This document shows, piece after piece, positions 1 to 64,000 of a stretch of 64,000 bases of DNA (the stretch's first letter is position 1; each line of letters starts with the position of its first letter). This DNA comes from Acidobacteriota bacterium (lineage in GTDB: Bacteria; Acidobacteriota; UBA890; WLXD01). Position numbers and translations under genes: made by a program. Under the pieces are notes generated by a model that did no database searches, was not told where the DNA came from, and saw only the letters and a program-made list of their open reading frames with translations. The DNA lies in NCBI GenBank assembly GCA_963666215.2, contig CAXWPL010000002.1, forward strand, positions 544,001-608,000, written 5' to 3'.

Positions 1-294
1 CTGAGGCTGGGTGTGTACGAGCTCACAGCCGCAAGTGACGTGCCCGCCGCGGTCGCCATCGACGAAGCGATCGAGCTCGCCAAGCGTTTCGTCGGCGAGC
101 GCGCAGGCCAGTTCATCAACGGTGTTCTCGACGGTGTTCGCAAGCGTCTCGACAGCCGTGGCGCCGGTGCGGGTTGGGATCTCGATAGCGCTGCCCCGCA
201 AGAGTCGCCTCCGTCACGACAAGCTGCCACTGGCGGAAGCCCCGAAGCAGAGGAGGCCGAGTTACCGCCACCCACTGCCGCCACCCACGCCTGA
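1..294 (+). CDS. nusB: Transcription antitermination factor NusB, C-terminal part (truncated by window edge)
   Basis: Frame from position 1 reads LRLGVYEL...[16 protein letters not shown]...FINGVLD, the NusB C-terminal signature, followed by a low-complexity tail. Confidence 0.9.
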
Positions 295-333
295 GCATTC
301 GCCAGTCGAACGACCAGAACGAGTTCAATCTCA

Positions 334-2895
334 ATGGCCGAATACAACCACTCCGAAATCGAGAAACGATGGCAGAAGCACTGGCGCGAGACGGCCGCGT
401 TTCGTACGCCGCCGGCCGGTGAAAGTGGCGAGGCGGAACGCTTCTACTGTCTCGAGATGCTGCCGTACCCATCCGGACGCATTCATATCGGACACGTCCG
501 TAACTACTCGATTGGCGACGCGGTAGCGCGGAATCGGCGCATGCGGGGCTACGAGGTGATGCACCCGATCGGCTGGGATGCGCTCGGATTGCCGGCGGAG
601 AACGCGGCCATAGAGCAGCAGACGCATCCGGCCGAATGGACGCGAAAGAACATCGACGCTATGCGAGCGCAGCTTCAGCGCCTCGGCTTCTCCTACGACT
701 GGGATCGTGAGATCGCCAGCTATCAGCCCGAATACTACGGCTGGAACCAGTGGTTCTTCCTGCGCTTTCTGGAGAACGATCTCGCTTATCGCAAGGACGG
801 TCCGGTGAACTGGTGCCCCTCCTGCGCGACGGTGCTGGCCAACGAGCAGGTGGAGGAGGGGCGGTGCTGGCGCTGCGACAGCGAGGTCGAGGAACGGCGG
901 CTGGCGCAATGGTTCTATCGCATCACGCGTTATGCCGAGGAGCTCCTCGACGGACTCGACGGGCTGACGGAGTGGCCTGAGCGTGTGATCGCGATGCAGC
1001 GCAACTGGATTGGCCGCAGTCGCGGCACCGAGATCGCATTTGCGATCGACGGGCCGGAGGAGGCCGCTCCGTCGGACGGCCAGTTGCGTATCTTCACGAC
1101 GAGGGTCGACACAATCTTCGGCGCGACCTTCATGGTGGTCGCGCCAGAGCATCCATTCGTTCGCGAGCTACTCGACGGCGGTGAGCTCGGCGCCGATGCC
1201 AGCATGGATATCGAAGAGCTGCGCGCCGAGGTGGAACGACTGGCGGCTATGCCGCGTCGAGCTCGTCGCGGCGAGGACATCGACAAGCACGGTGTATTCA
1301 CGGGCAGCTACGCCATCAATCCCTTCAATGGTGAACGTCTCCCCATCTGGGTGGCCAACTTTGTGCTGATGGACTACGGGACAGGCGCCATCATGGCGGT
1401 CCCGGCGCACGACGAGCGCGACCACACGTTCGCCACCAAGTACGACCTGCCTGTCCGGCCGGTTATCAGCTTGGCGACGGAAGACCCAGAACCGGATGGT
1501 GGCGACCTTCCGGACCTGCCTTTCTCAGAGGAGGGGCACCTCCTGTCGAACTGTGGTGAGTTCTCGGGTTTGGGCACCGCCGACGCGCGCGCCACGATGA
1601 CGGCGCACGCCAAGACGCTCGGTTTCGGCCACGGTGCCATTGACTACAAGCTCAAGGATTGGGGACTGTCGCGGCAGCGCTACTGGGGGACACCGATCCC
1701 GATCATTCACTGTCCGGCGTGCGGTGTGGTTCCGGTGCCTGACGAGGATCTGCCGGTGGTCCTGCCAGCGGACGCTCCGCTCGACCGCGGCCAGGGCTCG
1801 CCGCTGGAGCGCGTGGAATCGTTCGTCAACGTCGATTGTCCGCGCTGCGGCGTGGCAGCGCGGCGCGAGACCGATACGATGGACACCTTTGTCGATTCCT
1901 CGTGGTACTACCTGCGTTATCTATCGCCCAACGACGCCACGGTGCCGTTCAGCAAGATCGAGGGCGACGCCTGGTCCCCGGTCGATCTCTACATCGGCGG
2001 TGTCGAGCACGCCGTGCTGCACTTGCTCTACTTCCGGTTCTTCTGCAGGGCGCTGCGTGACCTCGGACTCCTTTCCGTCGACGAGCCCACCCGCGGGTTG
2101 CTGACTCAAGGAATGGTGACCAAAGACGGCGCCAAGATGTCCAAGTCGAAGGGCAACACGGTTGACCCGGATGAGATGGTCGAGCGTTACGGTGCCGATA
2201 CCACCCGACTGTTCGTGTTGTTCGCCGCCCCCCCCGTGCGCGATCTCGAATGGGACGAGCGCGGTGTCGAGGGATGTGCGCGTTTCCTCGGACGCGTGTG
2301 GAAGCTGATCGAAGGTGAAGCCTCGAGCTTGCCGCCTGTGGAGGCCGGGTTCGGGGACGCCGGGCCGTCGCTGCCCGAGCCCTTGGCCCAGCTGCACCGC
2401 AAGGTCCACGAGACCGTGCGCCGTGTCACCAGGGACGTCGAGGAACGTCTGCAATTCAACACCGCGATCGCTGCTCTCATGGAGCTCACCAACGCCTGCA
2501 ACACCGCGCGCCAGGCGGTTTCGATCGTGGAGGCGGGCGAGCACAGCTGGGTGTACCGCCTGGCATTCGAGCGCCTGGCGGTGATGCTGTCGGTGTTTGC
2601 GCCGCACATCGCGCAGGAGCTCTGGACGACGCTCGGCCACAGCGAGGATCTGACGCGATACCCGTGGCCGGAATACGACCCGTCGGTGCTGCAAAGTGAT
2701 GAGGCGACGATGATCGTGCAGGTCGACGGCCGGCTCCGCGGTCGCCTGGTGGTGCCCACGGACCTGGCTGACGAGCAGCGGCTGACCGAGATGGCGATGG
2801 CCGATCCAGTCATACGCGCGCATGTCGAGGGTCGTCAGCTGCGCCGCTCGATCGTTGTGCCCGGAAAGATCTTGAACTTGGTCACGAGCCCATGA
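334..2895 (+). CDS. leuS: Leucine--tRNA ligase
   Basis: MLPYPSGRIHIGH (HIGH) and KMSKS motifs; CP1 editing domain with GTGAIMAVPAHDERD; 853 aa. Confidence 0.98.
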   Translation: MAEYNHSEIEKRWQKHWRETAAFRTPPAGESGEAERFYCLEMLPYPSGRIHIGHVRNYSIGDAVARNRRMRGYEVMHPIGWDALGLPAENAAIEQQTHPAEWTRKNIDAMRAQLQRLGFSYDWDREIASYQPEYYGWNQWFFLRFLENDLAYRKDGPVNWCPSCATVLANEQVEEGRCWRCDSEVEERRLAQWFYRITRYAEELLDGLDGLTEWPERVIAMQRNWIGRSRGTEIAFAIDGPEEAAPSDGQLRIFTTRVDTIFGATFMVVAPEHPFVRELLDGGELGADASMDIEELRAEVERLAAMPRRARRGEDIDKHGVFTGSYAINPFNGERLPIWVANFVLMDYGTGAIMAVPAHDERDHTFATKYDLPVRPVISLATEDPEPDGGDLPDLPFSEEGHLLSNCGEFSGLGTADARATMTAHAKTLGFGHGAIDYKLKDWGLSRQRYWGTPIPIIHCPACGVVPVPDEDLPVVLPADAPLDRGQGSPLERVESFVNVDCPRCGVAARRETDTMDTFVDSSWYYLRYLSPNDATVPFSKIEGDAWSPVDLYIGGVEHAVLHLLYFRFFCRALRDLGLLSVDEPTRGLLTQGMVTKDGAKMSKSKGNTVDPDEMVERYGADTTRLFVLFAAPPVRDLEWDERGVEGCARFLGRVWKLIEGEASSLPPVEAGFGDAGPSLPEPLAQLHRKVHETVRRVTRDVEERLQFNTAIAALMELTNACNTARQAVSIVEAGEHSWVYRLAFERLAVMLSVFAPHIAQELWTTLGHSEDLTRYPWPEYDPSVLQSDEATMIVQVDGRLRGRLVVPTDLADEQRLTEMAMADPVIRAHVEGRQLRRSIVVPGKILNLVTSP

Positions 2896-3494
2896 GCGCC
2901 ATCGTCCGGACCCAATCGCGCCGTCGCTCGCCAACCGTCGCGGGCTTGTTGACGCGTGGCCGCGGGAGCGGCGTCAATCTCGGAGTGATGGCCCTGGTGA
3001 CGACACTGGCCCTAGGCACGATGGCATCGTGTGGCTACTCGCTTGTTGGTCGCGGCTCGTTCGTTCCGGAGTACATCCGCGTCGTGGCGATTCCTACGTT
3101 CACCAACAACACGGCGCGCTTCGAGCTCGGCGTACGCGTTACCGACGCCGTGACGCGCGAGTTCGTTTCGCGCGGCAACTTTCGCCTTGTCGGCGATGAG
3201 TCGGGTGCCGACGCCGTGCTGCGGGGCGAGATTCGGGCCTTCAACGTCAATCCGGTCGGGATCGACCGTGCGCAGAACGCTGATAACTGGCAGGTGACGA
3301 TTCAGGCGCGCGTCACCTTCACGGACATGGTTCAGAACCGCGTTCTGTTCACCAACAGCGCCTTCCTGTTTCAGCGCACGTTCGAGTTCCCACGGGTGTC
3401 GGGTGACATCGTGGACATCGAGGCCGGTTCCATCGACGAGATCGCCGAGGAATTTGCACGTTCGGTGGTGTCCAGCATCCTCGAGGGCTTCTGA
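2892..3494 (+). CDS. lptE: LPS assembly lipoprotein LptE (start may be further downstream)
   Basis: Lipobox-like MASCGYSL; IPTFTNNT motif; ends ILEGF; conserved leuS-lptE-holA order. Confidence 0.85.
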   Translation: MSAIVRTQSRRRSPTVAGLLTRGRGSGVNLGVMALVTTLALGTMASCGYSLVGRGSFVPEYIRVVAIPTFTNNTARFELGVRVTDAVTREFVSRGNFRLVGDESGADAVLRGEIRAFNVNPVGIDRAQNADNWQVTIQARVTFTDMVQNRVLFTNSAFLFQRTFEFPRVSGDIVDIEAGSIDEIAEEFARSVVSSILEGF

Positions 3495-3598
3495 TTCTCC
3501 CACCGACGCCGGCGGCGGCACTGTTGTGATCGTTCCCGGTTCTGCGCCGTCCCGTCGAACGGCACGGGCAGGGCCAGAGCGTCTGAAGAACAAGGAGC

Positions 3599-4774
3599 AT
3601 GGTGAGCGCCAAGTCACGGCGGACCAACGGAACGAGAACGGGAACGGGAGCGGGGCGTCGTGCGAGCGCGCGCAAGGCGATCAACGTCGGTGATCTGCGG
3701 CGGGCGGTCGCCGCCGCGAGCGCCGCCCCGGTCTACCTGGTGTGGGGAGCGGAGCAGGCGCTGAGGCGTCGGGCCTACGAAGCGCTGCAGAGCACTTTCC
3801 TGGGCGAGGACAAAGACAATCCTTCTGCTCCGTCCACCCCCGACCTAGTCCGCCTCGACGGCACCGTCTGCTCTCTCGCGGCTGTGCTGGACGAAGCCCG
3901 TTCGTTACCCCTCTTTTCCTTCGCTTCAACCGCAGGCGTCGATCGCGAAGGACCGACACGGCTGATCTGGGTGAACGGGTGCGACAAGTGGGGCGTGCTC
4001 TCGACCGCCGACGAGTCGGCGCTGGAGAGATATCTTCAGGACCCTGTGACGGATACTTGCCTTGTCTTCGAGGCGACCAAGCTCGACAAGCGGCGAACCT
4101 TTTACAAGCTCATGGTGCGCGACGCGGTGCTGGTGGCATGTGATCCGCCGGAACGCGAGGCCGATGTTCGACGCTGGATCGAGGCCACGGTAAGGGCGCG
4201 CGGTTTCGAGATCGATCGCGACGCCGTGGTGCTGCTCCTGGAGCTCGTCGGCCGAAGTATCTCGCAGCTCGAGCAGGAGCTCGAGAAGGTCATGTTGTAC
4301 GTCGGTGAGCCCGGGAACATCCAAGCGCGTGACTTCGAGGGACTGCTCGGTCGCAGCCGCGAGCACTCGGTCTTCGAGCTTACCGACGCTCTGGCAGGCG
4401 GAAGCACGACGAACGCCATCCGTACTCTCAATCGACTGCTCGACGACGGCGAGGAGCCGATCCGTTTGCTGGCAATGGTGGCGTGGGTTTGCCGCCAACT
4501 CGTGCTCGCGGGCGATCTGGCGGGATCCGGCTGTGCACAAAAAGAGGCAATGGAGGGCCTCGGTGGTCGTTGGGAGCAGCGCCGCGTGATTCTCGCCCGG
4601 GCGACGAAGGCCACGAGGGGTGTCGCCGACGGGCGAGATCGTCTACTCAGCCTGCTGCGCGGCTGTGCTCGAGCCGATTTAGCCGTAAAGGGGGCCCGCG
4701 GCCCAGGCAACGATGGTCAGCGCGTTGCGCGCGGACATCTCGAGACTCTCTGCCGCCAGATCTGCGCCGCGTGA
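3599..4774 (+). CDS. holA: DNA polymerase III delta subunit
   Basis: PVYLVWGAE, ARSLPLF, LDKRRTFYK, QELEKVMLY and SVFELTDAL motifs; synteny after lptE. Confidence 0.9.
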   Translation: MVSAKSRRTNGTRTGTGAGRRASARKAINVGDLRRAVAAASAAPVYLVWGAEQALRRRAYEALQSTFLGEDKDNPSAPSTPDLVRLDGTVCSLAAVLDEARSLPLFSFASTAGVDREGPTRLIWVNGCDKWGVLSTADESALERYLQDPVTDTCLVFEATKLDKRRTFYKLMVRDAVLVACDPPEREADVRRWIEATVRARGFEIDRDAVVLLLELVGRSISQLEQELEKVMLYVGEPGNIQARDFEGLLGRSREHSVFELTDALAGGSTTNAIRTLNRLLDDGEEPIRLLAMVAWVCRQLVLAGDLAGSGCAQKEAMEGLGGRWEQRRVILARATKATRGVADGRDRLLSLLRGCARADLAVKGARGPGNDGQRVARGHLETLCRQICAA

Positions 4775-4899
4775 GCGCAGGCGTGCAACGCAGGGGAGGT
4801 CACCAGCGGGCGCGGCGCGTCTATCGAGGGGAGCCCCACGTGACCCAGAGCGTCGGGAGCCGCTCTCTGGATCGCGGCGACTGGGCTGAGTCGGCTGAC

Positions 4900-5166
4900 T
4901 CAGCTGGCCATGGCGGCGATGCGCCGCAACATACGGGATTTCTTCCGGGCCGCGACGTTACGATGGATCACACCGAGACTGGCGGACTGGTCGAGCAGCG
5001 ACTGGGCATCGTTCCAGCTGCTTTGCACAGCGGCTGTGTCGCCGGCGGCGATCGCTTCGTCGAGCTTGCGGAGCGAGCCGCGCAGGCGAGACAGGCGAGA
5101 GCGGTTGCGGGCACGTCGCACGATGTTCTGCCGCTCACGCTTCTTCGCGGATGCAATGTTGGGCAT
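4900..5166 (-). CDS. rpsT: 30S ribosomal protein S20
   Basis: MPNIASAKKRERQ...GVIHRNVAARKKSR; 88 aa. Confidence 0.97.
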   Translation of the reverse strand: MPNIASAKKRERQNIVRRARNRSRLSRLRGSLRKLDEAIAAGDTAAVQSSWNDAQSLLDQSASLGVIHRNVAARKKSRMLRRIAAMAS

Positions 5167-5238
5167 GTTCGTAGAATCCCTAGCGCGTTCGCTTCGATTT
5201 CATTACGGGGCCAGCCCCAAGCAAGGGCGTGACTGTCC

Positions 5239-6903
5239 GTGTCGGATGGCCAAGCTGATAAGAGTAGGCCCGGACCGGTAGCGGGTCAAACACTTGATGG
5301 GGCCGGCTCCGCCGCAATTCTGCGCGCCGCCGGGCTCGTCGGCTCGATGACCTTGATCTCGCGGGCGGCCGGCTTTGTGCGTGACGCCATGCTCGCCGGG
5401 CTTCTGGGCACCGGTACCGCGGGCGACGCCTGGACCGCCGCCTTCCAGCTCCCCAATACACTGCGCCGTCTCGTCGGTGAGGGCAACGTCTCGGCCGCCT
5501 TTCTGCCGGTGTTCGCGGCCGAGTCGCGGGAGCGCCAGGGGCACCATCTTTGGGCCCTCGCAGAACGGCTGCACTCGGCCATAGCGCTGTTTGCTGGGGC
5601 ACTGACCGCGGCTGGGGTCCTCGCCGCGCCACTGATCGTGCCGTGGCTGTACCCCGGATACGCGTCCGTCGCAGGCAAGACGGCGCTCACGGTGAGGCTC
5701 ACCCAACTCGCCTTCCCGTATCTGATCTGCATCGCCTCGGCCGCCGTATTGATGGCTGTGCTCAACGCCCGCGGTCGGTTCGCTGCCGCTGCGTTCACGC
5801 CGGTGCTGTTGAACCTGTCGATGATCGCCGGCGCCGCTGTGGGTTGGCTTGCCGATTTGCGTCAGCCCGTCTACGCGATCGTCGTGGGCGCGGTGGCGGG
5901 AGGCGCGTTGCAGTGGGCCTTTCTCGTGCCCTTCGTCCGCCGCGCCGGAATGCGGGTGCGGCCGCGAGCCGATCTCGATGACCCCGCGCTACGTCGCATC
6001 GTGCGGCTGATGGTGCCGGGGCTGTTCGGTGTGAGCATCGTGCAGATCAACATCCTTGTTGGGCGGCTACTGGCGAGCGAGCTGCAAGAGGGCAGCGTCA
6101 CGTCGCTCTACTACGCGTCGCGGATCAACGAGCTCACCCTCGGCGTGTTCGTCATTTCCGTTGCCACGGTCGTGTTACCAACGATGTCGCAGCACGGTGC
6201 TGCTGGCCGCATGGGGGCACTACGCGACACGTTGGGACTATCTCTGCGACACGTGATGGCCATGACGATCCCGGCGACGGTGGGGATCGTGCTGCTGCGT
6301 ACCGATATCGCGCGCGTTCTGTTTGAGCGCGGCCGGTTCGACGGTACTTCCACCGCGCTGACGGCGGCGGCCCTGTGGGGCTACAGCTTGGGCCTGGTGG
6401 GAATCGCCGTGGTTCGCGTAACCGCTCCCGCCTTCTATGCGCTGCGCGACACGCGAACCCCCGTGGTGGCGGCCGCGCTGGCCATGGTCGTCAACATCGC
6501 CGGTTGTCTCTGGCTTCGCGAGTCGTTGGCGAACGCCGGCATCGCGCTCGCCAACTCACTCGCGACGTTCGTCAACGCCGGCGTGTTGCTCCTTCTGTTG
6601 CGCGGCCGTTTGAACGGCCTGGCCGGGAAAGAAGTTCTCGCCGCGGCAATCCGCATTGGTCTAGCGGCGGGGGCAATGGCGTGGGTGGTCGCGGGAGTTC
6701 GACCGCGCGCAATGCCGGTCGCGGCGCACGGTGGTTGGAGCGATGCCGCCGGTCTCGCCGCGACTGTAGCGCTGGGCCTGCTGACCTATGCCGCGGCGTT
6801 GGCGGTGCTGCGCGCACCCGAGTTGATGGAGCTACGGGGCGGCCTGCGCCGTAAGCTGCCTGATACGCTTGCGGCCACCGGGGACGATGAAGACGACTCG
6901 TGA
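5239..6903 (+). CDS. murJ: Lipid II flippase MurJ/MviN
   Basis: SRAAGFVRD, PNTLRRLVGEG and LYYASRINEL motifs; many TM segments; divergent from rpsT. Confidence 0.95.
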   Translation: MSDGQADKSRPGPVAGQTLDGAGSAAILRAAGLVGSMTLISRAAGFVRDAMLAGLLGTGTAGDAWTAAFQLPNTLRRLVGEGNVSAAFLPVFAAESRERQGHHLWALAERLHSAIALFAGALTAAGVLAAPLIVPWLYPGYASVAGKTALTVRLTQLAFPYLICIASAAVLMAVLNARGRFAAAAFTPVLLNLSMIAGAAVGWLADLRQPVYAIVVGAVAGGALQWAFLVPFVRRAGMRVRPRADLDDPALRRIVRLMVPGLFGVSIVQINILVGRLLASELQEGSVTSLYYASRINELTLGVFVISVATVVLPTMSQHGAAGRMGALRDTLGLSLRHVMAMTIPATVGIVLLRTDIARVLFERGRFDGTSTALTAAALWGYSLGLVGIAVVRVTAPAFYALRDTRTPVVAAALAMVVNIAGCLWLRESLANAGIALANSLATFVNAGVLLLLLRGRLNGLAGKEVLAAAIRIGLAAGAMAWVVAGVRPRAMPVAAHGGWSDAAGLAATVALGLLTYAAALAVLRAPELMELRGGLRRKLPDTLAATGDDEDDS

Positions 6904-7084
6904 CCAACAACGCCCGTGGCGCCGGATGGGCTCCGCGTCTCGGCGGTGAGCTCGGCGTACCAGTAGGGGGCCTTTACGCCCAACGGTTCTCGTCCCTGGA
7001 GCCCCGACACGGAGCGGGGCACCGCCGCCGGTCTCATCAGATGGAACCAGCGCGCATGAGAAAGGACCGAAGAGGACTAGCCCG

Positions 7085-7561
7085 GTGATCGTCGTGCTGC
7101 AGCGAGTGAGCCGCGCCTGCGTGCGCGTTGAGGGTGAGGTCGTGGGAACCATCGGGCCCGGCTTGCTGGCGCTCGTTGGTGCGGTCGAGGGCGATCAGGA
7201 GTCCGATGTCGACTACGTCGCCAAGCGTCTGCTGCACACGCGAATCTTTGCCGACGACGCTGACCGCATGAACCGATCATTGCTCGACGTCGGGGGGCAG
7301 ATCTTGGTGGTGTCGCAGTTCACTCTCGCCGGAGACACACACAAGGGTCGGCGCCCCTCGTTCGTCCGCGCGCTGGCGCCAGATCTCGCGGCGCCGATGA
7401 TCGATGGCTTGATCGAGCGGCTTCGCGAGTCCGGTGTCGTGGCGCAGAGCGGGATTTTCGGCGCCCACATGGAGGTTGAGTTGGTGAACGACGGGCCGGT
7501 GACAATCCTGCTCGATTCGCGGCAAACGCGCCGTGGCGGGTACCGGGAAGCCATCGATTGA
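7085..7561 (+). CDS. dtd: D-aminoacyl-tRNA deacylase
   Basis: VLQRVSRA, SQFTL, GRRPSF and NDGPVT motifs. Confidence 0.97.
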   Translation: MIVVLQRVSRACVRVEGEVVGTIGPGLLALVGAVEGDQESDVDYVAKRLLHTRIFADDADRMNRSLLDVGGQILVVSQFTLAGDTHKGRRPSFVRALAPDLAAPMIDGLIERLRESGVVAQSGIFGAHMEVELVNDGPVTILLDSRQTRRGGYREAID

Positions 7562-8526
7562 TGTCAAGGGCGCCAGGAGCATCGAGAGCGATCAGCCAAG
7601 AGCCCGCCGCTGCGGGCAAGCGTCCGGAGTCCGAGGAGCTTGGTGGCTGGCTCACCGACTACCTCGAGCACCTACGCGTGGAGCGTGGCCTGGCCGCGCG
7701 CTCGGTAGCCGCCTATCGCGCCGACCTCGTTGCCTTCGCAACCTGGTGCCGCTCCGAACGCATCGAGCCGCTCGGTGTGGCGCCTTCCGAGCTGCGTCGA
7801 TACCTCGATGCGGAAGCTCGCATCGGTCTGACGTCACGTTCCCGCGCTCGGGGAATGTCGGCGCTGCGGGGTTTCTATCGTTTTGTCGTGCGATGCGGTC
7901 GCGTTGAAGTGGATCCGACGGAGCTGTTGCAGGTGCGCGAGGGGCGCAGACGGTTGCCGGCGCCGCTCAGCTACGACGAGGTGGACCGGCTCTTGGCCCA
8001 ACCGGACACGACCGATCCTGGTGGTGTACGTGACCGCGCGCTACTCGAGGTCGCCTACGGCAGCGGTCTGCGGGTCTCGGAGCTGGTCGGGCTGAGACTC
8101 GCGGACATTGACCTGGACGACGGCTTCCTGCGTTGCCGCGGCAAGGGCAGCAAGCAGCGTCTCGTGCCATTGAGCGACGAAGCCGTGACCTGGTTGCGCT
8201 GTTATCGGGACGAGCATCGCGCCGCAATCGGACCGTCGGCAACCGAAGACCACACGTTCCTCGGTCGCCGAGGCAAGCCGCTGAGCCGCCAATGGGTCGG
8301 CAAGCTCGTCAAGCGCTACGCCATCGCCGCCGGAATCGCTTCGGAGCGTGTCAGTCCGCACGTGCTGCGGCACAGCTTCGCGACCCACCTCCTGGAGGGG
8401 GACGCCGATCTACGCGCGGTGCAGGCGATGCTCGGACACGCCCGAATCGTGACCACCGAGGTCTACACTCACGTCGACCGCAGCCGTCTGCGGCAGGTCT
8501 ACGACCGGTACCATCCACGTGCCTGA
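7558..8526 (+). CDS. xerD: Site-specific tyrosine recombinase XerD
   Basis: GLRVSEL, GKGSKQRLVP, SPHVLRHSFATHLL, LGHA...TTEVYTHV and a C-terminal HPRA; VERGLA N-terminus. Confidence 0.88.
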   Translation: MMSRAPGASRAISQEPAAAGKRPESEELGGWLTDYLEHLRVERGLAARSVAAYRADLVAFATWCRSERIEPLGVAPSELRRYLDAEARIGLTSRSRARGMSALRGFYRFVVRCGRVEVDPTELLQVREGRRRLPAPLSYDEVDRLLAQPDTTDPGGVRDRALLEVAYGSGLRVSELVGLRLADIDLDDGFLRCRGKGSKQRLVPLSDEAVTWLRCYRDEHRAAIGPSATEDHTFLGRRGKPLSRQWVGKLVKRYAIAAGIASERVSPHVLRHSFATHLLEGDADLRAVQAMLGHARIVTTEVYTHVDRSRLRQVYDRYHPRA

Positions 8527-8541
8527 GTCTTCGAGGGTTGG

Positions 8542-10086
8542 ATGAGTGGCTCGACAAACCAGCGATCTGGGGAGGGGAGACGATCTGGACGGCCTGATCA
8601 GGCCCAGCGGCCGCGCGTCGACGACCTGAGCACTGTCTCGAGCGCCGCCGAGGCGTTTCTCGCGCAGTTGCCACCACCCCTGCGAGAGATCGCGACCGCG
8701 GCCGGTGACATCGCCGCCGAGCGCGGTGAGCGCGCCTACATGGTGGGTGGGGTGGTTCGCGATCTCGCGCTTGGTCGAGCTTCTCACGATCTCGACATCG
8801 TGGTTGTTGGCGACGGCCTGGCGCTGGCACAAGCGCTGTCGCGCTCCCGCGGCGGTACGCTGACTCGCTTCCACACGTTCGGGAGCGCGCGGGTGGAGCT
8901 CCCGGAACTGGTCGATCTGGAGTGGGCCGGTCCGCATTCTGAGCCGCGCGGCCCGCATTGCCCAGAGGGGCTGCGTCGAGGCCTCTCGATCCCTGAGCCG
9001 CATGTCGACATTGCCACTGCCCGCCGAGAGGTGTACGCCCGCCCCGGTCAGCTGCCGCAGGTCGAGGCCGGCAGCCTGGAGGAGGATCTGGAGCGCCGCG
9101 ACTTCACCATCAACGCCATCGCTTTGGAGCTCGCGGGCGCCGGCGCGAGTGAGTCACGGCTCGTGGATCCGCTTGGCGGAATCGACGATCTGCGCCGCGG
9201 GTTGGTGCGGATCATGCACTCGCGCTCGTTCGCCGACGATCCCACGCGCCTCCTGCGGGCGTTGCGCTTTGCGCTGCGCTTCGGATACGAGATCGAGGAG
9301 CAGACGGCAGCGGCCATCGAGGAGGCTGCACATGGCGACTATTTGGCCACACTGAGCGGCCAGCGACTGCGGCGCGAGCTGTTGAAGCTGTTGACCGAGG
9401 CGCCCGTCGATGGGGCCCTGGCCCTGCAAGATCACAAGCTCTTGGGCGCACTCCACCCGAGCCTCACAGCCGATCGTGCTCTGCTCGAGAACCTGGCTGC
9501 GGCTGCAGAAGCAACGGGAATCAACGTGCGCGAGCGTGGGCCGTTGGTGCTGGCCGCTCTGGCCGCCGGTCTCGAACAGCAGGAGCGCTGGCGATTGGCC
9601 CGACACCTGCGGTTCGAGCGCAGGGAGCGACGGGCGTTGGTGGACGGCGGAGCCCGATTGCGGCGCGCTGTCGAGGCCTGGCTCACAGCCAGGAGCAGCA
9701 ACGATGGACCTCTGCTCAACAGCTGCTTGGAGAAGATCTTCGGCCAAGTGAAGGGCGCCACGTTGTTGCTGGCTCCGGCGCTCGTGGGTCGACTACAGCG
9801 GCCGATCGGACCAACCGCGAAGACCGACCCGGCGGCGCAGATGACAAGGCCCACGTCGACGACGACACAGGAGGAAATGCGCATCGACGTGCAGCGCTAC
9901 CTGACCGAGCTGCGAGAGCTGCGTCTGGATATCGGCGGCGACGACCTGCTCGAGATGGGCTGCTCGCCGGGCCCCGCGGTAGGCCGCGTACTGGAGCGGC
10001 TACGGTTCTCCATGCTCGATGGCGAGGCGACTTCCGCCGCGGAGCAGCGCCGACTCGCGCGGCAGCTCATCGACGAGAAGCGATGA
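8542..10086 (+). CDS. Class II tRNA nucleotidyltransferase (probably A-adding type)
   Basis: VGGVVRD, DLDIV, DIATARREVY, EDLERRDFTINA and SFADDPTRLLRALRF motifs. Confidence 0.88.
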   Translation: MSGSTNQRSGEGRRSGRPDQAQRPRVDDLSTVSSAAEAFLAQLPPPLREIATAAGDIAAERGERAYMVGGVVRDLALGRASHDLDIVVVGDGLALAQALSRSRGGTLTRFHTFGSARVELPELVDLEWAGPHSEPRGPHCPEGLRRGLSIPEPHVDIATARREVYARPGQLPQVEAGSLEEDLERRDFTINAIALELAGAGASESRLVDPLGGIDDLRRGLVRIMHSRSFADDPTRLLRALRFALRFGYEIEEQTAAAIEEAAHGDYLATLSGQRLRRELLKLLTEAPVDGALALQDHKLLGALHPSLTADRALLENLAAAAEATGINVRERGPLVLAALAAGLEQQERWRLARHLRFERRERRALVDGGARLRRAVEAWLTARSSNDGPLLNSCLEKIFGQVKGATLLLAPALVGRLQRPIGPTAKTDPAAQMTRPTSTTTQEEMRIDVQRYLTELRELRLDIGGDDLLEMGCSPGPAVGRVLERLRFSMLDGEATSAAEQRRLARQLIDEKR

Positions 10087-10111
10087 CGCCCGACCGCGTT
10101 CGTTGGCCAAA

Positions 10112-10140
10112 TTGACCCCCTCCAGACCCCATGTTAGCGT
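10112..10140 (+). promoter_or_regulatory. Sigma70-type promoter for metK
   Basis: TTGACC (10112-10117), 17-bp spacer, TAGCGT (10135-10140), with extended -10 TG. Confidence 0.6.
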
Positions 10141-10153
10141 CGTTTCGACTTGT

Positions 10154-10211
10154 GCGAGCAGGACCAGTGAAAGCGGTTCCCAGGAGACAACCGGTCCTTG
10201 GAAACGCTCGC
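10154..10211 (+). promoter_or_regulatory. Candidate structured 5' leader RNA of metK (unclassified)
   Basis: Nested pairings GCGAGC/GCTCGC, AGGACC/GGTCCT and GGTT/AACC start right after the predicted TSS. Confidence 0.4.
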
Positions 10212-10349
10212 TGATGACAGCCTAACTTCGATTCTTCGCAGTGGGCGCCAACATGGCCCAAGGATCGGGCCCGACCCTTCTTCGCGGCGCTCAGGGCGCG
10301 CCAACAACCGCGCGACGGCGCTCGAGACCGGCCGCGGCGGAGGCCTCCG

Positions 10350-11543
10350 ATGCCGAACGCGCGACGCTATCTATTGACCTCGGAGTCCGTTACCGAGGGC
10401 CACCCCGACAAGATCGCCGACCAGATCTCCGACGCGGTGCTCGACGCGATCATGGCCGAAGATCCGGCCGGTCGAGTTGCCTGCGAGACGATGGTGACGA
10501 CAGGACTGGCGGTCGTGGCCGGTGAGATCTCGACGACCGCCTACGTCGACATTCCGCAACTGGTGCGCGAGACCATCCGTAGAATCGGCTACACGCGCGC
10601 CAAGTTCGGCTTCGACTGCGACACCTGCGCGGTGCTCACCAGCATCGACGAGCAGTCTGGGGACATTGCCATGGGAGTCGACCCGGGCGGCGCCGGTGAC
10701 CAGGGGCTGATGTTCGGCTACGCCACCGCGGAAACACCGGAGCTCATGCCGATGCCCATCAAGCTGGCGCACCAGCTGTGCTGGCAGCTCGCACAGACTC
10801 GCAAGCAGGGCGTCGTCGACTATTTACGACCCGATGGCAAGTCGCAGGTGACGGTTCAGTACGAAGGCACGGTGCCTGTGCGCGTCGACACTGTCGTCAT
10901 CAGCACCCAGCACGGCGACAAGGCTGACAACGAGACGATTCGCCGTGACATCATCGAGCACGTCATTGCTCCCGTGATTCCCAGCGAGCTGCTCGACGCC
11001 AACACGATCTACCACATCAACCCGACCGGACGCTTTGTAACGGGTGGCCCACAGGGAGACTGCGGCCTCACCGGGCGCAAGATCATCGTCGATACCTACG
11101 GCGGCATTGGACGCCACGGCGGCGGCGCGTTCTCGGGGAAGGATTGCACCAAGGTGGATCGAACGGCTTCGTACATGGCACGCTACGTGGTGAAGAACCT
11201 GGTCGCCGCCGGAGTGGCGGAGCGCCTCGAGCTGCAGCTTTCGTACGCCATCGGTGTCGCCGAGCCGGTGTCGATCATGGTCGACAGCTACGGCACGGGA
11301 CGGGTGGATGACGACCGCATCATCGCGGCGGTACGCGAGATCTTCCCGCTGTCGCCGATGGGTATGATCGAGCATCTGGACCTGCGCCGGCCGATCTATC
11401 TCAAGACGGCGGCGTACGGCCACTTTGGCCGCGACGAGTTCCCTTGGGAATCGACTCGAATGGCCTCGGCCGTGAGCGACTATCTGGACCTCACGGGAGC
11501 TGACCAGCCGGTCGCGGTCGGCGCTGAGACCGGTTCCAACTAG
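10350..11543 (+). CDS. metK: S-adenosylmethionine synthetase
   Basis: [29 protein letters not shown] and GGGAFSGKD motifs. Confidence 0.98.
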
Positions 11544-11610
11544 TACGCAACTGCGCAGGGTCTGCTGCGTTCGTAGGCCGAGGCCGGCTATGTTCGCGGG
11601 CTAGGGCCGG

Positions 11611-14007
11611 TTACGTCCGCAGGCTGCTCGCCGCATAACCAGCGAAGCACGCGAACATCAAATGCGGAGCCCAGGCTGCCAGTGGCGGTGGCAGCTGTCC
11701 GGCGTAGCCGACCGCGCGGAAGACGCCGAAGGCGATGTAGTACACGACCACCAGGCCGACGCCGACGCCGATGCCTGTCAGCGCGCCTTTGCGACCCATC
11801 AGGAAGGCGAAGGGGAGCGCCACTAGCGTCATCACGAAGGCGACTGCCGGGTAGGAGATCTTCATGTGGAAATCCACCAGAGCCCGGCGGGTATCGAGGC
11901 CTCGGTCGGCCAACTGCTGGACGTGGGAGCGCAGCTGCATCGCGGTCATCTGATCGGAGGAGCGTTGATCGGCGGCGAAGTAGCTGGGCTGTTCTTCGAT
12001 CGGCAGCTCGAGGAGCTGGAACTCCTCGAGCGCCGTGGACATCGATCCGTTCGGACCTCCGGTCACGAAGTAACGCCTCCAACCGTTCTCGCCAATCCAG
12101 CGCTCCCGAGTTGCGTCCCAATGTGCCCGGCCGGCGAACTCCATCCTCGGGATGGCGTTCTCGCTGTTCCCAAGGTAGTAGACACGTAGCCGCGAAAAAG
12201 TTTGTTCGACACTGTCGTACGAGTCGAAGTGGTAGATGCGGCTATCAGCGCTGAACACCCAGTTGGGCTGGCGCGCGACTGTTCGCACTTGAGACCCTCG
12301 CATCTCGCTCTCGAGTGCCTCTGCGCGCGGGTTGGTGTACGGCAACACGTAGTCTTGCAGCATGTATTGCGCGCCACTCAGCGCGATGGCCGGCACCAGG
12401 ATGGGCAGAGCCAGTCGGTAGAGGCTGATGCCGCCGGTCATCGCGGCGACCACTTCGTTGCGCATGCTCATGAGGCTGAAAACCGTGAGCACCGTGACCA
12501 CGCCGGCGATGGGGATGACGTCGAAAACAATCGACGGCAGGCGCGCCCGCAGGTAGGTGGGCACGAGCTCCGGATGCTCCACGTACGAGACCTTGTCGAG
12601 AGCCTCGAAAACAACGAACACCGCCAGCAGCCCGCAGAACGTGAGCGCGAAGAGTGTTGCGTAGCTTTGCAGAACGTACCGATCGAGCGTTCGCGGAAAC
12701 CGCTGGCGAGGACTGAGGGCTCGAGCGCGCGTCAGGCGTGGGTTGACGGAGGTCGCGTCCGTTGCCGACCGAGTGCGAAGCACCAGACGCTCGAAGCCGC
12801 TGCGCGCAGCATCCTCGGCGCGTTCCATCAGTGGGCGCAGGCGCGCGACGATTCCCCAGCGCCGTTCGGTAGCCTTGTTCCAGAGCAGAACCGCACCGAG
12901 CGTTCCGACGATGAGGTTGCCTGACCACATGCCGATCGCCGGGCCGATCACTCCTGCCTCGGCGCGCTGCTCGCCGTACTGGAAGCAGTAGTAGTAGAGG
13001 ATGATGACCCCAGTCGCCATGACATATCCGGTGGCGGTGGTTTGTCTGCCGGCGGAAACTCCCAATGGCACTGCAATCAGCGCCATCACGACACAGGCGA
13101 AAGGCAGCGCGTACTTCTTGTGGATCTCCACCCAGAGGTAGGCCGTCGGTTCGCCCATAGCGTCGCGCCGCGCGATCTCCTGGTGCAGTTCGGGACCCGT
13201 CATGCTGCGTTCGGTCTTGCCGATATCGTCGAGCAGCGAGTTTTCCTGCTCGGCCCAAAGTTGGAACTGGCGGCTCTCGAAGTGAGTCAGGGTGACCTGC
13301 CGGGGATCCTCTTGCGAATTGATCAGGACGGCATCCTCGAGCCGCAAGTACGTCGTCCGACTCTCGACATCCAGAAGCGTGCGACCGCGTGCCGCACGCA
13401 TGATCTGCGGTGGGTCGACGTCGACCTGGGCCACAAACACGCCCTTCCATTCCGGCTCGCCACCGCGATCGACGATGTCCTCGATGAAGAGCACATGATT
13501 GGGGAAAGTTTCGTTGAAGACCCGTGGGCGCACCTCATCAGCGGACGCTCGATTCGCCACCGCATCCCACTGCAGCTCGCGCATCGACGCGTTACCCCAG
13601 GGCATGGCGACGACGTAGACGTAGGCATTGAGCGCCCACAGCAACACCCCGAAGGTCATCACCGGGGGTACGAGCTGCCAGATGCTTACCCCCACCGCCC
13701 TCAATGCGATGATCTCGAAGTCGGCCGACATGCGCCCCAGCGTGATGAGCGCGCCCACGAGCACGGCCATCGGTAGCGTCAGCACGATGATGTGCGGCAG
13801 GTTGTAGATGATCGACCAGAGCAGATCGGGCAGATCAGCGCCGAACTGGATCCAAAGCTCCGAAATGCGCAACAGAATGCGCATCAAGAGCAGGAATGTG
13901 AGCACGCCGAAAGCCAATAGGGTGGGGGAGACGAGCTCGCGGATGACGTAGCGCCACAGCGTGCCGCTCGCCCGTGCTCGACCGTACCCGATGGCGAAGC
14001 TGGTCAA
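11611..14007 (-). CDS. lptFG: Fused LptF/LptG LPS export ABC permease
   Basis: Two tandem YjgP/YjgQ units (RYVIREL...GRMSADFEIIALRAVG and TLDRYVL...MSMRNEVVAAMTGGISLYRL); TTG start at 14007 overlaps the upstream stop. Confidence 0.9.
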   Translation of the reverse strand: MTSFAIGYGRARASGTLWRYVIRELVSPTLLAFGVLTFLLLMRILLRISELWIQFGADLPDLLWSIIYNLPHIIVLTLPMAVLVGALITLGRMSADFEIIALRAVGVSIWQLVPPVMTFGVLLWALNAYVYVVAMPWGNASMRELQWDAVANRASADEVRPRVFNETFPNHVLFIEDIVDRGGEPEWKGVFVAQVDVDPPQIMRAARGRTLLDVESRTTYLRLEDAVLINSQEDPRQVTLTHFESRQFQLWAEQENSLLDDIGKTERSMTGPELHQEIARRDAMGEPTAYLWVEIHKKYALPFACVVMALIAVPLGVSAGRQTTATGYVMATGVIILYYYCFQYGEQRAEAGVIGPAIGMWSGNLIVGTLGAVLLWNKATERRWGIVARLRPLMERAEDAARSGFERLVLRTRSATDATSVNPRLTRARALSPRQRFPRTLDRYVLQSYATLFALTFCGLLAVFVVFEALDKVSYVEHPELVPTYLRARLPSIVFDVIPIAGVVTVLTVFSLMSMRNEVVAAMTGGISLYRLALPILVPAIALSGAQYMLQDYVLPYTNPRAEALESEMRGSQVRTVARQPNWVFSADSRIYHFDSYDSVEQTFSRLRVYYLGNSENAIPRMEFAGRAHWDATRERWIGENGWRRYFVTGGPNGSMSTALEEFQLLELPIEEQPSYFAADQRSSDQMTAMQLRSHVQQLADRGLDTRRALVDFHMKISYPAVAFVMTLVALPFAFLMGRKGALTGIGVGVGLVVVYYIAFGVFRAVGYAGQLPPPLAAWAPHLMFACFAGYAASSLRT

Positions 14008-14756
14008 CGCGCCGTCTCGTAGTAGCGCGCCAACCGATCGGGGTGCATCCCGCCGTAGTAGAGCATGCGTAGCAGCCACATCCGAACGATCGTACGAACC
14101 ACACCTGCCGACTCCCAGCGCCGCGCCGAAGTGACGACATAAGCGTGCAGCGCGGCGACCTCGCCGGCGCCCTTGAGCCGCCTGCTGAGATCGAGGTCCT
14201 CGAACAGGAGCTGCTCGGCGTACCCTCCGAGCTGTTCGAATGCTCTGCGTGTCACGAAGATCCCCTGGTCACCGCTGGCCACACCTGTGAGACGGCTGCG
14301 GAGGCTAATCAGACGACCCGCCAGTCGTAGCAGGCGGCGGTCAGAGTCCAGTCGTAGGCGGAAGTAGCCGCCCACGGCCCCTGCCGAGATCGCCTTGCGC
14401 AACTGCTGCAGGCCATCGGCCTGCAGCGCTGTGTCGGCATGTAGGAAGAGCAAGATCTCGCCGTAACTGGCCCGTGCTCCTGCATTCATCTGTTTGGCGC
14501 GTCCGCGCTCGGCGCCGAACCAACTCATGCGACTCGTCGACGGGCCAACGGCTGAGGCCGTGGAGTGGATCTGGATCTGGATCTGGCCCGTGCGCTCGAG
14601 CTTGCCGAGAAGCTGGCGGGTGCCGTCGTCGCTGCCTCCGTCGACAACAACCACATCAACGTCGGGATCTTGATCCACAATTCTTGCCAGCAGCGTCAGA
14701 TACGGCTCGAGTGTGGCGCTCTCGCGGTAGACGGGAACGACGATGCTGATTTGCAC
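14004..14756 (-). CDS. GT2 glycosyltransferase, TIGR04283-like family
   Basis: SIVVPVY, VVDGGSDDGT, GRAKQMNAGA, LFLHADT, GDQGIFV, FEDLDL and TSARRW motifs. Confidence 0.88.
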   Translation of the reverse strand: MQISIVVPVYRESATLEPYLTLLARIVDQDPDVDVVVVDGGSDDGTRQLLGKLERTGQIQIQIHSTASAVGPSTSRMSWFGAERGRAKQMNAGARASYGEILLFLHADTALQADGLQQLRKAISAGAVGGYFRLRLDSDRRLLRLAGRLISLRSRLTGVASGDQGIFVTRRAFEQLGGYAEQLLFEDLDLSRRLKGAGEVAALHAYVVTSARRWESAGVVRTIVRMWLLRMLYYGGMHPDRLARYYETAR

Positions 14757-15021
14757 CGGGGCAGAATCCGTTGGCAGTTGGATCGCTGATGATGACGCCG
14801 AGATCGAGGGGCCGCCCCCCTAGGTTGTTCGACCGCGACCAGACGCGGCTCTGCGGTGGTGGTCGCGACAGGGGCTCGGCGCCGAAAAATGTCGTCTCCG
14901 CATTCAGTGTAACGCAGCCGCGGTCGGCGTCCGTTCGCGGTCATGAGGTGCCTGGCCGCGTTCCGGCGCCACCGGTCGATGTACGAAACGAACGCCTGGT
15001 GGGCGGGTTACCATCCAGCAC

Positions 15022-15924
15022 ATGCTCAAGGTTGTCGTTCTGGGCAGCGGGGCATCGGTGCCGTTGCTGCACCGGCGCTCTCCAGCGGTTGGCGTGCAGA
15101 TTGAGGGCGACACCTATCTGTTCGACTGCGGCGAGGGCACCCAGTTGCAATGGCGCCGTGCACGTTTGCGCTTCGGACGCCTGCGCGCCATCTGCATCAC
15201 CCATCTGCACGGCGACCACGTCAACGGCCTCGTAGGGCTGCTACAGACTCTCTCGCTCGGTGACCGCCAGGCGCCGCTGTCCGTGTATGGTCCGCCAGGG
15301 TTGCGGGCCTATCTGGGAGCGATAGGCGAGGTGCAGGGCGTCCGCTTCGGGTATCGACTGACGGTCGTGGAGTCTGAGGGCGGACGATTGCACGAGGGCG
15401 ACGAACATCACATCGAGTGCCGCTCGCTCGATCACGGTCCGGCGACACTCGGTTACGCCCTTGTGGAATCGGATCGCCCGGGTCGCTTCGACACCGAGGA
15501 AGCGGCCCGTCTTGGCCTGCCACCGGGCCCCGCCTACGGTCGTTTACAGCGCGGCGAGACGGTGCCGCTCGAGTCGGGTGGCGAGGTTCGCCCCGAGCAG
15601 GTCGTGGGCCCCCCGCGCCCGGGACGCAGAGTGGCCTACTGCGTTGACACTCGCCCGTGCGATGCGGCCGTGGAGCTGGCTGCGGCCGCGAGCCTGTTCA
15701 TTTGCGACTCGACCTTCGGCAGTGACCTCGAGAAGGAAGCTGGCGCCCGCGGACACAGCACCGCCGCTCAGGCTGCCGCCATGGCTCGCGACGCCGGGGC
15801 CCAACGACTTCTTCTCACCCACATCTCAGCGCGCTACTACGACAGTCGTCCGCTCCTCGACGAGGCCCGGGCGATCTTCTCCGCGACCGACATCGCGTCC
15901 GACCTATTGGAGATGGAGCTTTGA
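15022..15924 (+). CDS. rnz: Ribonuclease Z
   Basis: FDCGEGTQ, ITHLHGDH, GP-rich exosite arm, DTRPC, GHST and THISARY motifs. Confidence 0.95.
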   Translation: MLKVVVLGSGASVPLLHRRSPAVGVQIEGDTYLFDCGEGTQLQWRRARLRFGRLRAICITHLHGDHVNGLVGLLQTLSLGDRQAPLSVYGPPGLRAYLGAIGEVQGVRFGYRLTVVESEGGRLHEGDEHHIECRSLDHGPATLGYALVESDRPGRFDTEEAARLGLPPGPAYGRLQRGETVPLESGGEVRPEQVVGPPRPGRRVAYCVDTRPCDAAVELAAAASLFICDSTFGSDLEKEAGARGHSTAAQAAAMARDAGAQRLLLTHISARYYDSRPLLDEARAIFSATDIASDLLEMEL

Positions 15925-16490
15925 GCGACAACGATTCGAGTCTTCCGGTGGTCGCCGGAAGCGGCACGGCCGACGCAACCGCCGCGGGCCGAGCAAGCGG
16001 GGAGCCCGGCGCGGCCGACGAGCGACCCTCTCGACGCATGCGCGACGCACGGGTGCAGATGACCGAGATCGTCATGCCCAACGACACCAATCCGCACGGC
16101 ACCCTGAGCGGCGGGCGCGTGATGCAGCTGGTTGACATTGCCGCAGCCGTCGCGGCGGTCAGGCACGCACGACGAGGCGTGGTGACAGCGGCCTTTGACG
16201 AGGTCATTTTCCTGGCGCCCGTTCCGCTCGGTCACATCATTATGCTGGACGCCCAGGTCACCTGCGTGGGGCGTACTTCGATGGAGGTGAAGGTGATCGT
16301 GCGCGGCGAAAACCCCCTCACCGGAGAGTGCCGGCGTACGACAACCGCCTACGTGACATTCGTTGGCCTCGACGACGCCGGACGTCCGACCATGGTGCCA
16401 GCCCTGGTCGCGGATTCACCCGAGGAACAAGCGATGATGGATCGTGCCAACGCGCGTCGCTCCGAGCGCCTGGCACGAGCGCACGAGTAG
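15921..16490 (+). CDS. Hotdog acyl-CoA thioesterase (YciA-like)
   Basis: VMPNDTNPHGTLSGG...VD, VGRTSMEV and YVTFVGLD motifs. Confidence 0.92.
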   Translation: MSDNDSSLPVVAGSGTADATAAGRASGEPGAADERPSRRMRDARVQMTEIVMPNDTNPHGTLSGGRVMQLVDIAAAVAAVRHARRGVVTAAFDEVIFLAPVPLGHIIMLDAQVTCVGRTSMEVKVIVRGENPLTGECRRTTTAYVTFVGLDDAGRPTMVPALVADSPEEQAMMDRANARRSERLARAHE

Positions 16491-16512
16491 CAACGAGCCA
16501 GGGAGTGCGTTC

Positions 16513-17289
16513 TCAGCCGGCGGCTGCCGCCTCCGCGGCTTCCAGTGCGGCCGCGACAGGGTTGATCACCACGACCTGAAGGCGATCCGACAGCGCTTCC
16601 GCGACGTCAAGGAAGCCCATGGTCATGCAACCGAGCACTAGCGCTTCGGCGCCGGCATCAACAGCGCCGCGCCCGGCCAGCTCCAGCCGGCCCATGACTT
16701 CGTCGCGTCGGGCGCGCAGCTCGAGCACGGGAACATCGACCGAGAGCACCTCGACGAGCTGATCTTCGAGGCCGTAGCCGCGGATCAGATCGGTGAGCAA
16801 CGGACACACGCGCTCGTCGATGGTCAGCACGCCGAATCGACGAGCCTCTGAGCTGGCGCTATCACTCTCGTCAACGTGGCTAGGCGCGTCATTGGACTCA
16901 CGACGCGTCATCTCTCTTGACAAGGGCGGAGTGTTCCCGGCGCTGGCGACGCGGGCCGCCGCCGCACACGCCGCAGCTGCCGGTCCGATAACCGGGATAG
17001 CACAACGATCCTGCGCCTGCCTCACACCCGGATCGCCGAAACAGCCCACGATGACGGCGTCGAAACCACGCGCGTCAAGGTCGGGGACCGCCTCGAGAAC
17101 CGTCGGCACCGCGGCAGCCTCGTCCTCGGGCGACTCAATGGACGGCGGTCCGTCAGGTGACTCATGTACCTCCACGCGAGTCGTGGCGGCGGTGCGAGCC
17201 TGCAGGTAGGCCTGCCGGCGAAGCAGTTCTTGTTGTCCCAACGGCCCGCGTGAGAGGGCGCCCGGAATGAAGTAGCACACGGCGGTCAC
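16513..17289 (-). CDS. Asp/Glu/hydantoin (allantoin) racemase family protein
   Basis: GPPSIES motif; two catalytic Cys motifs, GCFGDPG and LGCMTMG; VINPV. Confidence 0.88.
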   Translation of the reverse strand: MTAVCYFIPGALSRGPLGQQELLRRQAYLQARTAATTRVEVHESPDGPPSIESPEDEAAAVPTVLEAVPDLDARGFDAVIVGCFGDPGVRQAQDRCAIPVIGPAAAACAAAARVASAGNTPPLSREMTRRESNDAPSHVDESDSASSEARRFGVLTIDERVCPLLTDLIRGYGLEDQLVEVLSVDVPVLELRARRDEVMGRLELAGRGAVDAGAEALVLGCMTMGFLDVAEALSDRLQVVVINPVAAALEAAEAAAAG

Positions 17290-18740
17290 GGCGTACTCCC
17301 GATGGCTCGGATCGGCTCTTCGAAGAACGGCTTCAGGGCGCTCTGTGGCACCGGACGCGAGACCAGGCTGATGCCGACGTAAAGAACGAAGCTAGTCACG
17401 ATTCCGGGAAAGATCGGGTCGATTCCCAGGAGTGGCTCTGCGAAACCGAAACGCAGCACTAGAAATCCCACAAACCCGCCCACCATCGAGGTCATCGCCG
17501 CCGAGGTCGTGCCGCGGCGCCAGTTGAGGCCGAGCACCACCGGTACGAAGAAGAAGCAGGCGATCAGCTTGGCGTAGTCGACCACGATCTCTTGCACCAG
17601 GCCGAGGTCCATGAAGGTGAACAGCAACGGAATTGTGCCCAGAATCAGCACGCTGCGTCGGTTGACGGCCAGCTTGCGCGATTCGCTGGCGTCAGGGCGA
17701 AAGATCTTGCCGTACAGATCGTGTGAGACGCTGGCGGCACACACGATCATGACCGAGTCGCAGGTGCTCATGATTGCCGACAACGCTCCCACCAGCAGCA
17801 GAGAGCCTGCGAGCGGCGCGAGAACGTAGAGGGCCAGAGCGCTGCTGGCAAGGTCGGCGCTCGGCAGAGCCGGAAACAGCGCTCGCATCCCGAGCCCGGT
17901 AATCAGTACCGCGGACGCCATCAGCGCCTGGAACACGTAGGAAATTCCGATCGCCAGGCGCACGGTTTTGACGTCTCGCATGGCATAGAAGCGGGCGATC
18001 TGGTACGGCGCTACGGCCATCGACAGGGCGAACGCCAGGCTGAACGCAACAATCTCGGAGCGCCCGAAGTACCAGCCGGTGACGCGTGGGTCGATTCCCG
18101 AGAGCAGCTCACCCATCAGAGTGAAACCGCCGGTGTGGCGCAACAGCAGCGGGATCGCTACGCAGAAGGCGCACACCATCACTCCGGCCTGCAGGAAATC
18201 GGTGTACACGCTGCTGCGCATCCCTCCCATCCACGTGTACAGCAGGGTGATCAGCGCAACGGCCAACACGCCGCTGGTGAATGGCCAGCCGAAGATCGCT
18301 TCGAAGATGATGCCGCCGGCACGGTACTGGGCCGAGAGGAAGAACATATAGGCGAGCGCGATGAGAACCGCGGACAGCACCCGAGCGCGCTCAGAGGCGT
18401 AGCGCGTGGCGATGAAGTCGGGCACGGTGACGCCGCCGAATGCGCGCAGCTTTGGAGCAATCCACAGCGCCGACACGAGCCAGCCCGTCCACACTCCCGG
18501 CCAGATCCAGGCCCACGAGACTCCGGCCAAATAGTGATATCCGACGGTCCCGACCACGGTGCCGGAAGACAGCTGGGTGGCCGCCAGAGTGGCGCCACCG
18601 ACCCACGGGCCTATCGAGCGACCGGCAACGAGAAAGTCAGCCTCGGAGCGTGTGCGGCGGTAGGCCCAGAGCGCGACGCCGAACACCGCCACGAGATAGG
18701 TCGCCACGACCGTGCCGAATACGACGCCGTCAGCGGTCAT
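17286..18740 (-). CDS. Sodium:solute symporter (SSS)
   Basis: DFLVAGRS, GGMRSSVYTDFLQ and ALSAIMSTCDS motifs; about 13 TM segments; ATG at 18740 is coupled to the small upstream ORF. Confidence 0.92.
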   Translation of the reverse strand: MTADGVVFGTVVATYLVAVFGVALWAYRRTRSEADFLVAGRSIGPWVGGATLAATQLSSGTVVGTVGYHYLAGVSWAWIWPGVWTGWLVSALWIAPKLRAFGGVTVPDFIATRYASERARVLSAVLIALAYMFFLSAQYRAGGIIFEAIFGWPFTSGVLAVALITLLYTWMGGMRSSVYTDFLQAGVMVCAFCVAIPLLLRHTGGFTLMGELLSGIDPRVTGWYFGRSEIVAFSLAFALSMAVAPYQIARFYAMRDVKTVRLAIGISYVFQALMASAVLITGLGMRALFPALPSADLASSALALYVLAPLAGSLLLVGALSAIMSTCDSVMIVCAASVSHDLYGKIFRPDASESRKLAVNRRSVLILGTIPLLFTFMDLGLVQEIVVDYAKLIACFFFVPVVLGLNWRRGTTSAAMTSMVGGFVGFLVLRFGFAEPLLGIDPIFPGIVTSFVLYVGISLVSRPVPQSALKPFFEEPIRAIGSTP

Positions 18741-18894
18741 CGTCGGTCGAGTCCGCAGTGTCCGCAGTGTCGGTAGTGCCCGGCCCGTCACGGCCGCTCG
18801 ACGCCGTGCGCGTTGCCCACATCAAGTAGAGCGCGCACCAGACCGCAGCGAACACGAAAAACCCGTAGAAGCTGACGCCGAAACCGATTTGCAT
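18730..18894 (-). CDS. Small single-TM protein upstream of the SSS (putative accessory subunit), 54 aa
   Basis: MQIGFGVSFYGFFVFAAVWCALYLMWATR...; its stop overlaps the SSS start. Confidence 0.6.
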   Translation of the reverse strand: MQIGFGVSFYGFFVFAAVWCALYLMWATRTASSGRDGPGTTDTADTADSTDDDR

Positions 18895-19096
18895 GGCGCC
18901 GCGCAGGCTACCAGTTGCGGCGCTCCGCGAACACCGTGCCGCCGCGAGCGGCCATCGCATGACCGGACTAGACTTGCGCCGAGCGGCGCGTCCCGCCGTT
19001 TCGGATCGGGTTTCGAGCGGGATGGGTGAGCCCGTGGAAGCGGACAGACCGATTGTTTTGTGCCGCCGAGCTCTCGGTTTCGTGAGGAGGAGGACA

Positions 19097-19957
19097 GTGC
19101 GCATCGCGGTGTGCATCAAGACGGTCGTAGACGCGCAATCGCGTATCGAGCTGGACGCCGACGACAAGCTCCAAGGCGCACATCTGTGTTACGACGTCAA
19201 CGAGTACGACCTGTATAGCGTCGAAGAAGCGCTGCGCCTCAGCGAGCAAGCGGCTCAGCGGTTGCCTGACAGCGACAGCGACGGCGAGGGCTCTCAATCG
19301 GCCGAGATCACGCTGATCACTCTGGGCGACGGCGCCCAACCGGCTGTGGTTCAGGGCCTGCGAAAGGGACTGGCGATGGGTGCCGACAGCGCGATTCACA
19401 TCGATTGCGCCGGCGACAGCGTCGATGCGGCTGGTACCGCCGCGCTGCTTGGCGCCGCTTTGCGCGAGCACGCGCCTGATCTGGTGCTCGCTGGCGTCGA
19501 ATCGGACGATCTGGCGGGAGCCCAGGTGGGCGGGCTGTTGGCCGAAGAGCTCGGATACTCGTGTGCGACGCTCGTAGTCGGAACGGAGCTGTCGTCCGCC
19601 GATACCGGGGAGAGCGGAGATCGCATGGGCCCGGGTTCACTTCGTGTCCGTCGCGAGTTGGAGGGTGGCGCGTACGCGCTGGTCGACTTGCGCTTGCCGG
19701 CGGTGCTAACGATTCAGACCGGCATCAACGAGCCCCGCTACCCCAGCCTCAAGGGGATCATGGCCGCCAAGCGCAAGGAGCTCAACACCCTGACGCCGGC
19801 TGAGCTGGGCTTCGAGCAGTTGCCAGCCCCGCGCGTCGAAACGCTGTCGCTGCAACCGCCCCCGCCGCGCGAGCGAGCTCGCCTCGTCGAGGGGAGCGCC
19901 GAGCAGGCGGCCGTGGAACTGGTGCGTATCCTGCGGCAGGAGGAGAAGGTGCTATGA
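19097..19957 (+). CDS. etfB: Electron transfer flavoprotein beta subunit
   Basis: GTG start after AGGAGG; IAVCIKTV, NEYDLYSVEEALRL, LAMGAD and INEPRYPSLKGIMAAK motifs. Confidence 0.93.
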   Translation: MRIAVCIKTVVDAQSRIELDADDKLQGAHLCYDVNEYDLYSVEEALRLSEQAAQRLPDSDSDGEGSQSAEITLITLGDGAQPAVVQGLRKGLAMGADSAIHIDCAGDSVDAAGTAALLGAALREHAPDLVLAGVESDDLAGAQVGGLLAEELGYSCATLVVGTELSSADTGESGDRMGPGSLRVRRELEGGAYALVDLRLPAVLTIQTGINEPRYPSLKGIMAAKRKELNTLTPAELGFEQLPAPRVETLSLQPPPPRERARLVEGSAEQAAVELVRILRQEEKVL

Positions 19958-20991
19958 GCGCCGGAGACACGGTTGTTGCCTGGGTGATCGCCGAGCACCA
20001 GGACGGAATGTTGCACCGCGGCACCACCGAGCAAGCCGCGGCGGCCCGCCAAATGGGCGCCCGGACGGTAGGTGTTGTGTGTGCCGATCCTGCTCGTTCA
20101 GCACAGGTGGGCGAGCAGCTGGCACCGTTCGTCGACTCGATTCTGTTGCTCGAACACGACGACCTGTGCGATTATTCGCTCGACGGCTATGGGCAGGCGA
20201 TTGTGGGCGCGGCCGCTGCGGCCAGTCCTGAGAGCCAGGCCGATCATGGTGCTCAGGGTATTCAGGGCGGGGTCGCGTCACCGCAGGCGATCCTGCTGCC
20301 GCACGCGCCGCTGGGACGCGATCTCGGGCCCGCGCTAGCCGCACGTCTGGGCTCGGGGATGATCAGCGACTGCCAGGACCTCGCCTGGGATGATGGGCTC
20401 GTCGGTACGCGCTCCGTGTACCGCCGCAAGCTTTTGACTCGCGAGCGCGTGACGGGCTCGGCGCCGCATATCGCCACCTGCCAGCGGGGGGCCTTTCCAC
20501 CCCAAGCGCCGTCAAGCGACCCACCGGACGCGGGGAGCTTCGAGCGCGTGAGCGTCTCGATCAGCGATATCCGCGGACGTCAGGCGGGTGTCGAGAGTGT
20601 CGCGTCCAGCGGCGCCGGCGAGGACATCACGTCCGCCGACATCGTGGTTGCCGGCGGACGTGGGCTCGGCGACGCCGAGAAATTCGCGATCGTCTCGGAC
20701 CTCGCCGCTGCTTGCGGCGGAGTGATGGCCGCGAGTCGCCCCGTTGTCGACCAGGGCTGGGTGCCTCACGACCGCCAGGTCGGATCTTCCGGGGTCACGG
20801 TGAGACCGAAGCTGTACATCGCGCTCGGTATTTCCGGTGCTATCCAGCACATCGTCGGCATGCGCGAAAGCGACGTGATCGTTGCGGTCAACAAGGATGG
20901 GGACGCCCCGATCTTCGAGTATGCCCACTACGGGATCGTGGACGACGTCTTCAAGGTGATTCCGGCGCTGATCTCTGCGCTGAGCGACTAG
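19954..20991 (+). CDS. etfA: Electron transfer flavoprotein alpha subunit
   Basis: VVAGGRG, ASRPVVD, QVGSSG, GISGAIQH and NKDGDAPIF motifs. Confidence 0.95.
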   Translation: MSAGDTVVAWVIAEHQDGMLHRGTTEQAAAARQMGARTVGVVCADPARSAQVGEQLAPFVDSILLLEHDDLCDYSLDGYGQAIVGAAAAASPESQADHGAQGIQGGVASPQAILLPHAPLGRDLGPALAARLGSGMISDCQDLAWDDGLVGTRSVYRRKLLTRERVTGSAPHIATCQRGAFPPQAPSSDPPDAGSFERVSVSISDIRGRQAGVESVASSGAGEDITSADIVVAGGRGLGDAEKFAIVSDLAAACGGVMAASRPVVDQGWVPHDRQVGSSGVTVRPKLYIALGISGAIQHIVGMRESDVIVAVNKDGDAPIFEYAHYGIVDDVFKVIPALISALSD

Positions 20992-21020
20992 AACTGGCTG
21001 TGGCCGAGGCCGGCGCGAGC

Positions 21021-21978
21021 CTACTTCGGCGGGTCTCGATGCTGCCGTCTGTGGGGCGCGCCGCTTTGTCGACGGCGGATCGCGACCGTCAGGCCAATGA
21101 CCACAAGGACCGCTGCTGCCACCACGACCGTCTCGGCGCTGGCAGCGCGCCTTAGCCGGCTTGGCGGCGACTCGGTGACGACCGCGCGGATGAATCCGGG
21201 AACGGCGGGCGTCTCGGTGGCCCAGACGTTGGGGTCGCCATCGTCGGCCCCGGTCGCAGCGCCGTGACCTTCGGGGCTCGCCCCCGATTCTGTCCGATGC
21301 CATCGGGGGAAGCCGTCGCCGCCGTAGTGCAAACCGGCTGCAAGTTGAAGCTGCAGGCGGACCCGCGCTCCATCCTCCGGCAGAACCTCCGGAACGGGCA
21401 GCGTCCAGCGCTCCGGCGAGGCGACGCTGCCGGTCAGCAGATAGCTGATCTCGACGATCAGAGGGACGGCGCCATCCGCGTTGCCGTCGCCACCACCGAA
21501 TCGGCGAGTGTCCGCGATCCACAGCCGACGCATTGAGGGGTGGTTGTCGAGTGCGCCGATCCGCGACAGGTCGGCTCGCAGCTCGCCGCCGATACGCACC
21601 GAAAGGTCGGAGAGCGCTTGGCCGGGAAGGACTGCGAACATGACCGCGAGTGCGTTACGCGCTCGCCGCTCGTCGTTTGTTTCTGTGGCGCCGTTCGCCT
21701 TGTGGACCTCGTCAAGCCGACCAATCTCGAAAATCGCGTGGACCCTCGCTTGCAGCCCGAAGCTCGGAGCAGCTCGAACCTCCAGCCCGCGTTCCACGTC
21801 TGTCGTGGACCTGACGGGGGCCGCGCCAATCTCGATCCGCACGTCGGCAGCCAGTAACCGTCCGGTCGCCTCGAACGCGGAGCGCTGAGCGGCCGCCGCC
21901 ATCGCCGTGTCGTCCGCGATTGCGACAGCGATCGAACACAGCAGCACGACGATGCCGCAGAATCTTGCCGGTACATGC
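21021..21978 (-). CDS. Hypothetical protein with signal peptide and C-terminal TM anchor (start uncertain)
   Basis: ORF fills the gap between etfA and the M28 gene; hydrophobic N- and C-terminal segments. Confidence 0.55.
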
Positions 21979-22111
21979 ACCGGCGCAGCATTGCAGAGCC
22001 ATTGACGGGCTACAAGGCGACCGTGGCGGCCTGTGCTCAGATAGCATGTCGCCGCCGGCTGCACCGGTCGATCGATTCGTCTACTCGAGGCTACACCGGG
22101 AGTTCAAGAGC

Positions 22112-23926
22112 ATGGAATGGGCGCTGCGCACGGTTGATTCGTCGGTGGTTGATGACGGCCTGCAGTCGGTCTCGATTGACGAGCCGTGGGCGCTGATCGA
22201 GCGCTTCGCCGACTTGCATCGCGACAGTGGCAGCGAGGACGAGCGCCGCGCCGCCGAATACATGGCCGAGCGTCTACGCGCTCTGGGCCTGGATCCTGTC
22301 GTCCACGAGCCCGAGCTCTATCTCAGTGTTCCTCGCTCCTGCTCGCTCCGCATCGTCGGCGCTCCGGACATCAACCTGCACTGCAAGGTGCCGGCGTTTT
22401 CCCTTTCGACGACCACGGGAGCTCTCCGCGGCGAGCTGGTAGAGGTGAGCTCGGGAGGAGTGCACGAGACTCGCGACCTGTTCACCGCCAGCGCGACCAT
22501 CGATCGCGAACGCGTCCGCGGCAAGATAGCCCTGATCAACGGCTACCCGATGCCCAAGATCGTGCGGCAGGTGGAACAATCGGGCGCGCTCGCGGCCATC
22601 TTCGTGAATCCAGGCCACGCTCACGAGGGCATCACAACAACGATTTGGGGCACGCCGTCGCTCGCCGATCGCGGACGCCTTCCCCAGGCCACCGTCATCA
22701 GCATTCCGCAGCGCGAGGCGGGCATCCTGCGCGAGCGGATGGGCTCCGGGCCAGCGGAGGTCGAGATCGAGACCGACTTGTTTCAGGGCTGGGACGCCTG
22801 CCCACTGGTGACCGTCGAGATTCCGGGACAGAGCGACGACTTCGTACTCATCCACGGTCATTACGACTCGTGGCACGAGGGTATCGGCGACAACGCCGTC
22901 GGCGACGCCGCTCTGCTCGAAGTGGCTAGGGTTTGCAGTCAGCAGGCAGGTCGGCTGCGGCGCGGCGTGCACGTTGCCTGGTGGCCCGGTCACTCGACTG
23001 CCCGTTACGGTGGCTCAACCTGGTATGCCGACACCTTCGCGATACAGCTTCGCGACCACTGCGTAGCCCAGATCGATGTCGACTCCCCAGGTTGCCGTTG
23101 GGCCACGGCCTACGACGAGGTGATGTGGATGGCGGAGGCCGAAGGGATTTCGCGATGGTCCATTCGACGCGGTGCCGGTGAGGCAACCGAGGTGTCCGGC
23201 GTTCGTCCGTTGCGGGCTGGTGACTACTCGTTCAACAACGTCGGGCTCAGCGGCTTCTTCATGCTGCTGTCGAACATCCCAGTCGAGCTTCGCAAGTCGA
23301 AGGGCTTCTATCCCGTAGGCGGCTGCGGAGGCAACAGCGACGCCTGGCACACGGAAGGGGACGGCCTCGAGGTTGCAGATCGCGACAACCTGCTGCGAGA
23401 CATTCGCGTCTATGTTGCCGCCGTTCTCGGGCTGGCTACCGCGCGCTTCTTGCCGTTCGATCATCGCGCGGCGGTGGACGAGATCTCCCGCCACGCGGTC
23501 GAGTACGCTGCCGCCGCTGACAACCAGGTCGACCCGGAACCGGTGGTCACCGCGTGTGCTGAGCTGCGCGCCGCGATCGAGGATCTGTACGCGGGAGCCG
23601 AGCGGGCAGCGAGCGACGAGGCGGCTGGCCGAGGTATCTCTCCGGGCTCGGATGGAGGCGACAGGTCGAAGACGTTCGATCGGGCGCAGATGCGCCTTTC
23701 GCGTGATCTCGTGCCGGTGAACTACGCAGCGGCGGCACGCTTCTATCACGACCCCGCGATGGAAGTGCTGCCTCTGCCAGATCTCGCCGTGCTGCGTCAG
23801 TGGCAAGGCTTGGAGGGTGATGGCGACGGGCGCGGATTCCTTCGCGCCCAGGCGATTCGCGGCCGCAACCGCGTCGTTGACGCGCTCAAGAGGGCTCGCG
23901 AGGCGATCGCTCCTACCGCTGGCTAG
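22112..23926 (+). CDS. M28 family metallopeptidase with PA domain (start uncertain)
   Basis: HGHYDSW, GDNAVG, DVDSPG and WHT zinc-ligand motifs; RGKIAL PA domain. Confidence 0.85.
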   Translation: MEWALRTVDSSVVDDGLQSVSIDEPWALIERFADLHRDSGSEDERRAAEYMAERLRALGLDPVVHEPELYLSVPRSCSLRIVGAPDINLHCKVPAFSLSTTTGALRGELVEVSSGGVHETRDLFTASATIDRERVRGKIALINGYPMPKIVRQVEQSGALAAIFVNPGHAHEGITTTIWGTPSLADRGRLPQATVISIPQREAGILRERMGSGPAEVEIETDLFQGWDACPLVTVEIPGQSDDFVLIHGHYDSWHEGIGDNAVGDAALLEVARVCSQQAGRLRRGVHVAWWPGHSTARYGGSTWYADTFAIQLRDHCVAQIDVDSPGCRWATAYDEVMWMAEAEGISRWSIRRGAGEATEVSGVRPLRAGDYSFNNVGLSGFFMLLSNIPVELRKSKGFYPVGGCGGNSDAWHTEGDGLEVADRDNLLRDIRVYVAAVLGLATARFLPFDHRAAVDEISRHAVEYAAAADNQVDPEPVVTACAELRAAIEDLYAGAERAASDEAAGRGISPGSDGGDRSKTFDRAQMRLSRDLVPVNYAAAARFYHDPAMEVLPLPDLAVLRQWQGLEGDGDGRGFLRAQAIRGRNRVVDALKRAREAIAPTAG

Positions 23927-24946
23927 CGTCCGTGGTCCGCTGTGTTCAACGCCCTGCGTATGGCTTCGAGCGCGTTGCCGACGCCTTCCTTGGGGCCCGC
24001 GTTGATGATCGGGCCGACAATGAGGCTGGCCGGGAACCCGGGCTTGCGGGTGAGTGCAATGGTCTCGTGTTCGATGTAGAGATCCTGGGCCACCTGCTGG
24101 TAGCGCCAGATCGTCTCGAGCCGTCGCCGTCGCGCTTGAGTCGCTCGTCGGATTTACCGGGGTTGACCACCTCACGAACCCGGGTGGCGTGCCCGATCGA
24201 GTAGGCGCAGCGTCAAGGCGCCGGTAACGCACCTCGTGCTCGGTGTCCACAGTCAGGGTGATGATCTTCTTCAGCCTCACTCGCAGATACGTCAGCAGGG
24301 TAGGGGAGGTCAGCTCGGCGAGCGGCAGTGGTGAGCCGGACACCTGGCCGCGCAACCCGGACGCGACAATGTCGGGCGAAAACAGACGCTTGTAGTCGTC
24401 GTAGTCGCGCGCCAGGTCGAGCGCCCGATCGATCGACGCCATGGGGACGAGAATCGCGCCGGCCCAGTGGTGGATCAACGCGCCGTCTGGCCTGATCTCG
24501 AGGCCCTCGGGCTGGCGCGCGCCGTCCGTCCTGGCTCGGCTATCCGCTGCGGGTACTTCGCGCAGTCGTAGCCGGCGCAGAAAGATCTCCCCGCGGCGGA
24601 TCTGGGCGAACGCCTGACCTTGCTCGCGTGTCGGCAGCGACCGGATCGCCAGAAAGACGTCTGGATTCTCGACCTCGAGCTTGATCTTGGCGTAGGCCGC
24701 GGCGACATAACGCTCGTAGGTCTGGAGGATCTCAGCGCGAATCTCGGTTGCCCGAACACCTGACAGCTCGGTCAAGAGGAATCGAGCAGGTGCGCCGCGG
24801 CTGAGGGGCCTGGATCGCGGTGGCTCCCGGCGCTCGAAGGCTGCCGTCTGCAGAGGAATCAGCAGCAGACAAGAAGCCGTACGGAAGATTGAGCCGACGC
24901 GCGGCCACCGGCCAGGGCCGGCAAGGCAGTGGTGCCTAACGGTCAG
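23923..24946 (-). pseudogene. Conserved-looking secreted hypothetical protein with two frameshifts (about 24210 and 24120)
   Basis: A coherent protein is spread over three frames: ...HHWAGAILVP...EHEVRYRRLDA / AYSIGHATRVREVVNPGKSDERL / LETIWRYQQVAQDLYIEHETIALTR...*. Confidence 0.65.
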
Positions 24947-26322
24947 AGGCCGCCGCCAGCGATCTGCGCGCTGCTGGCGATCTGGCCCGACCGCAGCGCC
25001 GCAAGCCAGCGGTCGCGCTGCCGATTGAATGCCGCGCGGTCGTCAGCTGGAATCGGATCTGCCACGGGAAACTGCACCTTGATCGGGTCGACGTACTGGC
25101 CGCCCCGCATCAACGCGTAGTGCAGGTGGTAGCCGGTGGCGCTGCCCGTCTTACCGACGTAGCCGATAACGTCACCCTGCTTGATCTGAGCGCCGCGCCG
25201 CGCCTTCTCGTCGATGCGCGACAGATGCAGATAGAACGACGAATTCGATCCGCCGTGCCGGATCTTCACGTAGCGTCCCTGCTCGGGGCCGTAGCCGGCA
25301 ATCTCGATCACGCCGTCGGCCGTTGCTTGCACCGGAGTGCCGGGCCTCGCCACATAGTCGACGCCACGATGAGCGCGTGACACACCGGTGACTGGGTGCA
25401 CACGCCGGAAGCTGAAGCCCGACGAGATACGCTGGTACTTGACGGCCGACTTCAAGAAGGTGCGTCGCAGCGATTGACCATCAGGGCTGAAGTAGAATTC
25501 GCGGCCCTCGTTATCCTCGAAATGCACCGCGCGGAGCACGCGCCCGCCGGTGTGCAGCTCGGCCGCGAGCACGTCGCCGTAGCCGATGAATTCATCCTCG
25601 GCGAAGCGTTCCTCTACGACCGCGTCGAGGCGATCACCGGGTTGGATCTCGTAGTTGAAGTCGATATCCCAGCCGAAGACGTCGGCGACCGCATTGGCCA
25701 CGCTGCTGGCGCCGGCGATCGTGCGAGTCTGCTCGGCGAGCGACGCGTGGAGCGAGCCGTACACCCTGGCGGTGATGAACGCGGGTCGCGTAACAACCGG
25801 CACGATGACCTTGTCGGTGCGCCAGCTACCGAGCTCGTCGCTGACGAAGTAGGCGGTTTGCCGGTCGACCTGGTAGCGCAGCCCGGTGAGCTGATCGTCG
25901 TCATCGAAGTAAAGGTTGTAACGCTGGCCGCTCTGGATGCGCCGCATATCGATCGTCGTTGCGGCGGCGGCGACCACGGCAACGGCCATATTGGTGTCGA
26001 TTCCGTGTCGCGCCAGCTCACCCACCAGAGTGCTGCCCGACTTGAATCGATCCTCCACCATGCGGTGCGCGGAGATAGCCAGCGACTGCGGCCAAGGCTT
26101 CGGCAGGTCGGGTACTGGAACGCTCGCTCCGATGACCGGGCGGTACGGCGACACGACCGGAGTCAAGGGCGCCAGCACCAGCGCCAGCCAAGTCAGCAGC
26201 AAGGCGGAGGCGCAGAGTGCGGATGTTCGAGAGGGTAGGGAATTCAAGGATGGACCCACAAAAGAAAGTCGCAGGTTGAGGTCGCGGGCCGAGCGGATCG
26301 ACAGGCTCAGTTTCAGGCTCAA
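24943..26322 (-). CDS. M23 family peptidoglycan endopeptidase (MepM-like; start uncertain)
   Basis: HRGVDY (HxxxD) and TGYHLHY (HxH) motifs; ISSGFSFRRVHP; N-terminal TM segment. Confidence 0.92.
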   Translation of the reverse strand: MSLKLSLSIRSARDLNLRLSFVGPSLNSLPSRTSALCASALLLTWLALVLAPLTPVVSPYRPVIGASVPVPDLPKPWPQSLAISAHRMVEDRFKSGSTLVGELARHGIDTNMAVAVVAAAATTIDMRRIQSGQRYNLYFDDDDQLTGLRYQVDRQTAYFVSDELGSWRTDKVIVPVVTRPAFITARVYGSLHASLAEQTRTIAGASSVANAVADVFGWDIDFNYEIQPGDRLDAVVEERFAEDEFIGYGDVLAAELHTGGRVLRAVHFEDNEGREFYFSPDGQSLRRTFLKSAVKYQRISSGFSFRRVHPVTGVSRAHRGVDYVARPGTPVQATADGVIEIAGYGPEQGRYVKIRHGGSNSSFYLHLSRIDEKARRGAQIKQGDVIGYVGKTGSATGYHLHYALMRGGQYVDPIKVQFPVADPIPADDRAAFNRQRDRWLAALRSGQIASSAQIAGGGL

Positions 26323-26545
26323 AAGCTAGCGGCCGAAGATTGCTGGTGGAGCGGGCTCCGTAATCGGTCGGAGCGGCGAGTGTGGCGGATGCGGTGAGAA
26401 CCGAGCCAGCAAAATTATAGGCATTTCCGCCGCGGAAGCAAGAAACCGGAGGGCCAGGAACGGCCTGTGGTGCTTGTACAGAACGGCCTCGTCTTGATAC
26501 AACTACCGTGGGGCTGTCCACCGGGAGGCGAAGAATCGAAGCAAA

Positions 26546-27720
26546 ATGCTTCAGGAGCTTCGTAAAATGAGCGCCACACGACGCACTTCGCAACACCCGA
26601 ACTCTGCGCAAGCCTACCGGCGGAGCCTCGCGCTGGCCGTGCTTCTGGCGGTTGTATCGCTGGTCATTCTTCCGGCATACGCCCACAGCGGGGGCCCCTC
26701 CGCGCCGAGCGCGCTGAGGACCGTCGCTGGCCTGGCGGCACCTGAGTCCCTCCGGGGCTCTCAAACCGCCGGGGCGCCCCGAGTGTCCGGTGAGATCCTT
26801 CCACTGGAACGCTTCTCGCCAAGCCTTCTGGGCATCTACCGCAAAGTGATGGAGATCGAGGAGGAGATTCGTCAACACACCGACCGCTACGAGGTCGACT
26901 ACGAGCTCGCGCGGGCCGTGTGCATGTACGAGTCGGGTGGCAACGCCAACCTAACCTCGTGGGCTGGCGCCAAGGGCTATTTCCAGGTGATGTCGGCGAC
27001 CTTCCGCTCGCTGCGAGTGGAAACGAATATCGAAGCGGGTATCAAGTACATCGGTCAGATGGTCGACCGTTTCGAGCGCGAAGACTACGCGCTCGCGGCG
27101 TACAACGGTGGTCCTACGAATGTCGGCCGAGGTCGGGCGATGCGGCTCGAGTCGCTGCAGTACGTTCTGGGCGTCGGGCACTTCCGAACGCTTTTGAAGC
27201 TGCACGAGCCTTCGATTCGGTTCCACGCGAGCCGCCTGCGTCTCACAACCGTTCAAGACGGTGAAGACTGGTGGGCTCTGGCGGAGCGGCTGCAGATGCC
27301 GCTGCTGCAGCTACGACTGCACAATCCCTACCTGGCGCGACGTCAGCCACGCGCGGGGCAGCTGGTGGCCGTGCCAGCGGCGGCGCGAGAAGACCTGTTC
27401 GTCGCGGAAGGCGACGGGTTGGTCTACACGACGCGCCTCGGCGACAACTACTTCAATGTTGCCTTCACGCTCGACGCCGATCTTGACGAGATGCGAGCGC
27501 AGAACGAGCTCTGGCACCTGCAGACTCTGCCGGTGGGCATGCAACTCCGGATTCCGCTGTCGTGGGAGGGCGAGCACACTGTGTATCGGGTTCAGCAGGG
27601 CGACACGGTTGGACGCGTTGCGGAGACACAGAGCTCGGACCCCAGAGCGTCAACAGCATGGGTCGGCGTACCGTGATTCAGGTGGGCGAGCAGCTGCGGA
27701 TCCCGACGGTCGCTGAATAG
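26546..27720 (+). CDS. Lytic transglycosylase (SLT) with LysM repeats; last LysM frameshifted at about 27642
   Basis: ESGG, GAKGYFQVM and ALAAYNGG SLT motifs; the LysM YRVQQGDT continues in another frame as QSVNSMGRRTVIQVGEQLRIP* (27643-27720). Confidence 0.8.
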
Positions 27721-27747
27721 GTCCGTTCTTGCCGGTTTCCCGCCTCG

Positions 27748-27775
27748 TATCATGATAACGAATCTTATGGAAACT
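27748..27775 (+). other. dif-like XerC/XerD recombination site
   Basis: TATCATGATAA-CGAATC-TTATGGAAACT: 11-6-11 layout with the ATAA-N6-TTATG core, in an AT-rich intergenic island where gene orientation and KOPS-like motifs converge. Confidence 0.7.
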
Positions 27776-27834
27776 AATCGCGCAATGATGGAAGAATTGA
27801 GCTCGGTGATTTGCGGCGCGCTCAGTCTCCATAA
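27765..27834. repeat. 19-bp imperfect inverted repeat containing XerD-like arms
   Basis: TTATGGAAACTAATCGCGC (27765-27783) versus the reverse complement of 27816-27834, TTATGGAGACTGAGCGCGC; 16/19 identical. Confidence 0.8.
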
Positions 27835-27918
27835 CATTGCTGGATTTAACATTTGCGCTCTTGGTCTCCGGCTATCTTGCCGACACCGTCTGCGGCTCGG
27901 GAAGGTTCTGGAGCTGGA

Positions 27919-29454
27919 TTGACGACAGCGCGCCGACAGCGCTCGGTGCGCCTCACGGGCCTGTGCCTGGTTCTTGGGGTTGGGGTGTTCTTCGCTGCTT
28001 TGCGCTCCGAAGCTGGCGACGTTGCGCTCGGGCACCAGCAACCTCCGCGAACGATCGACGAGCGCTCCCGGCGCTCAGTGCCGCCGATGTTTGGGGGTAT
28101 CCAGGTCAACGAACCGGATCACGATCGTTGGGCGGCGGCGCTTCGCGACGATGGGCTGGACGCGGTCCAGGTGACGCTTTACGCCCGCCAGCAGGAATGG
28201 GACACCGGCGAGCTGCATTGGGATCGCGACGCGCCCTGGGTCGTCTCAGAGATCCGTGCGGCGCGGCGAGCGGGCTTGCGGACGATGTTGGTGATGCGTG
28301 TGGCCCTCGAGCATGGGCGGGCTGAGAACCGGCATCTCTGGCACGGGATGATTTGGCCGCGCGCCGAGGAATTGGAGGGCTGGTTCGCGAACTACCGCGA
28401 GTTTGTGCTCTGGGGGGCTGCGATTGCGGCGGCTGAGGGCGTCGACCTGTTTGTTCTGGGCAACGAGCTCAGCTCGATGACGTCGACAACGCGACTTCTG
28501 GAGCTTCCTGAGCTGTATGCCTACTACCTCGACCCCGAGCGCACCGGGCGCGTGCGTAGCGAGCTCGTACAATGCGCAGACCGCGTGCTGGCAGACGGTG
28601 CCGGGGCCGACCTGCTCCAGCTCGACGGCGGCCGCTACGCCGACCTCGACGAGATGCTGCTGGCGGAGGAGACGCGCCATCGGGAGTGGACGTCGACCGT
28701 CGTCAACGGCGGTGATGGACAGGTCGATCTGCGGGCGCTCAACGCCAGGCGTGCGGAGTATCAGCGTTTCTGGGTTGATCTCGCTGCCGAAGTGGGCGCC
28801 CATTTCCTCGGGCCTATTAGCTACGGTGCCAACTTCGATCAGTTCGAGGAGGTTGGCTTCTGGGATGTGCTCGACGCCGTGGCGCTCAATGCCTACTTCC
28901 CGTTGGGACTACTCAACCTCGAGAACAAAACCAGGAGCCAGGTGCTCGATCGTGCGCTCGAGAGGTCTTGGCTTGATGTTGTCGCGCGAGTCCGCGGGGT
29001 GGCCGGCGCCGATCCTCTGCCGGTGCTGTTCGTCGAGCTCGGTTGGACCCGCAAGCTCGGGGCGACGGTGCGACCCTATGCCTACTCTCGAGTCGAGGTC
29101 CTGGAGACCTATTCGGAGGTCGGGATGCCAGGGGAGTCGGACCTAGAAGGTGATGGCACGGGAGCTCGTCTCCCCTACCCGCTGACTTGCGTGCACTGGG
29201 CGACCCAGCCCGAGAGCCCAACGGAGCGTGTCGCGGCGATGCGGGCTCTCGAGCGCGTTGTGCTCGACGGGGCGTTCAACGAGTTGCGAGGGTTCTCATT
29301 GTGGAAACTGACGACCCGGCCGCAACACCGTGAGATCGAGCCTTTCGCCGTGGTGCTCGGCGAACCGGGCCCGGACGCCGCGTTGCTCGACTCCGCGACC
29401 AGCATCTCCGCGAGCGTGCGCGAGCGGTACGGCGGCTGGCATAATCCCCGCTAG
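27919..29454 (+). CDS. GH113-like (clan GH-A TIM barrel) glycoside hydrolase, membrane-anchored or secreted
   Basis: LGNEL acid/base motif, YGANFD, NAYFPL and FVELGW nucleophile motif; N-terminal hydrophobic helix. Confidence 0.7.
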   Translation: MTTARRQRSVRLTGLCLVLGVGVFFAALRSEAGDVALGHQQPPRTIDERSRRSVPPMFGGIQVNEPDHDRWAAALRDDGLDAVQVTLYARQQEWDTGELHWDRDAPWVVSEIRAARRAGLRTMLVMRVALEHGRAENRHLWHGMIWPRAEELEGWFANYREFVLWGAAIAAAEGVDLFVLGNELSSMTSTTRLLELPELYAYYLDPERTGRVRSELVQCADRVLADGAGADLLQLDGGRYADLDEMLLAEETRHREWTSTVVNGGDGQVDLRALNARRAEYQRFWVDLAAEVGAHFLGPISYGANFDQFEEVGFWDVLDAVALNAYFPLGLLNLENKTRSQVLDRALERSWLDVVARVRGVAGADPLPVLFVELGWTRKLGATVRPYAYSRVEVLETYSEVGMPGESDLEGDGTGARLPYPLTCVHWATQPESPTERVAAMRALERVVLDGAFNELRGFSLWKLTTRPQHREIEPFAVVLGEPGPDAALLDSATSISASVRERYGGWHNPR

Positions 29455-29507
29455 GCTGGTCGATCGCCTCCTCTTTCTGCTCCCAAGAACCACGATCGGG
29501 TCTCTCG

Positions 29508-30110
29508 ATGTCTGTGCAAACCCCTCCCGCCGCGCCGCGCTCCTCGCGCCCTCTCCGTTCTCCTCGGCCTCTGCGCGCTGACGCTGGAACCCGATCTGTC
29601 GGCCTCTGCGAGATTCTCATGGCGCTCGCCGGGGCTGGCGCCTTGCTGTCGCTAGTTGTGGCACCGGAGTCGACTGTCTTGGCCTCTCAGGATGCGACTG
29701 CTGCGGTCGACGGATCGAGGACCGTTGCTCCCGCACCGCCTGTTGTATGGCCGCCTGCGATTCAGGAGCAGGACGGATCGACTGGCGAGAGTGTCGACGC
29801 CGAGCTTCTCGAGAAGGGCCGCGAGTTGTACGCCAGCCAGTGCCTTCCTTGTCACGGACGCGAGGGGCAAGGAGACGGCCCCGCCGCCAGATTTCTCGAT
29901 CCAAAGCCACGCAACCTCACCGACGGCGATTGGCTGTACGCCGAGGGCGGTACGGTGGAGGCCATCGCAGGCGTGATCGCCGCAGGCATCGACGACACCA
30001 GCATGGAACCATTCGCAGAGCTCATGACGGAAGAGGAGATCATCGCGGTAGCCACCTTCGTGCGCGAGGTCATCGCGGCACCTGCGGCAACGGAAGGGAG
30101 CTCCCGCTGA
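29508..30110 (+). CDS. Monoheme cytochrome c
   Basis: CLPCHG heme motif, GDGPAA...PRNLT, distal Met in TSMEPF; signal/TM segment. Confidence 0.88.
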   Translation: MSVQTPPAAPRSSRPLRSPRPLRADAGTRSVGLCEILMALAGAGALLSLVVAPESTVLASQDATAAVDGSRTVAPAPPVVWPPAIQEQDGSTGESVDAELLEKGRELYASQCLPCHGREGQGDGPAARFLDPKPRNLTDGDWLYAEGGTVEAIAGVIAAGIDDTSMEPFAELMTEEEIIAVATFVREVIAAPAATEGSSR

Positions 30111-30397
30111 CCGCGATTGAAGCCACCGACAGACCGGCCGTGGCCGTTTGAGCTTGACAGCGCCGCTGTTTGGCTACAACAATGATCGAGTTGCCAGGCG
30201 CGGTTCACCCGCCGCGGTCCGGTTGATGCGGATCGAAGGCAGGCGACAAACGCTCACCCTCGCGCGCCGGCATGCTCTCCCGTCGACCTCCTTTGTTGGT
30301 CGCGGAGCGTTTTCTCTCCCATGCGTGCCCTACGTCCGAGTTCGGCGATAGGTTGACTCGCGGCTCGCGCTAGCAACAACCAGGGATTTCATCATCG

Positions 30398-31831
30398 ATG
30401 AGCGAGCAGCAGCAGCGAAGGCGGCGTGGTCGGCGCCGGCCCCGCGGCGGCCGGGGACGAGGCCAGGCGCAGGGGCAAGGACGCCCGCAAGGAAATCGCC
30501 GCTCGAATCAGAAGTTCACACCGCCGGGCGAGGAAGACGCGGCGCTCGCGCTGCTGCTCAAGGACGCGCACCAGGTTGAGGATTTGATGGAGGCGCGCCC
30601 GGCTCGTCTTCTCGAGGTGGCGGCCGAGCTCGAGGTCGAAAACCCTACGGATCTGGCTCCGAACGAGCTCATCAGAGCGTGTCTCGAAGCACAGGCGCAC
30701 AAGTTCGACCTGGTGTATCGCGAGGGGGTCCTCGAAACGTTGCCGGACGGCTACGGCTTCATTCGCTCAGCAGAGCTCTCGTATCTGCCTGGCCCCGAAG
30801 ACACCTACGTCTCCCCCGCCCAGATTCGCCGGTTCGGGTTGCGCACCGGCGACACCATCACCGGCAGCATGCGGCGACCGAAGCCGGGCGAAAAGTACTT
30901 CGCGCTGGTGCAAACCGACGCGGTCAACGGCGACATGCCGAGCCTGGCCAAGGACCGGACGCTGTTCAAGAATCTGACGCCGCTGCATCCGGAGCGTCAG
31001 ATCATCATCGAGACAGCCGGCGACGAGTCGGCTGTGGGGCGCGTGGTCGACCTGTTGACCCCGTTAGGCTTCGGCCAGCGGGCCCTCATCGTGTCGCCGC
31101 CTCGCGCCGGCAAGACGATTCTGCTGCAAGCGATCGCGGCCGCTCTCGCTGAGAACCACCCTAACGTCAATCTCATCGTCCTGTTGATCGACGAGCGCCC
31201 GGAAGAAGTGACCGACATGCGCCGCAACGTCAAGGGCGAGGTGGTGTCCTCGACATTCGACGAGCCGGCGAGTCGACACACTCAGGTCGGTGAGATCGTG
31301 CTCGAGAAAGCCCGGCGCATGGTGGAGAGCGGTCAGGATGTCGTCATTCTGCTCGATTCCTTGACGCGTCTGGCGCGAGCTCACAACACGGTCACGCCCT
31401 CGTCAGGCCGTGTCATGACCGGCGGCGTGGATGCGAACGCCCTCGCCAAGCCCAAGAGGTTCTTCGGTTCGGCGCGCGCTGTGAAGGAGGGTGGCAGCCT
31501 GACGATCATCGCAACAGCCCTCATCGAAACCGGAAGCCGCATGGACGAGGTGATCTTCGAAGAGTTCAAGGGCACCGGCAACTCGGAGATCGTTCTCGAA
31601 CGCAAGCTGGCCGACAAGCGTATCTTCCCGGCCATCGAGCTCAACAAGTCGGGGACTCGCAAGGAAGAGCTCCTGGTCTCTCCGGAGGCACTGAAGGCCA
31701 TCTGGATGCTCCGCAAGGCGCTCTCTTCGGTGCCTGCCGACGAGGCGATGGAGTTGCTGCTCAAGCGCCTGCGGCAAACGAAGACGAACGCGGAGTTCCT
31801 GCAGTCACTGGCCGACAAGGGAATCAGCTAG
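30398..31831 (+). CDS. rho: Transcription termination factor Rho
   Basis: [35 protein letters not shown] and FEEFKGTGN motifs. Confidence 0.98.
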
Positions 31832-31898
31832 TTCTGCCAGCGGCGACAGCTTGGTCTGAGATCGGTCGGTATCGAGGGACAACAGCACGAGGCCCGAG

Positions 31899-32468
31899 AT
31901 GATCTGGGCGCTCGGATTTGCGGCGGCGGCCCTAATCGGCTGGGCGGTGATCGCCTACAACCGCTTCGTGGGCCTGCGGCAGCGCGCCGAGGGGGCCTGG
32001 GCCGACATCGACGCTCAGCTCAAGAGACGGCACGATCTGGTCCCCGCGCTTGTTGAAACCGTGAAGGGTTACGCCGCGCACGAGCGCCAGACGCTGCAGG
32101 AGGTCGTCGAGAGACGCAGCGGCGCGCGCCAGAGTCCGAGCGGCGTACTCCCCGACGCCGCGCGAGTCGGCAGCGAGAACCTGCTGAGTCACTCGCTCAA
32201 GCATCTGTTCGCTCTCGCCGAGGCTTATCCAGACCTGCGCGCTAGCGACCGCTTTCGTGGGTTACAGGAACAGTTGATAGCGATCGAGGACCAGCTGCAG
32301 CTCGCCCGTCGCTACTTCAACGCGGTCGTGCGCGACTGGAACACAGCGGTGCAGCGATTTCCGGATGTCGTCGTGGCACGGGTCAGTGGATTCGCAGTGC
32401 GCGACTTCTTCGAGCTCGATAGCGTGCTCGAGCGTGACGTCGTCGCCATCGATCTGGACGCGAGCTAG
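31899..32468 (+). CDS. lemA: LemA family protein
   Basis: N-terminal TM segment; QLKRRHDLVP, VKGYAAHE and EAYPDLRA motifs. Confidence 0.93.
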   Translation: MIWALGFAAAALIGWAVIAYNRFVGLRQRAEGAWADIDAQLKRRHDLVPALVETVKGYAAHERQTLQEVVERRSGARQSPSGVLPDAARVGSENLLSHSLKHLFALAEAYPDLRASDRFRGLQEQLIAIEDQLQLARRYFNAVVRDWNTAVQRFPDVVVARVSGFAVRDFFELDSVLERDVVAIDLDAS

Positions 32469-34300
32469 TGGCCCGGTCAGACGGGCCGGGATCCGCGCGA
32501 GGCGCTCTCGGCAGGATCGCGGCGAGTTGTCTTCGACTGTCGAGCTGCGTTGTTGTGGCCGCGTGCTGCCTAGCGGCAGGGTCGGCAGCAACTGCCGCAA
32601 GCCCTGGATTTGCCGCGTCGGCGGTGCCGGCTGGCGCAGCCCAGCAGCGCTCCTATTTCATCGAATCGTTCGATGTGCGACTGCGCGTTGAAGAGTCGGG
32701 CACTCTTGATGTCCTCGAGACGATTCGCTTCCGTTTCGACGGCTCGTTCGAGGGCATCTATCGCGATCTGCCGATCCGCTACGACACCCCATGGAACCTC
32801 AACTACCGACTCCGCGTCAAGCCCGTTGGGGCCATCGACGAGGGTGGAGGACGGCTGCGGTTCGAGACCGACGAGCGCGGCGACGACCTTCGCTTCAAGG
32901 TGTTCGTTCCCGGGGCAGTGGATGCTTCGCGGACGGTGATCCTGCACTACCGCGTCAAGAACGGGCTCAGGTATCCCGACGAGCAGGAGGGGTTCGCGGC
33001 ACACGATCAGCTCTACTGGAGCGTCACTGGCAACGGCTGGACCGTGCCTATCGAAAAGGTCCGCGCGGAGGTCGTGCTGCCCGACGGCGTTGTCGACGAG
33101 CCTTGGATGCGGTCATTCTCCGGTCCCTACGGCGCGCATTCCGACGAGGGCGTCGACGTGACTCGGTTATCGAACAACCGGGTTCTCTGGCAGGTCGACG
33201 ATCGGCTCGAGCCCGGAGAAGGATTGACGATCGTCGTGGGCTGGCCACCGGGTGCCGTACGCCGTCCGACGGCTGTCGACAAGGCCCGTGACACCCTGGC
33301 CGACAACTGGCCGCTGGGCCTGCCATTGCTGATTGGCGCGCTGATGCTCGGCGCTTTCTCGCGATTCGGCCGTGACCCGAGAATCGATCGCTCGGTCGTG
33401 GTGAGCTACGAGCCTCCGGGCGACCTGAGGCCGGCAGAGCTCGGTACGCTGATCGATGAGAAAGTCGACCTGCGAGACGTCGTGGCCACCGTCATCGACC
33501 TGGCCGTGAGAGGGTACCTGAAGATCACAGAGTCGGAGGTTGATGGCTGGTTCAAGTCGTCCACGAAGACGCATTTCGAGCGCCTTCCAGCGCCTTCCGG
33601 AGAGGTCCTGTGGCCTTTCGAGCAGCAGGTTCTCGATGGTCTCTTCGAGGGCGGCGACAACGTCGAGATGGACGATCTCAAGACGAAGTTCTACAAGCAC
33701 CTCAGCACGATCCAGGCGTCACTGTACGACCGTCTCACCGATCGCGGCTATTTTCGCGGACGCCCGGACCATGTCCGTAAACTGTGGATCTTCATCGCCG
33801 TCGCGCTGGCACCGCTCGGCATCGTGTTCGGGCTCGTCACCGACAAGCCGGCCTTCATCTTCGCCGGCATCGCGAGCGCGATCATCGTGGGTATCTTCGC
33901 CCCCTTCATGCCGGCGCGCACGGCGAGTGGCCGCATGCGATACCTGGAGACCAAGGGTTTCGAGGAGTTTCTCGGTCGCACCGAGGGAGAGCGCCTGCGT
34001 GAGCTGGAGCTATCGGATGCGGTCTTCGAGCGTTTCCTGCCGTACGCCATGGCGTTCGGTGTGGCCGATCACTGGGCCAAAGGCTTTGAAGGCCTGTTGA
34101 CAGAGCCACCGAGCTGGTACGCCGGCCCCACCGGTCAATTTCATCCGATGCTCTTCAACCAGCGGATGAATACGCTCAGCAGCGGGCTGGGCACCGCCAT
34201 GGCCAGCCAGCCGCGCAGCAGCAGCGGCTCGAGCGGGTTCTCGGGTGGCGGTGGGTTCTCGGGCGGTGGCTTTGGCGGCGGCGGAGGCGGCGCGTTCTAA
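32468..34300 (+). CDS. DUF2207 membrane protein
   Basis: LYWSVTGNGW, TVIDLAVRGY and FERFLPYAMAFG motifs; Gly-rich GGGFGGGGGGAF tail; follows lemA. Confidence 0.9.
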   Translation: MARSDGPGSARGALGRIAASCLRLSSCVVVAACCLAAGSAATAASPGFAASAVPAGAAQQRSYFIESFDVRLRVEESGTLDVLETIRFRFDGSFEGIYRDLPIRYDTPWNLNYRLRVKPVGAIDEGGGRLRFETDERGDDLRFKVFVPGAVDASRTVILHYRVKNGLRYPDEQEGFAAHDQLYWSVTGNGWTVPIEKVRAEVVLPDGVVDEPWMRSFSGPYGAHSDEGVDVTRLSNNRVLWQVDDRLEPGEGLTIVVGWPPGAVRRPTAVDKARDTLADNWPLGLPLLIGALMLGAFSRFGRDPRIDRSVVVSYEPPGDLRPAELGTLIDEKVDLRDVVATVIDLAVRGYLKITESEVDGWFKSSTKTHFERLPAPSGEVLWPFEQQVLDGLFEGGDNVEMDDLKTKFYKHLSTIQASLYDRLTDRGYFRGRPDHVRKLWIFIAVALAPLGIVFGLVTDKPAFIFAGIASAIIVGIFAPFMPARTASGRMRYLETKGFEEFLGRTEGERLRELELSDAVFERFLPYAMAFGVADHWAKGFEGLLTEPPSWYAGPTGQFHPMLFNQRMNTLSSGLGTAMASQPRSSSGSSGFSGGGGFSGGGFGGGGGGAF

Positions 34301-34387
34301 GAGAAAACAGCCGCTGCACGATGGAGCGCTGGGCCCACCCGATGGCGACCGATCCGCGGTACAAGCTCCGACAGAGGCCAGCTCTGC

Positions 34388-35970
34388 CTACAGAGCGGCG
34401 AAGCGAAAGACGAAGTCGACGTACGACTTCTCGATCTCGTCCAGGCTGGCGATGCCGCCAAGACCCTCAACTATCAAGTACTCGTTGATGGTGTGCTGGT
34501 TGGCTCCATGCCCCATACCGCCGAGAACCATAGGCAGGTTGAGTGGCGCGTCGGTGAAGAGATAGAAGGGCGCGCTGCCGGCCAGGTGGGGCCAAATCTC
34601 CGGCGAGATGTCGCGCGACTCGTACACCCCCTTGAGCGCTTGCACGATGGGGTCGGATACGGAGGTCTTGGACCATTCGTAGGCCGAAAGCGGGCGGATC
34701 TCGACGTCGTCGAAGCCGTGACGATCGAGGTGGCGCCGCGCCATCGGCATGATATCGGCGGAGCGCTGGTCGGGAACGATGCGCGAGTCGACCTTTGCGG
34801 TGGCCTCGTGCGGCAGAATCGTCGCCATTCCCGGTCCGGTGTATCCACCCCAGATGCCGTCGATATTCCACGTGGTCGTGTAGAGGTAGCGATCGATCAG
34901 GGCAAGCCCGTCGAGGTCGTCGATGAACGCGCCGACGGCGAGCGACTCGCGCCAACTCTCCGGGTCGAAGCGCTCCATCAAGATGTCGATCAATGCTGCG
35001 TCTTCGGCAGACGGAGCGCGAATCGTGTCGAGGTAACCCTCCATCCGAATCGCGGCCCCGTAGTCGTCGGTCATCGACGTCAGCGCCTGCAGCAGACGCC
35101 ACACCGGACTTTCGACGATCGCAGCGTAGGAGCCGTGAATGTTGCGGACGGCCGGTCCCCTACCCCAACGGCTGCCGGCGGCATTGAGCTCCATGGCGAC
35201 GATGCCTTTGTTGCCGAGGAACATCGACACCGACGCGTCCGGGTTCTGCATCGACATCGCGAACAACATGCCGTCGGCGGCGGCGAGACGCTCACGCTCG
35301 GTGGCGAGCGCAGCCGGAAGATTCGGGCTGCCGAGCTCTTCCTCGCCCTCGATCGTGAAGATCATGTTGACGAGCAGCGTGCCCTTGACCTCGATGATCG
35401 CCTCGAGCGCGTTGAGGTAGGCACGCAGCGGGCCCTTGGTGTTGATCGCGCCGCGCGCCATCTCGCCTTCCCGAGGCCGGGCATGTCGATGACCTTCGCC
35501 TCGCGAGGATCGTCGAGCCAGCGGTCGGGGTCGTTGATCGGCTGCGTGTCGTACATCCCGTAGTTCACCAGCGTTTTCGGAGCGCCGGCGTCATAGAGTC
35601 CCCACACCACCGGGTGGCCATCGGTTTCGATAAGCCCCGCCTCCTGGCACCCGAGCTTGCGCAGGTACTTTGCGGTCATCTCGGCGCATTCGCGCACGCC
35701 GACATTCTGTGCCGAGATGCTCGGTTGCCTCAGGTAGGCTTGGATCTCCTCGAGGTCGCCGCCAAGGCGGCGATCGATGGCTTGGTACACATCGCCGAGC
35801 TCGCCGCTCTGCGGAGCTCTCAGAGCGCTGCTGACTCGGCGACGCGGCGGACGCGTCTTGAACGCCGCGCGTAGCGGCTCGGGCAGCGCGAACGCCGGCG
35901 ACGCAGCCAAGCCCGTGCCACCAGCGGCCAGCGCGCGGCTCGATAGATTCAGGAAACGTCGACGATTCAT
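34388..35970 (-). pseudogene. Tat-exported M20/M25/M40 metallohydrolase, frameshifted at about 35462
   Basis: N-half (RRRFL Tat motif, YGMYDTQP) and C-half (ARGAINTKG, EGEEELGS, HTINEY) lie in different frames, joined at GGG AAG GCG AG ATG GCG. Confidence 0.8.
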
Positions 35971-36106
35971 CTGGCATCTCCCCCTGATTGGCTTGGCTAG
36001 GACTCGCTCCAGCTGAGAGCCCTCAACGGACGGCGCGTAATTCCGCAAATGAGGCGGGCAGCAACGCCCGATCTCCCAGCAAATCGAGAGGTCTGGAGCG
36101 GCAGTT

Positions 36107-37195
36107 CTAGTGCCGAATCTCGAACGGCAACCGCTCGCTCACCGATCGCGTCGCCTTCTTCGTCACCCCGGGCGCGTGCGTCATGTCCATGTACAGCTGT
36201 AAGTCGGAGACCGCTCGCAGCCCACCATGAACCTGGGCGTCGAAGAGCGCGCCGTGTCGGTACGTCGGCTTGACGAGGAAACAGTTGGCGTCGTGCCCGG
36301 CCGGCCGCAGCGACAGCATGTTGGTCCACGACTCGAGCGTGTGCTCGGGTTGCTCGTTGAGCTCCGGCAGGTAGACGTGGACGGGGAACGGCAGCCGGCG
36401 CTGAGGCGACCCGAGATGCAACGCGTGCAGCGCCGCATCGAGCGTCAGCGCGTAACGGTCGGACATCTCGTCGTCGACGGTACGCAGCCGTTGTAGCAAT
36501 TTCGCCGGGTCGGTGTCGCGCATACGGAACGGGTAGACCTCGTTGGAGTCGAAGGCGTAATGCTTGAGCCAATCGGCGAGCAGACGTTGGGGCTGCACGA
36601 GTCGCGAGCCACCGCCCCTCTTGCGCTCCACATAACCGTCGGTCTGCATCTGCTGGAGGATCTGCGAAACCCATCCGAGACTGAGACCCCCGTCCTTGGC
36701 GATCTGCCGGGTCGTCATCCATTGCCCGGGGGATTTCAGCAGCACCCGGAGCGGGATGGTTGCCTTGTCGTGGAACAGCGTGCGCACCTGTTTCCGCGCG
36801 GTGAAACGGTTCCGGTTGCCGGCGATCTGCACAAACACCTGGTTGAACCGCAGATAGCCGTTGCCGCAGCAGTCGAGGTAGCCCAGTCCGGCTTCGCGGC
36901 AGATCCGGATTCCTGCGACTCCGAGATGGGGCGCGAGCAGCACCGCCGCCACACCCTTCGCCGAGCCCAGCGTCCGTAGCCGCGGCAGTGCCTCGCGCAC
37001 GTGTCGTGGCTCACCGCTCGCAACCGAGACGCACAACAGATGCCGGACCGCGCCAGAGTGGCCCAGGAGATCCATCTGAACGACCGACGAATCCCACTCG
37101 GCGACGCCCACGCGAACGCTGGTGCCAAGCACCGGCGGCAGCAGATCTGGCCCGTGCCGCAGGAAGTGTGCTCGGACTTCGCCCGACGTATTCAT
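36107..37195 (-). CDS. AbiEi_2-like (type IV TA antitoxin-like) HTH protein
   Basis: APHL...CREAGLGYLDCCGNGYL, wHTH TTRQIAKDGGLSLGWVSQIL, LLADW and VSDLQLYMD motifs. Confidence 0.75.
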   Translation of the reverse strand: MNTSGEVRAHFLRHGPDLLPPVLGTSVRVGVAEWDSSVVQMDLLGHSGAVRHLLCVSVASGEPRHVREALPRLRTLGSAKGVAAVLLAPHLGVAGIRICREAGLGYLDCCGNGYLRFNQVFVQIAGNRNRFTARKQVRTLFHDKATIPLRVLLKSPGQWMTTRQIAKDGGLSLGWVSQILQQMQTDGYVERKRGGGSRLVQPQRLLADWLKHYAFDSNEVYPFRMRDTDPAKLLQRLRTVDDEMSDRYALTLDAALHALHLGSPQRRLPFPVHVYLPELNEQPEHTLESWTNMLSLRPAGHDANCFLVKPTYRHGALFDAQVHGGLRAVSDLQLYMDMTHAPGVTKKATRSVSERLPFEIRH

Positions 37196-37412
37196 CGCTC
37201 GGCCTTGCGGCGACGCGGCGGCCTGAGCTGGAGACAGAAGAACGGGATCGAGAGCACGGGCGTCGTGGGCTGGGGTGGGCCGGCGCGATCTGTCGGGTTA
37301 TAGCACCGCGCGTTGGGCCATGCCAGCTTTCGCCCCGATGCATGGCAAATCGGTGGCCGGTCCGCGATATTTGCCCGCGCACAGCCCCCGAAATCAGCCT
37401 TCGGAGCGCTCG

Positions 37413-37973
37413 CTAGCTGTCGCCAGTCGGCATGCGCTCGAGTCGCAACCGGTGGGAGACGACGTTGGCCGCCGTGTCGTACGGCAGCGATCCCGTATGC
37501 CGCACTCGCCGACGCTGGTCCGCGCGCAGCTCGATGCGGACGGGATCGCTATGCACGATGTCGTCGTTGTCGTCGAGGAGATCGAGCGTGACTTCCACCT
37601 CGACCGGCTGTGCTCCCGCGTTCACGACGTCGGCCCACCACTCGAAGTACGCCCGATCGTCGTCGGCCGTTGTCCAGTCGAACGCGTTGTCACCGAGCTC
37701 CAGCTGGCTGGCGGCGGACACCGTGACTGCCCTTCCCAACCTGCCTCCAGCCTGCCCGGTCTCGCGATTTCCGAGGGTTCGCCCGCCGTCGGCGACGGAC
37801 AGGCTGGCGGACTGCAGCACAAGCACGAGCGCGATCAGGCCGCTGAGACCGGCAAGGGATCTTGCTGACGCTGGAGGGCTTACGCGTCGCTGCCTTCGCC
37901 AACGGTGCTGCCGCTGGCTGTGCTGGCGAGCGCGCCCCGATGCTTTCATGTCGCTGTTGGCGATAACGGTCAC
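37413..37973 (-). CDS. Hypothetical exported beta-rich protein
   Basis: Hydrophobic signal segment followed by an Ig-like-looking domain (VEVEVTLDLLDDNDDIV). Confidence 0.6.
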   Translation of the reverse strand: MTVIANSDMKASGRARQHSQRQHRWRRQRRVSPPASARSLAGLSGLIALVLVLQSASLSVADGGRTLGNRETGQAGGRLGRAVTVSAASQLELGDNAFDWTTADDDRAYFEWWADVVNAGAQPVEVEVTLDLLDDNDDIVHSDPVRIELRADQRRRVRHTGSLPYDTAANVVSHRLRLERMPTGDS

Positions 37974-38150
37974 GCCAAGCCTCCAGGATCGATTTTATTC
38001 TCGGTCTCGGTCTCGATGACGGGCGAGGCGTTGGAATCCATTGCCAACCGGCGTCGCCGCTCATGTTGTGATCAAGCTTGCACGCCCGTTCAGCTGCGGT
38101 CAAAGACGCCGGCCGAGCGAGCGTCCGCCCTCGCTCCGGTACGACGGCAA

Positions 38151-40406
38151 TCAGTCCGGCTCCCAGATCGGGTCGACATTGGGGTCGTGGTCCCAGGGGC
38201 GTTCCGGATCGGCGCTCTGGAAACCCGAGAATCGCGAAGACGACGAGGCGCTGCCGCGGTTCTCGAATCGGGTACCCGTAGAGGCTGAGCTCGCCGCTCG
38301 GGGCGGTCTTGCTGTGGCAGGCGGCTCGGCTTCTGCGAGCTCCCACGGTTCCACGTGGTGCGGCTGGAGCTCCTGGACAAACCGCGACGGCTGTTGCAGG
38401 AGAGACCCCGAGGCGCCCGGTCGCACGATCGGGTAGCTCAGGTAGAGCTCGCTGCGGGCACGAGTCATGCCCACGTAGAAGATCCGACGCTCCTCCTCTT
38501 CGCCCCCTTCGTCGATCGCACGCGGGCTCGGGATCGCACCTTCGACGAGATGAATCAGGAACACCGCGTCCCACTCGAGACCCTTCGCTTGGTGGATCGT
38601 CGAGAGCACCACGCGTGGCTCATCGCGATGAAGGTCCTGCACGTCCTGGCCGTGCAGCTCTCCTAGCAGCACGAGCTCTTCGAGGAAACTGGCGATGGTG
38701 TCGTACTGGGTGGCGAAGACCGCCAGCTGTTCGAGGTCTTCCATGCGCGAATCGAAGTTGGTGAAGTGGGCCGCCGCGTAGTCCGCATAACCATCAAGGA
38801 GGATCGTTCGGATTGCCGTCTCCGGCTCGTCACACTTCTCTTGCACCGCGGTAAGCATCTCGACCAGGTGGGCCCACGGGCCGCGCGCGTGGCGGCGCAG
38901 CAGCTTCAGCACTTCGGGGCTCGTGAGCAAACGGAGCAAGGCGGCCGCATCGGTGGTTGTACCAATGGCGCGACGCACACGCTCGGCGGTAACGTTGCCG
39001 ACACCGGGCTGCATGAGCAGTAAACGTCGCAACGCTACTTCGTCTTGTGGGTTAGCAATCACCCGCAGGTAGGCGGTCACGTCTTTGATGTGGGCCTGCT
39101 CGAAAAAACGCAGGCCACCACGGATCTCGTAGGGGATGTCGTAGCGCAGCAGCGTTGTCTCGAGCGACAAGCGGTGCGAGTGGGCGCGGTACAGGACGGC
39201 CACTCGGTCGAGCTCGGTGCCCTCGTCACGCAGTTGCAGCAGGCGTTCCGCAACGAAGGCCGCCTCCTGCTCGGGGTAGTTGCACGCCACCAGAGCGGGC
39301 AACATTCCGGATCGCCGCTTAGCGGTGAGCTCCTTCGTGAACTGCCCCTGGTTGTGACGAATACTGTCGTTGGTGAGCGCCAGAATCTGTGGCGTGCTGC
39401 GATAGTTGACCTCGAGCTTGAACACCTCGGTTCCCGGGTTGCGCTCGGGGAAGCCGAGAATGTTCTCGTAGTGGGCGCCACGGAAGGCGTAGATACTCTG
39501 GCAATCGTCGCCGACCACCATCAGGTTGCCGGGCACTGCGGCCGATCTTGCCGGCACCTCACCGCCCCCTGCTAGCGTCGACTGCGAGCTCGAGGAAGGA
39601 CTCGCGGTGCGCTCGTCGGCGACATTCTGCGAACCGTTGGCGATGGCCTCGACGATGGCGCCCTGAACACGGTTCGTGTCTTGGTACTCGTCCACCAAGA
39701 CGTGACGAAACTGCTGCGCGTAGCGCTGCTGCAGCTCCGGGTACTCGAGCAGCATTCGCAGCCACAGCAGCAGCAGGTCGTCGTAGTCCATGGCGTTCGC
39801 CGCGTGCTTGCGTTCGGCGTAGCGTGTGGTGACGGCGATGATTTCCTGCCCCCAGTCGACGAAGCGGGGGTAGCGATCGACGAGGATCTCGTCGATCGGA
39901 TCGCCGGTGTTGGCCGACAGCGAGATCATCGAGCACAGCAGACGCGGCGCCGGGAAGCGGCGCCGCTTGACGTCGACCCCGACGTCGGTGATGCAGAGCC
40001 GCATAACGTCGCGCTGATCGGACTCGTCGAGAATCGAAAAGCTCTCGTTGTAGCCGAAAAGGGCGCCGTGACGACGCAGAAGCCGGGCTCCGATCGAGTG
40101 GAAGGTCCCCGCCCACAGCCGGGGCCCGTCGATGCCGGTGAGCTCGCGAACGCGGCCGACCATCTCTCTCGCCGCCTTGTTGGTGAACGTCACCAGCAGC
40201 AGGCCGTCGGGGGGCACGCCCTGTGAAAGCAGGTAGGCCACGCGGTAGGTCAGCGTGCGCGTCTTGCCGGTGCCGGCGCCTGCAATCACCAGCTTGGGGC
40301 CATCGCCGCAAGTGACGGCGGCGCGCTGCTGCTCGTTGAGGTCGGCGTCGAAATCCGCGCGAACACTCAGCGCCGGACGACTCGGCAGAACGAATCGGCG
40401 CGCCAT
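38151..40406 (-). CDS. UvrD/PcrA/Rep family ATP-dependent DNA helicase
   Basis: AGAGTGKT, TFTNKAAREM, VDEYQD, VGDDCQSIYAFRGA, NYRS, STIHQAKGLEW and EERRIFYVGMTRA motifs. Confidence 0.95.
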   Translation of the reverse strand: MARRFVLPSRPALSVRADFDADLNEQQRAAVTCGDGPKLVIAGAGTGKTRTLTYRVAYLLSQGVPPDGLLLVTFTNKAAREMVGRVRELTGIDGPRLWAGTFHSIGARLLRRHGALFGYNESFSILDESDQRDVMRLCITDVGVDVKRRRFPAPRLLCSMISLSANTGDPIDEILVDRYPRFVDWGQEIIAVTTRYAERKHAANAMDYDDLLLLWLRMLLEYPELQQRYAQQFRHVLVDEYQDTNRVQGAIVEAIANGSQNVADERTASPSSSSQSTLAGGGEVPARSAAVPGNLMVVGDDCQSIYAFRGAHYENILGFPERNPGTEVFKLEVNYRSTPQILALTNDSIRHNQGQFTKELTAKRRSGMLPALVACNYPEQEAAFVAERLLQLRDEGTELDRVAVLYRAHSHRLSLETTLLRYDIPYEIRGGLRFFEQAHIKDVTAYLRVIANPQDEVALRRLLLMQPGVGNVTAERVRRAIGTTTDAAALLRLLTSPEVLKLLRRHARGPWAHLVEMLTAVQEKCDEPETAIRTILLDGYADYAAAHFTNFDSRMEDLEQLAVFATQYDTIASFLEELVLLGELHGQDVQDLHRDEPRVVLSTIHQAKGLEWDAVFLIHLVEGAIPSPRAIDEGGEEEERRIFYVGMTRARSELYLSYPIVRPGASGSLLQQPSRFVQELQPHHVEPWELAEAEPPATARPPRAASSASTGTRFENRGSASSSSRFSGFQSADPERPWDHDPNVDPIWEPD

Positions 40407-40416
40407 CGATTGCAGG

Positions 40417-42234
40417 CTACCGGAGGGGCATTGGAACGGGCGCCTCGAGAAGCGCCCACGAGGGACCGGCTCCGCGTAGCAGCGCCACCAGCCGGGCGCT
40501 CTCGAGCCAGCTGTCGGTGAGCGCGCCTGGTAGTCGCGGCGGCAGCGAAGATCGCGGTGATGCGGCTGCCACGAGCGCCAGCGCATCGGAGAGCTTCCGT
40601 TGGTCTGACAGCGCCATGCGCACTTCCGTTAGCAGGCTTCCCATCTGTTCGAAAACCGAGCGCGACTCGGGATAAACCTGTAGCGAGATCCCGGCTCGCA
40701 GGGGAATTCCCGCGGCGCGACGAGCAGCCTGTACCGCCAGGTTCAGGCCGCCGATCTTGTCGACCAGATTGAGCTCCAGCGCCTGCTGACCGGTCCACAC
40801 ACGACCGGAGCCGATGGCGTCGACCTCAGCGAGGGTCATGCCGCGGGCGTCGGCAACCTTGGCGAGAAACTCGTCGTATGTCTGTTGAACCGAAGTCTCC
40901 AGTGCCAGGCGCTGCTCTGGCCCGAGTGGTGACGATTCGACAAAGATGGCCGCATTGGCGCCACGAGTGATCGTCTCGTTATTGATGCCGATCTTCTCGT
41001 AGGTGCCCTCCAGGTTGATGCGCGACATGACGACGCCGATCGATCCGGTGTAGGTGCTGGCGTCGGCGTAGACCTCGGTCGCCGCAGTGGCGATCCAGTA
41101 GCCACCGGAGGCGGCAACGTCAGACATGCTCACGATGACCGGCTTGGTTTCGGCGGCCAGCTTGGTCTCGCGCCACATGACGTCGGCCGCGGTGACCGCA
41201 CCACCCGGGCTGTCGACCCGCAAGACGATCGCTGCTACGGACGCATCGCGTCGCGCCCGAGAGATCAGCCGCGCGATGGTCTCACCTCCCGCCACCCTGT
41301 CGCCGAACGGGCCGTCCACGGCGCCACCCGGCACCATCATGCCGTCGACGTGAATGAGCGCGATCTTGGCTGCGCCGCTCAGCCACCCGAAGCTCGTCTC
41401 GCTTCCTCGTAGATAGGCACGGACCGAGGTCGTGCGGAGACGCCCGAGCTTCTCCCTCAAGTCGTGGTTGAGCTCGTCTTCGAATCCGAGCGCGTCGACC
41501 AGACGCAGCTGCTCGGCTCTACGGGCGCCGACAATACCCTCGTCGATCGCAGCCTTGACGGCGGCCGGCTCGAGGCTCCTGCCGGTGGCGATACCGTCGA
41601 CGACGCGGTCGTAAATGTCGTCGAGTAGGCGCTCGAGAAAGGCGCGCTCTTCCGCCGCCATCTCGGTGTCGGTGTAGGCGCTCATCGCGGTCTTGAACGG
41701 ACCCGTGCGGAAGACCTCGAACTCCACTCCGAGACTGTCGAGAAGGTCGCGATAGTACTGTCGGCGCGAGACCAGACCCAGGAGGAAGTTGCCGCTCGGG
41801 ATCTGGTAAATGCGCTCCGCACCGGCGGCAACGTACAGGTCGACCAGCGTGCCGATCTCGACGAGGGCGTAGATCGGCTTGCCGGCATCTCGAACGATCG
41901 CGAGGGCGGAGCGGATTTCCTCCGCCTTGGCGAAGCCCGTTTGCAGCGGGCCGACCCTCAACAACACACCCTCAATCCGCGAATCGTTCGCCGCGCGGCG
42001 CAGCGCCGTGTCGATCTCGCGCAGGCTCAGGGGCCCGACCAAACGATCGCCCCAGAACGACGTTGGGCGCTCCACCACGGGCCCGCTGAGACGCAGCTCG
42101 AGCACGTTGGCTCTGCGGCTCCCTGACGGAATCCCGAGCACCCAGCGGTCGATGAGTCGAGTGCTCGTCCAGAACGCGAAGAGCAACACGCCGAAGCCGA
42201 TCAACAGCCAGGGGACCAAGCGCCGCCGGCTCAC
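40417..42234 (-). CDS. sppA: Signal peptide peptidase SppA (67-kDa type)
   Basis: Tandem S49 domains; RVDSPGG, AASGGYW, TGSIGV and GRVWTG motifs. Confidence 0.93.
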   Translation of the reverse strand: MSRRRLVPWLLIGFGVLLFAFWTSTRLIDRWVLGIPSGSRRANVLELRLSGPVVERPTSFWGDRLVGPLSLREIDTALRRAANDSRIEGVLLRVGPLQTGFAKAEEIRSALAIVRDAGKPIYALVEIGTLVDLYVAAGAERIYQIPSGNFLLGLVSRRQYYRDLLDSLGVEFEVFRTGPFKTAMSAYTDTEMAAEERAFLERLLDDIYDRVVDGIATGRSLEPAAVKAAIDEGIVGARRAEQLRLVDALGFEDELNHDLREKLGRLRTTSVRAYLRGSETSFGWLSGAAKIALIHVDGMMVPGGAVDGPFGDRVAGGETIARLISRARRDASVAAIVLRVDSPGGAVTAADVMWRETKLAAETKPVIVSMSDVAASGGYWIATAATEVYADASTYTGSIGVVMSRINLEGTYEKIGINNETITRGANAAIFVESSPLGPEQRLALETSVQQTYDEFLAKVADARGMTLAEVDAIGSGRVWTGQQALELNLVDKIGGLNLAVQAARRAAGIPLRAGISLQVYPESRSVFEQMGSLLTEVRMALSDQRKLSDALALVAAASPRSSLPPRLPGALTDSWLESARLVALLRGAGPSWALLEAPVPMPLR

Positions 42235-42276
42235 CTCGCCCCTCCGGAGTTGCGAGGGGCCCTGTGGACGGAGATG

Positions 42277-42684
42277 TCAGAAGCGAACATGAAAGCCTTT
42301 CAGTGGCTCGTCAGCGTCTCTGGTCTCGTGCTGACTTTCACGGGTGTTGTCGTCGGGCGACTTCCCCTCAGGATCCTCGGCTCGACCTGGCGTCTTGCGA
42401 CGAGCGGTATGTTCGTTGCTCCGCTCGAGATCGATGACGGCCATTTCGACGGTCTCGACCGCTTCCACGATGGATGCCGGAGGACCGCTGTGGCACCACT
42501 CAACGAACTCATCCGCTCGATCGCGAGGCCCCACGACCAACGCTTCTACCGATCCGTCTCGGCAGTTTCGAACCCACCCGCGCAGCCCCAAGCCGAGCGC
42601 CGATTTGCGAGCACTGGCTCGGTAGAAGACCCCTTGGACGCGACCGCGTACGCGTATCTGCAGACGAACGTCGGCAACGCTCAT
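42277..42684 (-). CDS. acyP: Acylphosphatase
   Basis: GRVQGVFYR and GWVRN...DGSVE motifs. Confidence 0.93.
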   Translation of the reverse strand: MSVADVRLQIRVRGRVQGVFYRASARKSALGLGLRGWVRNCRDGSVEALVVGPRDRADEFVEWCHSGPPASIVEAVETVEMAVIDLERSNEHTARRKTPGRAEDPEGKSPDDNTRESQHETRDADEPLKGFHVRF

Positions 42685-42849
42685 CGCGGCATTCTACCAG
42701 GGAGGGTCACGGCTCCGTGCAACCGACGGCGGTCGCGTTCGACGGCACGTGTTTGCTGCCGGGGTCGGCGCTGTCTACTGTGAGGGCCGGCATCCGATTT
42801 CGATTCGGATCAGCTGGTAGAATAACGCGGCTGGTGGGTATGCGCGGTT

Positions 42850-44274
42850 GTGGTTGCCGCGATCGAGAGGTGCAACATTCCGGTGCGTGAGCTCGGCACC
42901 ATATGGCCCCGCTGGCTGGGTCGGGATCGATTCGGCCAGGCCTTCCTGGTTTTGGCGGTGATCTGGACCGCGACAATGCCCCTGTCGATCGCAGTCGCCG
43001 AGATTGCGCTGTGGTCAGCGGCGGCTCTCTGGGCTGTAGCCTGGGTGCGGCGCGAGTTCTACCACCCCGGTGACGCGCCGGAGCCTGCCGACCGCGGACC
43101 GGCGGGAGACATCTTCTCGCTGATCGGCACTCCCCTCATGGCGTTCTGGTGCGCCTCGGTCATCTCCGCGATGAACTCGCGCGCGCCGGTAGACAGCTTG
43201 TGGGAGTTGCGCGAGATCTTCCTCTTTGCGGTCCCGCTGGTGACCTACCTCGCGTACCGTGACTCCGGCGTGCGCCGGCTCGGCCTGCTGGTGTTTGCCA
43301 TCGGCACGGCGATCGCGATTGCGGTCGGTCTAGCTCAAACGTTCGTGGCCGTGCGCGCGGGGCAGTTCCCGGACGCCTATCGTCCGGACGGCCCGCTGGG
43401 CCACTACATGACGTACGCGGGAACACTGATGCTGGCGTTGCCCGTCCTGCTGATTCCCAGCGGTCGCTGGATCGGCATTGCGTCACGACTGCTGGCGGTG
43501 TCAGCCGCGATGGTGGTGCTGCTCACGATGACGCGGAGCGCCTGGATCGGCTTGGCGGCGGGGCTCTTCGTCTACGCTGGCTGTCGCCTCGTAAGGGGCC
43601 GGGCAGAAACCGATTCTGGCGCGCCCCGACAGGTCGACCCCAGAGCCGCTGCGCGGTCGGGAGCAGGATATGGCGTGCCTCTCCTCGTCGGCATCATCGT
43701 CGCCATCGTCCTGCTGCTGTCGCTTGCCGGCAGCGATGCTCTTCTCGCTCGCGGCGCGAGCATCTTCTCGGTGGACAATCCGGCTAATCTCGACCGACTC
43801 GCGATGGCCGCGACGGGACTTCGTGTTGTTCGTAACCACCCCTTTCTCGGGGTGGGGCCCGGGCTGATGGGGAGGGTCTATCCGGCCTGGGCGGTCGAGT
43901 GGGCCGTGAAGGAATCGAATCCTCACCTACACAACAACGCGCTTCAGGTTGCCGCTGAGCGAGGTCTCATCGGGCTCGCGCTGTGGCTCTGGCTGATGGC
44001 GGCGTTCGTTGTCGGGGCGTGGCGTGTGCTGCGATATTCGGGGCCACTCGGCGAGGGTGGACGCGAAGCGCGGGCGGCACTTGCGGCTCTGGCGGCGTTC
44101 CTCGTGATGGGTCAGTTCGAGTACAACTTCAGCGACTCGGAAGTGCTGATGGTCCTTCTGTTCGTGGGCTCGTTGCCATTCGCGGCGAGCTCGGGAATCG
44201 CGATGCGTGCGGCGCGCCCCAACGAGCTCAGGCCAGTCCCAGCTCCGCAGCCGAGCCACGTAGCGCCTCGATGA
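42850..44274 (+). CDS. O-antigen ligase/polymerase (Wzy_C) family protein
   Basis: TMTRSAWIG, HPFLGVGPG and HLHNNALQVAAERGLIG motifs; multiple TM segments. Confidence 0.88.
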   Translation: MVAAIERCNIPVRELGTIWPRWLGRDRFGQAFLVLAVIWTATMPLSIAVAEIALWSAAALWAVAWVRREFYHPGDAPEPADRGPAGDIFSLIGTPLMAFWCASVISAMNSRAPVDSLWELREIFLFAVPLVTYLAYRDSGVRRLGLLVFAIGTAIAIAVGLAQTFVAVRAGQFPDAYRPDGPLGHYMTYAGTLMLALPVLLIPSGRWIGIASRLLAVSAAMVVLLTMTRSAWIGLAAGLFVYAGCRLVRGRAETDSGAPRQVDPRAAARSGAGYGVPLLVGIIVAIVLLLSLAGSDALLARGASIFSVDNPANLDRLAMAATGLRVVRNHPFLGVGPGLMGRVYPAWAVEWAVKESNPHLHNNALQVAAERGLIGLALWLWLMAAFVVGAWRVLRYSGPLGEGGREARAALAALAAFLVMGQFEYNFSDSEVLMVLLFVGSLPFAASSGIAMRAARPNELRPVPAPQPSHVAPR

Positions 44275-44434
44275 TGTTGTCCACGTGGTCTCGCATCGGC
44301 ACGTCGAGCTCTTCGGCTGCCCGCCGCAGATGATCCCTGTCGATAGCCCGAAAGAACGCCTTGTCCTTGAATTTCTTGGTCACGGACTTCACGGGTAGAT
44401 CCATCACGCTCTTGCTCGGTCGGACGAGACCGAG

Positions 44435-45842
44435 GGGGATGTCCCACCGTCCGTTGAACTAAGGCGACGGTGAAGTGGTTGGGATTGTTACGCAGTACGG
44501 CGCTCCTGCTCAAGGGGAGCGTCGACGGCGGCGTTCAGTGCGGCATCGAGCTTGGCGATGTCGCGGTAGCCACGGACCCTCCGGAAGTGGCTCTCGGCCT
44601 CGATGAGCGCGGTAACCGCCCATCGAACGATCATGCTCCCGAAGCGCCATCTCTTTACGTTGCGGCTGACGTGTTTGATCGTGCCGTTGAGATTCTCGAT
44701 CGTGTTCGTTGAACGCAACGTTCGAAGCAGCGGCCCCTGCACTCCGAGCCGGGTGACGGTGAGCGTCTCTTGCATTCCTTCTCTGAGCGAGGCCGCGGCA
44801 CCCGGGTGATCCGTCTCCAGCTCTTTGGCCACGGCGTCGAGCTGCTTGGTCGCTGCCGCTGCCGTCTCCGCCTTCCAGGCCTTGCGGATCTTCGCCGCGA
44901 ACCAGGGCCGGATATGCCCTGGCAGATGTTCCAAGACGTTCTTGATCTTGTGGACACGGCAGCGCTGGATCAGGGCCCACTCGCCGAACGTGTCGCGCAC
45001 TGCTTTACGGAGGCCCTTGGAGCCATCGATTACCACCAACCGCGCCCGTTCGACGGGCATGCCGCGTTCAATCAACTGCCGCAGCAGCGATCGGCACACA
45101 CGTGAACTCTCGGTGGTGCCTTCTACGACGCCCAGAACATGCTTGACGCCGTCCGTATCGATGCCCATGGCGATCACCAACAGGTGCTTGCCCATGTGCG
45201 TACCGTCGATCACCAGCACCGGCAAGTCCACCTCGTTGAGTGGTTGGGCCAGGTACTGCTGCACCTGCCGGGCGGTACGCGCTACGAACCGCCGCGACAC
45301 ACTCGAGCGACTCGTCCCGGATGAAGTTCGGCCTTCGGGCAGCTGCTCCAACGAGCGCTCATACTTGCGCGTCGTGACGCCGCACAGGATCTGCTCCACG
45401 GCGCGCTCTTCGAGCGGGTCGGTGGCCTTGAACCTCTCCCAGTGCGGCAGCGGCAGCTCTTGGCCATCGACGCTCCGAGCCCGCGGCTTGCGTACCTTGA
45501 CCCGCCGGCCGCCCATCACCAGCGAGCCCTCGTCGTAGCCGTGTCGGTACGCCCGCCGCTGCTGTGACCGTGCGTGGCGTTCTCCGCATAGCTCAGCTCT
45601 GTCTTGCTCGAGCAGCGACCCCAACACCCCGAAGCCGGCGTCCATGACCAGAGCTCGTAGATCCGATCGCGCCGCTACCACGGCCTCCAGCAGCTTGCCC
45701 TCTCGGCGCTCCGCTTTCCTACTCGTCTCTGTTCTGCGACTCTTGCCCATGACGGTGATCCTCCATGCCTAGTGGATTGACCCCGACACACTATCGAGGT
45801 CGGATCACCGTCACCTTTTTCAACGGAAAGCGAGACATCACC
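44435..45842 (-). mobile_element. IS256 family insertion sequence (about 1.4 kb)
   Basis: About 40-bp imperfect terminal inverted repeats, GGTGATGTCTCGCTTTCCGTTGAAAAAGGTGACGGTGA and GGGGATGTCCCACCGTCCGTTGAACTAAGGCGACGGTGA; exact ends uncertain and no clean TSD. Confidence 0.88.
44488..45750 (-). CDS. IS256 family DDE transposase
   Basis: GVTTRKY, VIDG, IDGSKGL, QRCRVHK and STNTIENLN motifs; intact 420 aa. Confidence 0.95.
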   Translation of the reverse strand: MGKSRRTETSRKAERREGKLLEAVVAARSDLRALVMDAGFGVLGSLLEQDRAELCGERHARSQQRRAYRHGYDEGSLVMGGRRVKVRKPRARSVDGQELPLPHWERFKATDPLEERAVEQILCGVTTRKYERSLEQLPEGRTSSGTSRSSVSRRFVARTARQVQQYLAQPLNEVDLPVLVIDGTHMGKHLLVIAMGIDTDGVKHVLGVVEGTTESSRVCRSLLRQLIERGMPVERARLVVIDGSKGLRKAVRDTFGEWALIQRCRVHKIKNVLEHLPGHIRPWFAAKIRKAWKAETAAAATKQLDAVAKELETDHPGAAASLREGMQETLTVTRLGVQGPLLRTLRSTNTIENLNGTIKHVSRNVKRWRFGSMIVRWAVTALIEAESHFRRVRGYRDIAKLDAALNAAVDAPLEQERRTA

Positions 45843-46269
45843 CGGGGGCAACCGCCACGACGAAGCCCACGAGCTCGTCAACCGCGTAGAGAGCACGGTC
45901 CAAGAGACTGCGTCGCGGTACGCCTGTGTGATCGGCGTGCGCCAGTACGGCCTGGAGGATCTCTTCTGGATACCCCTCGGCGCGCAGGATCTCAATGCCG
46001 ACGAAGGGATGCTCCTCGAGCGACGGGTGCTTGTCGTAGTCGAGGTCGTGGAGCAGGCCGGCGATGCCCCAGAGATTCTCGTCCTCACCGTAGTGGCGCG
46101 CGTAGTAGCGCATCGCCACTTCCACCCCGAGCGCGTGCTTGATCAGATGCGGTGTCGTCGTGTGCGCGTGCAACAGCGCAACCGCTTGATCTCGGGAGGG
46201 AAGCATCAGGTCCGGATTCCGGCGCCGGCTGTCGCGGCACCGTGTGCGCCCGCGACTGGCGTGGACGAC

Positions 46270-47373
46270 CTAGTTCTGCCCGAGGCCGAGCCCGAACGGA
46301 CTGTCGAGCGTGATCACCCGGCTGCCGTCACGAGACAGAATTTCATCGCCATCGAGTACGGCCTGGAAATTTCCGTCGGCTTCGAGTTGCCGCAAGGCAG
46401 TCGGCGTAAAGGAACGCAGACGGCCACGCACCACCACCTCCGGCGAATCACCGAGTCGGTCCTCGAGCCAATACCACTCCGACAGCACACGCGAGTTGAA
46501 GAACACTCGGGCACGTCGCCCTTCGCTGTCTTCCACGATTATGTACGGTGCGCGGTTCTCGAGGCGTCGGCCGGTAATTCGAAGGCCGTAGATGTCGACG
46601 CTGCCTCCGGCGATCCTGTTGGAGGTTGTGATGTAGTCCGTGTCTCGGTCGAGATCCTCGAGCGACATCGGTTCGCCCGGCGAGTATCCATCGGCGCTGA
46701 AGCGCATCTCGCCGGTCTCGACGTAGGGAATCGGTGTTCCTTCGGTGCCGTCGGCCGACAGGTAGCTGAACTCGAGGGCGTCGAGGTCGTCCTTGTTGAA
46801 GAACTCTTCGAGCGCTTGCTCCAGGACGAGCTCCTTGGGCACCCATCCCAGGGGGCTTTCGTATAAGGCATGTGTGCGCAGCGAGACCCTGTCGCCCTCG
46901 TTGAAGCTCAGAAGGTCGAGGTTCTCGCCCGCCAGGAGGATCTCGTTGCCGGGCGGCGGCGCTTCGGGGCCGAATTGAAGCATCGTGGGCCGCTCGTCGT
47001 CGCCCTGGTCGCTGGCGCTGCCGTCGTCACCGGCGAGCGTGTCGTTCGAGCCGGTGCTCGCGCTCGAGATCGCACCATTCGTGGTCGCCGGCATGTCGGA
47101 GCTGCGCAGCAGGATCGAGTCCTGATCGACGTGAGCCACCTCGAGATCGGTGATGACGATCTCGATGCTCGGCGGCGGCGCGCTGAGCGCGTGCAGCATG
47201 AAGGCGCGCGGATGGCTGGGGTTGGCCAGGTACTCGGCCATCGTCATCTCTTGAGCCGTCTTCAGGTAGTAGTCCGTGAAGTACGGAACCGCGGTAACGT
47301 AGTAGACGAAGGCCGCCGCTAGGCCAAACAAAAGCCAGTTCAACGGATCGGTGAGCGTCTTCTTGAGCGCCAT
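46270..47373 (-). CDS. Hypothetical membrane-anchored acidic protein
   Basis: 367-aa ORF with N-terminal TM segment and an upstream TATAAT; no family recognised. Confidence 0.7.
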   Translation of the reverse strand: MALKKTLTDPLNWLLFGLAAAFVYYVTAVPYFTDYYLKTAQEMTMAEYLANPSHPRAFMLHALSAPPPSIEIVITDLEVAHVDQDSILLRSSDMPATTNGAISSASTGSNDTLAGDDGSASDQGDDERPTMLQFGPEAPPPGNEILLAGENLDLLSFNEGDRVSLRTHALYESPLGWVPKELVLEQALEEFFNKDDLDALEFSYLSADGTEGTPIPYVETGEMRFSADGYSPGEPMSLEDLDRDTDYITTSNRIAGGSVDIYGLRITGRRLENRAPYIIVEDSEGRRARVFFNSRVLSEWYWLEDRLGDSPEVVVRGRLRSFTPTALRQLEADGNFQAVLDGDEILSRDGSRVITLDSPFGLGLGQN

Positions 47374-47494
47374 CAGACATTGCCTTCAGCGTTTAGCCGG
47401 TGTCGATTGGGGCTGCCCCCCACGGAGGCGCCGAATTATATGCGTAGGTGCTGACTTGTGTCGAGCGGACGAAATCGCGGCTACCGAATCGGGG

Positions 47495-48493
47495 TCAGAT
47501 GCTCGCCGCGAACCGCTCCAGATCATCACGTCGACCCAGCAGGATCAAGGTCGAACCCTCACTGATTTGATGATCTGGCGAGGGGTTGTAAAGCATCTTT
47601 CTGCCGCTGTCCAGCACCGCGACCACAATCAGGCTGAAGCTCTTGCGGATATCGGTCTCCGCAAGCGTGCGGCCAACCAGCCTCGATCGGTCATCTACGA
47701 GCTGTTCTTCGAGCTGCAATTCCAGGTTCTCGCGCGCGGCAACGATTTCTGTGAACTCGTACACCGTCGGTCGAACCACCGACTGCGCCAGGCGCCAGGC
47801 GCCCAGTCGCTCTGGTGAGACCACGCGGTCGGCGCCTGCGGCATAGAGCCTTCGCTCACCTTGCGCCGTTACACTGCGCGCGATCACCGAAGCGTCGGGG
47901 CGGAGGTCCCTCGCTATCAGAGTCACGTACACATTATCGGCGTCGTCCGAGAGCGTTAGCAGGAGGCCGGCGGCGCGCTCGAGGCCGGCGCGCCGCAGCA
48001 CATCTTCGTCGGTGGCGTCGCCAGTGATGGCGGGCAGGCCGTTGTCGGCCGCATGGTTGGTGACTTCGGCGTCGCTGTCGACGACAGCCACCGCCACACC
48101 TTCCGAGCGCAGAATTTCACAGACCTCCTGCCCCACGCGTCCGTAACCGCACACGATGTGGTGCCCGTCGAGTCGAGCCAGCTCGCGCTCCATGCGTCTC
48201 CTTCCCAACACGCGCCGCATTTCGGCCTCGACGATGAGCCGCGAGAGTGTGGCGGCAACATAGCCGAACGCGGCCACGCCCGTGAGGATCAGGGCCCCGG
48301 TCAATACCCGACCCGACGGTGATAGCGGCCGTACTTCCGAGAAACCAACGGTGCTGAGCGTGATGATAACCATGTACAGGCTCTCACCGAGCGACCAGCC
48401 GGGCTCGAGGAGCCAGTAACCCACGGTTCCGCCGACCATGATCACGACGATCAGCAGAATGGCGATGACGACGCGCCTGCCCGAATCCGACAT
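47495..48493 (-). CDS. Potassium channel with RCK (TrkA-N/C) domains
   Basis: TLSTVGF pore motif, VCGYGRVG and GDAT motifs; TrkA-C YNPSPD. Confidence 0.92.
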   Translation of the reverse strand: MSDSGRRVVIAILLIVVIMVGGTVGYWLLEPGWSLGESLYMVIITLSTVGFSEVRPLSPSGRVLTGALILTGVAAFGYVAATLSRLIVEAEMRRVLGRRRMERELARLDGHHIVCGYGRVGQEVCEILRSEGVAVAVVDSDAEVTNHAADNGLPAITGDATDEDVLRRAGLERAAGLLLTLSDDADNVYVTLIARDLRPDASVIARSVTAQGERRLYAAGADRVVSPERLGAWRLAQSVVRPTVYEFTEIVAARENLELQLEEQLVDDRSRLVGRTLAETDIRKSFSLIVVAVLDSGRKMLYNPSPDHQISEGSTLILLGRRDDLERFAASI

Positions 48494-48633
48494 CGCTGCT
48501 TCGGATGCCGTTGCCGGCAGCACTCGCCCGCGACGTACGCGTAGCAGAGCGCGCGTGGGGTTGGAGCGAGTTGCCCGCCTATCGGGTGACACTCCCGCTG
48601 CGCGCGGATGGGCGCCTTCCCCGTCGGACGTGT

Positions 48634-49125
48634 TCAATCGTTCCGGCTCTCCTCGTCATCGTGCAGCGTTGTGAACGAGAGCACCTCGTAGTTGCGCATG
48701 CCACGCGGGGTCGAGACCGAAACCTCGTCGCCGTCGCCGTGGCCGCTGAGCGCACGACCAATCGGCGACGTCACCGAGATACGGCCGACGCTCGGGTCGG
48801 ACTCATCGGCCGAGACCAGCTTGTAGGTGATCTCCTCGTCACGGTCGAGGTCGAACACGATAACGGTAGACCAGAAGCCGATGGAGTCGCGTGGAATCAT
48901 CTCGACGTTCATCGAGGCGATCGCCTGCCGCTTCCTGTAGGCACGCTTCAGCAACGCCTCGACCATGTCCTTGCGCTCCTTGGCCGCCTCGTGCTCGGCG
49001 TTCTCGCTCAAATCGCCGTGCGCAGCGGCCTCGGCGAGCTGCCGCGGCAAATCCACCTTGAGCTCGCGCTCGAGCGCATGGACCTCGGCCTCGATCTTCG
49101 TCAACAACTGTTCGCGAATTCCCAT
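48634..49125 (-). CDS. greA: Transcription elongation factor GreA/GreB family
   Basis: HGDLSENAE and ISVTSPIGRAL motifs. Confidence 0.9.
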   Translation of the reverse strand: MGIREQLLTKIEAEVHALERELKVDLPRQLAEAAAHGDLSENAEHEAAKERKDMVEALLKRAYRKRQAIASMNVEMIPRDSIGFWSTVIVFDLDRDEEITYKLVSADESDPSVGRISVTSPIGRALSGHGDGDEVSVSTPRGMRNYEVLSFTTLHDDEESRND

Positions 49126-49201
49126 GCCCCTGCCTGAGATGGTGCTGCTAGCTCGCCGACATGACGAGGTCAACGCGGCGGCTCGCCGCGGATGGGTGGC
49201 T

Positions 49202-50341
49202 TTAGCGCCGGACGCGCTCCAACGCGTTACGCGCGGCTGCGAGTTCGGGATCGACTCCGAGTGCCTTCAAATACGCCGTCTCGGCTCTCTCGAGCTGACT
49301 CTGATATTCCAGCGCGAGGCCGAGGTTATACCAGCTACCGGCGTCGCGCGGTCGCTCGTTCACGAGGCGCCGGAAGCGACGCTCTGCCTGCGGGTAGTCG
49401 CTCGCCATCAACGCCGCAGTCCCCGCCGCGGCCCAGGCGTCGAGGTCGTCCGGGTGGAGCTCGAGAAATCGTTCGAGCGCCTCGATCGACTCTTCGGCGC
49501 GGCCTGTTCGAACGAGAGCCCGACCCAAGTCGAACAGCGCGTAGTCATAGCCGGGATCGATCCGTAGCGCGCGCTCGAAGTTTTCGACCGCCTCCTGGTA
49601 GCGCTCCTCATTGAAGTCGGAGATGCCGAGGAGGGTCCAATATTCGGGGTCGTCGCGGCCCGGCGCCGTGACGTGAATCCTTTCTTCCCCGATCTCGCCG
49701 TGGGTCATCTCCTCGCCGGGCAAGTGTCCGGCCGGCACCGCTGTGTACAGCACGGAAATCTCGGCCAACATCTGCTCGCGCGGCGCCACGACGAAGATCT
49801 CGGTGAGGAAAACTACGTAGCGACTGACGCGGTAGGCGCCAATGCCCACATGCGTGAACAGCGGATCGAGTCGATTGAGACGATGACCGGCGCTGCCCAT
49901 CAAGCCGCTATGGAGTGCCTTGGGGCTTTGGTTTCGTGCCACGTTCTCTGCATAACGAAGGACCTGCGGAAACGCCAGGCGAACCCGCGACTTCGTGGTA
50001 ACGCCGAAGCGTGGCGACTGGTGCGACACCTGGTTGCGCTGTGCCATGTCGACGCTGTGCTGGTAGGCAACCAGGTCGAGCTGCGTGTGTCCTCGTAGCG
50101 GCTTCAGCCCGGCATCCTCGCGCGAGGCGTTGAGCAGTGCCAGCACCTGCCGGCCGAGTGCGCGGGCGTCGTCGTCGAACTCCCACGGGCCCTCCGGATC
50201 CTGGAGGTTCAAGGGCTGAGCCAGACCCTGGCGATTCCGTGTGGCGGATGTCGAGCGAGCCGCCGCTTGCAGCTCGCCGCCGTCGGCAAGCGCAAGTACA
50301 GCGACGAGGCTCAGGAAAAGAACAGCGCTACGGTTCCGCAT
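49202..50341 (-). CDS. Exported CAP (SCP) domain plus TPR repeat protein
   Basis: LNASR...HSVDMA...AENVA...MGSAGHRLN...FTHVGIG, then about 4 TPRs; signal peptide. Confidence 0.85.
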   Translation of the reverse strand: MRNRSAVLFLSLVAVLALADGGELQAAARSTSATRNRQGLAQPLNLQDPEGPWEFDDDARALGRQVLALLNASREDAGLKPLRGHTQLDLVAYQHSVDMAQRNQVSHQSPRFGVTTKSRVRLAFPQVLRYAENVARNQSPKALHSGLMGSAGHRLNRLDPLFTHVGIGAYRVSRYVVFLTEIFVVAPREQMLAEISVLYTAVPAGHLPGEEMTHGEIGEERIHVTAPGRDDPEYWTLLGISDFNEERYQEAVENFERALRIDPGYDYALFDLGRALVRTGRAEESIEALERFLELHPDDLDAWAAAGTAALMASDYPQAERRFRRLVNERPRDAGSWYNLGLALEYQSQLERAETAYLKALGVDPELAAARNALERVRR

Positions 50342-50760
50342 GCCAGGTTGAACTGCATGATCAGCACCGCGAGGCGGTGTAGTTGTGGGAAGTCGGGGTG
50401 GTCACCGTTGTGCTCCTCGCGCAGACGACGGATGCGCGGCGCCAGAACCAGCATCGAGTAGATCGCAGAGGTGCTCATCATGCCGATGCACACGTACTCG
50501 ATCGCGTACCAACGGGACATGCGCCCGTACCACAAGATGAACAGCACACTGGTGACGACGAGCGCCACGATGCAGCCGACCACGAGGCGATCGAAGCGAC
50601 GAAGGATCGCTCCCATGAGCGTCCCCGCCTGGCGGCGATTCGGTAGGAGCTTGAAGGTGGTCGGCGCCGCCAGCATCCCGATGGCTACGATTCCGCCCAC
50701 CCACAGCCCGAGCGCTGTCGTGTGGACGAAGTGCAGGATCAAGAAGGTCCAATTGGGCAT
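50311..50760 (-). CDS. DUF4149/CopD-like 4-TM membrane protein
   Basis: LWVGG...APTTF...AG...F and FPQLHRLA motifs. Confidence 0.75.
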   Translation of the reverse strand: MPNWTFLILHFVHTTALGLWVGGIVAIGMLAAPTTFKLLPNRRQAGTLMGAILRRFDRLVVGCIVALVVTSVLFILWYGRMSRWYAIEYVCIGMMSTSAIYSMLVLAPRIRRLREEHNGDHPDFPQLHRLAVLIMQFNLACGTVALFFS

Positions 50761-50775
50761 TGGCGCTCGACGCTC

Positions 50776-53607
50776 TCAGCGGCCCTCCGGCGGCACGCCG
50801 TAGTAACCGGGCCTCACCTGGATGATGGCACCCGGGTGGCCGGGCAGCTGCACGCTGAGCTCGCGCCAACGTCCGTCCCAGCTCTGGTTCAGCGGTGAGA
50901 AGGAAAGCGCGTACTGGCCGCGTAGCTCTTGTGCGATAGCGGCGTAGATTTCCTCGAGCTCCTCGAGATTGAGCGGGAAGTAGGCGGCGCCGCCCGTGGT
51001 CTCGGCCATCGAACGCAGCTGATCGACGCCGCGCTTGACGGCACCGCTGGCATCGCCGTACTCGGTGCCCTCGTGCATGAGCTGCAGGCCGATCGAGTAG
51101 ATCAGCACATCCGACTGACGGGCATACTCCACAACGTCCTCGTAGGCGAAGCTGCTCTCCGTGTCGAGGCCATCGGAAAGGACGATAAGTGCCCGCTTGC
51201 CGCTGGCTCGGTTGGCCTTGCGCAGCGACTGCGCCAAGGCGTCGAACAGCGCCGTGCCACCGTCTGGCAGTGCCGCCTCGATGGCCGGTTCGAGCGCCGT
51301 CGGGTCGTTATTGAAGTCGGAGTAGAGATGCAACCGACTGTTGAATCCCAGCACCATCGCGCGATTGGCGCCTAGCTCGCCCTCTCCTGCTGCCGATTCG
51401 TCGGCGCTGAGCAGCGCATCAACCAGGCGCTTGGCACCGGCGCGCTCGGCACGGATGCCACCGCCAATCATGCTGCTACTGGTGTCGAGCAGCAGGATGG
51501 CGGACACCGGAATCTCGCCGTAGTCGACTTGCGTCAGGGTCTGCCGAGCTCCGTCTTCGAAGACAGAAAAGTCCTCTGCTCGCAGGCCGCGCACCAGTCC
51601 GCCGCCGGAGGCACGCACGGTCGCATGCAGTGTCACCAGGTCGACCGTCGCCCCGAATCCCAGGCCACTTCGATTCAGCACGACGTCGTCGCTGGCCACG
51701 CCACCGCCCGATACCGCAACGGCTCGAATCACGAACACCCGCTCTTCGTCGGGGTAGCTCCATCGCACTTTGTAGGGCGCGACCATGGCGGCGCCAATAC
51801 GGCGATCGTTGACGTAGAAATCCACCCGCTGGGGCTCACCTCCGGTGACCAACGCCTCGAGCTCGACGTCGCCGATCGGCACACTGCCCTCGCGTGGCGA
51901 CAGCAGCTCCAGGTCCAGCGTGTCGGCGCCGACCGGGTTCGGCGCCGCGGCATCAGAGGAATCGATGGATGGGCTCTGTCCGTCGGTTTCGGTCGCACCC
52001 GTGGCGCTCTCAGGGTCGAGCGCCGCGGTCGTCACGGTGATCTCCGGTGGTGTGGTGTTCAATCCTCGGCGCGCTCGTCGCGGGGCCTCCGGTGCGTCAC
52101 GCAGCACAACGTACGTGTTGAGTGCCTCGGGATCGTGCGACACCAGGCGTTCGGTAAGCGTGGCCGCGTCGGGTGCGCGCCAGTACCGTGCCGCGACCGT
52201 GGAGCGATTGGTGCCGCGATTGGGGTACGCGAGCACCTCGTGCAACACCCGTCGCTCACGCGGACCCAAATTGAAGAAATAGGCGCGCTGGGTGCGTTCC
52301 GGGCGGTTGGCCCACTCGGCGCTGACGAGCAGCCCCATGCCGGTGGGCTCGTCGACGAGATTGGCCACGGCCACCGAGAACTTCTCCACCCGTTGACCCG
52401 CCGCGTCGAGCTCGATCGTGCCATCGAACTGCAGCTCGCCAATCCGAATGACATCGTCGAACTCGAAGAAGCGCCGGATGCGACTGGCGTCGCCGAAGCC
52501 ACGCCGGTTGTTTGCCCTGTTGACGTCGGGCAGCAGTCCCTCCGGGTCGAGTCGAATCTCACTCAACTGGCCGGCCTCACACGCCAGGTCGGCCTCGAAG
52601 TCTTGGCGTTCGCCACCGGCAGGCAACTGGGTCGTGTAGGTAAGGCCGTCGCGGCAGCGGATCTCGAGGACGACGGGCGTCGAGATGCCGCCACGACGTC
52701 GGAGCTGGCCACTCAGCGAGCCGCCGTCGTCCGCGATGTCGAGCTCGTTGACCGAGATGTCGAACGAGGGCGTCGAATCGAGCCAAGAGCTCAGCAGCTC
52801 CGACGCCCCCGAGCCCAGCGCGCCGAGCAGCGCGTCGAGGCCGTCACCGTCACTCGAGGCCGCCAGAGCCGCGATGGCGTTGGATACTACGTCGGCGCCA
52901 TAGGCAGCTTCGAAGAGCTTGAAGGTGGCGTAGGCTTTCCCCCGCGCCGGGTCGTCGGCGGCGGAAGCATCGTTCGCCAGCACAATCCTGTCGCCGCGCT
53001 GCGCAGCACGGACGAAGGTGCCCTCGAGCCCATAGAGGATCGGCGATGTGCTGTGGGCGTCGCGGGCCAGGCGGTCGGTCAAGTAGAGGGCCGCTCCGTC
53101 AATCCACCAACCTCCCGCTTCGGCGCCTGCCTGCGACCGTGCTGGCCCAGCCAGCAGCGCGATCTTGGCAACCGCGTACTGAGCGAGCCAGCGCGTGTAG
53201 CCGAAGGCGTAGCCGTTGCCGAAGTTCTCGGCAATCTGTGGCAACAACGCGTCGACCACAACGACTGGGCCAGGCTCGATTCCCAGCCGGGTCGTCAAAC
53301 CTGTGGCGCCGGCTACGGGCTGCCAGCGAACTACACCCGCTGGAAGCCGAGTGCCTGCGAGCAGTCCCGAGATACTCGATGCCGCAGAATCGGCCTCCGT
53401 GGCCAAGCGTGTGCCCCAATCTCGCCATGGCTCAGGAAACTGGACCCTGATCGGAGCGGAGCTCAGGCGCAGCTCAGCGAGTTGGGCGGACGCCACAGCA
53501 GAGGGTGGAGACCCAACGACGGCGGCCGACGACGCTGCCGACAAGACCACCCATACGGCAAAGAGGCCAGCGAGCTTCCGCCCGCCGGCCAGGGAATTGC
53601 TCTTCAT
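50776..53607 (-). CDS. Exported multidomain protein: degenerate M1/gluzincin-like region, Ig-like domain and acidobacterial VWA domain
   Basis: C-terminal LVTLHATV...EDFSVFEDG...LLLDTSSSM...GGTALFDA...SDG...ETTGG...LRGQY...RPGYY; N-terminal M1-like landmarks without HExxH. Confidence 0.8.
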   Translation of the reverse strand: MKSNSLAGGRKLAGLFAVWVVLSAASSAAVVGSPPSAVASAQLAELRLSSAPIRVQFPEPWRDWGTRLATEADSAASSISGLLAGTRLPAGVVRWQPVAGATGLTTRLGIEPGPVVVVDALLPQIAENFGNGYAFGYTRWLAQYAVAKIALLAGPARSQAGAEAGGWWIDGAALYLTDRLARDAHSTSPILYGLEGTFVRAAQRGDRIVLANDASAADDPARGKAYATFKLFEAAYGADVVSNAIAALAASSDGDGLDALLGALGSGASELLSSWLDSTPSFDISVNELDIADDGGSLSGQLRRRGGISTPVVLEIRCRDGLTYTTQLPAGGERQDFEADLACEAGQLSEIRLDPEGLLPDVNRANNRRGFGDASRIRRFFEFDDVIRIGELQFDGTIELDAAGQRVEKFSVAVANLVDEPTGMGLLVSAEWANRPERTQRAYFFNLGPRERRVLHEVLAYPNRGTNRSTVAARYWRAPDAATLTERLVSHDPEALNTYVVLRDAPEAPRRARRGLNTTPPEITVTTAALDPESATGATETDGQSPSIDSSDAAAPNPVGADTLDLELLSPREGSVPIGDVELEALVTGGEPQRVDFYVNDRRIGAAMVAPYKVRWSYPDEERVFVIRAVAVSGGGVASDDVVLNRSGLGFGATVDLVTLHATVRASGGGLVRGLRAEDFSVFEDGARQTLTQVDYGEIPVSAILLLDTSSSMIGGGIRAERAGAKRLVDALLSADESAAGEGELGANRAMVLGFNSRLHLYSDFNNDPTALEPAIEAALPDGGTALFDALAQSLRKANRASGKRALIVLSDGLDTESSFAYEDVVEYARQSDVLIYSIGLQLMHEGTEYGDASGAVKRGVDQLRSMAETTGGAAYFPLNLEELEEIYAAIAQELRGQYALSFSPLNQSWDGRWRELSVQLPGHPGAIIQVRPGYYGVPPEGR

Positions 53608-53777
53608 AGTTGCCGAGTATAGCACCAGCCCTAGCCGCGAATCCCGGTTGTCGAGTCCCGGCCGCCATGCTAGGATTCGGCAACATCAAGCAACGTAAGA
53701 TACTGCAAACAAACGACTTATGTTCGACATCGAAATCCGCTCTCGACCTCGAGATGGTGTGACTCACGCACACGTGA

Positions 53778-55112
53778 GTGCGCATAACGATGTCTGACGG
53801 GACGGCCTCTGGAGGCGAGCGCTTCGAGGTGGTCGTGGTCGGCGCCGGTCCGGCAGGAAGCGCCGCAGCGCTAACCTTGGCGCGCGCCGGGGTCGAAGTT
53901 CTGGTTCTCGAGCGGGGCGATTATCCGGGCGCCAAGAACCTGTTTGGCGGCATCCTCTACACCAGCGTGCTCAACGAGCTGCTACCGGAATTCTGGGCGG
54001 GGGCTCCCATCGAGCGTCACATCATCAACCGACGCTGGGCGACCCTCGACGACGACAGCCAGGTCGCACTCGACCTCAAGAGCGCGCACTTCGATGTGCC
54101 GCCGTTCAACAACACCTTCACGGCGCTGCGCGCGAAGTTCGATCGCTGGTTCGCCGAGCAAGCCGAGGAAGCCGGCGCGATGGTGATTCCCGAGACCAAC
54201 GTGGAGGGCTTGCTGACGCAGGGCAATCGCATCACCGGCGTGCGCACCGGCCGCGAAGACGGCGACGTCGAAGCCGACTGCGTGATCCTTGCCGAGGGCG
54301 CCAACGCCCTGCTTGCCGAAGCCGCCGGTCTGCGTCCGCTGATGGACGGCACCAATCGTGTCAGCGCCGTGAAAGAGGTCATTGCGCTGCCTGCGGAGAT
54401 CATCGATGACCGCTTCCATCTCGAGGGCGACCAGGGAGCCGGGATCGAGTACTTCGGCGGCGCGGTGGACGGCATGGTGGGCTCGGCTTTCATTTACACG
54501 AACCGTGACAGCCTGTCGGTCGGGGTCGGCTGCCTGATCGACGACCTGATCCGCACGCGGACCGCTCCCTACGAGCTGCTCGATCGTTTCAAGGCCCACC
54601 CGATGGTGGCCCCACTGCTGCGCGGCGGAGAGACGGTGGAGTACGCCACCAAGATGATCCCGGAGGATTCCTACAGCTCGCTCTCAGATCTCTACGCCGA
54701 CGGAGTGATGCTGGTAGGAGACTGTGCTGGCTTGGTCAATCCGTCGATCCACCACGAGGGCACCAACCTGGCCATGGCCTCGGGCGTGATGGCGGCCGAG
54801 GCTGTGATCGAGGCGCGCAAGAGCGGCGACTTCTCGGCGACGAAATTGCGGCTCTACCGCGAGAAGCTCGAGGAATCGTGGGTCATGAAGGACCTCAAGC
54901 GCTATCGCGACACCGTTCACTTCCTCCTCGACAATCGCGAGTTCGTTGACGACTATCCGAAGTTGACGGTGAAGCTCATCCGCCGCTACTTCACGATCGA
55001 CGACACGCCGAAGGACGAAGTCCTCACCGAACTGTGGCGTACGATTCGCAGCGAAGTGAGCTTCTTGAAAGCAGCCCGGCAGATGTGGCGGGCGCGCAAG
55101 ACAATGCTCTAG
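53778..55112 (+). CDS. fixC: ETF-quinone oxidoreductase FixC
   Basis: VVGAGPAG, ERGDYPGAKNLFGG, RAKFDRWFA, VGDCAG and EGTNLAMASG motifs. Confidence 0.9.
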   Translation: MRITMSDGTASGGERFEVVVVGAGPAGSAAALTLARAGVEVLVLERGDYPGAKNLFGGILYTSVLNELLPEFWAGAPIERHIINRRWATLDDDSQVALDLKSAHFDVPPFNNTFTALRAKFDRWFAEQAEEAGAMVIPETNVEGLLTQGNRITGVRTGREDGDVEADCVILAEGANALLAEAAGLRPLMDGTNRVSAVKEVIALPAEIIDDRFHLEGDQGAGIEYFGGAVDGMVGSAFIYTNRDSLSVGVGCLIDDLIRTRTAPYELLDRFKAHPMVAPLLRGGETVEYATKMIPEDSYSSLSDLYADGVMLVGDCAGLVNPSIHHEGTNLAMASGVMAAEAVIEARKSGDFSATKLRLYREKLEESWVMKDLKRYRDTVHFLLDNREFVDDYPKLTVKLIRRYFTIDDTPKDEVLTELWRTIRSEVSFLKAARQMWRARKTML

Positions 55113-55131
55113 CCTTCTAGGACGCAGCAGA

Positions 55132-55443
55132 ATGGGAATTGACATCAAACGCTACCTCGAGCCCCACAAGAGCCCGACGATGTCGGAGAGGCTCGACATG
55201 GTGAAGCGGCGCTTTGCCGACACCAGTCACATCGAGGTCGACCAGGAGGCTTTCCGCGCCGATGCCGAGCGCGCGGTGCTCTTCCTCTGTCCGGCGCAGG
55301 TGTTCAAGCTCAACGAGCAAGACCAGACCTGCATCGTCAACTACGAAGACTGCCTCGAGTGCGGCACCTGCCAGGTTGGACGGCGCTACACGAAGTGGCG
55401 CAATCCGCGGGGCGGCTACGGCGTCACCTACCACTACGGCTAG
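55132..55443 (+). CDS. fixX: Ferredoxin-like FixX
   Basis: SHI, CPAQVF, CLECGTC and WRNPRGGYGVTYHYG motifs. Confidence 0.92.
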   Translation: MGIDIKRYLEPHKSPTMSERLDMVKRRFADTSHIEVDQEAFRADAERAVLFLCPAQVFKLNEQDQTCIVNYEDCLECGTCQVGRRYTKWRNPRGGYGVTYHYG

Positions 55444-55838
55444 CTGCGTCGGACGAAGACTCGGTAGAAGCGCGCCTCTTTCAGCAGCCCGAGGTACTCG
55501 TTTCGCGTGCTGATGCACCAGGCCGGGATGTCGAGCTCGACCCCGGCGTCGTCGGCCAGCAGCATTGCAGTCTCCCCCGCCCGCATGTCTCGCATGTGGC
55601 TCTGCACACGGATTACGGGCTCCGGGCAGAACGTGCCGCGCGCCTCGATGACAACGTCGGCTTGGGCGGCGAGCCTTTCGAGCTGCGCAGGAAGCTCGCT
55701 GCCGTGGACCTGACGATGGAAGAGCTCGTGACGCCTGTGTCGGTCGCCGCCTGAGTCCTCCCGATTCGATGCGCCGGTGCTGGTATCGGGTTCGCTGTCG
55801 CGCGGGTCGCGACGCGAGTCGCTAGATGCGCAGCTCAT
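55440..55838 (-). CDS. tusA: TusA/SirA family sulfur carrier
   Basis: ARGTFCPEPVI and ADDAGVELDIPAWC motifs; start overlaps the end of the upstream gene. Confidence 0.8.
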   Translation of the reverse strand: MSCASSDSRRDPRDSEPDTSTGASNREDSGGDRHRRHELFHRQVHGSELPAQLERLAAQADVVIEARGTFCPEPVIRVQSHMRDMRAGETAMLLADDAGVELDIPAWCISTRNEYLGLLKEARFYRVFVRRS

Positions 55839-56964
55839 CGAGAAGCGTGTCTTGGCGCACCGGCTCAACCAGCAGTTGCCCGTCTTGGGTCCCCAACGAC
55901 CATTTGACCGGAACCTGCGGCTCATCTCGTCCCGCCGAGTAGCGCGCCGTGATGCGGCACGCTAGCTCCAGGTCGGCGGCTGTCGCTACACCCTCCACCA
56001 GGGTCAACGGCGAGCTGAACGCGTCGGTCCAGACGCTACCGCGCCCGTCGCGGAAACGCTCCAGATAATCGTTCTCGCTCTCGTGGCGCCCGACGATGAT
56101 CTTGACGTCGTCACTCAGGCGAAAGTGGCGTCCCACCTTGAGCAGCATCATGTCGTCGGGATCGACGTCATTGCCACGGTGCGCCAACAGGTCGCGTAGC
56201 TTGCCCGCGAAGTTCTGGTCGGGAAGGAAGCAACAACCCCCCGCAGGCTGTGGATAGTCGATCACACCCAGCTCTTCGGCCAGCCGCATTTGCACTTGCC
56301 GAGACCGTCCAGCGATGTTGTAGAGCTGTTCGCGATCAATCCAGCCCTCGGTCTCCGGTTTCGTCGGCAGCAACAGCTTGGCTGACAGCGGTCGCAGGAG
56401 CAGACCCTCGAGCCCCGAGTCGCGCTCCACCCACTGCAGTGGCGGCCGCCGCTGGCTCATCGGTCGCTGCCCGAGGACCTCGCCGGTGAAAATGAAATGG
56501 TAGCCGCGCTCCTCCATGATCTTCTTGGCCCGTCCGAGCATGAAGATGCGGCAGTCAATGCACGGGTTCATGCCCGAGCCGTAGCCGTACTTCGGGTGGA
56601 GCACGACCTCGCCGAGATAATCGTCCTTGATATCGACGATCTCGACCGGAATCTCGAGGCGTGAACCGGCGTGCAGCGCGTCGTTGCGATAGGGCTTCTT
56701 CGAGTTGGCGTTGCCGATCAACCGGTGGCGGTCGGCAACACAGAATCCGGTCGAGAAGTGCAGCCCGAGCACTTCGACGCCCTGCTCCTGCATGATTCGT
56801 GCGGCGAGGGTCGAGTCGAGCCCCCCGGACATAAGGCCGATAGCGCGAACAGGTGACGTTGGCATAGGAGCCGCTGACTCGGGCCGCGCGCCCATGAGCG
56901 CGGCCGGTTCGGCGCTGATGGGATCGGCATCGGGATCGGGATCGGGAACGGGCAAGTCGCGCAC
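55822..56964 (-). CDS. PP-loop tRNA thiolase-like protein (ThiI/MnmA-like, DUF814 type)
   Basis: SGGLDS, YGYGSGMNPCIDC, TGEVLGQRPMSQ, PAGGCC and VGRHFRL motifs. Confidence 0.85.
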   Translation of the reverse strand: MRDLPVPDPDPDADPISAEPAALMGARPESAAPMPTSPVRAIGLMSGGLDSTLAARIMQEQGVEVLGLHFSTGFCVADRHRLIGNANSKKPYRNDALHAGSRLEIPVEIVDIKDDYLGEVVLHPKYGYGSGMNPCIDCRIFMLGRAKKIMEERGYHFIFTGEVLGQRPMSQRRPPLQWVERDSGLEGLLLRPLSAKLLLPTKPETEGWIDREQLYNIAGRSRQVQMRLAEELGVIDYPQPAGGCCFLPDQNFAGKLRDLLAHRGNDVDPDDMMLLKVGRHFRLSDDVKIIVGRHESENDYLERFRDGRGSVWTDAFSSPLTLVEGVATAADLELACRITARYSAGRDEPQVPVKWSLGTQDGQLLVEPVRQDTLLDELRI

Positions 56965-57079
56965 AATCTACCAGAGCCGCGAATTCGCAGAGGTCTCGAC
57001 CATCTCCGGAGCGTCCGCGCAGACGATGTCCGAATCGAGCAACGCAGCAACCCGCCGCGCTCCGGTCCTCCCCTCGAGT

Positions 57080-58366
57080 CTAGGGATTCTGATTCGCCTC
57101 GGAATCCAGCAGGCGGTGTCGGCGAAGAATGTCGAGGGTCGCCTCGAGTGGTAGGGCTTCGACGGTGCCACGGTGCCCGGCGGTGCGCCGGGCCGCGAAC
57201 AGACTGTTGTAGATCGCCTCTTCTGCGGCCTCGACTGCCGCGTAGAACACCGGCGAAGAGGCGTCGTTCGACAAAGGCATCTGCGACCGCAGGTTGACTC
57301 GCGGTCCTGCGGAACTGGCTGTTCCCGCGATCGCACCTGCGTCGGCGCCGGTGCGCAAGCCCGTATGAGTCGAAAACGCGATGACGTAGTCACCGCTGCC
57401 GTTCGAGCCCGAAGCGCCTGTCCGTGCCATCCCCATGAAGGCGCGCAGCGCCAGTCGTTCCAGGTTGCGGGCGTCGAGAGGTGCGTCGGTGGCAACGACG
57501 ATCATGCACGATCCGTCGGCGCTTGCGGACTGAAGTTCGTCAACATCGGCATCGCCGTCGGCGGGCGGCTCCGCGCTGACGTCACTGCGCAAGTAGTACT
57601 GCCCGAGCTCGACTCCGACCGGGGCCCCGGCGATGCGCAGCACGCCACCGAAGTTGGTCTGCACCAGAACTCCAACCGTCCAGCCCCCGAGCGACTCCGG
57701 TAGTCTTCTAGAGGCCGCGCCAATCCCGCCCTTGAAACCGAATGCGATGGTTCCGGTTCCCGCGCCAACGGCACCCTCCGCGACCGGACCTCCGGCTGCC
57801 GACTCGATTGCTGCTCGCACGTGCTCGGGTCCAATCGGCCGAGATCGGATGTCGCTCAGATAGCCGTCGTTCGTTTCTCCTACAACTGGATTGATGGATC
57901 GAACCTGCAGGTTCCCAGGTAAGCTGAGCATGTACGAGATCAACGCGTCGGCAGCGCGCGGGACACTCAGGGTCCCGGTCAACAGAATCGGGGTCTCGAG
58001 CGTGCCGAGCTCCTGCACCTGGCTGATTCCGGTAAGCTGGCCGAAGCCGTTCGCCACGAAGATCGCCGCCGGGACCTTGGCACGGAAAAGATTGCCGCCG
58101 TGAGGCAGGATGGCAGTGACCCCCGTTCGAATCGAGCTCCCCTGCTCGAGGGTAGCGTGCCCGACCCGCACATCGTCGACGTCCGTGATCGCGTTCAGAG
58201 GTCCGGGCTCCAAGATCCCCACTCGGATCCCGAGCTCGCGGGTCCTTGCCCTCGGCGCCGGGCTTTCCTGACGCTGCTGAGCGGCCGAGGCGGTCGGAGC
58301 GGGGAAAGTCCAGGCGGGCGTCGCCAACAGCAGTCCGAGCGCCGTCAAGGTTGCTTGGAATCTCAC
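57080..58366 (-). CDS. DmpA/P1 (S58) aminopeptidase, exported
   Basis: NAITDV...GH, TGVTAILP, ETNDG, VGAGTG, FKGGIG and the NGSGD autocleavage motif. Confidence 0.92.
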   Translation of the reverse strand: MRFQATLTALGLLLATPAWTFPAPTASAAQQRQESPAPRARTRELGIRVGILEPGPLNAITDVDDVRVGHATLEQGSSIRTGVTAILPHGGNLFRAKVPAAIFVANGFGQLTGISQVQELGTLETPILLTGTLSVPRAADALISYMLSLPGNLQVRSINPVVGETNDGYLSDIRSRPIGPEHVRAAIESAAGGPVAEGAVGAGTGTIAFGFKGGIGAASRRLPESLGGWTVGVLVQTNFGGVLRIAGAPVGVELGQYYLRSDVSAEPPADGDADVDELQSASADGSCMIVVATDAPLDARNLERLALRAFMGMARTGASGSNGSGDYVIAFSTHTGLRTGADAGAIAGTASSAGPRVNLRSQMPLSNDASSPVFYAAVEAAEEAIYNSLFAARRTAGHRGTVEALPLEATLDILRRHRLLDSEANQNP

Positions 58367-59094
58367 GACAGCCCCACTGACCGACGCAACGTATCTACCG
58401 AAAAAGAAAGTTGTCCGCGACGCACCCTCTCCTCCTCCACTTTCTGCAGTCGGTCCAACATCTCGAGCAGCCTACCTTGCAGCTCCGGCCGTGCCGCCGC
58501 CTCGCGCGGCGTTAGGCCGTCCAGCCGCGGCTGCGGAGTGACCGCCCACTGTTGCTCGTAACGAGCGTACACTTCGCGCAGGATCTCCTCGCGCTGCGCA
58601 GGGCTGTAGCTGTCCGGGTCGTCCCGTCCGCCCGGAGGTGGGCGCGGCGCGTAGGCGGTGAGCTCATCACCAGCGGCCACCCGCGCCCGTGCGGCCGGCC
58701 TCAGGCGCTCGTCGAGCAGTCGCCAGCCGCGCGCCAGCTGGTCGCCAGACGCGGCCTCGAGCACCAAGCGCGTGGGGTGCAGGCGGATGAGAAACGGTGC
58801 TCCCTCCCTCGGGCGGGCACGGTCCGGCTCCCACAGAAACCAGTGCACTCCGACTCGACTCCGGACAACGCCATCTCCGCTCCACGACCCCTCCGCCAGG
58901 TCGCCGGAAGGTTCGATCGCCTCCGCCAACACCCTGAGCCGGCGCGCCGTCTCCGCCCCGTCCACGATCTCGAAGAACGCGCGGCAGAAGCGCAGTACCT
59001 GCTGAGCGCGCGCAGGTGTCGCCTGCCGTGTCGACCGCTCTCTGGCCTTACCAGGAGCAGGAGCGTCACCAACTGACTTAGATGCCTTCTCCAT
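58363..59094 (-). CDS. Hypothetical protein with C-terminal Xre/MbcA/ParS-like (DUF2384) helical domain
   Basis: C-terminal WAVTPQPRLDGLTPREAA motif. Confidence 0.6.
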   Translation of the reverse strand: MEKASKSVGDAPAPGKARERSTRQATPARAQQVLRFCRAFFEIVDGAETARRLRVLAEAIEPSGDLAEGSWSGDGVVRSRVGVHWFLWEPDRARPREGAPFLIRLHPTRLVLEAASGDQLARGWRLLDERLRPAARARVAAGDELTAYAPRPPPGGRDDPDSYSPAQREEILREVYARYEQQWAVTPQPRLDGLTPREAAARPELQGRLLEMLDRLQKVEEERVRRGQLSFSVDTLRRSVGLS

Positions 59095-59774
59095 ATGGCG
59101 AAGCAGTATAGGCCTCAGAATCCGATCTGTGAGCCAACGTGGGGCATCTTTCGTTCTTCCGCTGAGCTACCGCTTTCGTCATGCAAGGCGGCGGAATTCT
59201 CCCCACGCCGCTCCATGACAGCACCACACTGTTCTCCCGCGGCCTCTAGACCTTCCTTTGAACAACACCGGACCTCAAGCCCGTGAGACCGCAAGGCGCA
59301 ATCCGGCGATCACGGCTGATTCCCGCAGGCCTATCCAGATCTTTTCCACAACCGCGGAGTCCACCTGCCACGCCAGGCGGAATCCGGAGACACGCTCGTA
59401 ACCGCTGTGCCCTCAGTCGATTAGCCACGACCGCGTGCCTACTTCGCGCTCGAAGCGCCGGCGATTTGCACCAGCCGTCCACAGTACTTTCACCACGCGG
59501 CAGCGGCAGTCGCACTCGTGCGGGCTGTCCGACCTCAGGCGATGTGCGTGCGCAACCCAATCGCAGCCTCGACGGTGCGGGGTATCGGGTGATCGGCGCA
59601 ACAACCCGCACACTCACCGAGCTCACGGAACTGGCCGACGACCAGCGACCCATTAGCTCGTCGACGTCTTCGTGCTCGATTCGGCGCAACGCATCTTGTG
59701 CCACCACTCGCCGGGAATTCGGGTCTTCGACAGGCCGCGATCGAGCCGCGAACTTCAAGTAACGGTTCGATTCT

Positions 59775-59790
59775 TGTCGGCGTGCCGACA
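59775..59790. promoter_or_regulatory. 16-bp palindrome copy 1, candidate non-canonical parS
   Basis: TGTCGGCGTGCCGACA, one central mismatch, intergenic, downstream of parB. Confidence 0.55.
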
Positions 59791-60015
59791 TCCAACGACC
59801 GTCGCGTTGGTGCTGAATGGAGTCTGGGGCAATTAGAACAACTCGTCGGATTGGCGGAGCAGGACCTCGGGGCGTTGGAGGTGCTGAAATCCACTCCATC
59901 CCACGAGGGCGACGAGACCTACGAATCGCCCGACTCCAGCGCATATCGCGCGGCGACCAGCGGCGATCGCGTACCATTCAACGGACCCGGCGCGCTTGCC
60001 GACTCTAAAGCAGAT

Positions 60016-60031
60016 TGTCGGCGCGCCGACA
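60016..60031. promoter_or_regulatory. 16-bp perfect palindrome copy 2, candidate non-canonical parS
   Basis: TGTCGGCGCGCCGACA, 65 bp beyond the parB stop. Confidence 0.55.
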
Positions 60032-60096
60032 GAAGCTGACCTGATACATGCGTTTCCGAAGCGGCGCCTCATCAGGGCCGCTCGTCGGCTACGCTT

Positions 60097-61017
60097 CTAT
60101 GCGCCAGTCTCCGGCGCGGCTGGCTGAGCGGCCGGCCGTGCCGTGCCCTCCGGTCTGTCGAGAAGTCCGCCAGATCTCAGTTGCCTCAGCGCCTCCAGCA
60201 GAGCGCGCTCGACGTTGGAGATCGAGCGTTCGTCGCTGCCCAAGAAGATGCGGACGGTGATGCCGTCGCTCGACTTGAAGCTGAACCGCCTTGGACCGCA
60301 CTTTTTGTCCTGCTCATCGTCTCGTGCGCGCCGTTCGGCGAGCGAGCGCTGGTCCCGGACGAGGTGGCGCACCTGGTCGCGTGTCAGCCCGTCTTCAACG
60401 ACCCGGCGCGCGAGGGCCAGCATGACGGCCTCGCTTTCCTGCTTTGCGATCTCCAGGAGAATTGACTTGGTTCGTACGCCGCCGTCTCCGAGAACCTTGC
60501 GGACAGATTCGGGTACGGTCGCGAGCGCCAGCGACTCGGTCACGCTCGTGCGTGACTTGCTCACGCGCAGCGCGACCTCCTCGTGCGTCAGACCAAAGCG
60601 GTCGACCAGAGCCTGAAGTCCCTCGGCCTCCTCGAAGGCCGATAGATCCTGGCGCTGCAGATTCTCGATAAGGGCGACCTCGAGAGTGCGTGCGTCGTCG
60701 AGCTCCAGCACAATGCACGGCACTTCGCGGAGGCCGGCAGCGCGCGCCGCTCGGTAGCGACGCTCTCCAGACACGATCTGGTATTCAACACCGACGCGGC
60801 GCACGAGCAGTGGTTGCAGAACGCCCACGCGACGAATCGAGGCGATCAGCTCATCGAGTCTCTCGAACGTCTTTCTCGGCTGCTCCGGATTGGGTCGAAT
60901 CGCGGCCACGGGGATCGAGCGTCCGATTGCATTCGTGTGCTGCGACGCCAGCTCCTCAACGAAGTGGGCATCGTGCCGCATGCGTGCCGTCGTGGGCAAT
61001 CCGCGCCGACTAGACAC
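60097..61017 (-). CDS. parB: ParB/Spo0J family CTPase with divergent HTH
   Basis: NPEQPRK, GVLQPLLV, GERRYRAA and ENLQRQDL motifs; HTH THEEVALRVSKSRTSVTESL; GTG start overlaps the parA stop. Confidence 0.9.
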   Translation of the reverse strand: MSSRRGLPTTARMRHDAHFVEELASQHTNAIGRSIPVAAIRPNPEQPRKTFERLDELIASIRRVGVLQPLLVRRVGVEYQIVSGERRYRAARAAGLREVPCIVLELDDARTLEVALIENLQRQDLSAFEEAEGLQALVDRFGLTHEEVALRVSKSRTSVTESLALATVPESVRKVLGDGGVRTKSILLEIAKQESEAVMLALARRVVEDGLTRDQVRHLVRDQRSLAERRARDDEQDKKCGPRRFSFKSSDGITVRIFLGSDERSISNVERALLEALRQLRSGGLLDRPEGTARPAAQPAAPETGA

Positions 61018-61804
61018 GGGCAAGGACCTCTTCGCCCAACGCGGCGTACTGGTGTGCGCCGGTCGACTCTGGCGCATGGGCAAAGATGGCTTCTTTGTAG
61101 GCCGGGCTCTCCTCGAGCCGCACGTTCCGCGAGATCATGGTTTCGAACACCTTGTCGCCGAAGACGTTCCGAATCTGGGCGATGACGTCTCTACCCAGAA
61201 CTGTTCGCCGATCGAGCATCGTGATCAGCACCCCGAGGATTTCCAGGTCGGGGTTCACACGTTGCCGTACTCGCTGCACCGTGTCGAGCAGGTCGTCGGT
61301 TCCCTCCATCGCGAGATACGACGATTGGATCGGAATGACCACTCGGGTGGCGGCCACCAACGCGTTGATAGTGAGCAGACCTAGTGTCGGTGGCGTATCA
61401 ATGACCACAAAACGATACGAGGACGCAACAACAGCCAATTTGTCCCTCAGCCGATAGTGTCCGTCGAATTCACCTGCGAGCTTGATCTCCAGCTTGGCGA
61501 GTGAGATCCGTGACGGCGAGACGTCGAGGGTTGGCATCGACGTGGGGAAGATCACGTCGGACATTGCCAAGGCCGGATCGACGAGCGCGTCGTAGACCGT
61601 CCGGTCGAGATCGGTGACATCGAGAAAGGAGATGGAGCTGTGGGCCTGCGGGTCGAGGTCGACGAGGAGTGTGCGCAACCCCTTGCGCGCCAGTGCCGCC
61701 GCGAGGTTAATCGCGGTGGTGGTCTTGCCCACACCGCCCTTCTGATTGGTGACGGCGAGCGTCACCGTCGGTGTGCCCGTGCCGTTGCCGTTGCCTCCCG
61801 ACAT
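61010..61804 (-). CDS. parA: ParA/Soj family ATPase
   Basis: KGGVGKTT deviant Walker A, DLDPQ, IDTPP and RNVRLEESP motifs. Confidence 0.95.
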   Translation of the reverse strand: MSGGNGNGTGTPTVTLAVTNQKGGVGKTTTAINLAAALARKGLRTLLVDLDPQAHSSISFLDVTDLDRTVYDALVDPALAMSDVIFPTSMPTLDVSPSRISLAKLEIKLAGEFDGHYRLRDKLAVVASSYRFVVIDTPPTLGLLTINALVAATRVVIPIQSSYLAMEGTDDLLDTVQRVRQRVNPDLEILGVLITMLDRRTVLGRDVIAQIRNVFGDKVFETMISRNVRLEESPAYKEAIFAHAPESTGAHQYAALGEEVLARV

Positions 61805-61838
61805 CCGCTGCGCCTAATCTGCCGCGGTTCCGCGGCGA

Positions 61839-62324
61839 TTACATCTTGTACTTCGAGAATTCCTCGGGATCGAGGCTTTCGAACCAGCGCCGCAAGCGAT
61901 CTGATTCTGAGGGCGTGCGCTCGTCGTCGGACCGCCGTGCCTGATCGAGAACGGCTTCCTCGACAAAGATCGGGGCGGCTGATCGTACAGCCAGAGCGAG
62001 GGCGTCGCTCGGACGGCAGTCAATCGCATACTCGGAGCCGTTGGCGACGACGTGGATCACCGCGAAATAGGTGTCGTCGCGCAATTCGCTGACGACGATC
62101 TTCTCGATCTTCGCCTCGAAGGTATCAATGAGATTTCGCAGTAGATCGTGCGTCATGGGCCGCGGCGTTTCGATTTCCTCCACCCGCAGCGCGATCGCGT
62201 TGGCCTCGAAGATACCCACCCAAATGGGCAGAACACGGTCTTCCGAATCGTCCTTGAGGATGACGATTGGCATATTTGTTACCGGGTCGACCATGAGCCC
62301 GGAAATCTTCATTTCGATCTGCAA
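61839..62324 (-). CDS. Bifunctional nuclease (DUF151) family protein
   Basis: LPIWVGIFEANAI, RPMTHDL and IDCRPSDALALA motifs. Confidence 0.92.
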   Translation of the reverse strand: MQIEMKISGLMVDPVTNMPIVILKDDSEDRVLPIWVGIFEANAIALRVEEIETPRPMTHDLLRNLIDTFEAKIEKIVVSELRDDTYFAVIHVVANGSEYAIDCRPSDALALAVRSAAPIFVEEAVLDQARRSDDERTPSESDRLRRWFESLDPEEFSKYKM

Positions 62325-62351
62325 GACACAACTCCAATGGGAATGCGGGGG

Positions 62352-62381
62352 ACTATACGCGCGGCTCGGAGAGAGGGTCAA
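62352..62381 (-). promoter_or_regulatory. Putative internal promoter for DUF151-parA-parB
   Basis: TTGACC-18 bp-TATAGT on the minus strand. Confidence 0.5.
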
Positions 62382-62455
62382 GGTTTCGCGGCAAACGCGC
62401 CCACTTCAAGCCGTCCCTCACGATCGCCACGGCGCGACATCGACCCTGAAATCGA

Positions 62456-63898
62456 CTAGCGAGGGGGGCTCACCGCCCGGCCCACCAAGCTGTGGCCGCC
62501 GCTTGAAGTGATGTCGACGTCGACCAGGTGACCCGTCAGCTCGAGGCCGCCGCGCAGGTTGACGATGTGGTTACTCGACGTCCGTCCAGCAACGTCGTCG
62601 GGCGTGCGCTTGCTCGGCCCGTCAACCAGGACCTCGGCGCGACGACCTACCCAGGCCGCGTTGTGACGCTTCTGGATGCTGTCGCCGAGCGCCTGCAGCT
62701 CGATCAGCCGCTCGCGCTTGATCTTGGGCGCTACATCGTCGTCGTAGAGCGTGGCGGCGGTGTCGGGTCGCGGAGAGTACTCGAAGGAATAGAAGGAGTC
62801 GTACTCGACGCGCTCAACGAGCTCCATCGTGGCGCGAAAATCATCGTCTGTCTCGCCAGGAAACCCGACAATCAGGTCGGTCGAGAGACCGACTCCGGGA
62901 ATCGTCCGACGGAGCTGCTCAACCTGTTCCAGGTAGGAGCCCTGGGTGTAGTGGCGGTTCATCTGCTGCAACACACGGTCGGAGCCAGATTGCACGGGCA
63001 GATGCAGATGCCTGGCGACGCTGGTGCAGCGCCCCATCACGTTGATCAGCTCGGGCGACAGGTCTTTCGGGTGCGAAGTCAGAAAGCGCACCCGTGCGAT
63101 GCCTCCCGGCGCGGCATCGGAAGCCAGCAGGCGATCGATCGCCTCGAGCAAACCGGCGAAGCCCATCCCGGTTTCGGGATCGAGCCAGGAGTTGACGTTC
63201 TGCCCGAGCAGGGTGATCTCGCGGTAGCCGCGAATGCTGAGACCGCGAATCTCGTCGAGAATCGCCTCGGCGCTGCGGTAAATCTCCAGGCCGCGTGTGG
63301 TTGGCACGATACAGAAGGAGCAGTAGTTGTTGCATCCCTCCATGATCGTGACGAACGCCTTGACGTGATCTTGCCGCTTGGCGGTCGGGGCTTCGAACTC
63401 CACCAGGTCGTCGGTGAGAACCTGGCTCCCCTCCCCCTCTTGCGCACGACGGAGCACGTCGGGCAGCGCGTGAATTGCGCGCGTGCCGATGACAAAGTCG
63501 ACGCTGCCTTCACGTTCGACGATCTCGCTGCCGCGCTGCTGGGCGATGCAGCCGGTCACACCGATCAAGGGCGTGTGCGCGCTTGGCCCGTCCTTCAAAC
63601 CGCGGAGCCGGCCAAGCTGCGAAAACAGCTTGTCCTCGCCGCGCTCGCGCACGCTGCAGGTGTTCACCAGAATCACGTCCGCATCTTGCGGGTCGGTGGC
63701 CTCCTGGTAGCCCATCTCGTCGAGGAGCCCGGCATAGATCTCCGAGTCGTGGACGTTCATCTGGCAGCCGTACGTCTTGATCCAGTAGCGACGTTGCCGC
63801 GAATCGGCCCCTGCGGAATCGGGTGTGGCTACCGACGAATCGCGCTCGGGCGGAGAATCCCCGGAGATCGCGCGCGTGCCAGATGACGGTGTCGACAT
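62456..63898 (-). CDS. miaB: tRNA-i6A37 methylthiotransferase MiaB
   Basis: TYGCQMNVHDSE, NTCSVRE, CNNYCSFC radical-SAM motif and TRAM domain. Confidence 0.97.
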   Translation of the reverse strand: MSTPSSGTRAISGDSPPERDSSVATPDSAGADSRQRRYWIKTYGCQMNVHDSEIYAGLLDEMGYQEATDPQDADVILVNTCSVRERGEDKLFSQLGRLRGLKDGPSAHTPLIGVTGCIAQQRGSEIVEREGSVDFVIGTRAIHALPDVLRRAQEGEGSQVLTDDLVEFEAPTAKRQDHVKAFVTIMEGCNNYCSFCIVPTTRGLEIYRSAEAILDEIRGLSIRGYREITLLGQNVNSWLDPETGMGFAGLLEAIDRLLASDAAPGGIARVRFLTSHPKDLSPELINVMGRCTSVARHLHLPVQSGSDRVLQQMNRHYTQGSYLEQVEQLRRTIPGVGLSTDLIVGFPGETDDDFRATMELVERVEYDSFYSFEYSPRPDTAATLYDDDVAPKIKRERLIELQALGDSIQKRHNAAWVGRRAEVLVDGPSKRTPDDVAGRTSSNHIVNLRGGLELTGHLVDVDITSSGGHSLVGRAVSPPR

Positions 63899-64000
63899 GC
63901 TCGGGCGGACCGATGTGGTTTGCTTGCGGGCGGAGACGATCGCCTGATCCGTCTACCGCGGATGGAGCCGCTGAGTATAGCAGCGGCGAGAGACCAGATC

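Follow-up and report, generated by a model that had tools for sequence, protein, structure and literature searches.

A second ParA-ParB pair with its own conserved palindrome lies beside the replication terminus of an Acidobacteriota chromosome

Background

Chromosomal ParABS systems and their canonical parS sites normally lie close to the replication origin. Active handling of the terminus is understood mainly in the gamma-proteobacteria, through MatP-matS, and MatP has an unrelated fold and is not a ParB. The wider question is how, in most other bacteria, the terminus is retained at mid-cell and the timing of its separation is set. The Noc gene lies at the origin and Noc sites avoid the terminus, and partition genes beside dif occur in dif-integrating islands. 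Noc is described as a ParB paralogue that arose by duplication and whose DNA specificity changed (PMC7383237).

A literature search found no published description of a second, terminus-side ParABS of the kind reported below. The DNA analysed was a stretch of 64,000 nucleotides (the window) on contig C2 of an Acidobacteriota genome; positions are those of the window unless a contig is given. A preliminary description of the window had pointed to a parA-parB pair beside the terminus and proposed that it forms a separate ParABS set.

Results and discussion

Terminus signals in the window

The cumulative GC skew of the genome has its maximum, which is of the terminus type, within the window (C2:579-592 kb, the ten highest 1-kb points), and its minimum beside dnaA on contig C4; the profile of the window has its top at 38-44 kb. 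The skew check proposed in the preliminary description thus places the window at the terminus. A candidate dif-like site (Table 1) lies in an AT-rich intergenic gap and is single-copy in the genome in a search allowing up to 3 mismatches. Further features that speak for it as dif are its inverted arms and 6-bp centre, the switch of skew and of a KOPS-like motif, counterparts in relatives, and the presence of xerD.

The KOPS-like motif GGGNAGGG has its last plus-strand copy at C2:570233, where its cumulative curve is at a maximum, and its first minus-strand copy at C2:573173, and this interval encloses the dif-like site at C2:571751. To the left of dif, contig C2 carries 58 copies on the plus strand and 21 on the minus strand, and to the right 3 and 22, respectively. 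The earlier claim that such motifs converge near dif was therefore borne out, while the convergence of gene orientation claimed with it proved only rough, the ORF list showing plus-strand genes to about 34.3 kb and mostly minus-strand genes thereafter. The xerD product scored 332.6 bits against the TIGR02225 XerD model (cut-off 329.6) and 302.4 bits against the XerC model, under that model's cut-off; its gene is 19.2 kb to the left of the dif-like site, on the side opposite to the parA-parB pair, as had been described.

The distance from the dif-like site to the parB2 stop is 32.3 kb, in agreement with the roughly 32 kb first given. Variants of the site were found 30-38 kb from parB2 in four relatives (G003, G002, G006 and G011); those of the first three are single-copy with 1-2 mismatches, and that of G011 is one of five matches at 3 mismatches, chosen by its position and arm sequence. 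A Mutator-family transposase gene is located between dif and parB2, at 44488-45750.

Table 1. Features of the window.
Feature	Position	Strand	Evidence or remarks
xerD, tyrosine recombinase gene	7558..8526	+	Phage_integrase and SAM-like domains; TIGR02225
Polarity flip of KOPS-like motif, plus to minus	26233..29180		
Candidate dif-like site CATGATAACGAATCTTATGGAAA	27751..27773	+	Arms GATAA / TTATG inverted, 6-bp centre
Plateau of cumulative GC-skew maximum	35000..48000		Terminus-type turning point
Apparently non-coding spacer of about 1 kb, 3' of parB2	59095..60096		GC3, tblastn; holds both parS2 copies
parS2 copy b, TGTCGGCGTGCCGACA	59775..59790		16-bp palindrome, motif search
parS2 copy a, TGTCGGCGCGCCGACA	60016..60031		Perfect palindrome; 66 bp beyond parB2 stop
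parB2	60097..61020	-	ParB_N 3e-31 (PF02195), HTH_ParB 2.7e-16 (PF17762); probable GTG start at 61020
parA2, Soj-type ParA ATPase gene	61010..61804	-	AAA_31 6.4e-53; Thermus Soj 1wcv, E 1.7e-57
BFN/DUF151 (bifunctional-nuclease domain) gene	61839..62312	-	BFN_dom 8.5e-41; directly upstream of parA2
miaB	62456..63898	-	UPF0004, radical SAM and TRAM; first of four conserved genes

An origin-side set in the same genome

ParB_N matches were found at three places in the genome: C4:753 kb, C2:604.7 kb and C5:1606 kb. The region C4:752-765 kb, on a contig other than that of the window, groups yidC, gidB, parA, a parB with ParB_C, and dnaA-dnaN-gyrB, with dnaA at C4:759.7 kb. The canonical parS TGTTCCACGTGGAACA is present once in the genome, at C4:754539, and together with the gidB-parA-parB set it lies 5-7 kb from dnaA. 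In all five genomes checked, canonical parS is 8-39 kb from dnaA. A separate canonical parAB with parS near dnaA, which the preliminary description had asked about, therefore exists. The chromosome thus carries two ParB systems, one at each pole: ParA1-ParB1 by dnaA, together with canonical parS, and ParA2-ParB2 by the terminus and dif, together with a second site, parS2. A further ParA2/ParB2-type copy, in which parB is broken, was seen on contig C5.

The ParA2 and ParB2 proteins

ParB2 has a ParB_N domain with nucleotide-binding motifs and a central HTH, as in the ParB/Spo0J family, and its neighbour is a Soj-type ParA, which confirms the pair as first described. The ORF list gives parB2 an extent of 60097-61083, and the upstream extension has in-frame stops in relatives. 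The motifs GERRYRAA, ENLQR and PNPEQPRKTF (PNPxQPR) align to the ParB of Thermus and Myxococcus, and none of the residues G85, E86, R87, R88, E119, N120 and R123 varies among 31 orthologues. In an AF2 model (pLDDT 86.9), ParB_N and the HTH are accompanied by a C-terminal beta-beta-alpha unit, which covers residues 244-283 (block pLDDT 76-90). Among PDB entries, the model matches ParB-CDP/CTP and ParB-parS structures best, with Foldseek TMt values of 0.82-0.85 against Caulobacter ParB-parS (6t1f). The ParB_C family (PF23552) matches the origin ParB1 and has no match in ParB2, where hhalign covers columns 30-218 alone. From its sequence, we infer ParB2 to be a CTP-dependent clamp that would load at parS2. 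ParA2, aligned to Soj 1wcv, retains the deviant Walker A motif KGGVGKTT and the DNA-binding arginine in RNVRL, and shares 43% identity with the origin ParA1.

Several segments set ParB2 apart from ParB1. In the recognition helix, KSRTSVTE stands against KxRSTVAN, with an invariant Glu where canonical ParB has a DNA-contacting Asn, and KSxLL replaces GHARALL. At the N-terminus, ParB2 is without the LG(R/K)GL-type ParA-activating peptide of canonical ParB, and krGLPxxxxMRHDaHfVeeL is found as against RkxLGrGLxALiP in ParB1. Since loci without parA2 lack this peptide or retain it in decayed form, its pattern suggests a role equivalent to that of the ParA-activating peptide. In a quick tree of 64 rows, a branch with SH-aLRT support of 100 separates ParB2 from ParB1. 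An identification of ParB2 as Noc was ruled out by a score of 163.2 bits against a cut-off of 315 (NCBIfam TIGR04285), by the adjacent parA2 and by sites concentrated at the terminus.

The gene cluster and its setting

The BFN gene lies upstream in 56 of the 57 ParB2 loci that have at least 3.6 kb of flank, and 46 of these loci, across classes, show the complete order miaB-BFN-parA2-parB2. An ORF in the spacer 3' of parB2 (59246-59977) has a GC3 of 0.58 as against 0.72-0.81 in neighbouring genes and gave no tblastn match across 91 related loci (L004-L094); neither an Rfam family nor a tRNA was found in the spacer. The cluster had been described as embedded in core genes with no mobile-element hallmarks, and this stands for the cluster but not for the whole interval to dif, which contains the transposase gene noted above. 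The cluster does not fit a dif-integrating mobile element (IMEX), there being one dif-like match at up to 3 mismatches, with miaB and housekeeping genes flanking the cluster.

Although dif-integrating islands have partition genes by dif, and contig C5 holds a second copy with a broken parB, it is highly improbable that the pair descends, as a domesticated or selfish relic, from the partition module of a plasmid or dif-integrating element and has no present chromosomal role. Its four-gene order includes the core gene miaB and recurs across classes, the ParB2 tree broadly tracks lineages, a second dif-like site is missing from the genome, the cluster holds no other element genes, and purifying selection on the motifs and sites is evident.

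The parS2 palindromes

The repeated 16-bp palindromes were confirmed. Two copies of TGTCGGCG[C/T]GCCGACA lie 3' of parB2 and are the sole such sites in 4.65 Mb at up to 1 mismatch; with up to 2 mismatches, 12 matches are found genome-wide. The 16-mer of copy a also adjoins or falls inside parB2 in relatives, and the parS2 consensus is TGTCGGC-NN-GCCGACA. Of 98 ParB2 loci, 28 have a perfect copy of this consensus no more than 2.5 kb from parB2, as compared with 4 for the next commonest palindrome half-site, and the remaining 70 have no perfect parS2 inside that distance. Across 16 genomes, 58 of 76 motif matches (up to 1 mismatch) fall within 10% of the replicon length of parB2, where 20% would be expected, in a sample of related genomes for which binomial figures overstate significance. 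The specificity of its own that had been proposed for the system is supported by this distinct, conserved palindrome and by the altered recognition helix. The predicted ParB2 target site is TGTCGGCNNGCCGACA. Canonical parS, TGTTNCACGTGAAACA, is probably not the ParB2 site; its sole copy sits by the origin set.

Sites within or just 3' of parB2, and the presence of KorB structures among the fold matches of ParB2, would fit a protein whose main task is KorB-like control of transcription, in its own operon or in genes close by, with parS2 as operator. This is very unlikely, because further sites lie tens to hundreds of kb off, always around the terminus, and those of the present genome are downstream of the operon and not at a promoter.

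Conservation and distance to dif in Acidobacteriota

In Acidobacteriota, the arrangement of two ParABS systems is an old one that has been conserved. Of 16 near-closed replicons, 15 have parB2 at a distance of 0.416-0.497 of the replicon from dnaA, the other value being 0.246, and a dif-like site is adjacent in several genomes, so that the linkage of orthologues to the terminus, raised as a check in the preliminary description, holds. The distance between the dif-like site and parB2 is about 0.1-1 kb in six genomes (G102, G175, G217, G257, G114 and G034), 24 kb in G035 and G184, and about 39 kb in G153 and G254. A dif pattern search gave no convincing dif near parB2 in G086, G235, G031, G032 and G064, and in the closed genome G033 parB2 is 1.35 Mb from the dif-like site and has no parS2 motif nearby. 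Among 251 genomes of at least 95% completeness, 104 gave no ParB2 match at E<=1e-42, whole families being without it (0/22, 0/21 and 0/14), and it is therefore dispensable in part of the phylum.

Sites may lie very close to dif: in locus L040 the dif-like site is 30 bp from parS2, and in L097 two parS2 sites about 685 bp apart lie one on either side of dif. These loci, the six genomes with dif within about 1 kb of parB2, and the survival of ParB2 where parA2 has been lost would suit an accessory factor of XerCD-dif and FtsK in place of a segregation motor, with clamps that bring sister dif regions together or mark them, or that gate the arrival of FtsK, controlling dimer resolution or decatenation, and with ParA2 secondary. 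We consider this unlikely, as dif and parS2 are 30-38 kb apart within this genome's order, which is far for a direct effect, the sites of lineages without parA2 are scattered over hundreds of kb, and parA2 and the N-terminal peptide are kept in most lineages.

Lineages without parA2

ParB2 is retained in lineages from which parA2 has been lost, probably in a single event. The ParB2 N-terminal peptide is missing from the parA2-less loci L087, L089, L098-L100 and L110, and is kept only in decayed form in L086. Four parA2-less genomes (G035, G175, G184 and G217) have 8-9 parS2 sites each, spread over about 0.8-1.1 Mb and centred on the terminus. Because the peptide is lost or degraded and the sites are so spread, ParB2 in these lineages looks like a ParA-independent organiser of the terminus domain.

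These four genomes also invite the more general proposal that ParB2 organises the terminus domain or acts as a division-coupling factor, comparable to MatP-matS or to a positive counterpart of Noc. It would condense the terminus, attach it to the divisome, or serve in the loading or unloading of SMC-type complexes. As a general account this is quite improbable: the present genome and most others carry an intact ParA2 and 1-7 sites no further than 130 kb from parB2; moreover, no divisome or SMC partner was identified, and the Noc model score is about half its cut-off. The repurposing in the manner of Noc that had been suggested at the outset is not supported for this genome, since ParA2 and the ParA-type N-terminal peptide are retained, but it is plausible for the lineages that lost parA2.

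Proposed role at the terminus

The second set is most likely an orthogonal ParABS with a putative centromere marking dif and the terminus, a function that position and homology point to. The second ParA-ParB pair points to a machine dedicated to the region of the chromosome that is replicated last. On balance we favour a joint reading in which a ParB2 clamp at parS2 and ParA2 would hold and then separate the termini. The clamp would load at parS2 and spread across the dif neighbourhood, and its peptide KRGLPxxxxMRHDxHFVEEL would stimulate ParA2, a nucleoid-bound Soj-type ATPase. By analogy with any single-cargo ParABS system, the unreplicated terminus may be held near mid-nucleoid, which is the future septum and the site where FtsK and XerCD act on dif. 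After replication and unlinking of the terminus, the system would drive the sister termini apart. Weighing against this reading are the genomes and families without ParB2, the position of parB2 in G033, the five genomes with no convincing dif close to it, and the 70 loci that have no perfect parS2 near parB2. The same holds for the Thermoanaerobaculia, whose single exact site is 23 and 231 kb from parB2, and for the present genome, whose two sites are both 32 kb from dif.

More tentatively, though it is a serious possibility, this may be a true terminus centromere, with a CTP-clamp ParB paralogue and loading sites hard-wired to dif, in which ParA2 actively positions and separates the termini, linking them at the septum to FtsK/XerCD. 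Such a system would be a ParABS-built functional counterpart of MatP-matS, from which one class shed the ATPase and expanded the sites to a megabase-scale domain.

If true, this would be the first ParABS devoted to the terminus where the chromosome also carries an origin ParABS, and it would offer a naturally orthogonal ParB/parS pair with which to label DNA loci. The coexistence of two ParA gradients on one nucleoid, the re-programming of ParB specificity at Noc's helix positions, and the passage from a segregation motor to a ParA-free domain organiser would all become testable.

Comparison with known systems

With chromosomal ParABS (Soj/Spo0J-parS; 1vz0, 6t1f, 7bnk), the system shares a Soj-type ParA with a deviant Walker A motif, the CTPase motifs of ParB_N and the HTH, and a 16-bp palindrome by or in parB with outer TGT...ACA. 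It differs in lying at the terminus and dif and not at the origin, in the inner 10 bp of the site, in the invariant Glu and the replaced GHAR segment, in the N-terminal peptide, and in the unmatched Pfam ParB_C. The second-replicon systems (Vibrio cholerae ParAB2-parS2 and those of Burkholderia secondary replicons) likewise combine a paralogous pair and an orthogonal centromere in one cell; they serve a separate replicon and lie near its origin, whereas here both sets are on one chromosome at opposite poles.

The specificity predicted for ParB2 maps to helix positions identical to those of Noc-NBS of the Firmicutes (PMC7383237). Noc has no ParA partner, however, whereas parB2 has an adjacent parA2, and the ParB2 sites are concentrated at the terminus. 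With MatP-matS of the enterobacteria and vibrios, the system has in common a short palindromic site repeated solely around the terminus and dif, and the acidobacteria without parA2, with their 8-9 sites over about 1 Mb, resemble it further. The ParB2 system differs from MatP-matS in adding a ParA ATPase and, as its motifs predict, a probable CTP clamp.

Replication terminus and dif-like site

In the source genome (G000), two ParB-parS sets orthogonal to each other occupy opposite poles of the chromosome; the second is linked to dif, and members across the phylum share this two-set arrangement. The window corresponds to C2:544001-608000. The G000 assembly totals 4.65 Mb in five contigs (C1 to C5) and is 91.7% complete. 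On contig C2, which holds the window, the cumulative GC skew climbs for 580 kb and then drops, with its ten top points (1-kb resolution) at C2:579-592 kb, or window 35-48 kb. The sole full dnaA match of the genome is at C4:759.7 kb, beside a skew minimum at ~780 kb, so that in G000 a minimum marks the origin and a maximum the terminus, which falls in the window as the preliminary description had it. Additional skew minima without a dnaA match were seen on C1 (~690 kb) and C5 (~1290 kb), the small arms beyond having weak skew; these may be rearrangements, misjoins or noise. At C1 ~72-78 kb and C3 ~423-429 kb one set of rare palindromes appears twice, the second time mirrored, a sign that the ends of contigs carry a repeated or overlapping segment. 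The C1 skew also turns at ~80 kb, and the mirrored stretch may reflect a large inverted repeat or a join in the assembly.

The dif-like site CATGATAACGAATCTTATGGAAA is located in AT-rich intergenic sequence, with an SLT/LysM gene on one side and a GH113 gene on the other, and is the only match in G000 at up to 3 mismatches. Four relatives from its own family or order have variants of the site, at 30.6-38 kb from parB2. The G003 variant (1 mismatch) is a single match, and those of G002 (1 mismatch) and G006 (2 mismatches) are the sole matches below 3 mismatches; the G011 variant (3 mismatches) is one of five such matches and was chosen by position and arm sequence. Among octamers with at least 150 occurrences, none was skewed above 71%; at a minimum of 40 occurrences GGGTAGGG reached 87%, and the KOPS-like motif GGGNAGGG was therefore used. 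Its leading to lagging ratio was 231:101 in training regions outside C2. On C2 its plus and minus strand counts were 58:21 to the left of the dif-like site versus 3:22 to the right, with a cumulative maximum at C2:570233 and the next copy, on the opposite strand, at C2:573173, so that the polarity flip brackets the dif-like site. The convergence of such motifs near dif, and a xerD gene on its other side, had both been proposed from the sequence and were upheld, the xerD product passing the XerD equivalog cut-off. Gene orientation also converges, judged by eye from the ORF list and annotations, but the point of convergence is displaced from dif by ~6.5 kb, on its right.

Coordinates of features in the window
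Feature	Position	Strand	Remark
xerD	7558-8526
dif-like site CATGATAACGAATCTTATGGAAA	27751-27773
CGACAGCGCGCCGACA	27923-27938		parS2-like, one perfect half-site, 150 bp right of dif
rho	30398-31831	+	between dif and parB2
UvrD-family helicase gene	38151-40586	-	between dif and parB2
Mutator-family (IS256-like) transposase gene	44488-45750	-	inside the 32-kb dif-parB2 interval
parS2 copy TGTCGGCGTGCCGACA	59775
parS2 copy TGTCGGCGCGCCGACA	60016
parB2	60097-61020	-
parA2	61010-61804	-	ordinary Soj-type ATPase
BFN/DUF151 gene	61839-62312	-
miaB	62456-63898	-

Within what was annotated of the window, the transposase gene is the sole mobile-element hallmark; the miaB-DUF151-parA-parB cluster had been described as free of such hallmarks, which holds for the cluster itself. 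The rho and UvrD-family helicase genes are placed in the plateau of the skew maximum. The parS2-like CGACAGCGCGCCGACA has 3 mismatches to parS2, and as many matches are expected in the window by chance. Scanning the window for Rfam families and tRNAs returned nothing.

The two partition sets of G000

A separate canonical set near dnaA, for which the preliminary description had suggested a search, is present and complete. The region C4:746-766 kb encodes yidC, gidB, ParA (378 aa) and ParB (288 aa, with ParB_N, HTH_ParB and ParB_C), followed by dnaA, dnaN and gyrB. For canonical parS the genome offers one good match, TGTTCCACGTGGAACA at C4:754539, and a poor one with 2 mismatches at C4:904266. 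In five named chromosomes the distance from dnaA to the canonical ParB gene is 9-18 kb, and canonical parS is 8-39 kb from dnaA in 5/5 genomes checked.

The second set comprises miaB, BFN, parA2 and parB2, in tandem on the minus strand, and is thus transcribed towards dif. ParA2 is 43% identical to the origin ParA1. Approximately 1 kb after parB2 looks non-coding and holds both copies of the predicted ParB2 site, parS2 (palindrome TGTCGGC-NN-GCCGACA, motif TGTCGGCNNGCCGACA); these are the only matches at up to 1 mismatch in 4.65 Mb, and the only 15-mers of the form TGTCGGCNNGCCGAC/A in G000. An ORF at 59246-59977 was rejected as a conserved operon member, having a GC3 of 0.58 versus 0.72-0.81 for its neighbours, and no homologue among 91 related loci. 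Prediction of a ParB2-BFN complex scored 0.00 with both alignments used, and carries no weight either way.

C5:1605574-1606921 (positions 7574-8921 of the fetched locus L002) holds a further, third pair, similar in type to ParA2/ParB2, followed by rapZ and 3.6 kb from the contig end. Its parA3 is intact, with 61% identity to ParA2. The adjoining parB3 has the peptide RKRGLPxxxRMRHDxHFV in common with ParB2 and is broken after ~145 residues, with a TGA inside the match and further portions legible in a different frame. G003 likewise has a third ParB-like gene (L127 2857-3801; G003:C2:~799.9-800.8 kb), at a distance of ~167 kb from parB2. This gene was considered as a ParB3 counterpart linking C2 and C5, and was discarded because its product is of a different, unplaced ParB-like type: it has ParB_N and HTH domains, and neither a ParA neighbour nor the ParB2 N-terminal peptide.

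ParB2 and its predicted site

ParB2 is a paralogue in its own right, and the residues with which it would read DNA are altered. The nucleotide-binding motifs are kept, and the best PDB matches of the predicted model (pLDDT 86.9) are ParB-CDP, ParB-CTPgammaS and ParB-parS structures. In a quick tree of 64 rows, one branch (SH-aLRT 100) splits 44 ParB2 proteins from 20 canonical ParBs, among them the origin copies of acidobacteria and several sequences of other phyla. The ParB2 and ParB1 consensus sequences are, respectively, krGLPxxxxMRHDaHfVeeL and RkxLGrGLxALiP at the N-terminus, KsRtsvTEtL and rxRxtVaNxlRLL in the recognition helix, and KSxLLqiaR and GHARALL in the next helix. Residues of Caulobacter ParB that contact parS are given as G170, K171, S172, R173, N178, G201 and R204 in an excerpt of PMC7383237. 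By motif register against these, ParB2 would keep K-S-R, and would have an invariant Glu at the N178 position, a gap at G201 and a Lys at R204. Such changes fit a site that keeps the outer TGT/ACA of parS and differs at the inner positions.

Of 98 loci, 28 have a perfect TGTCGGC-NN-GCCGACA no more than 2.5 kb from parB2, placed either in the gene itself, ~520-590 bp in, or shortly past the stop codon; every other palindrome half-site was seen in at most 4 of the 98. Together with the altered recognition helix, this recurring palindrome argues for a specificity of ParB2 of its own, as had been postulated. That ParB2 is instead mainly a KorB-like regulator is unlikely: the location of sites at its own gene speaks for this reading, and the further sites tens to hundreds of kilobases away speak against it. 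In genome-wide counts (up to 1 mismatch), the matches near parB2 were 4/4 in G254 (span 77 kb), 5/6 in G153 (81 kb), 7/9 in G114 (130 kb), 9/9 in G035 (about 890 kb around the terminus) and 8/8 in G217 (about 760 kb). Pooled over 16 genomes, 58/76 matches are no further from parB2 than 10% of the replicon length, versus 20% expected, the nominal P-value overstating this clustering since the genomes are related. A reversed-pattern control gave 0-5 matches per strand per genome, exceeding the motif count in G031 and G102 and equalling it in G003, G034 and G235.

Position and conservation across the phylum

With dnaA as origin proxy and exact lengths of 16 single-contig or near-closed replicons, parB2 lies 0.416-0.497 of the replicon from dnaA in 15 (median 0.472); the orthologues are thus linked to the terminus, as the reading in the preliminary description required. 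G257 (a 2.95-Mb contig of doubtful closure) and G249 and G265 (dnaA and parB2 on separate contigs) were left out of this count. The exception is G033, at 0.246; its good dif site is 0.48 of the chromosome from dnaA and 1.35 Mb from parB2, and the genome looks rearranged.

A first dif pattern, built on the G000 site, did not carry over to other classes, and a looser one did. Run on 16 genomes, this degenerate pattern placed a dif-like site ~0.1-1 kb from parB2 in six (G102, G175, G217, G257, G114 and G034), 24 kb away in G035 and G184, and ~39 kb away in G153 and G254 (weaker, 2 mismatches); it gave no convincing match near parB2 in G086, G235, G031, G032 and G064. A strict arm regex found dif-like sites in the fetched flanks of 10 of 100 ParB2 loci. 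At one of the loci (L040) the parB2 stop is followed by parS2, 30 bp and dif, and at another (L097) dif lies between two parS2-like sites, ~180 bp after parB2. From these orders the compact arrangement miaB-BFN-parA2-parB2-parS2-dif is probably ancestral, in which case the 32-kb gap of G000 would be secondary. Less probably, ParB2-parS2 would be an accessory of Xer/FtsK rather than a partition system, a reading favoured by the compact loci and weakened by the tens of kilobases between dif and parS2 in the gene order of G000.

The ParB2 query recovered 80 loci from species-representative genomes, 74 of the ParB2 type and 6 canonical. ParB2 loci are mostly from Acidobacteriota (Thermoanaerobaculia, Terriglobia, Blastocatellia and Vicinamibacterales), with a few otherwise labelled MAGs, and the ESM Atlas neighbours of ParB2 are acidobacterial clusters. 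Upstream sequence of at least 3.6 kb was available for 57 ParB2 loci, of which 46 have miaB-BFN-parA2-parB2; parA2 is missing from 3, BFN from 1 and miaB from 8. Among phylum genomes of at least 95% completeness, approximately 147 of the 251 sampled, two unpublished genomes included, have a match at E<=1e-42, of which a few weak positives aligning from ~residue 55 may be canonical ParBs; some families have none at that threshold (0/22, 0/21 and 0/14). The pair is unlikely to be a domesticated element, the conserved gene order counting against that view.

Proposed role of the second set

For the partition reading, we propose that ParB2 would load as a CTP clamp at parS2 and that ParA2 would position the resulting complex. 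Loci L086, L087 and L089 and the genomes of family f62 have miaB-BFN-parB2 without parA2. Their ParB2 begins directly at the ParB_N domain, L086 retaining a decayed peptide, and the co-loss of parA2 and the N-terminal peptide was probably a single event. Mainly because the two are lost together, the peptide is the likely ParA2 contact. The persistence of ParB2 without parA2 shows a role that does not need ParA2, and the genomes lacking parA2 are also those with many parS2 sites over up to ~1 Mb; this spread speaks for a less likely alternative, a MatP- or Noc-like organiser, and the parA2 gene kept at most loci speaks against it. Full-text searches of open articles came upon no report of a ParB linked to the terminus or to dif, whether inside or outside Acidobacteriota, and excerpts of PMC12704722 and PMC7022226 make no mention of one. 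In the proposed partition by ParA2, a single ParABS cargo would be expected at mid-nucleoid and two cargoes would be expected to separate; a hold at mid-nucleoid before termination and separation after it would be what a terminus needs.
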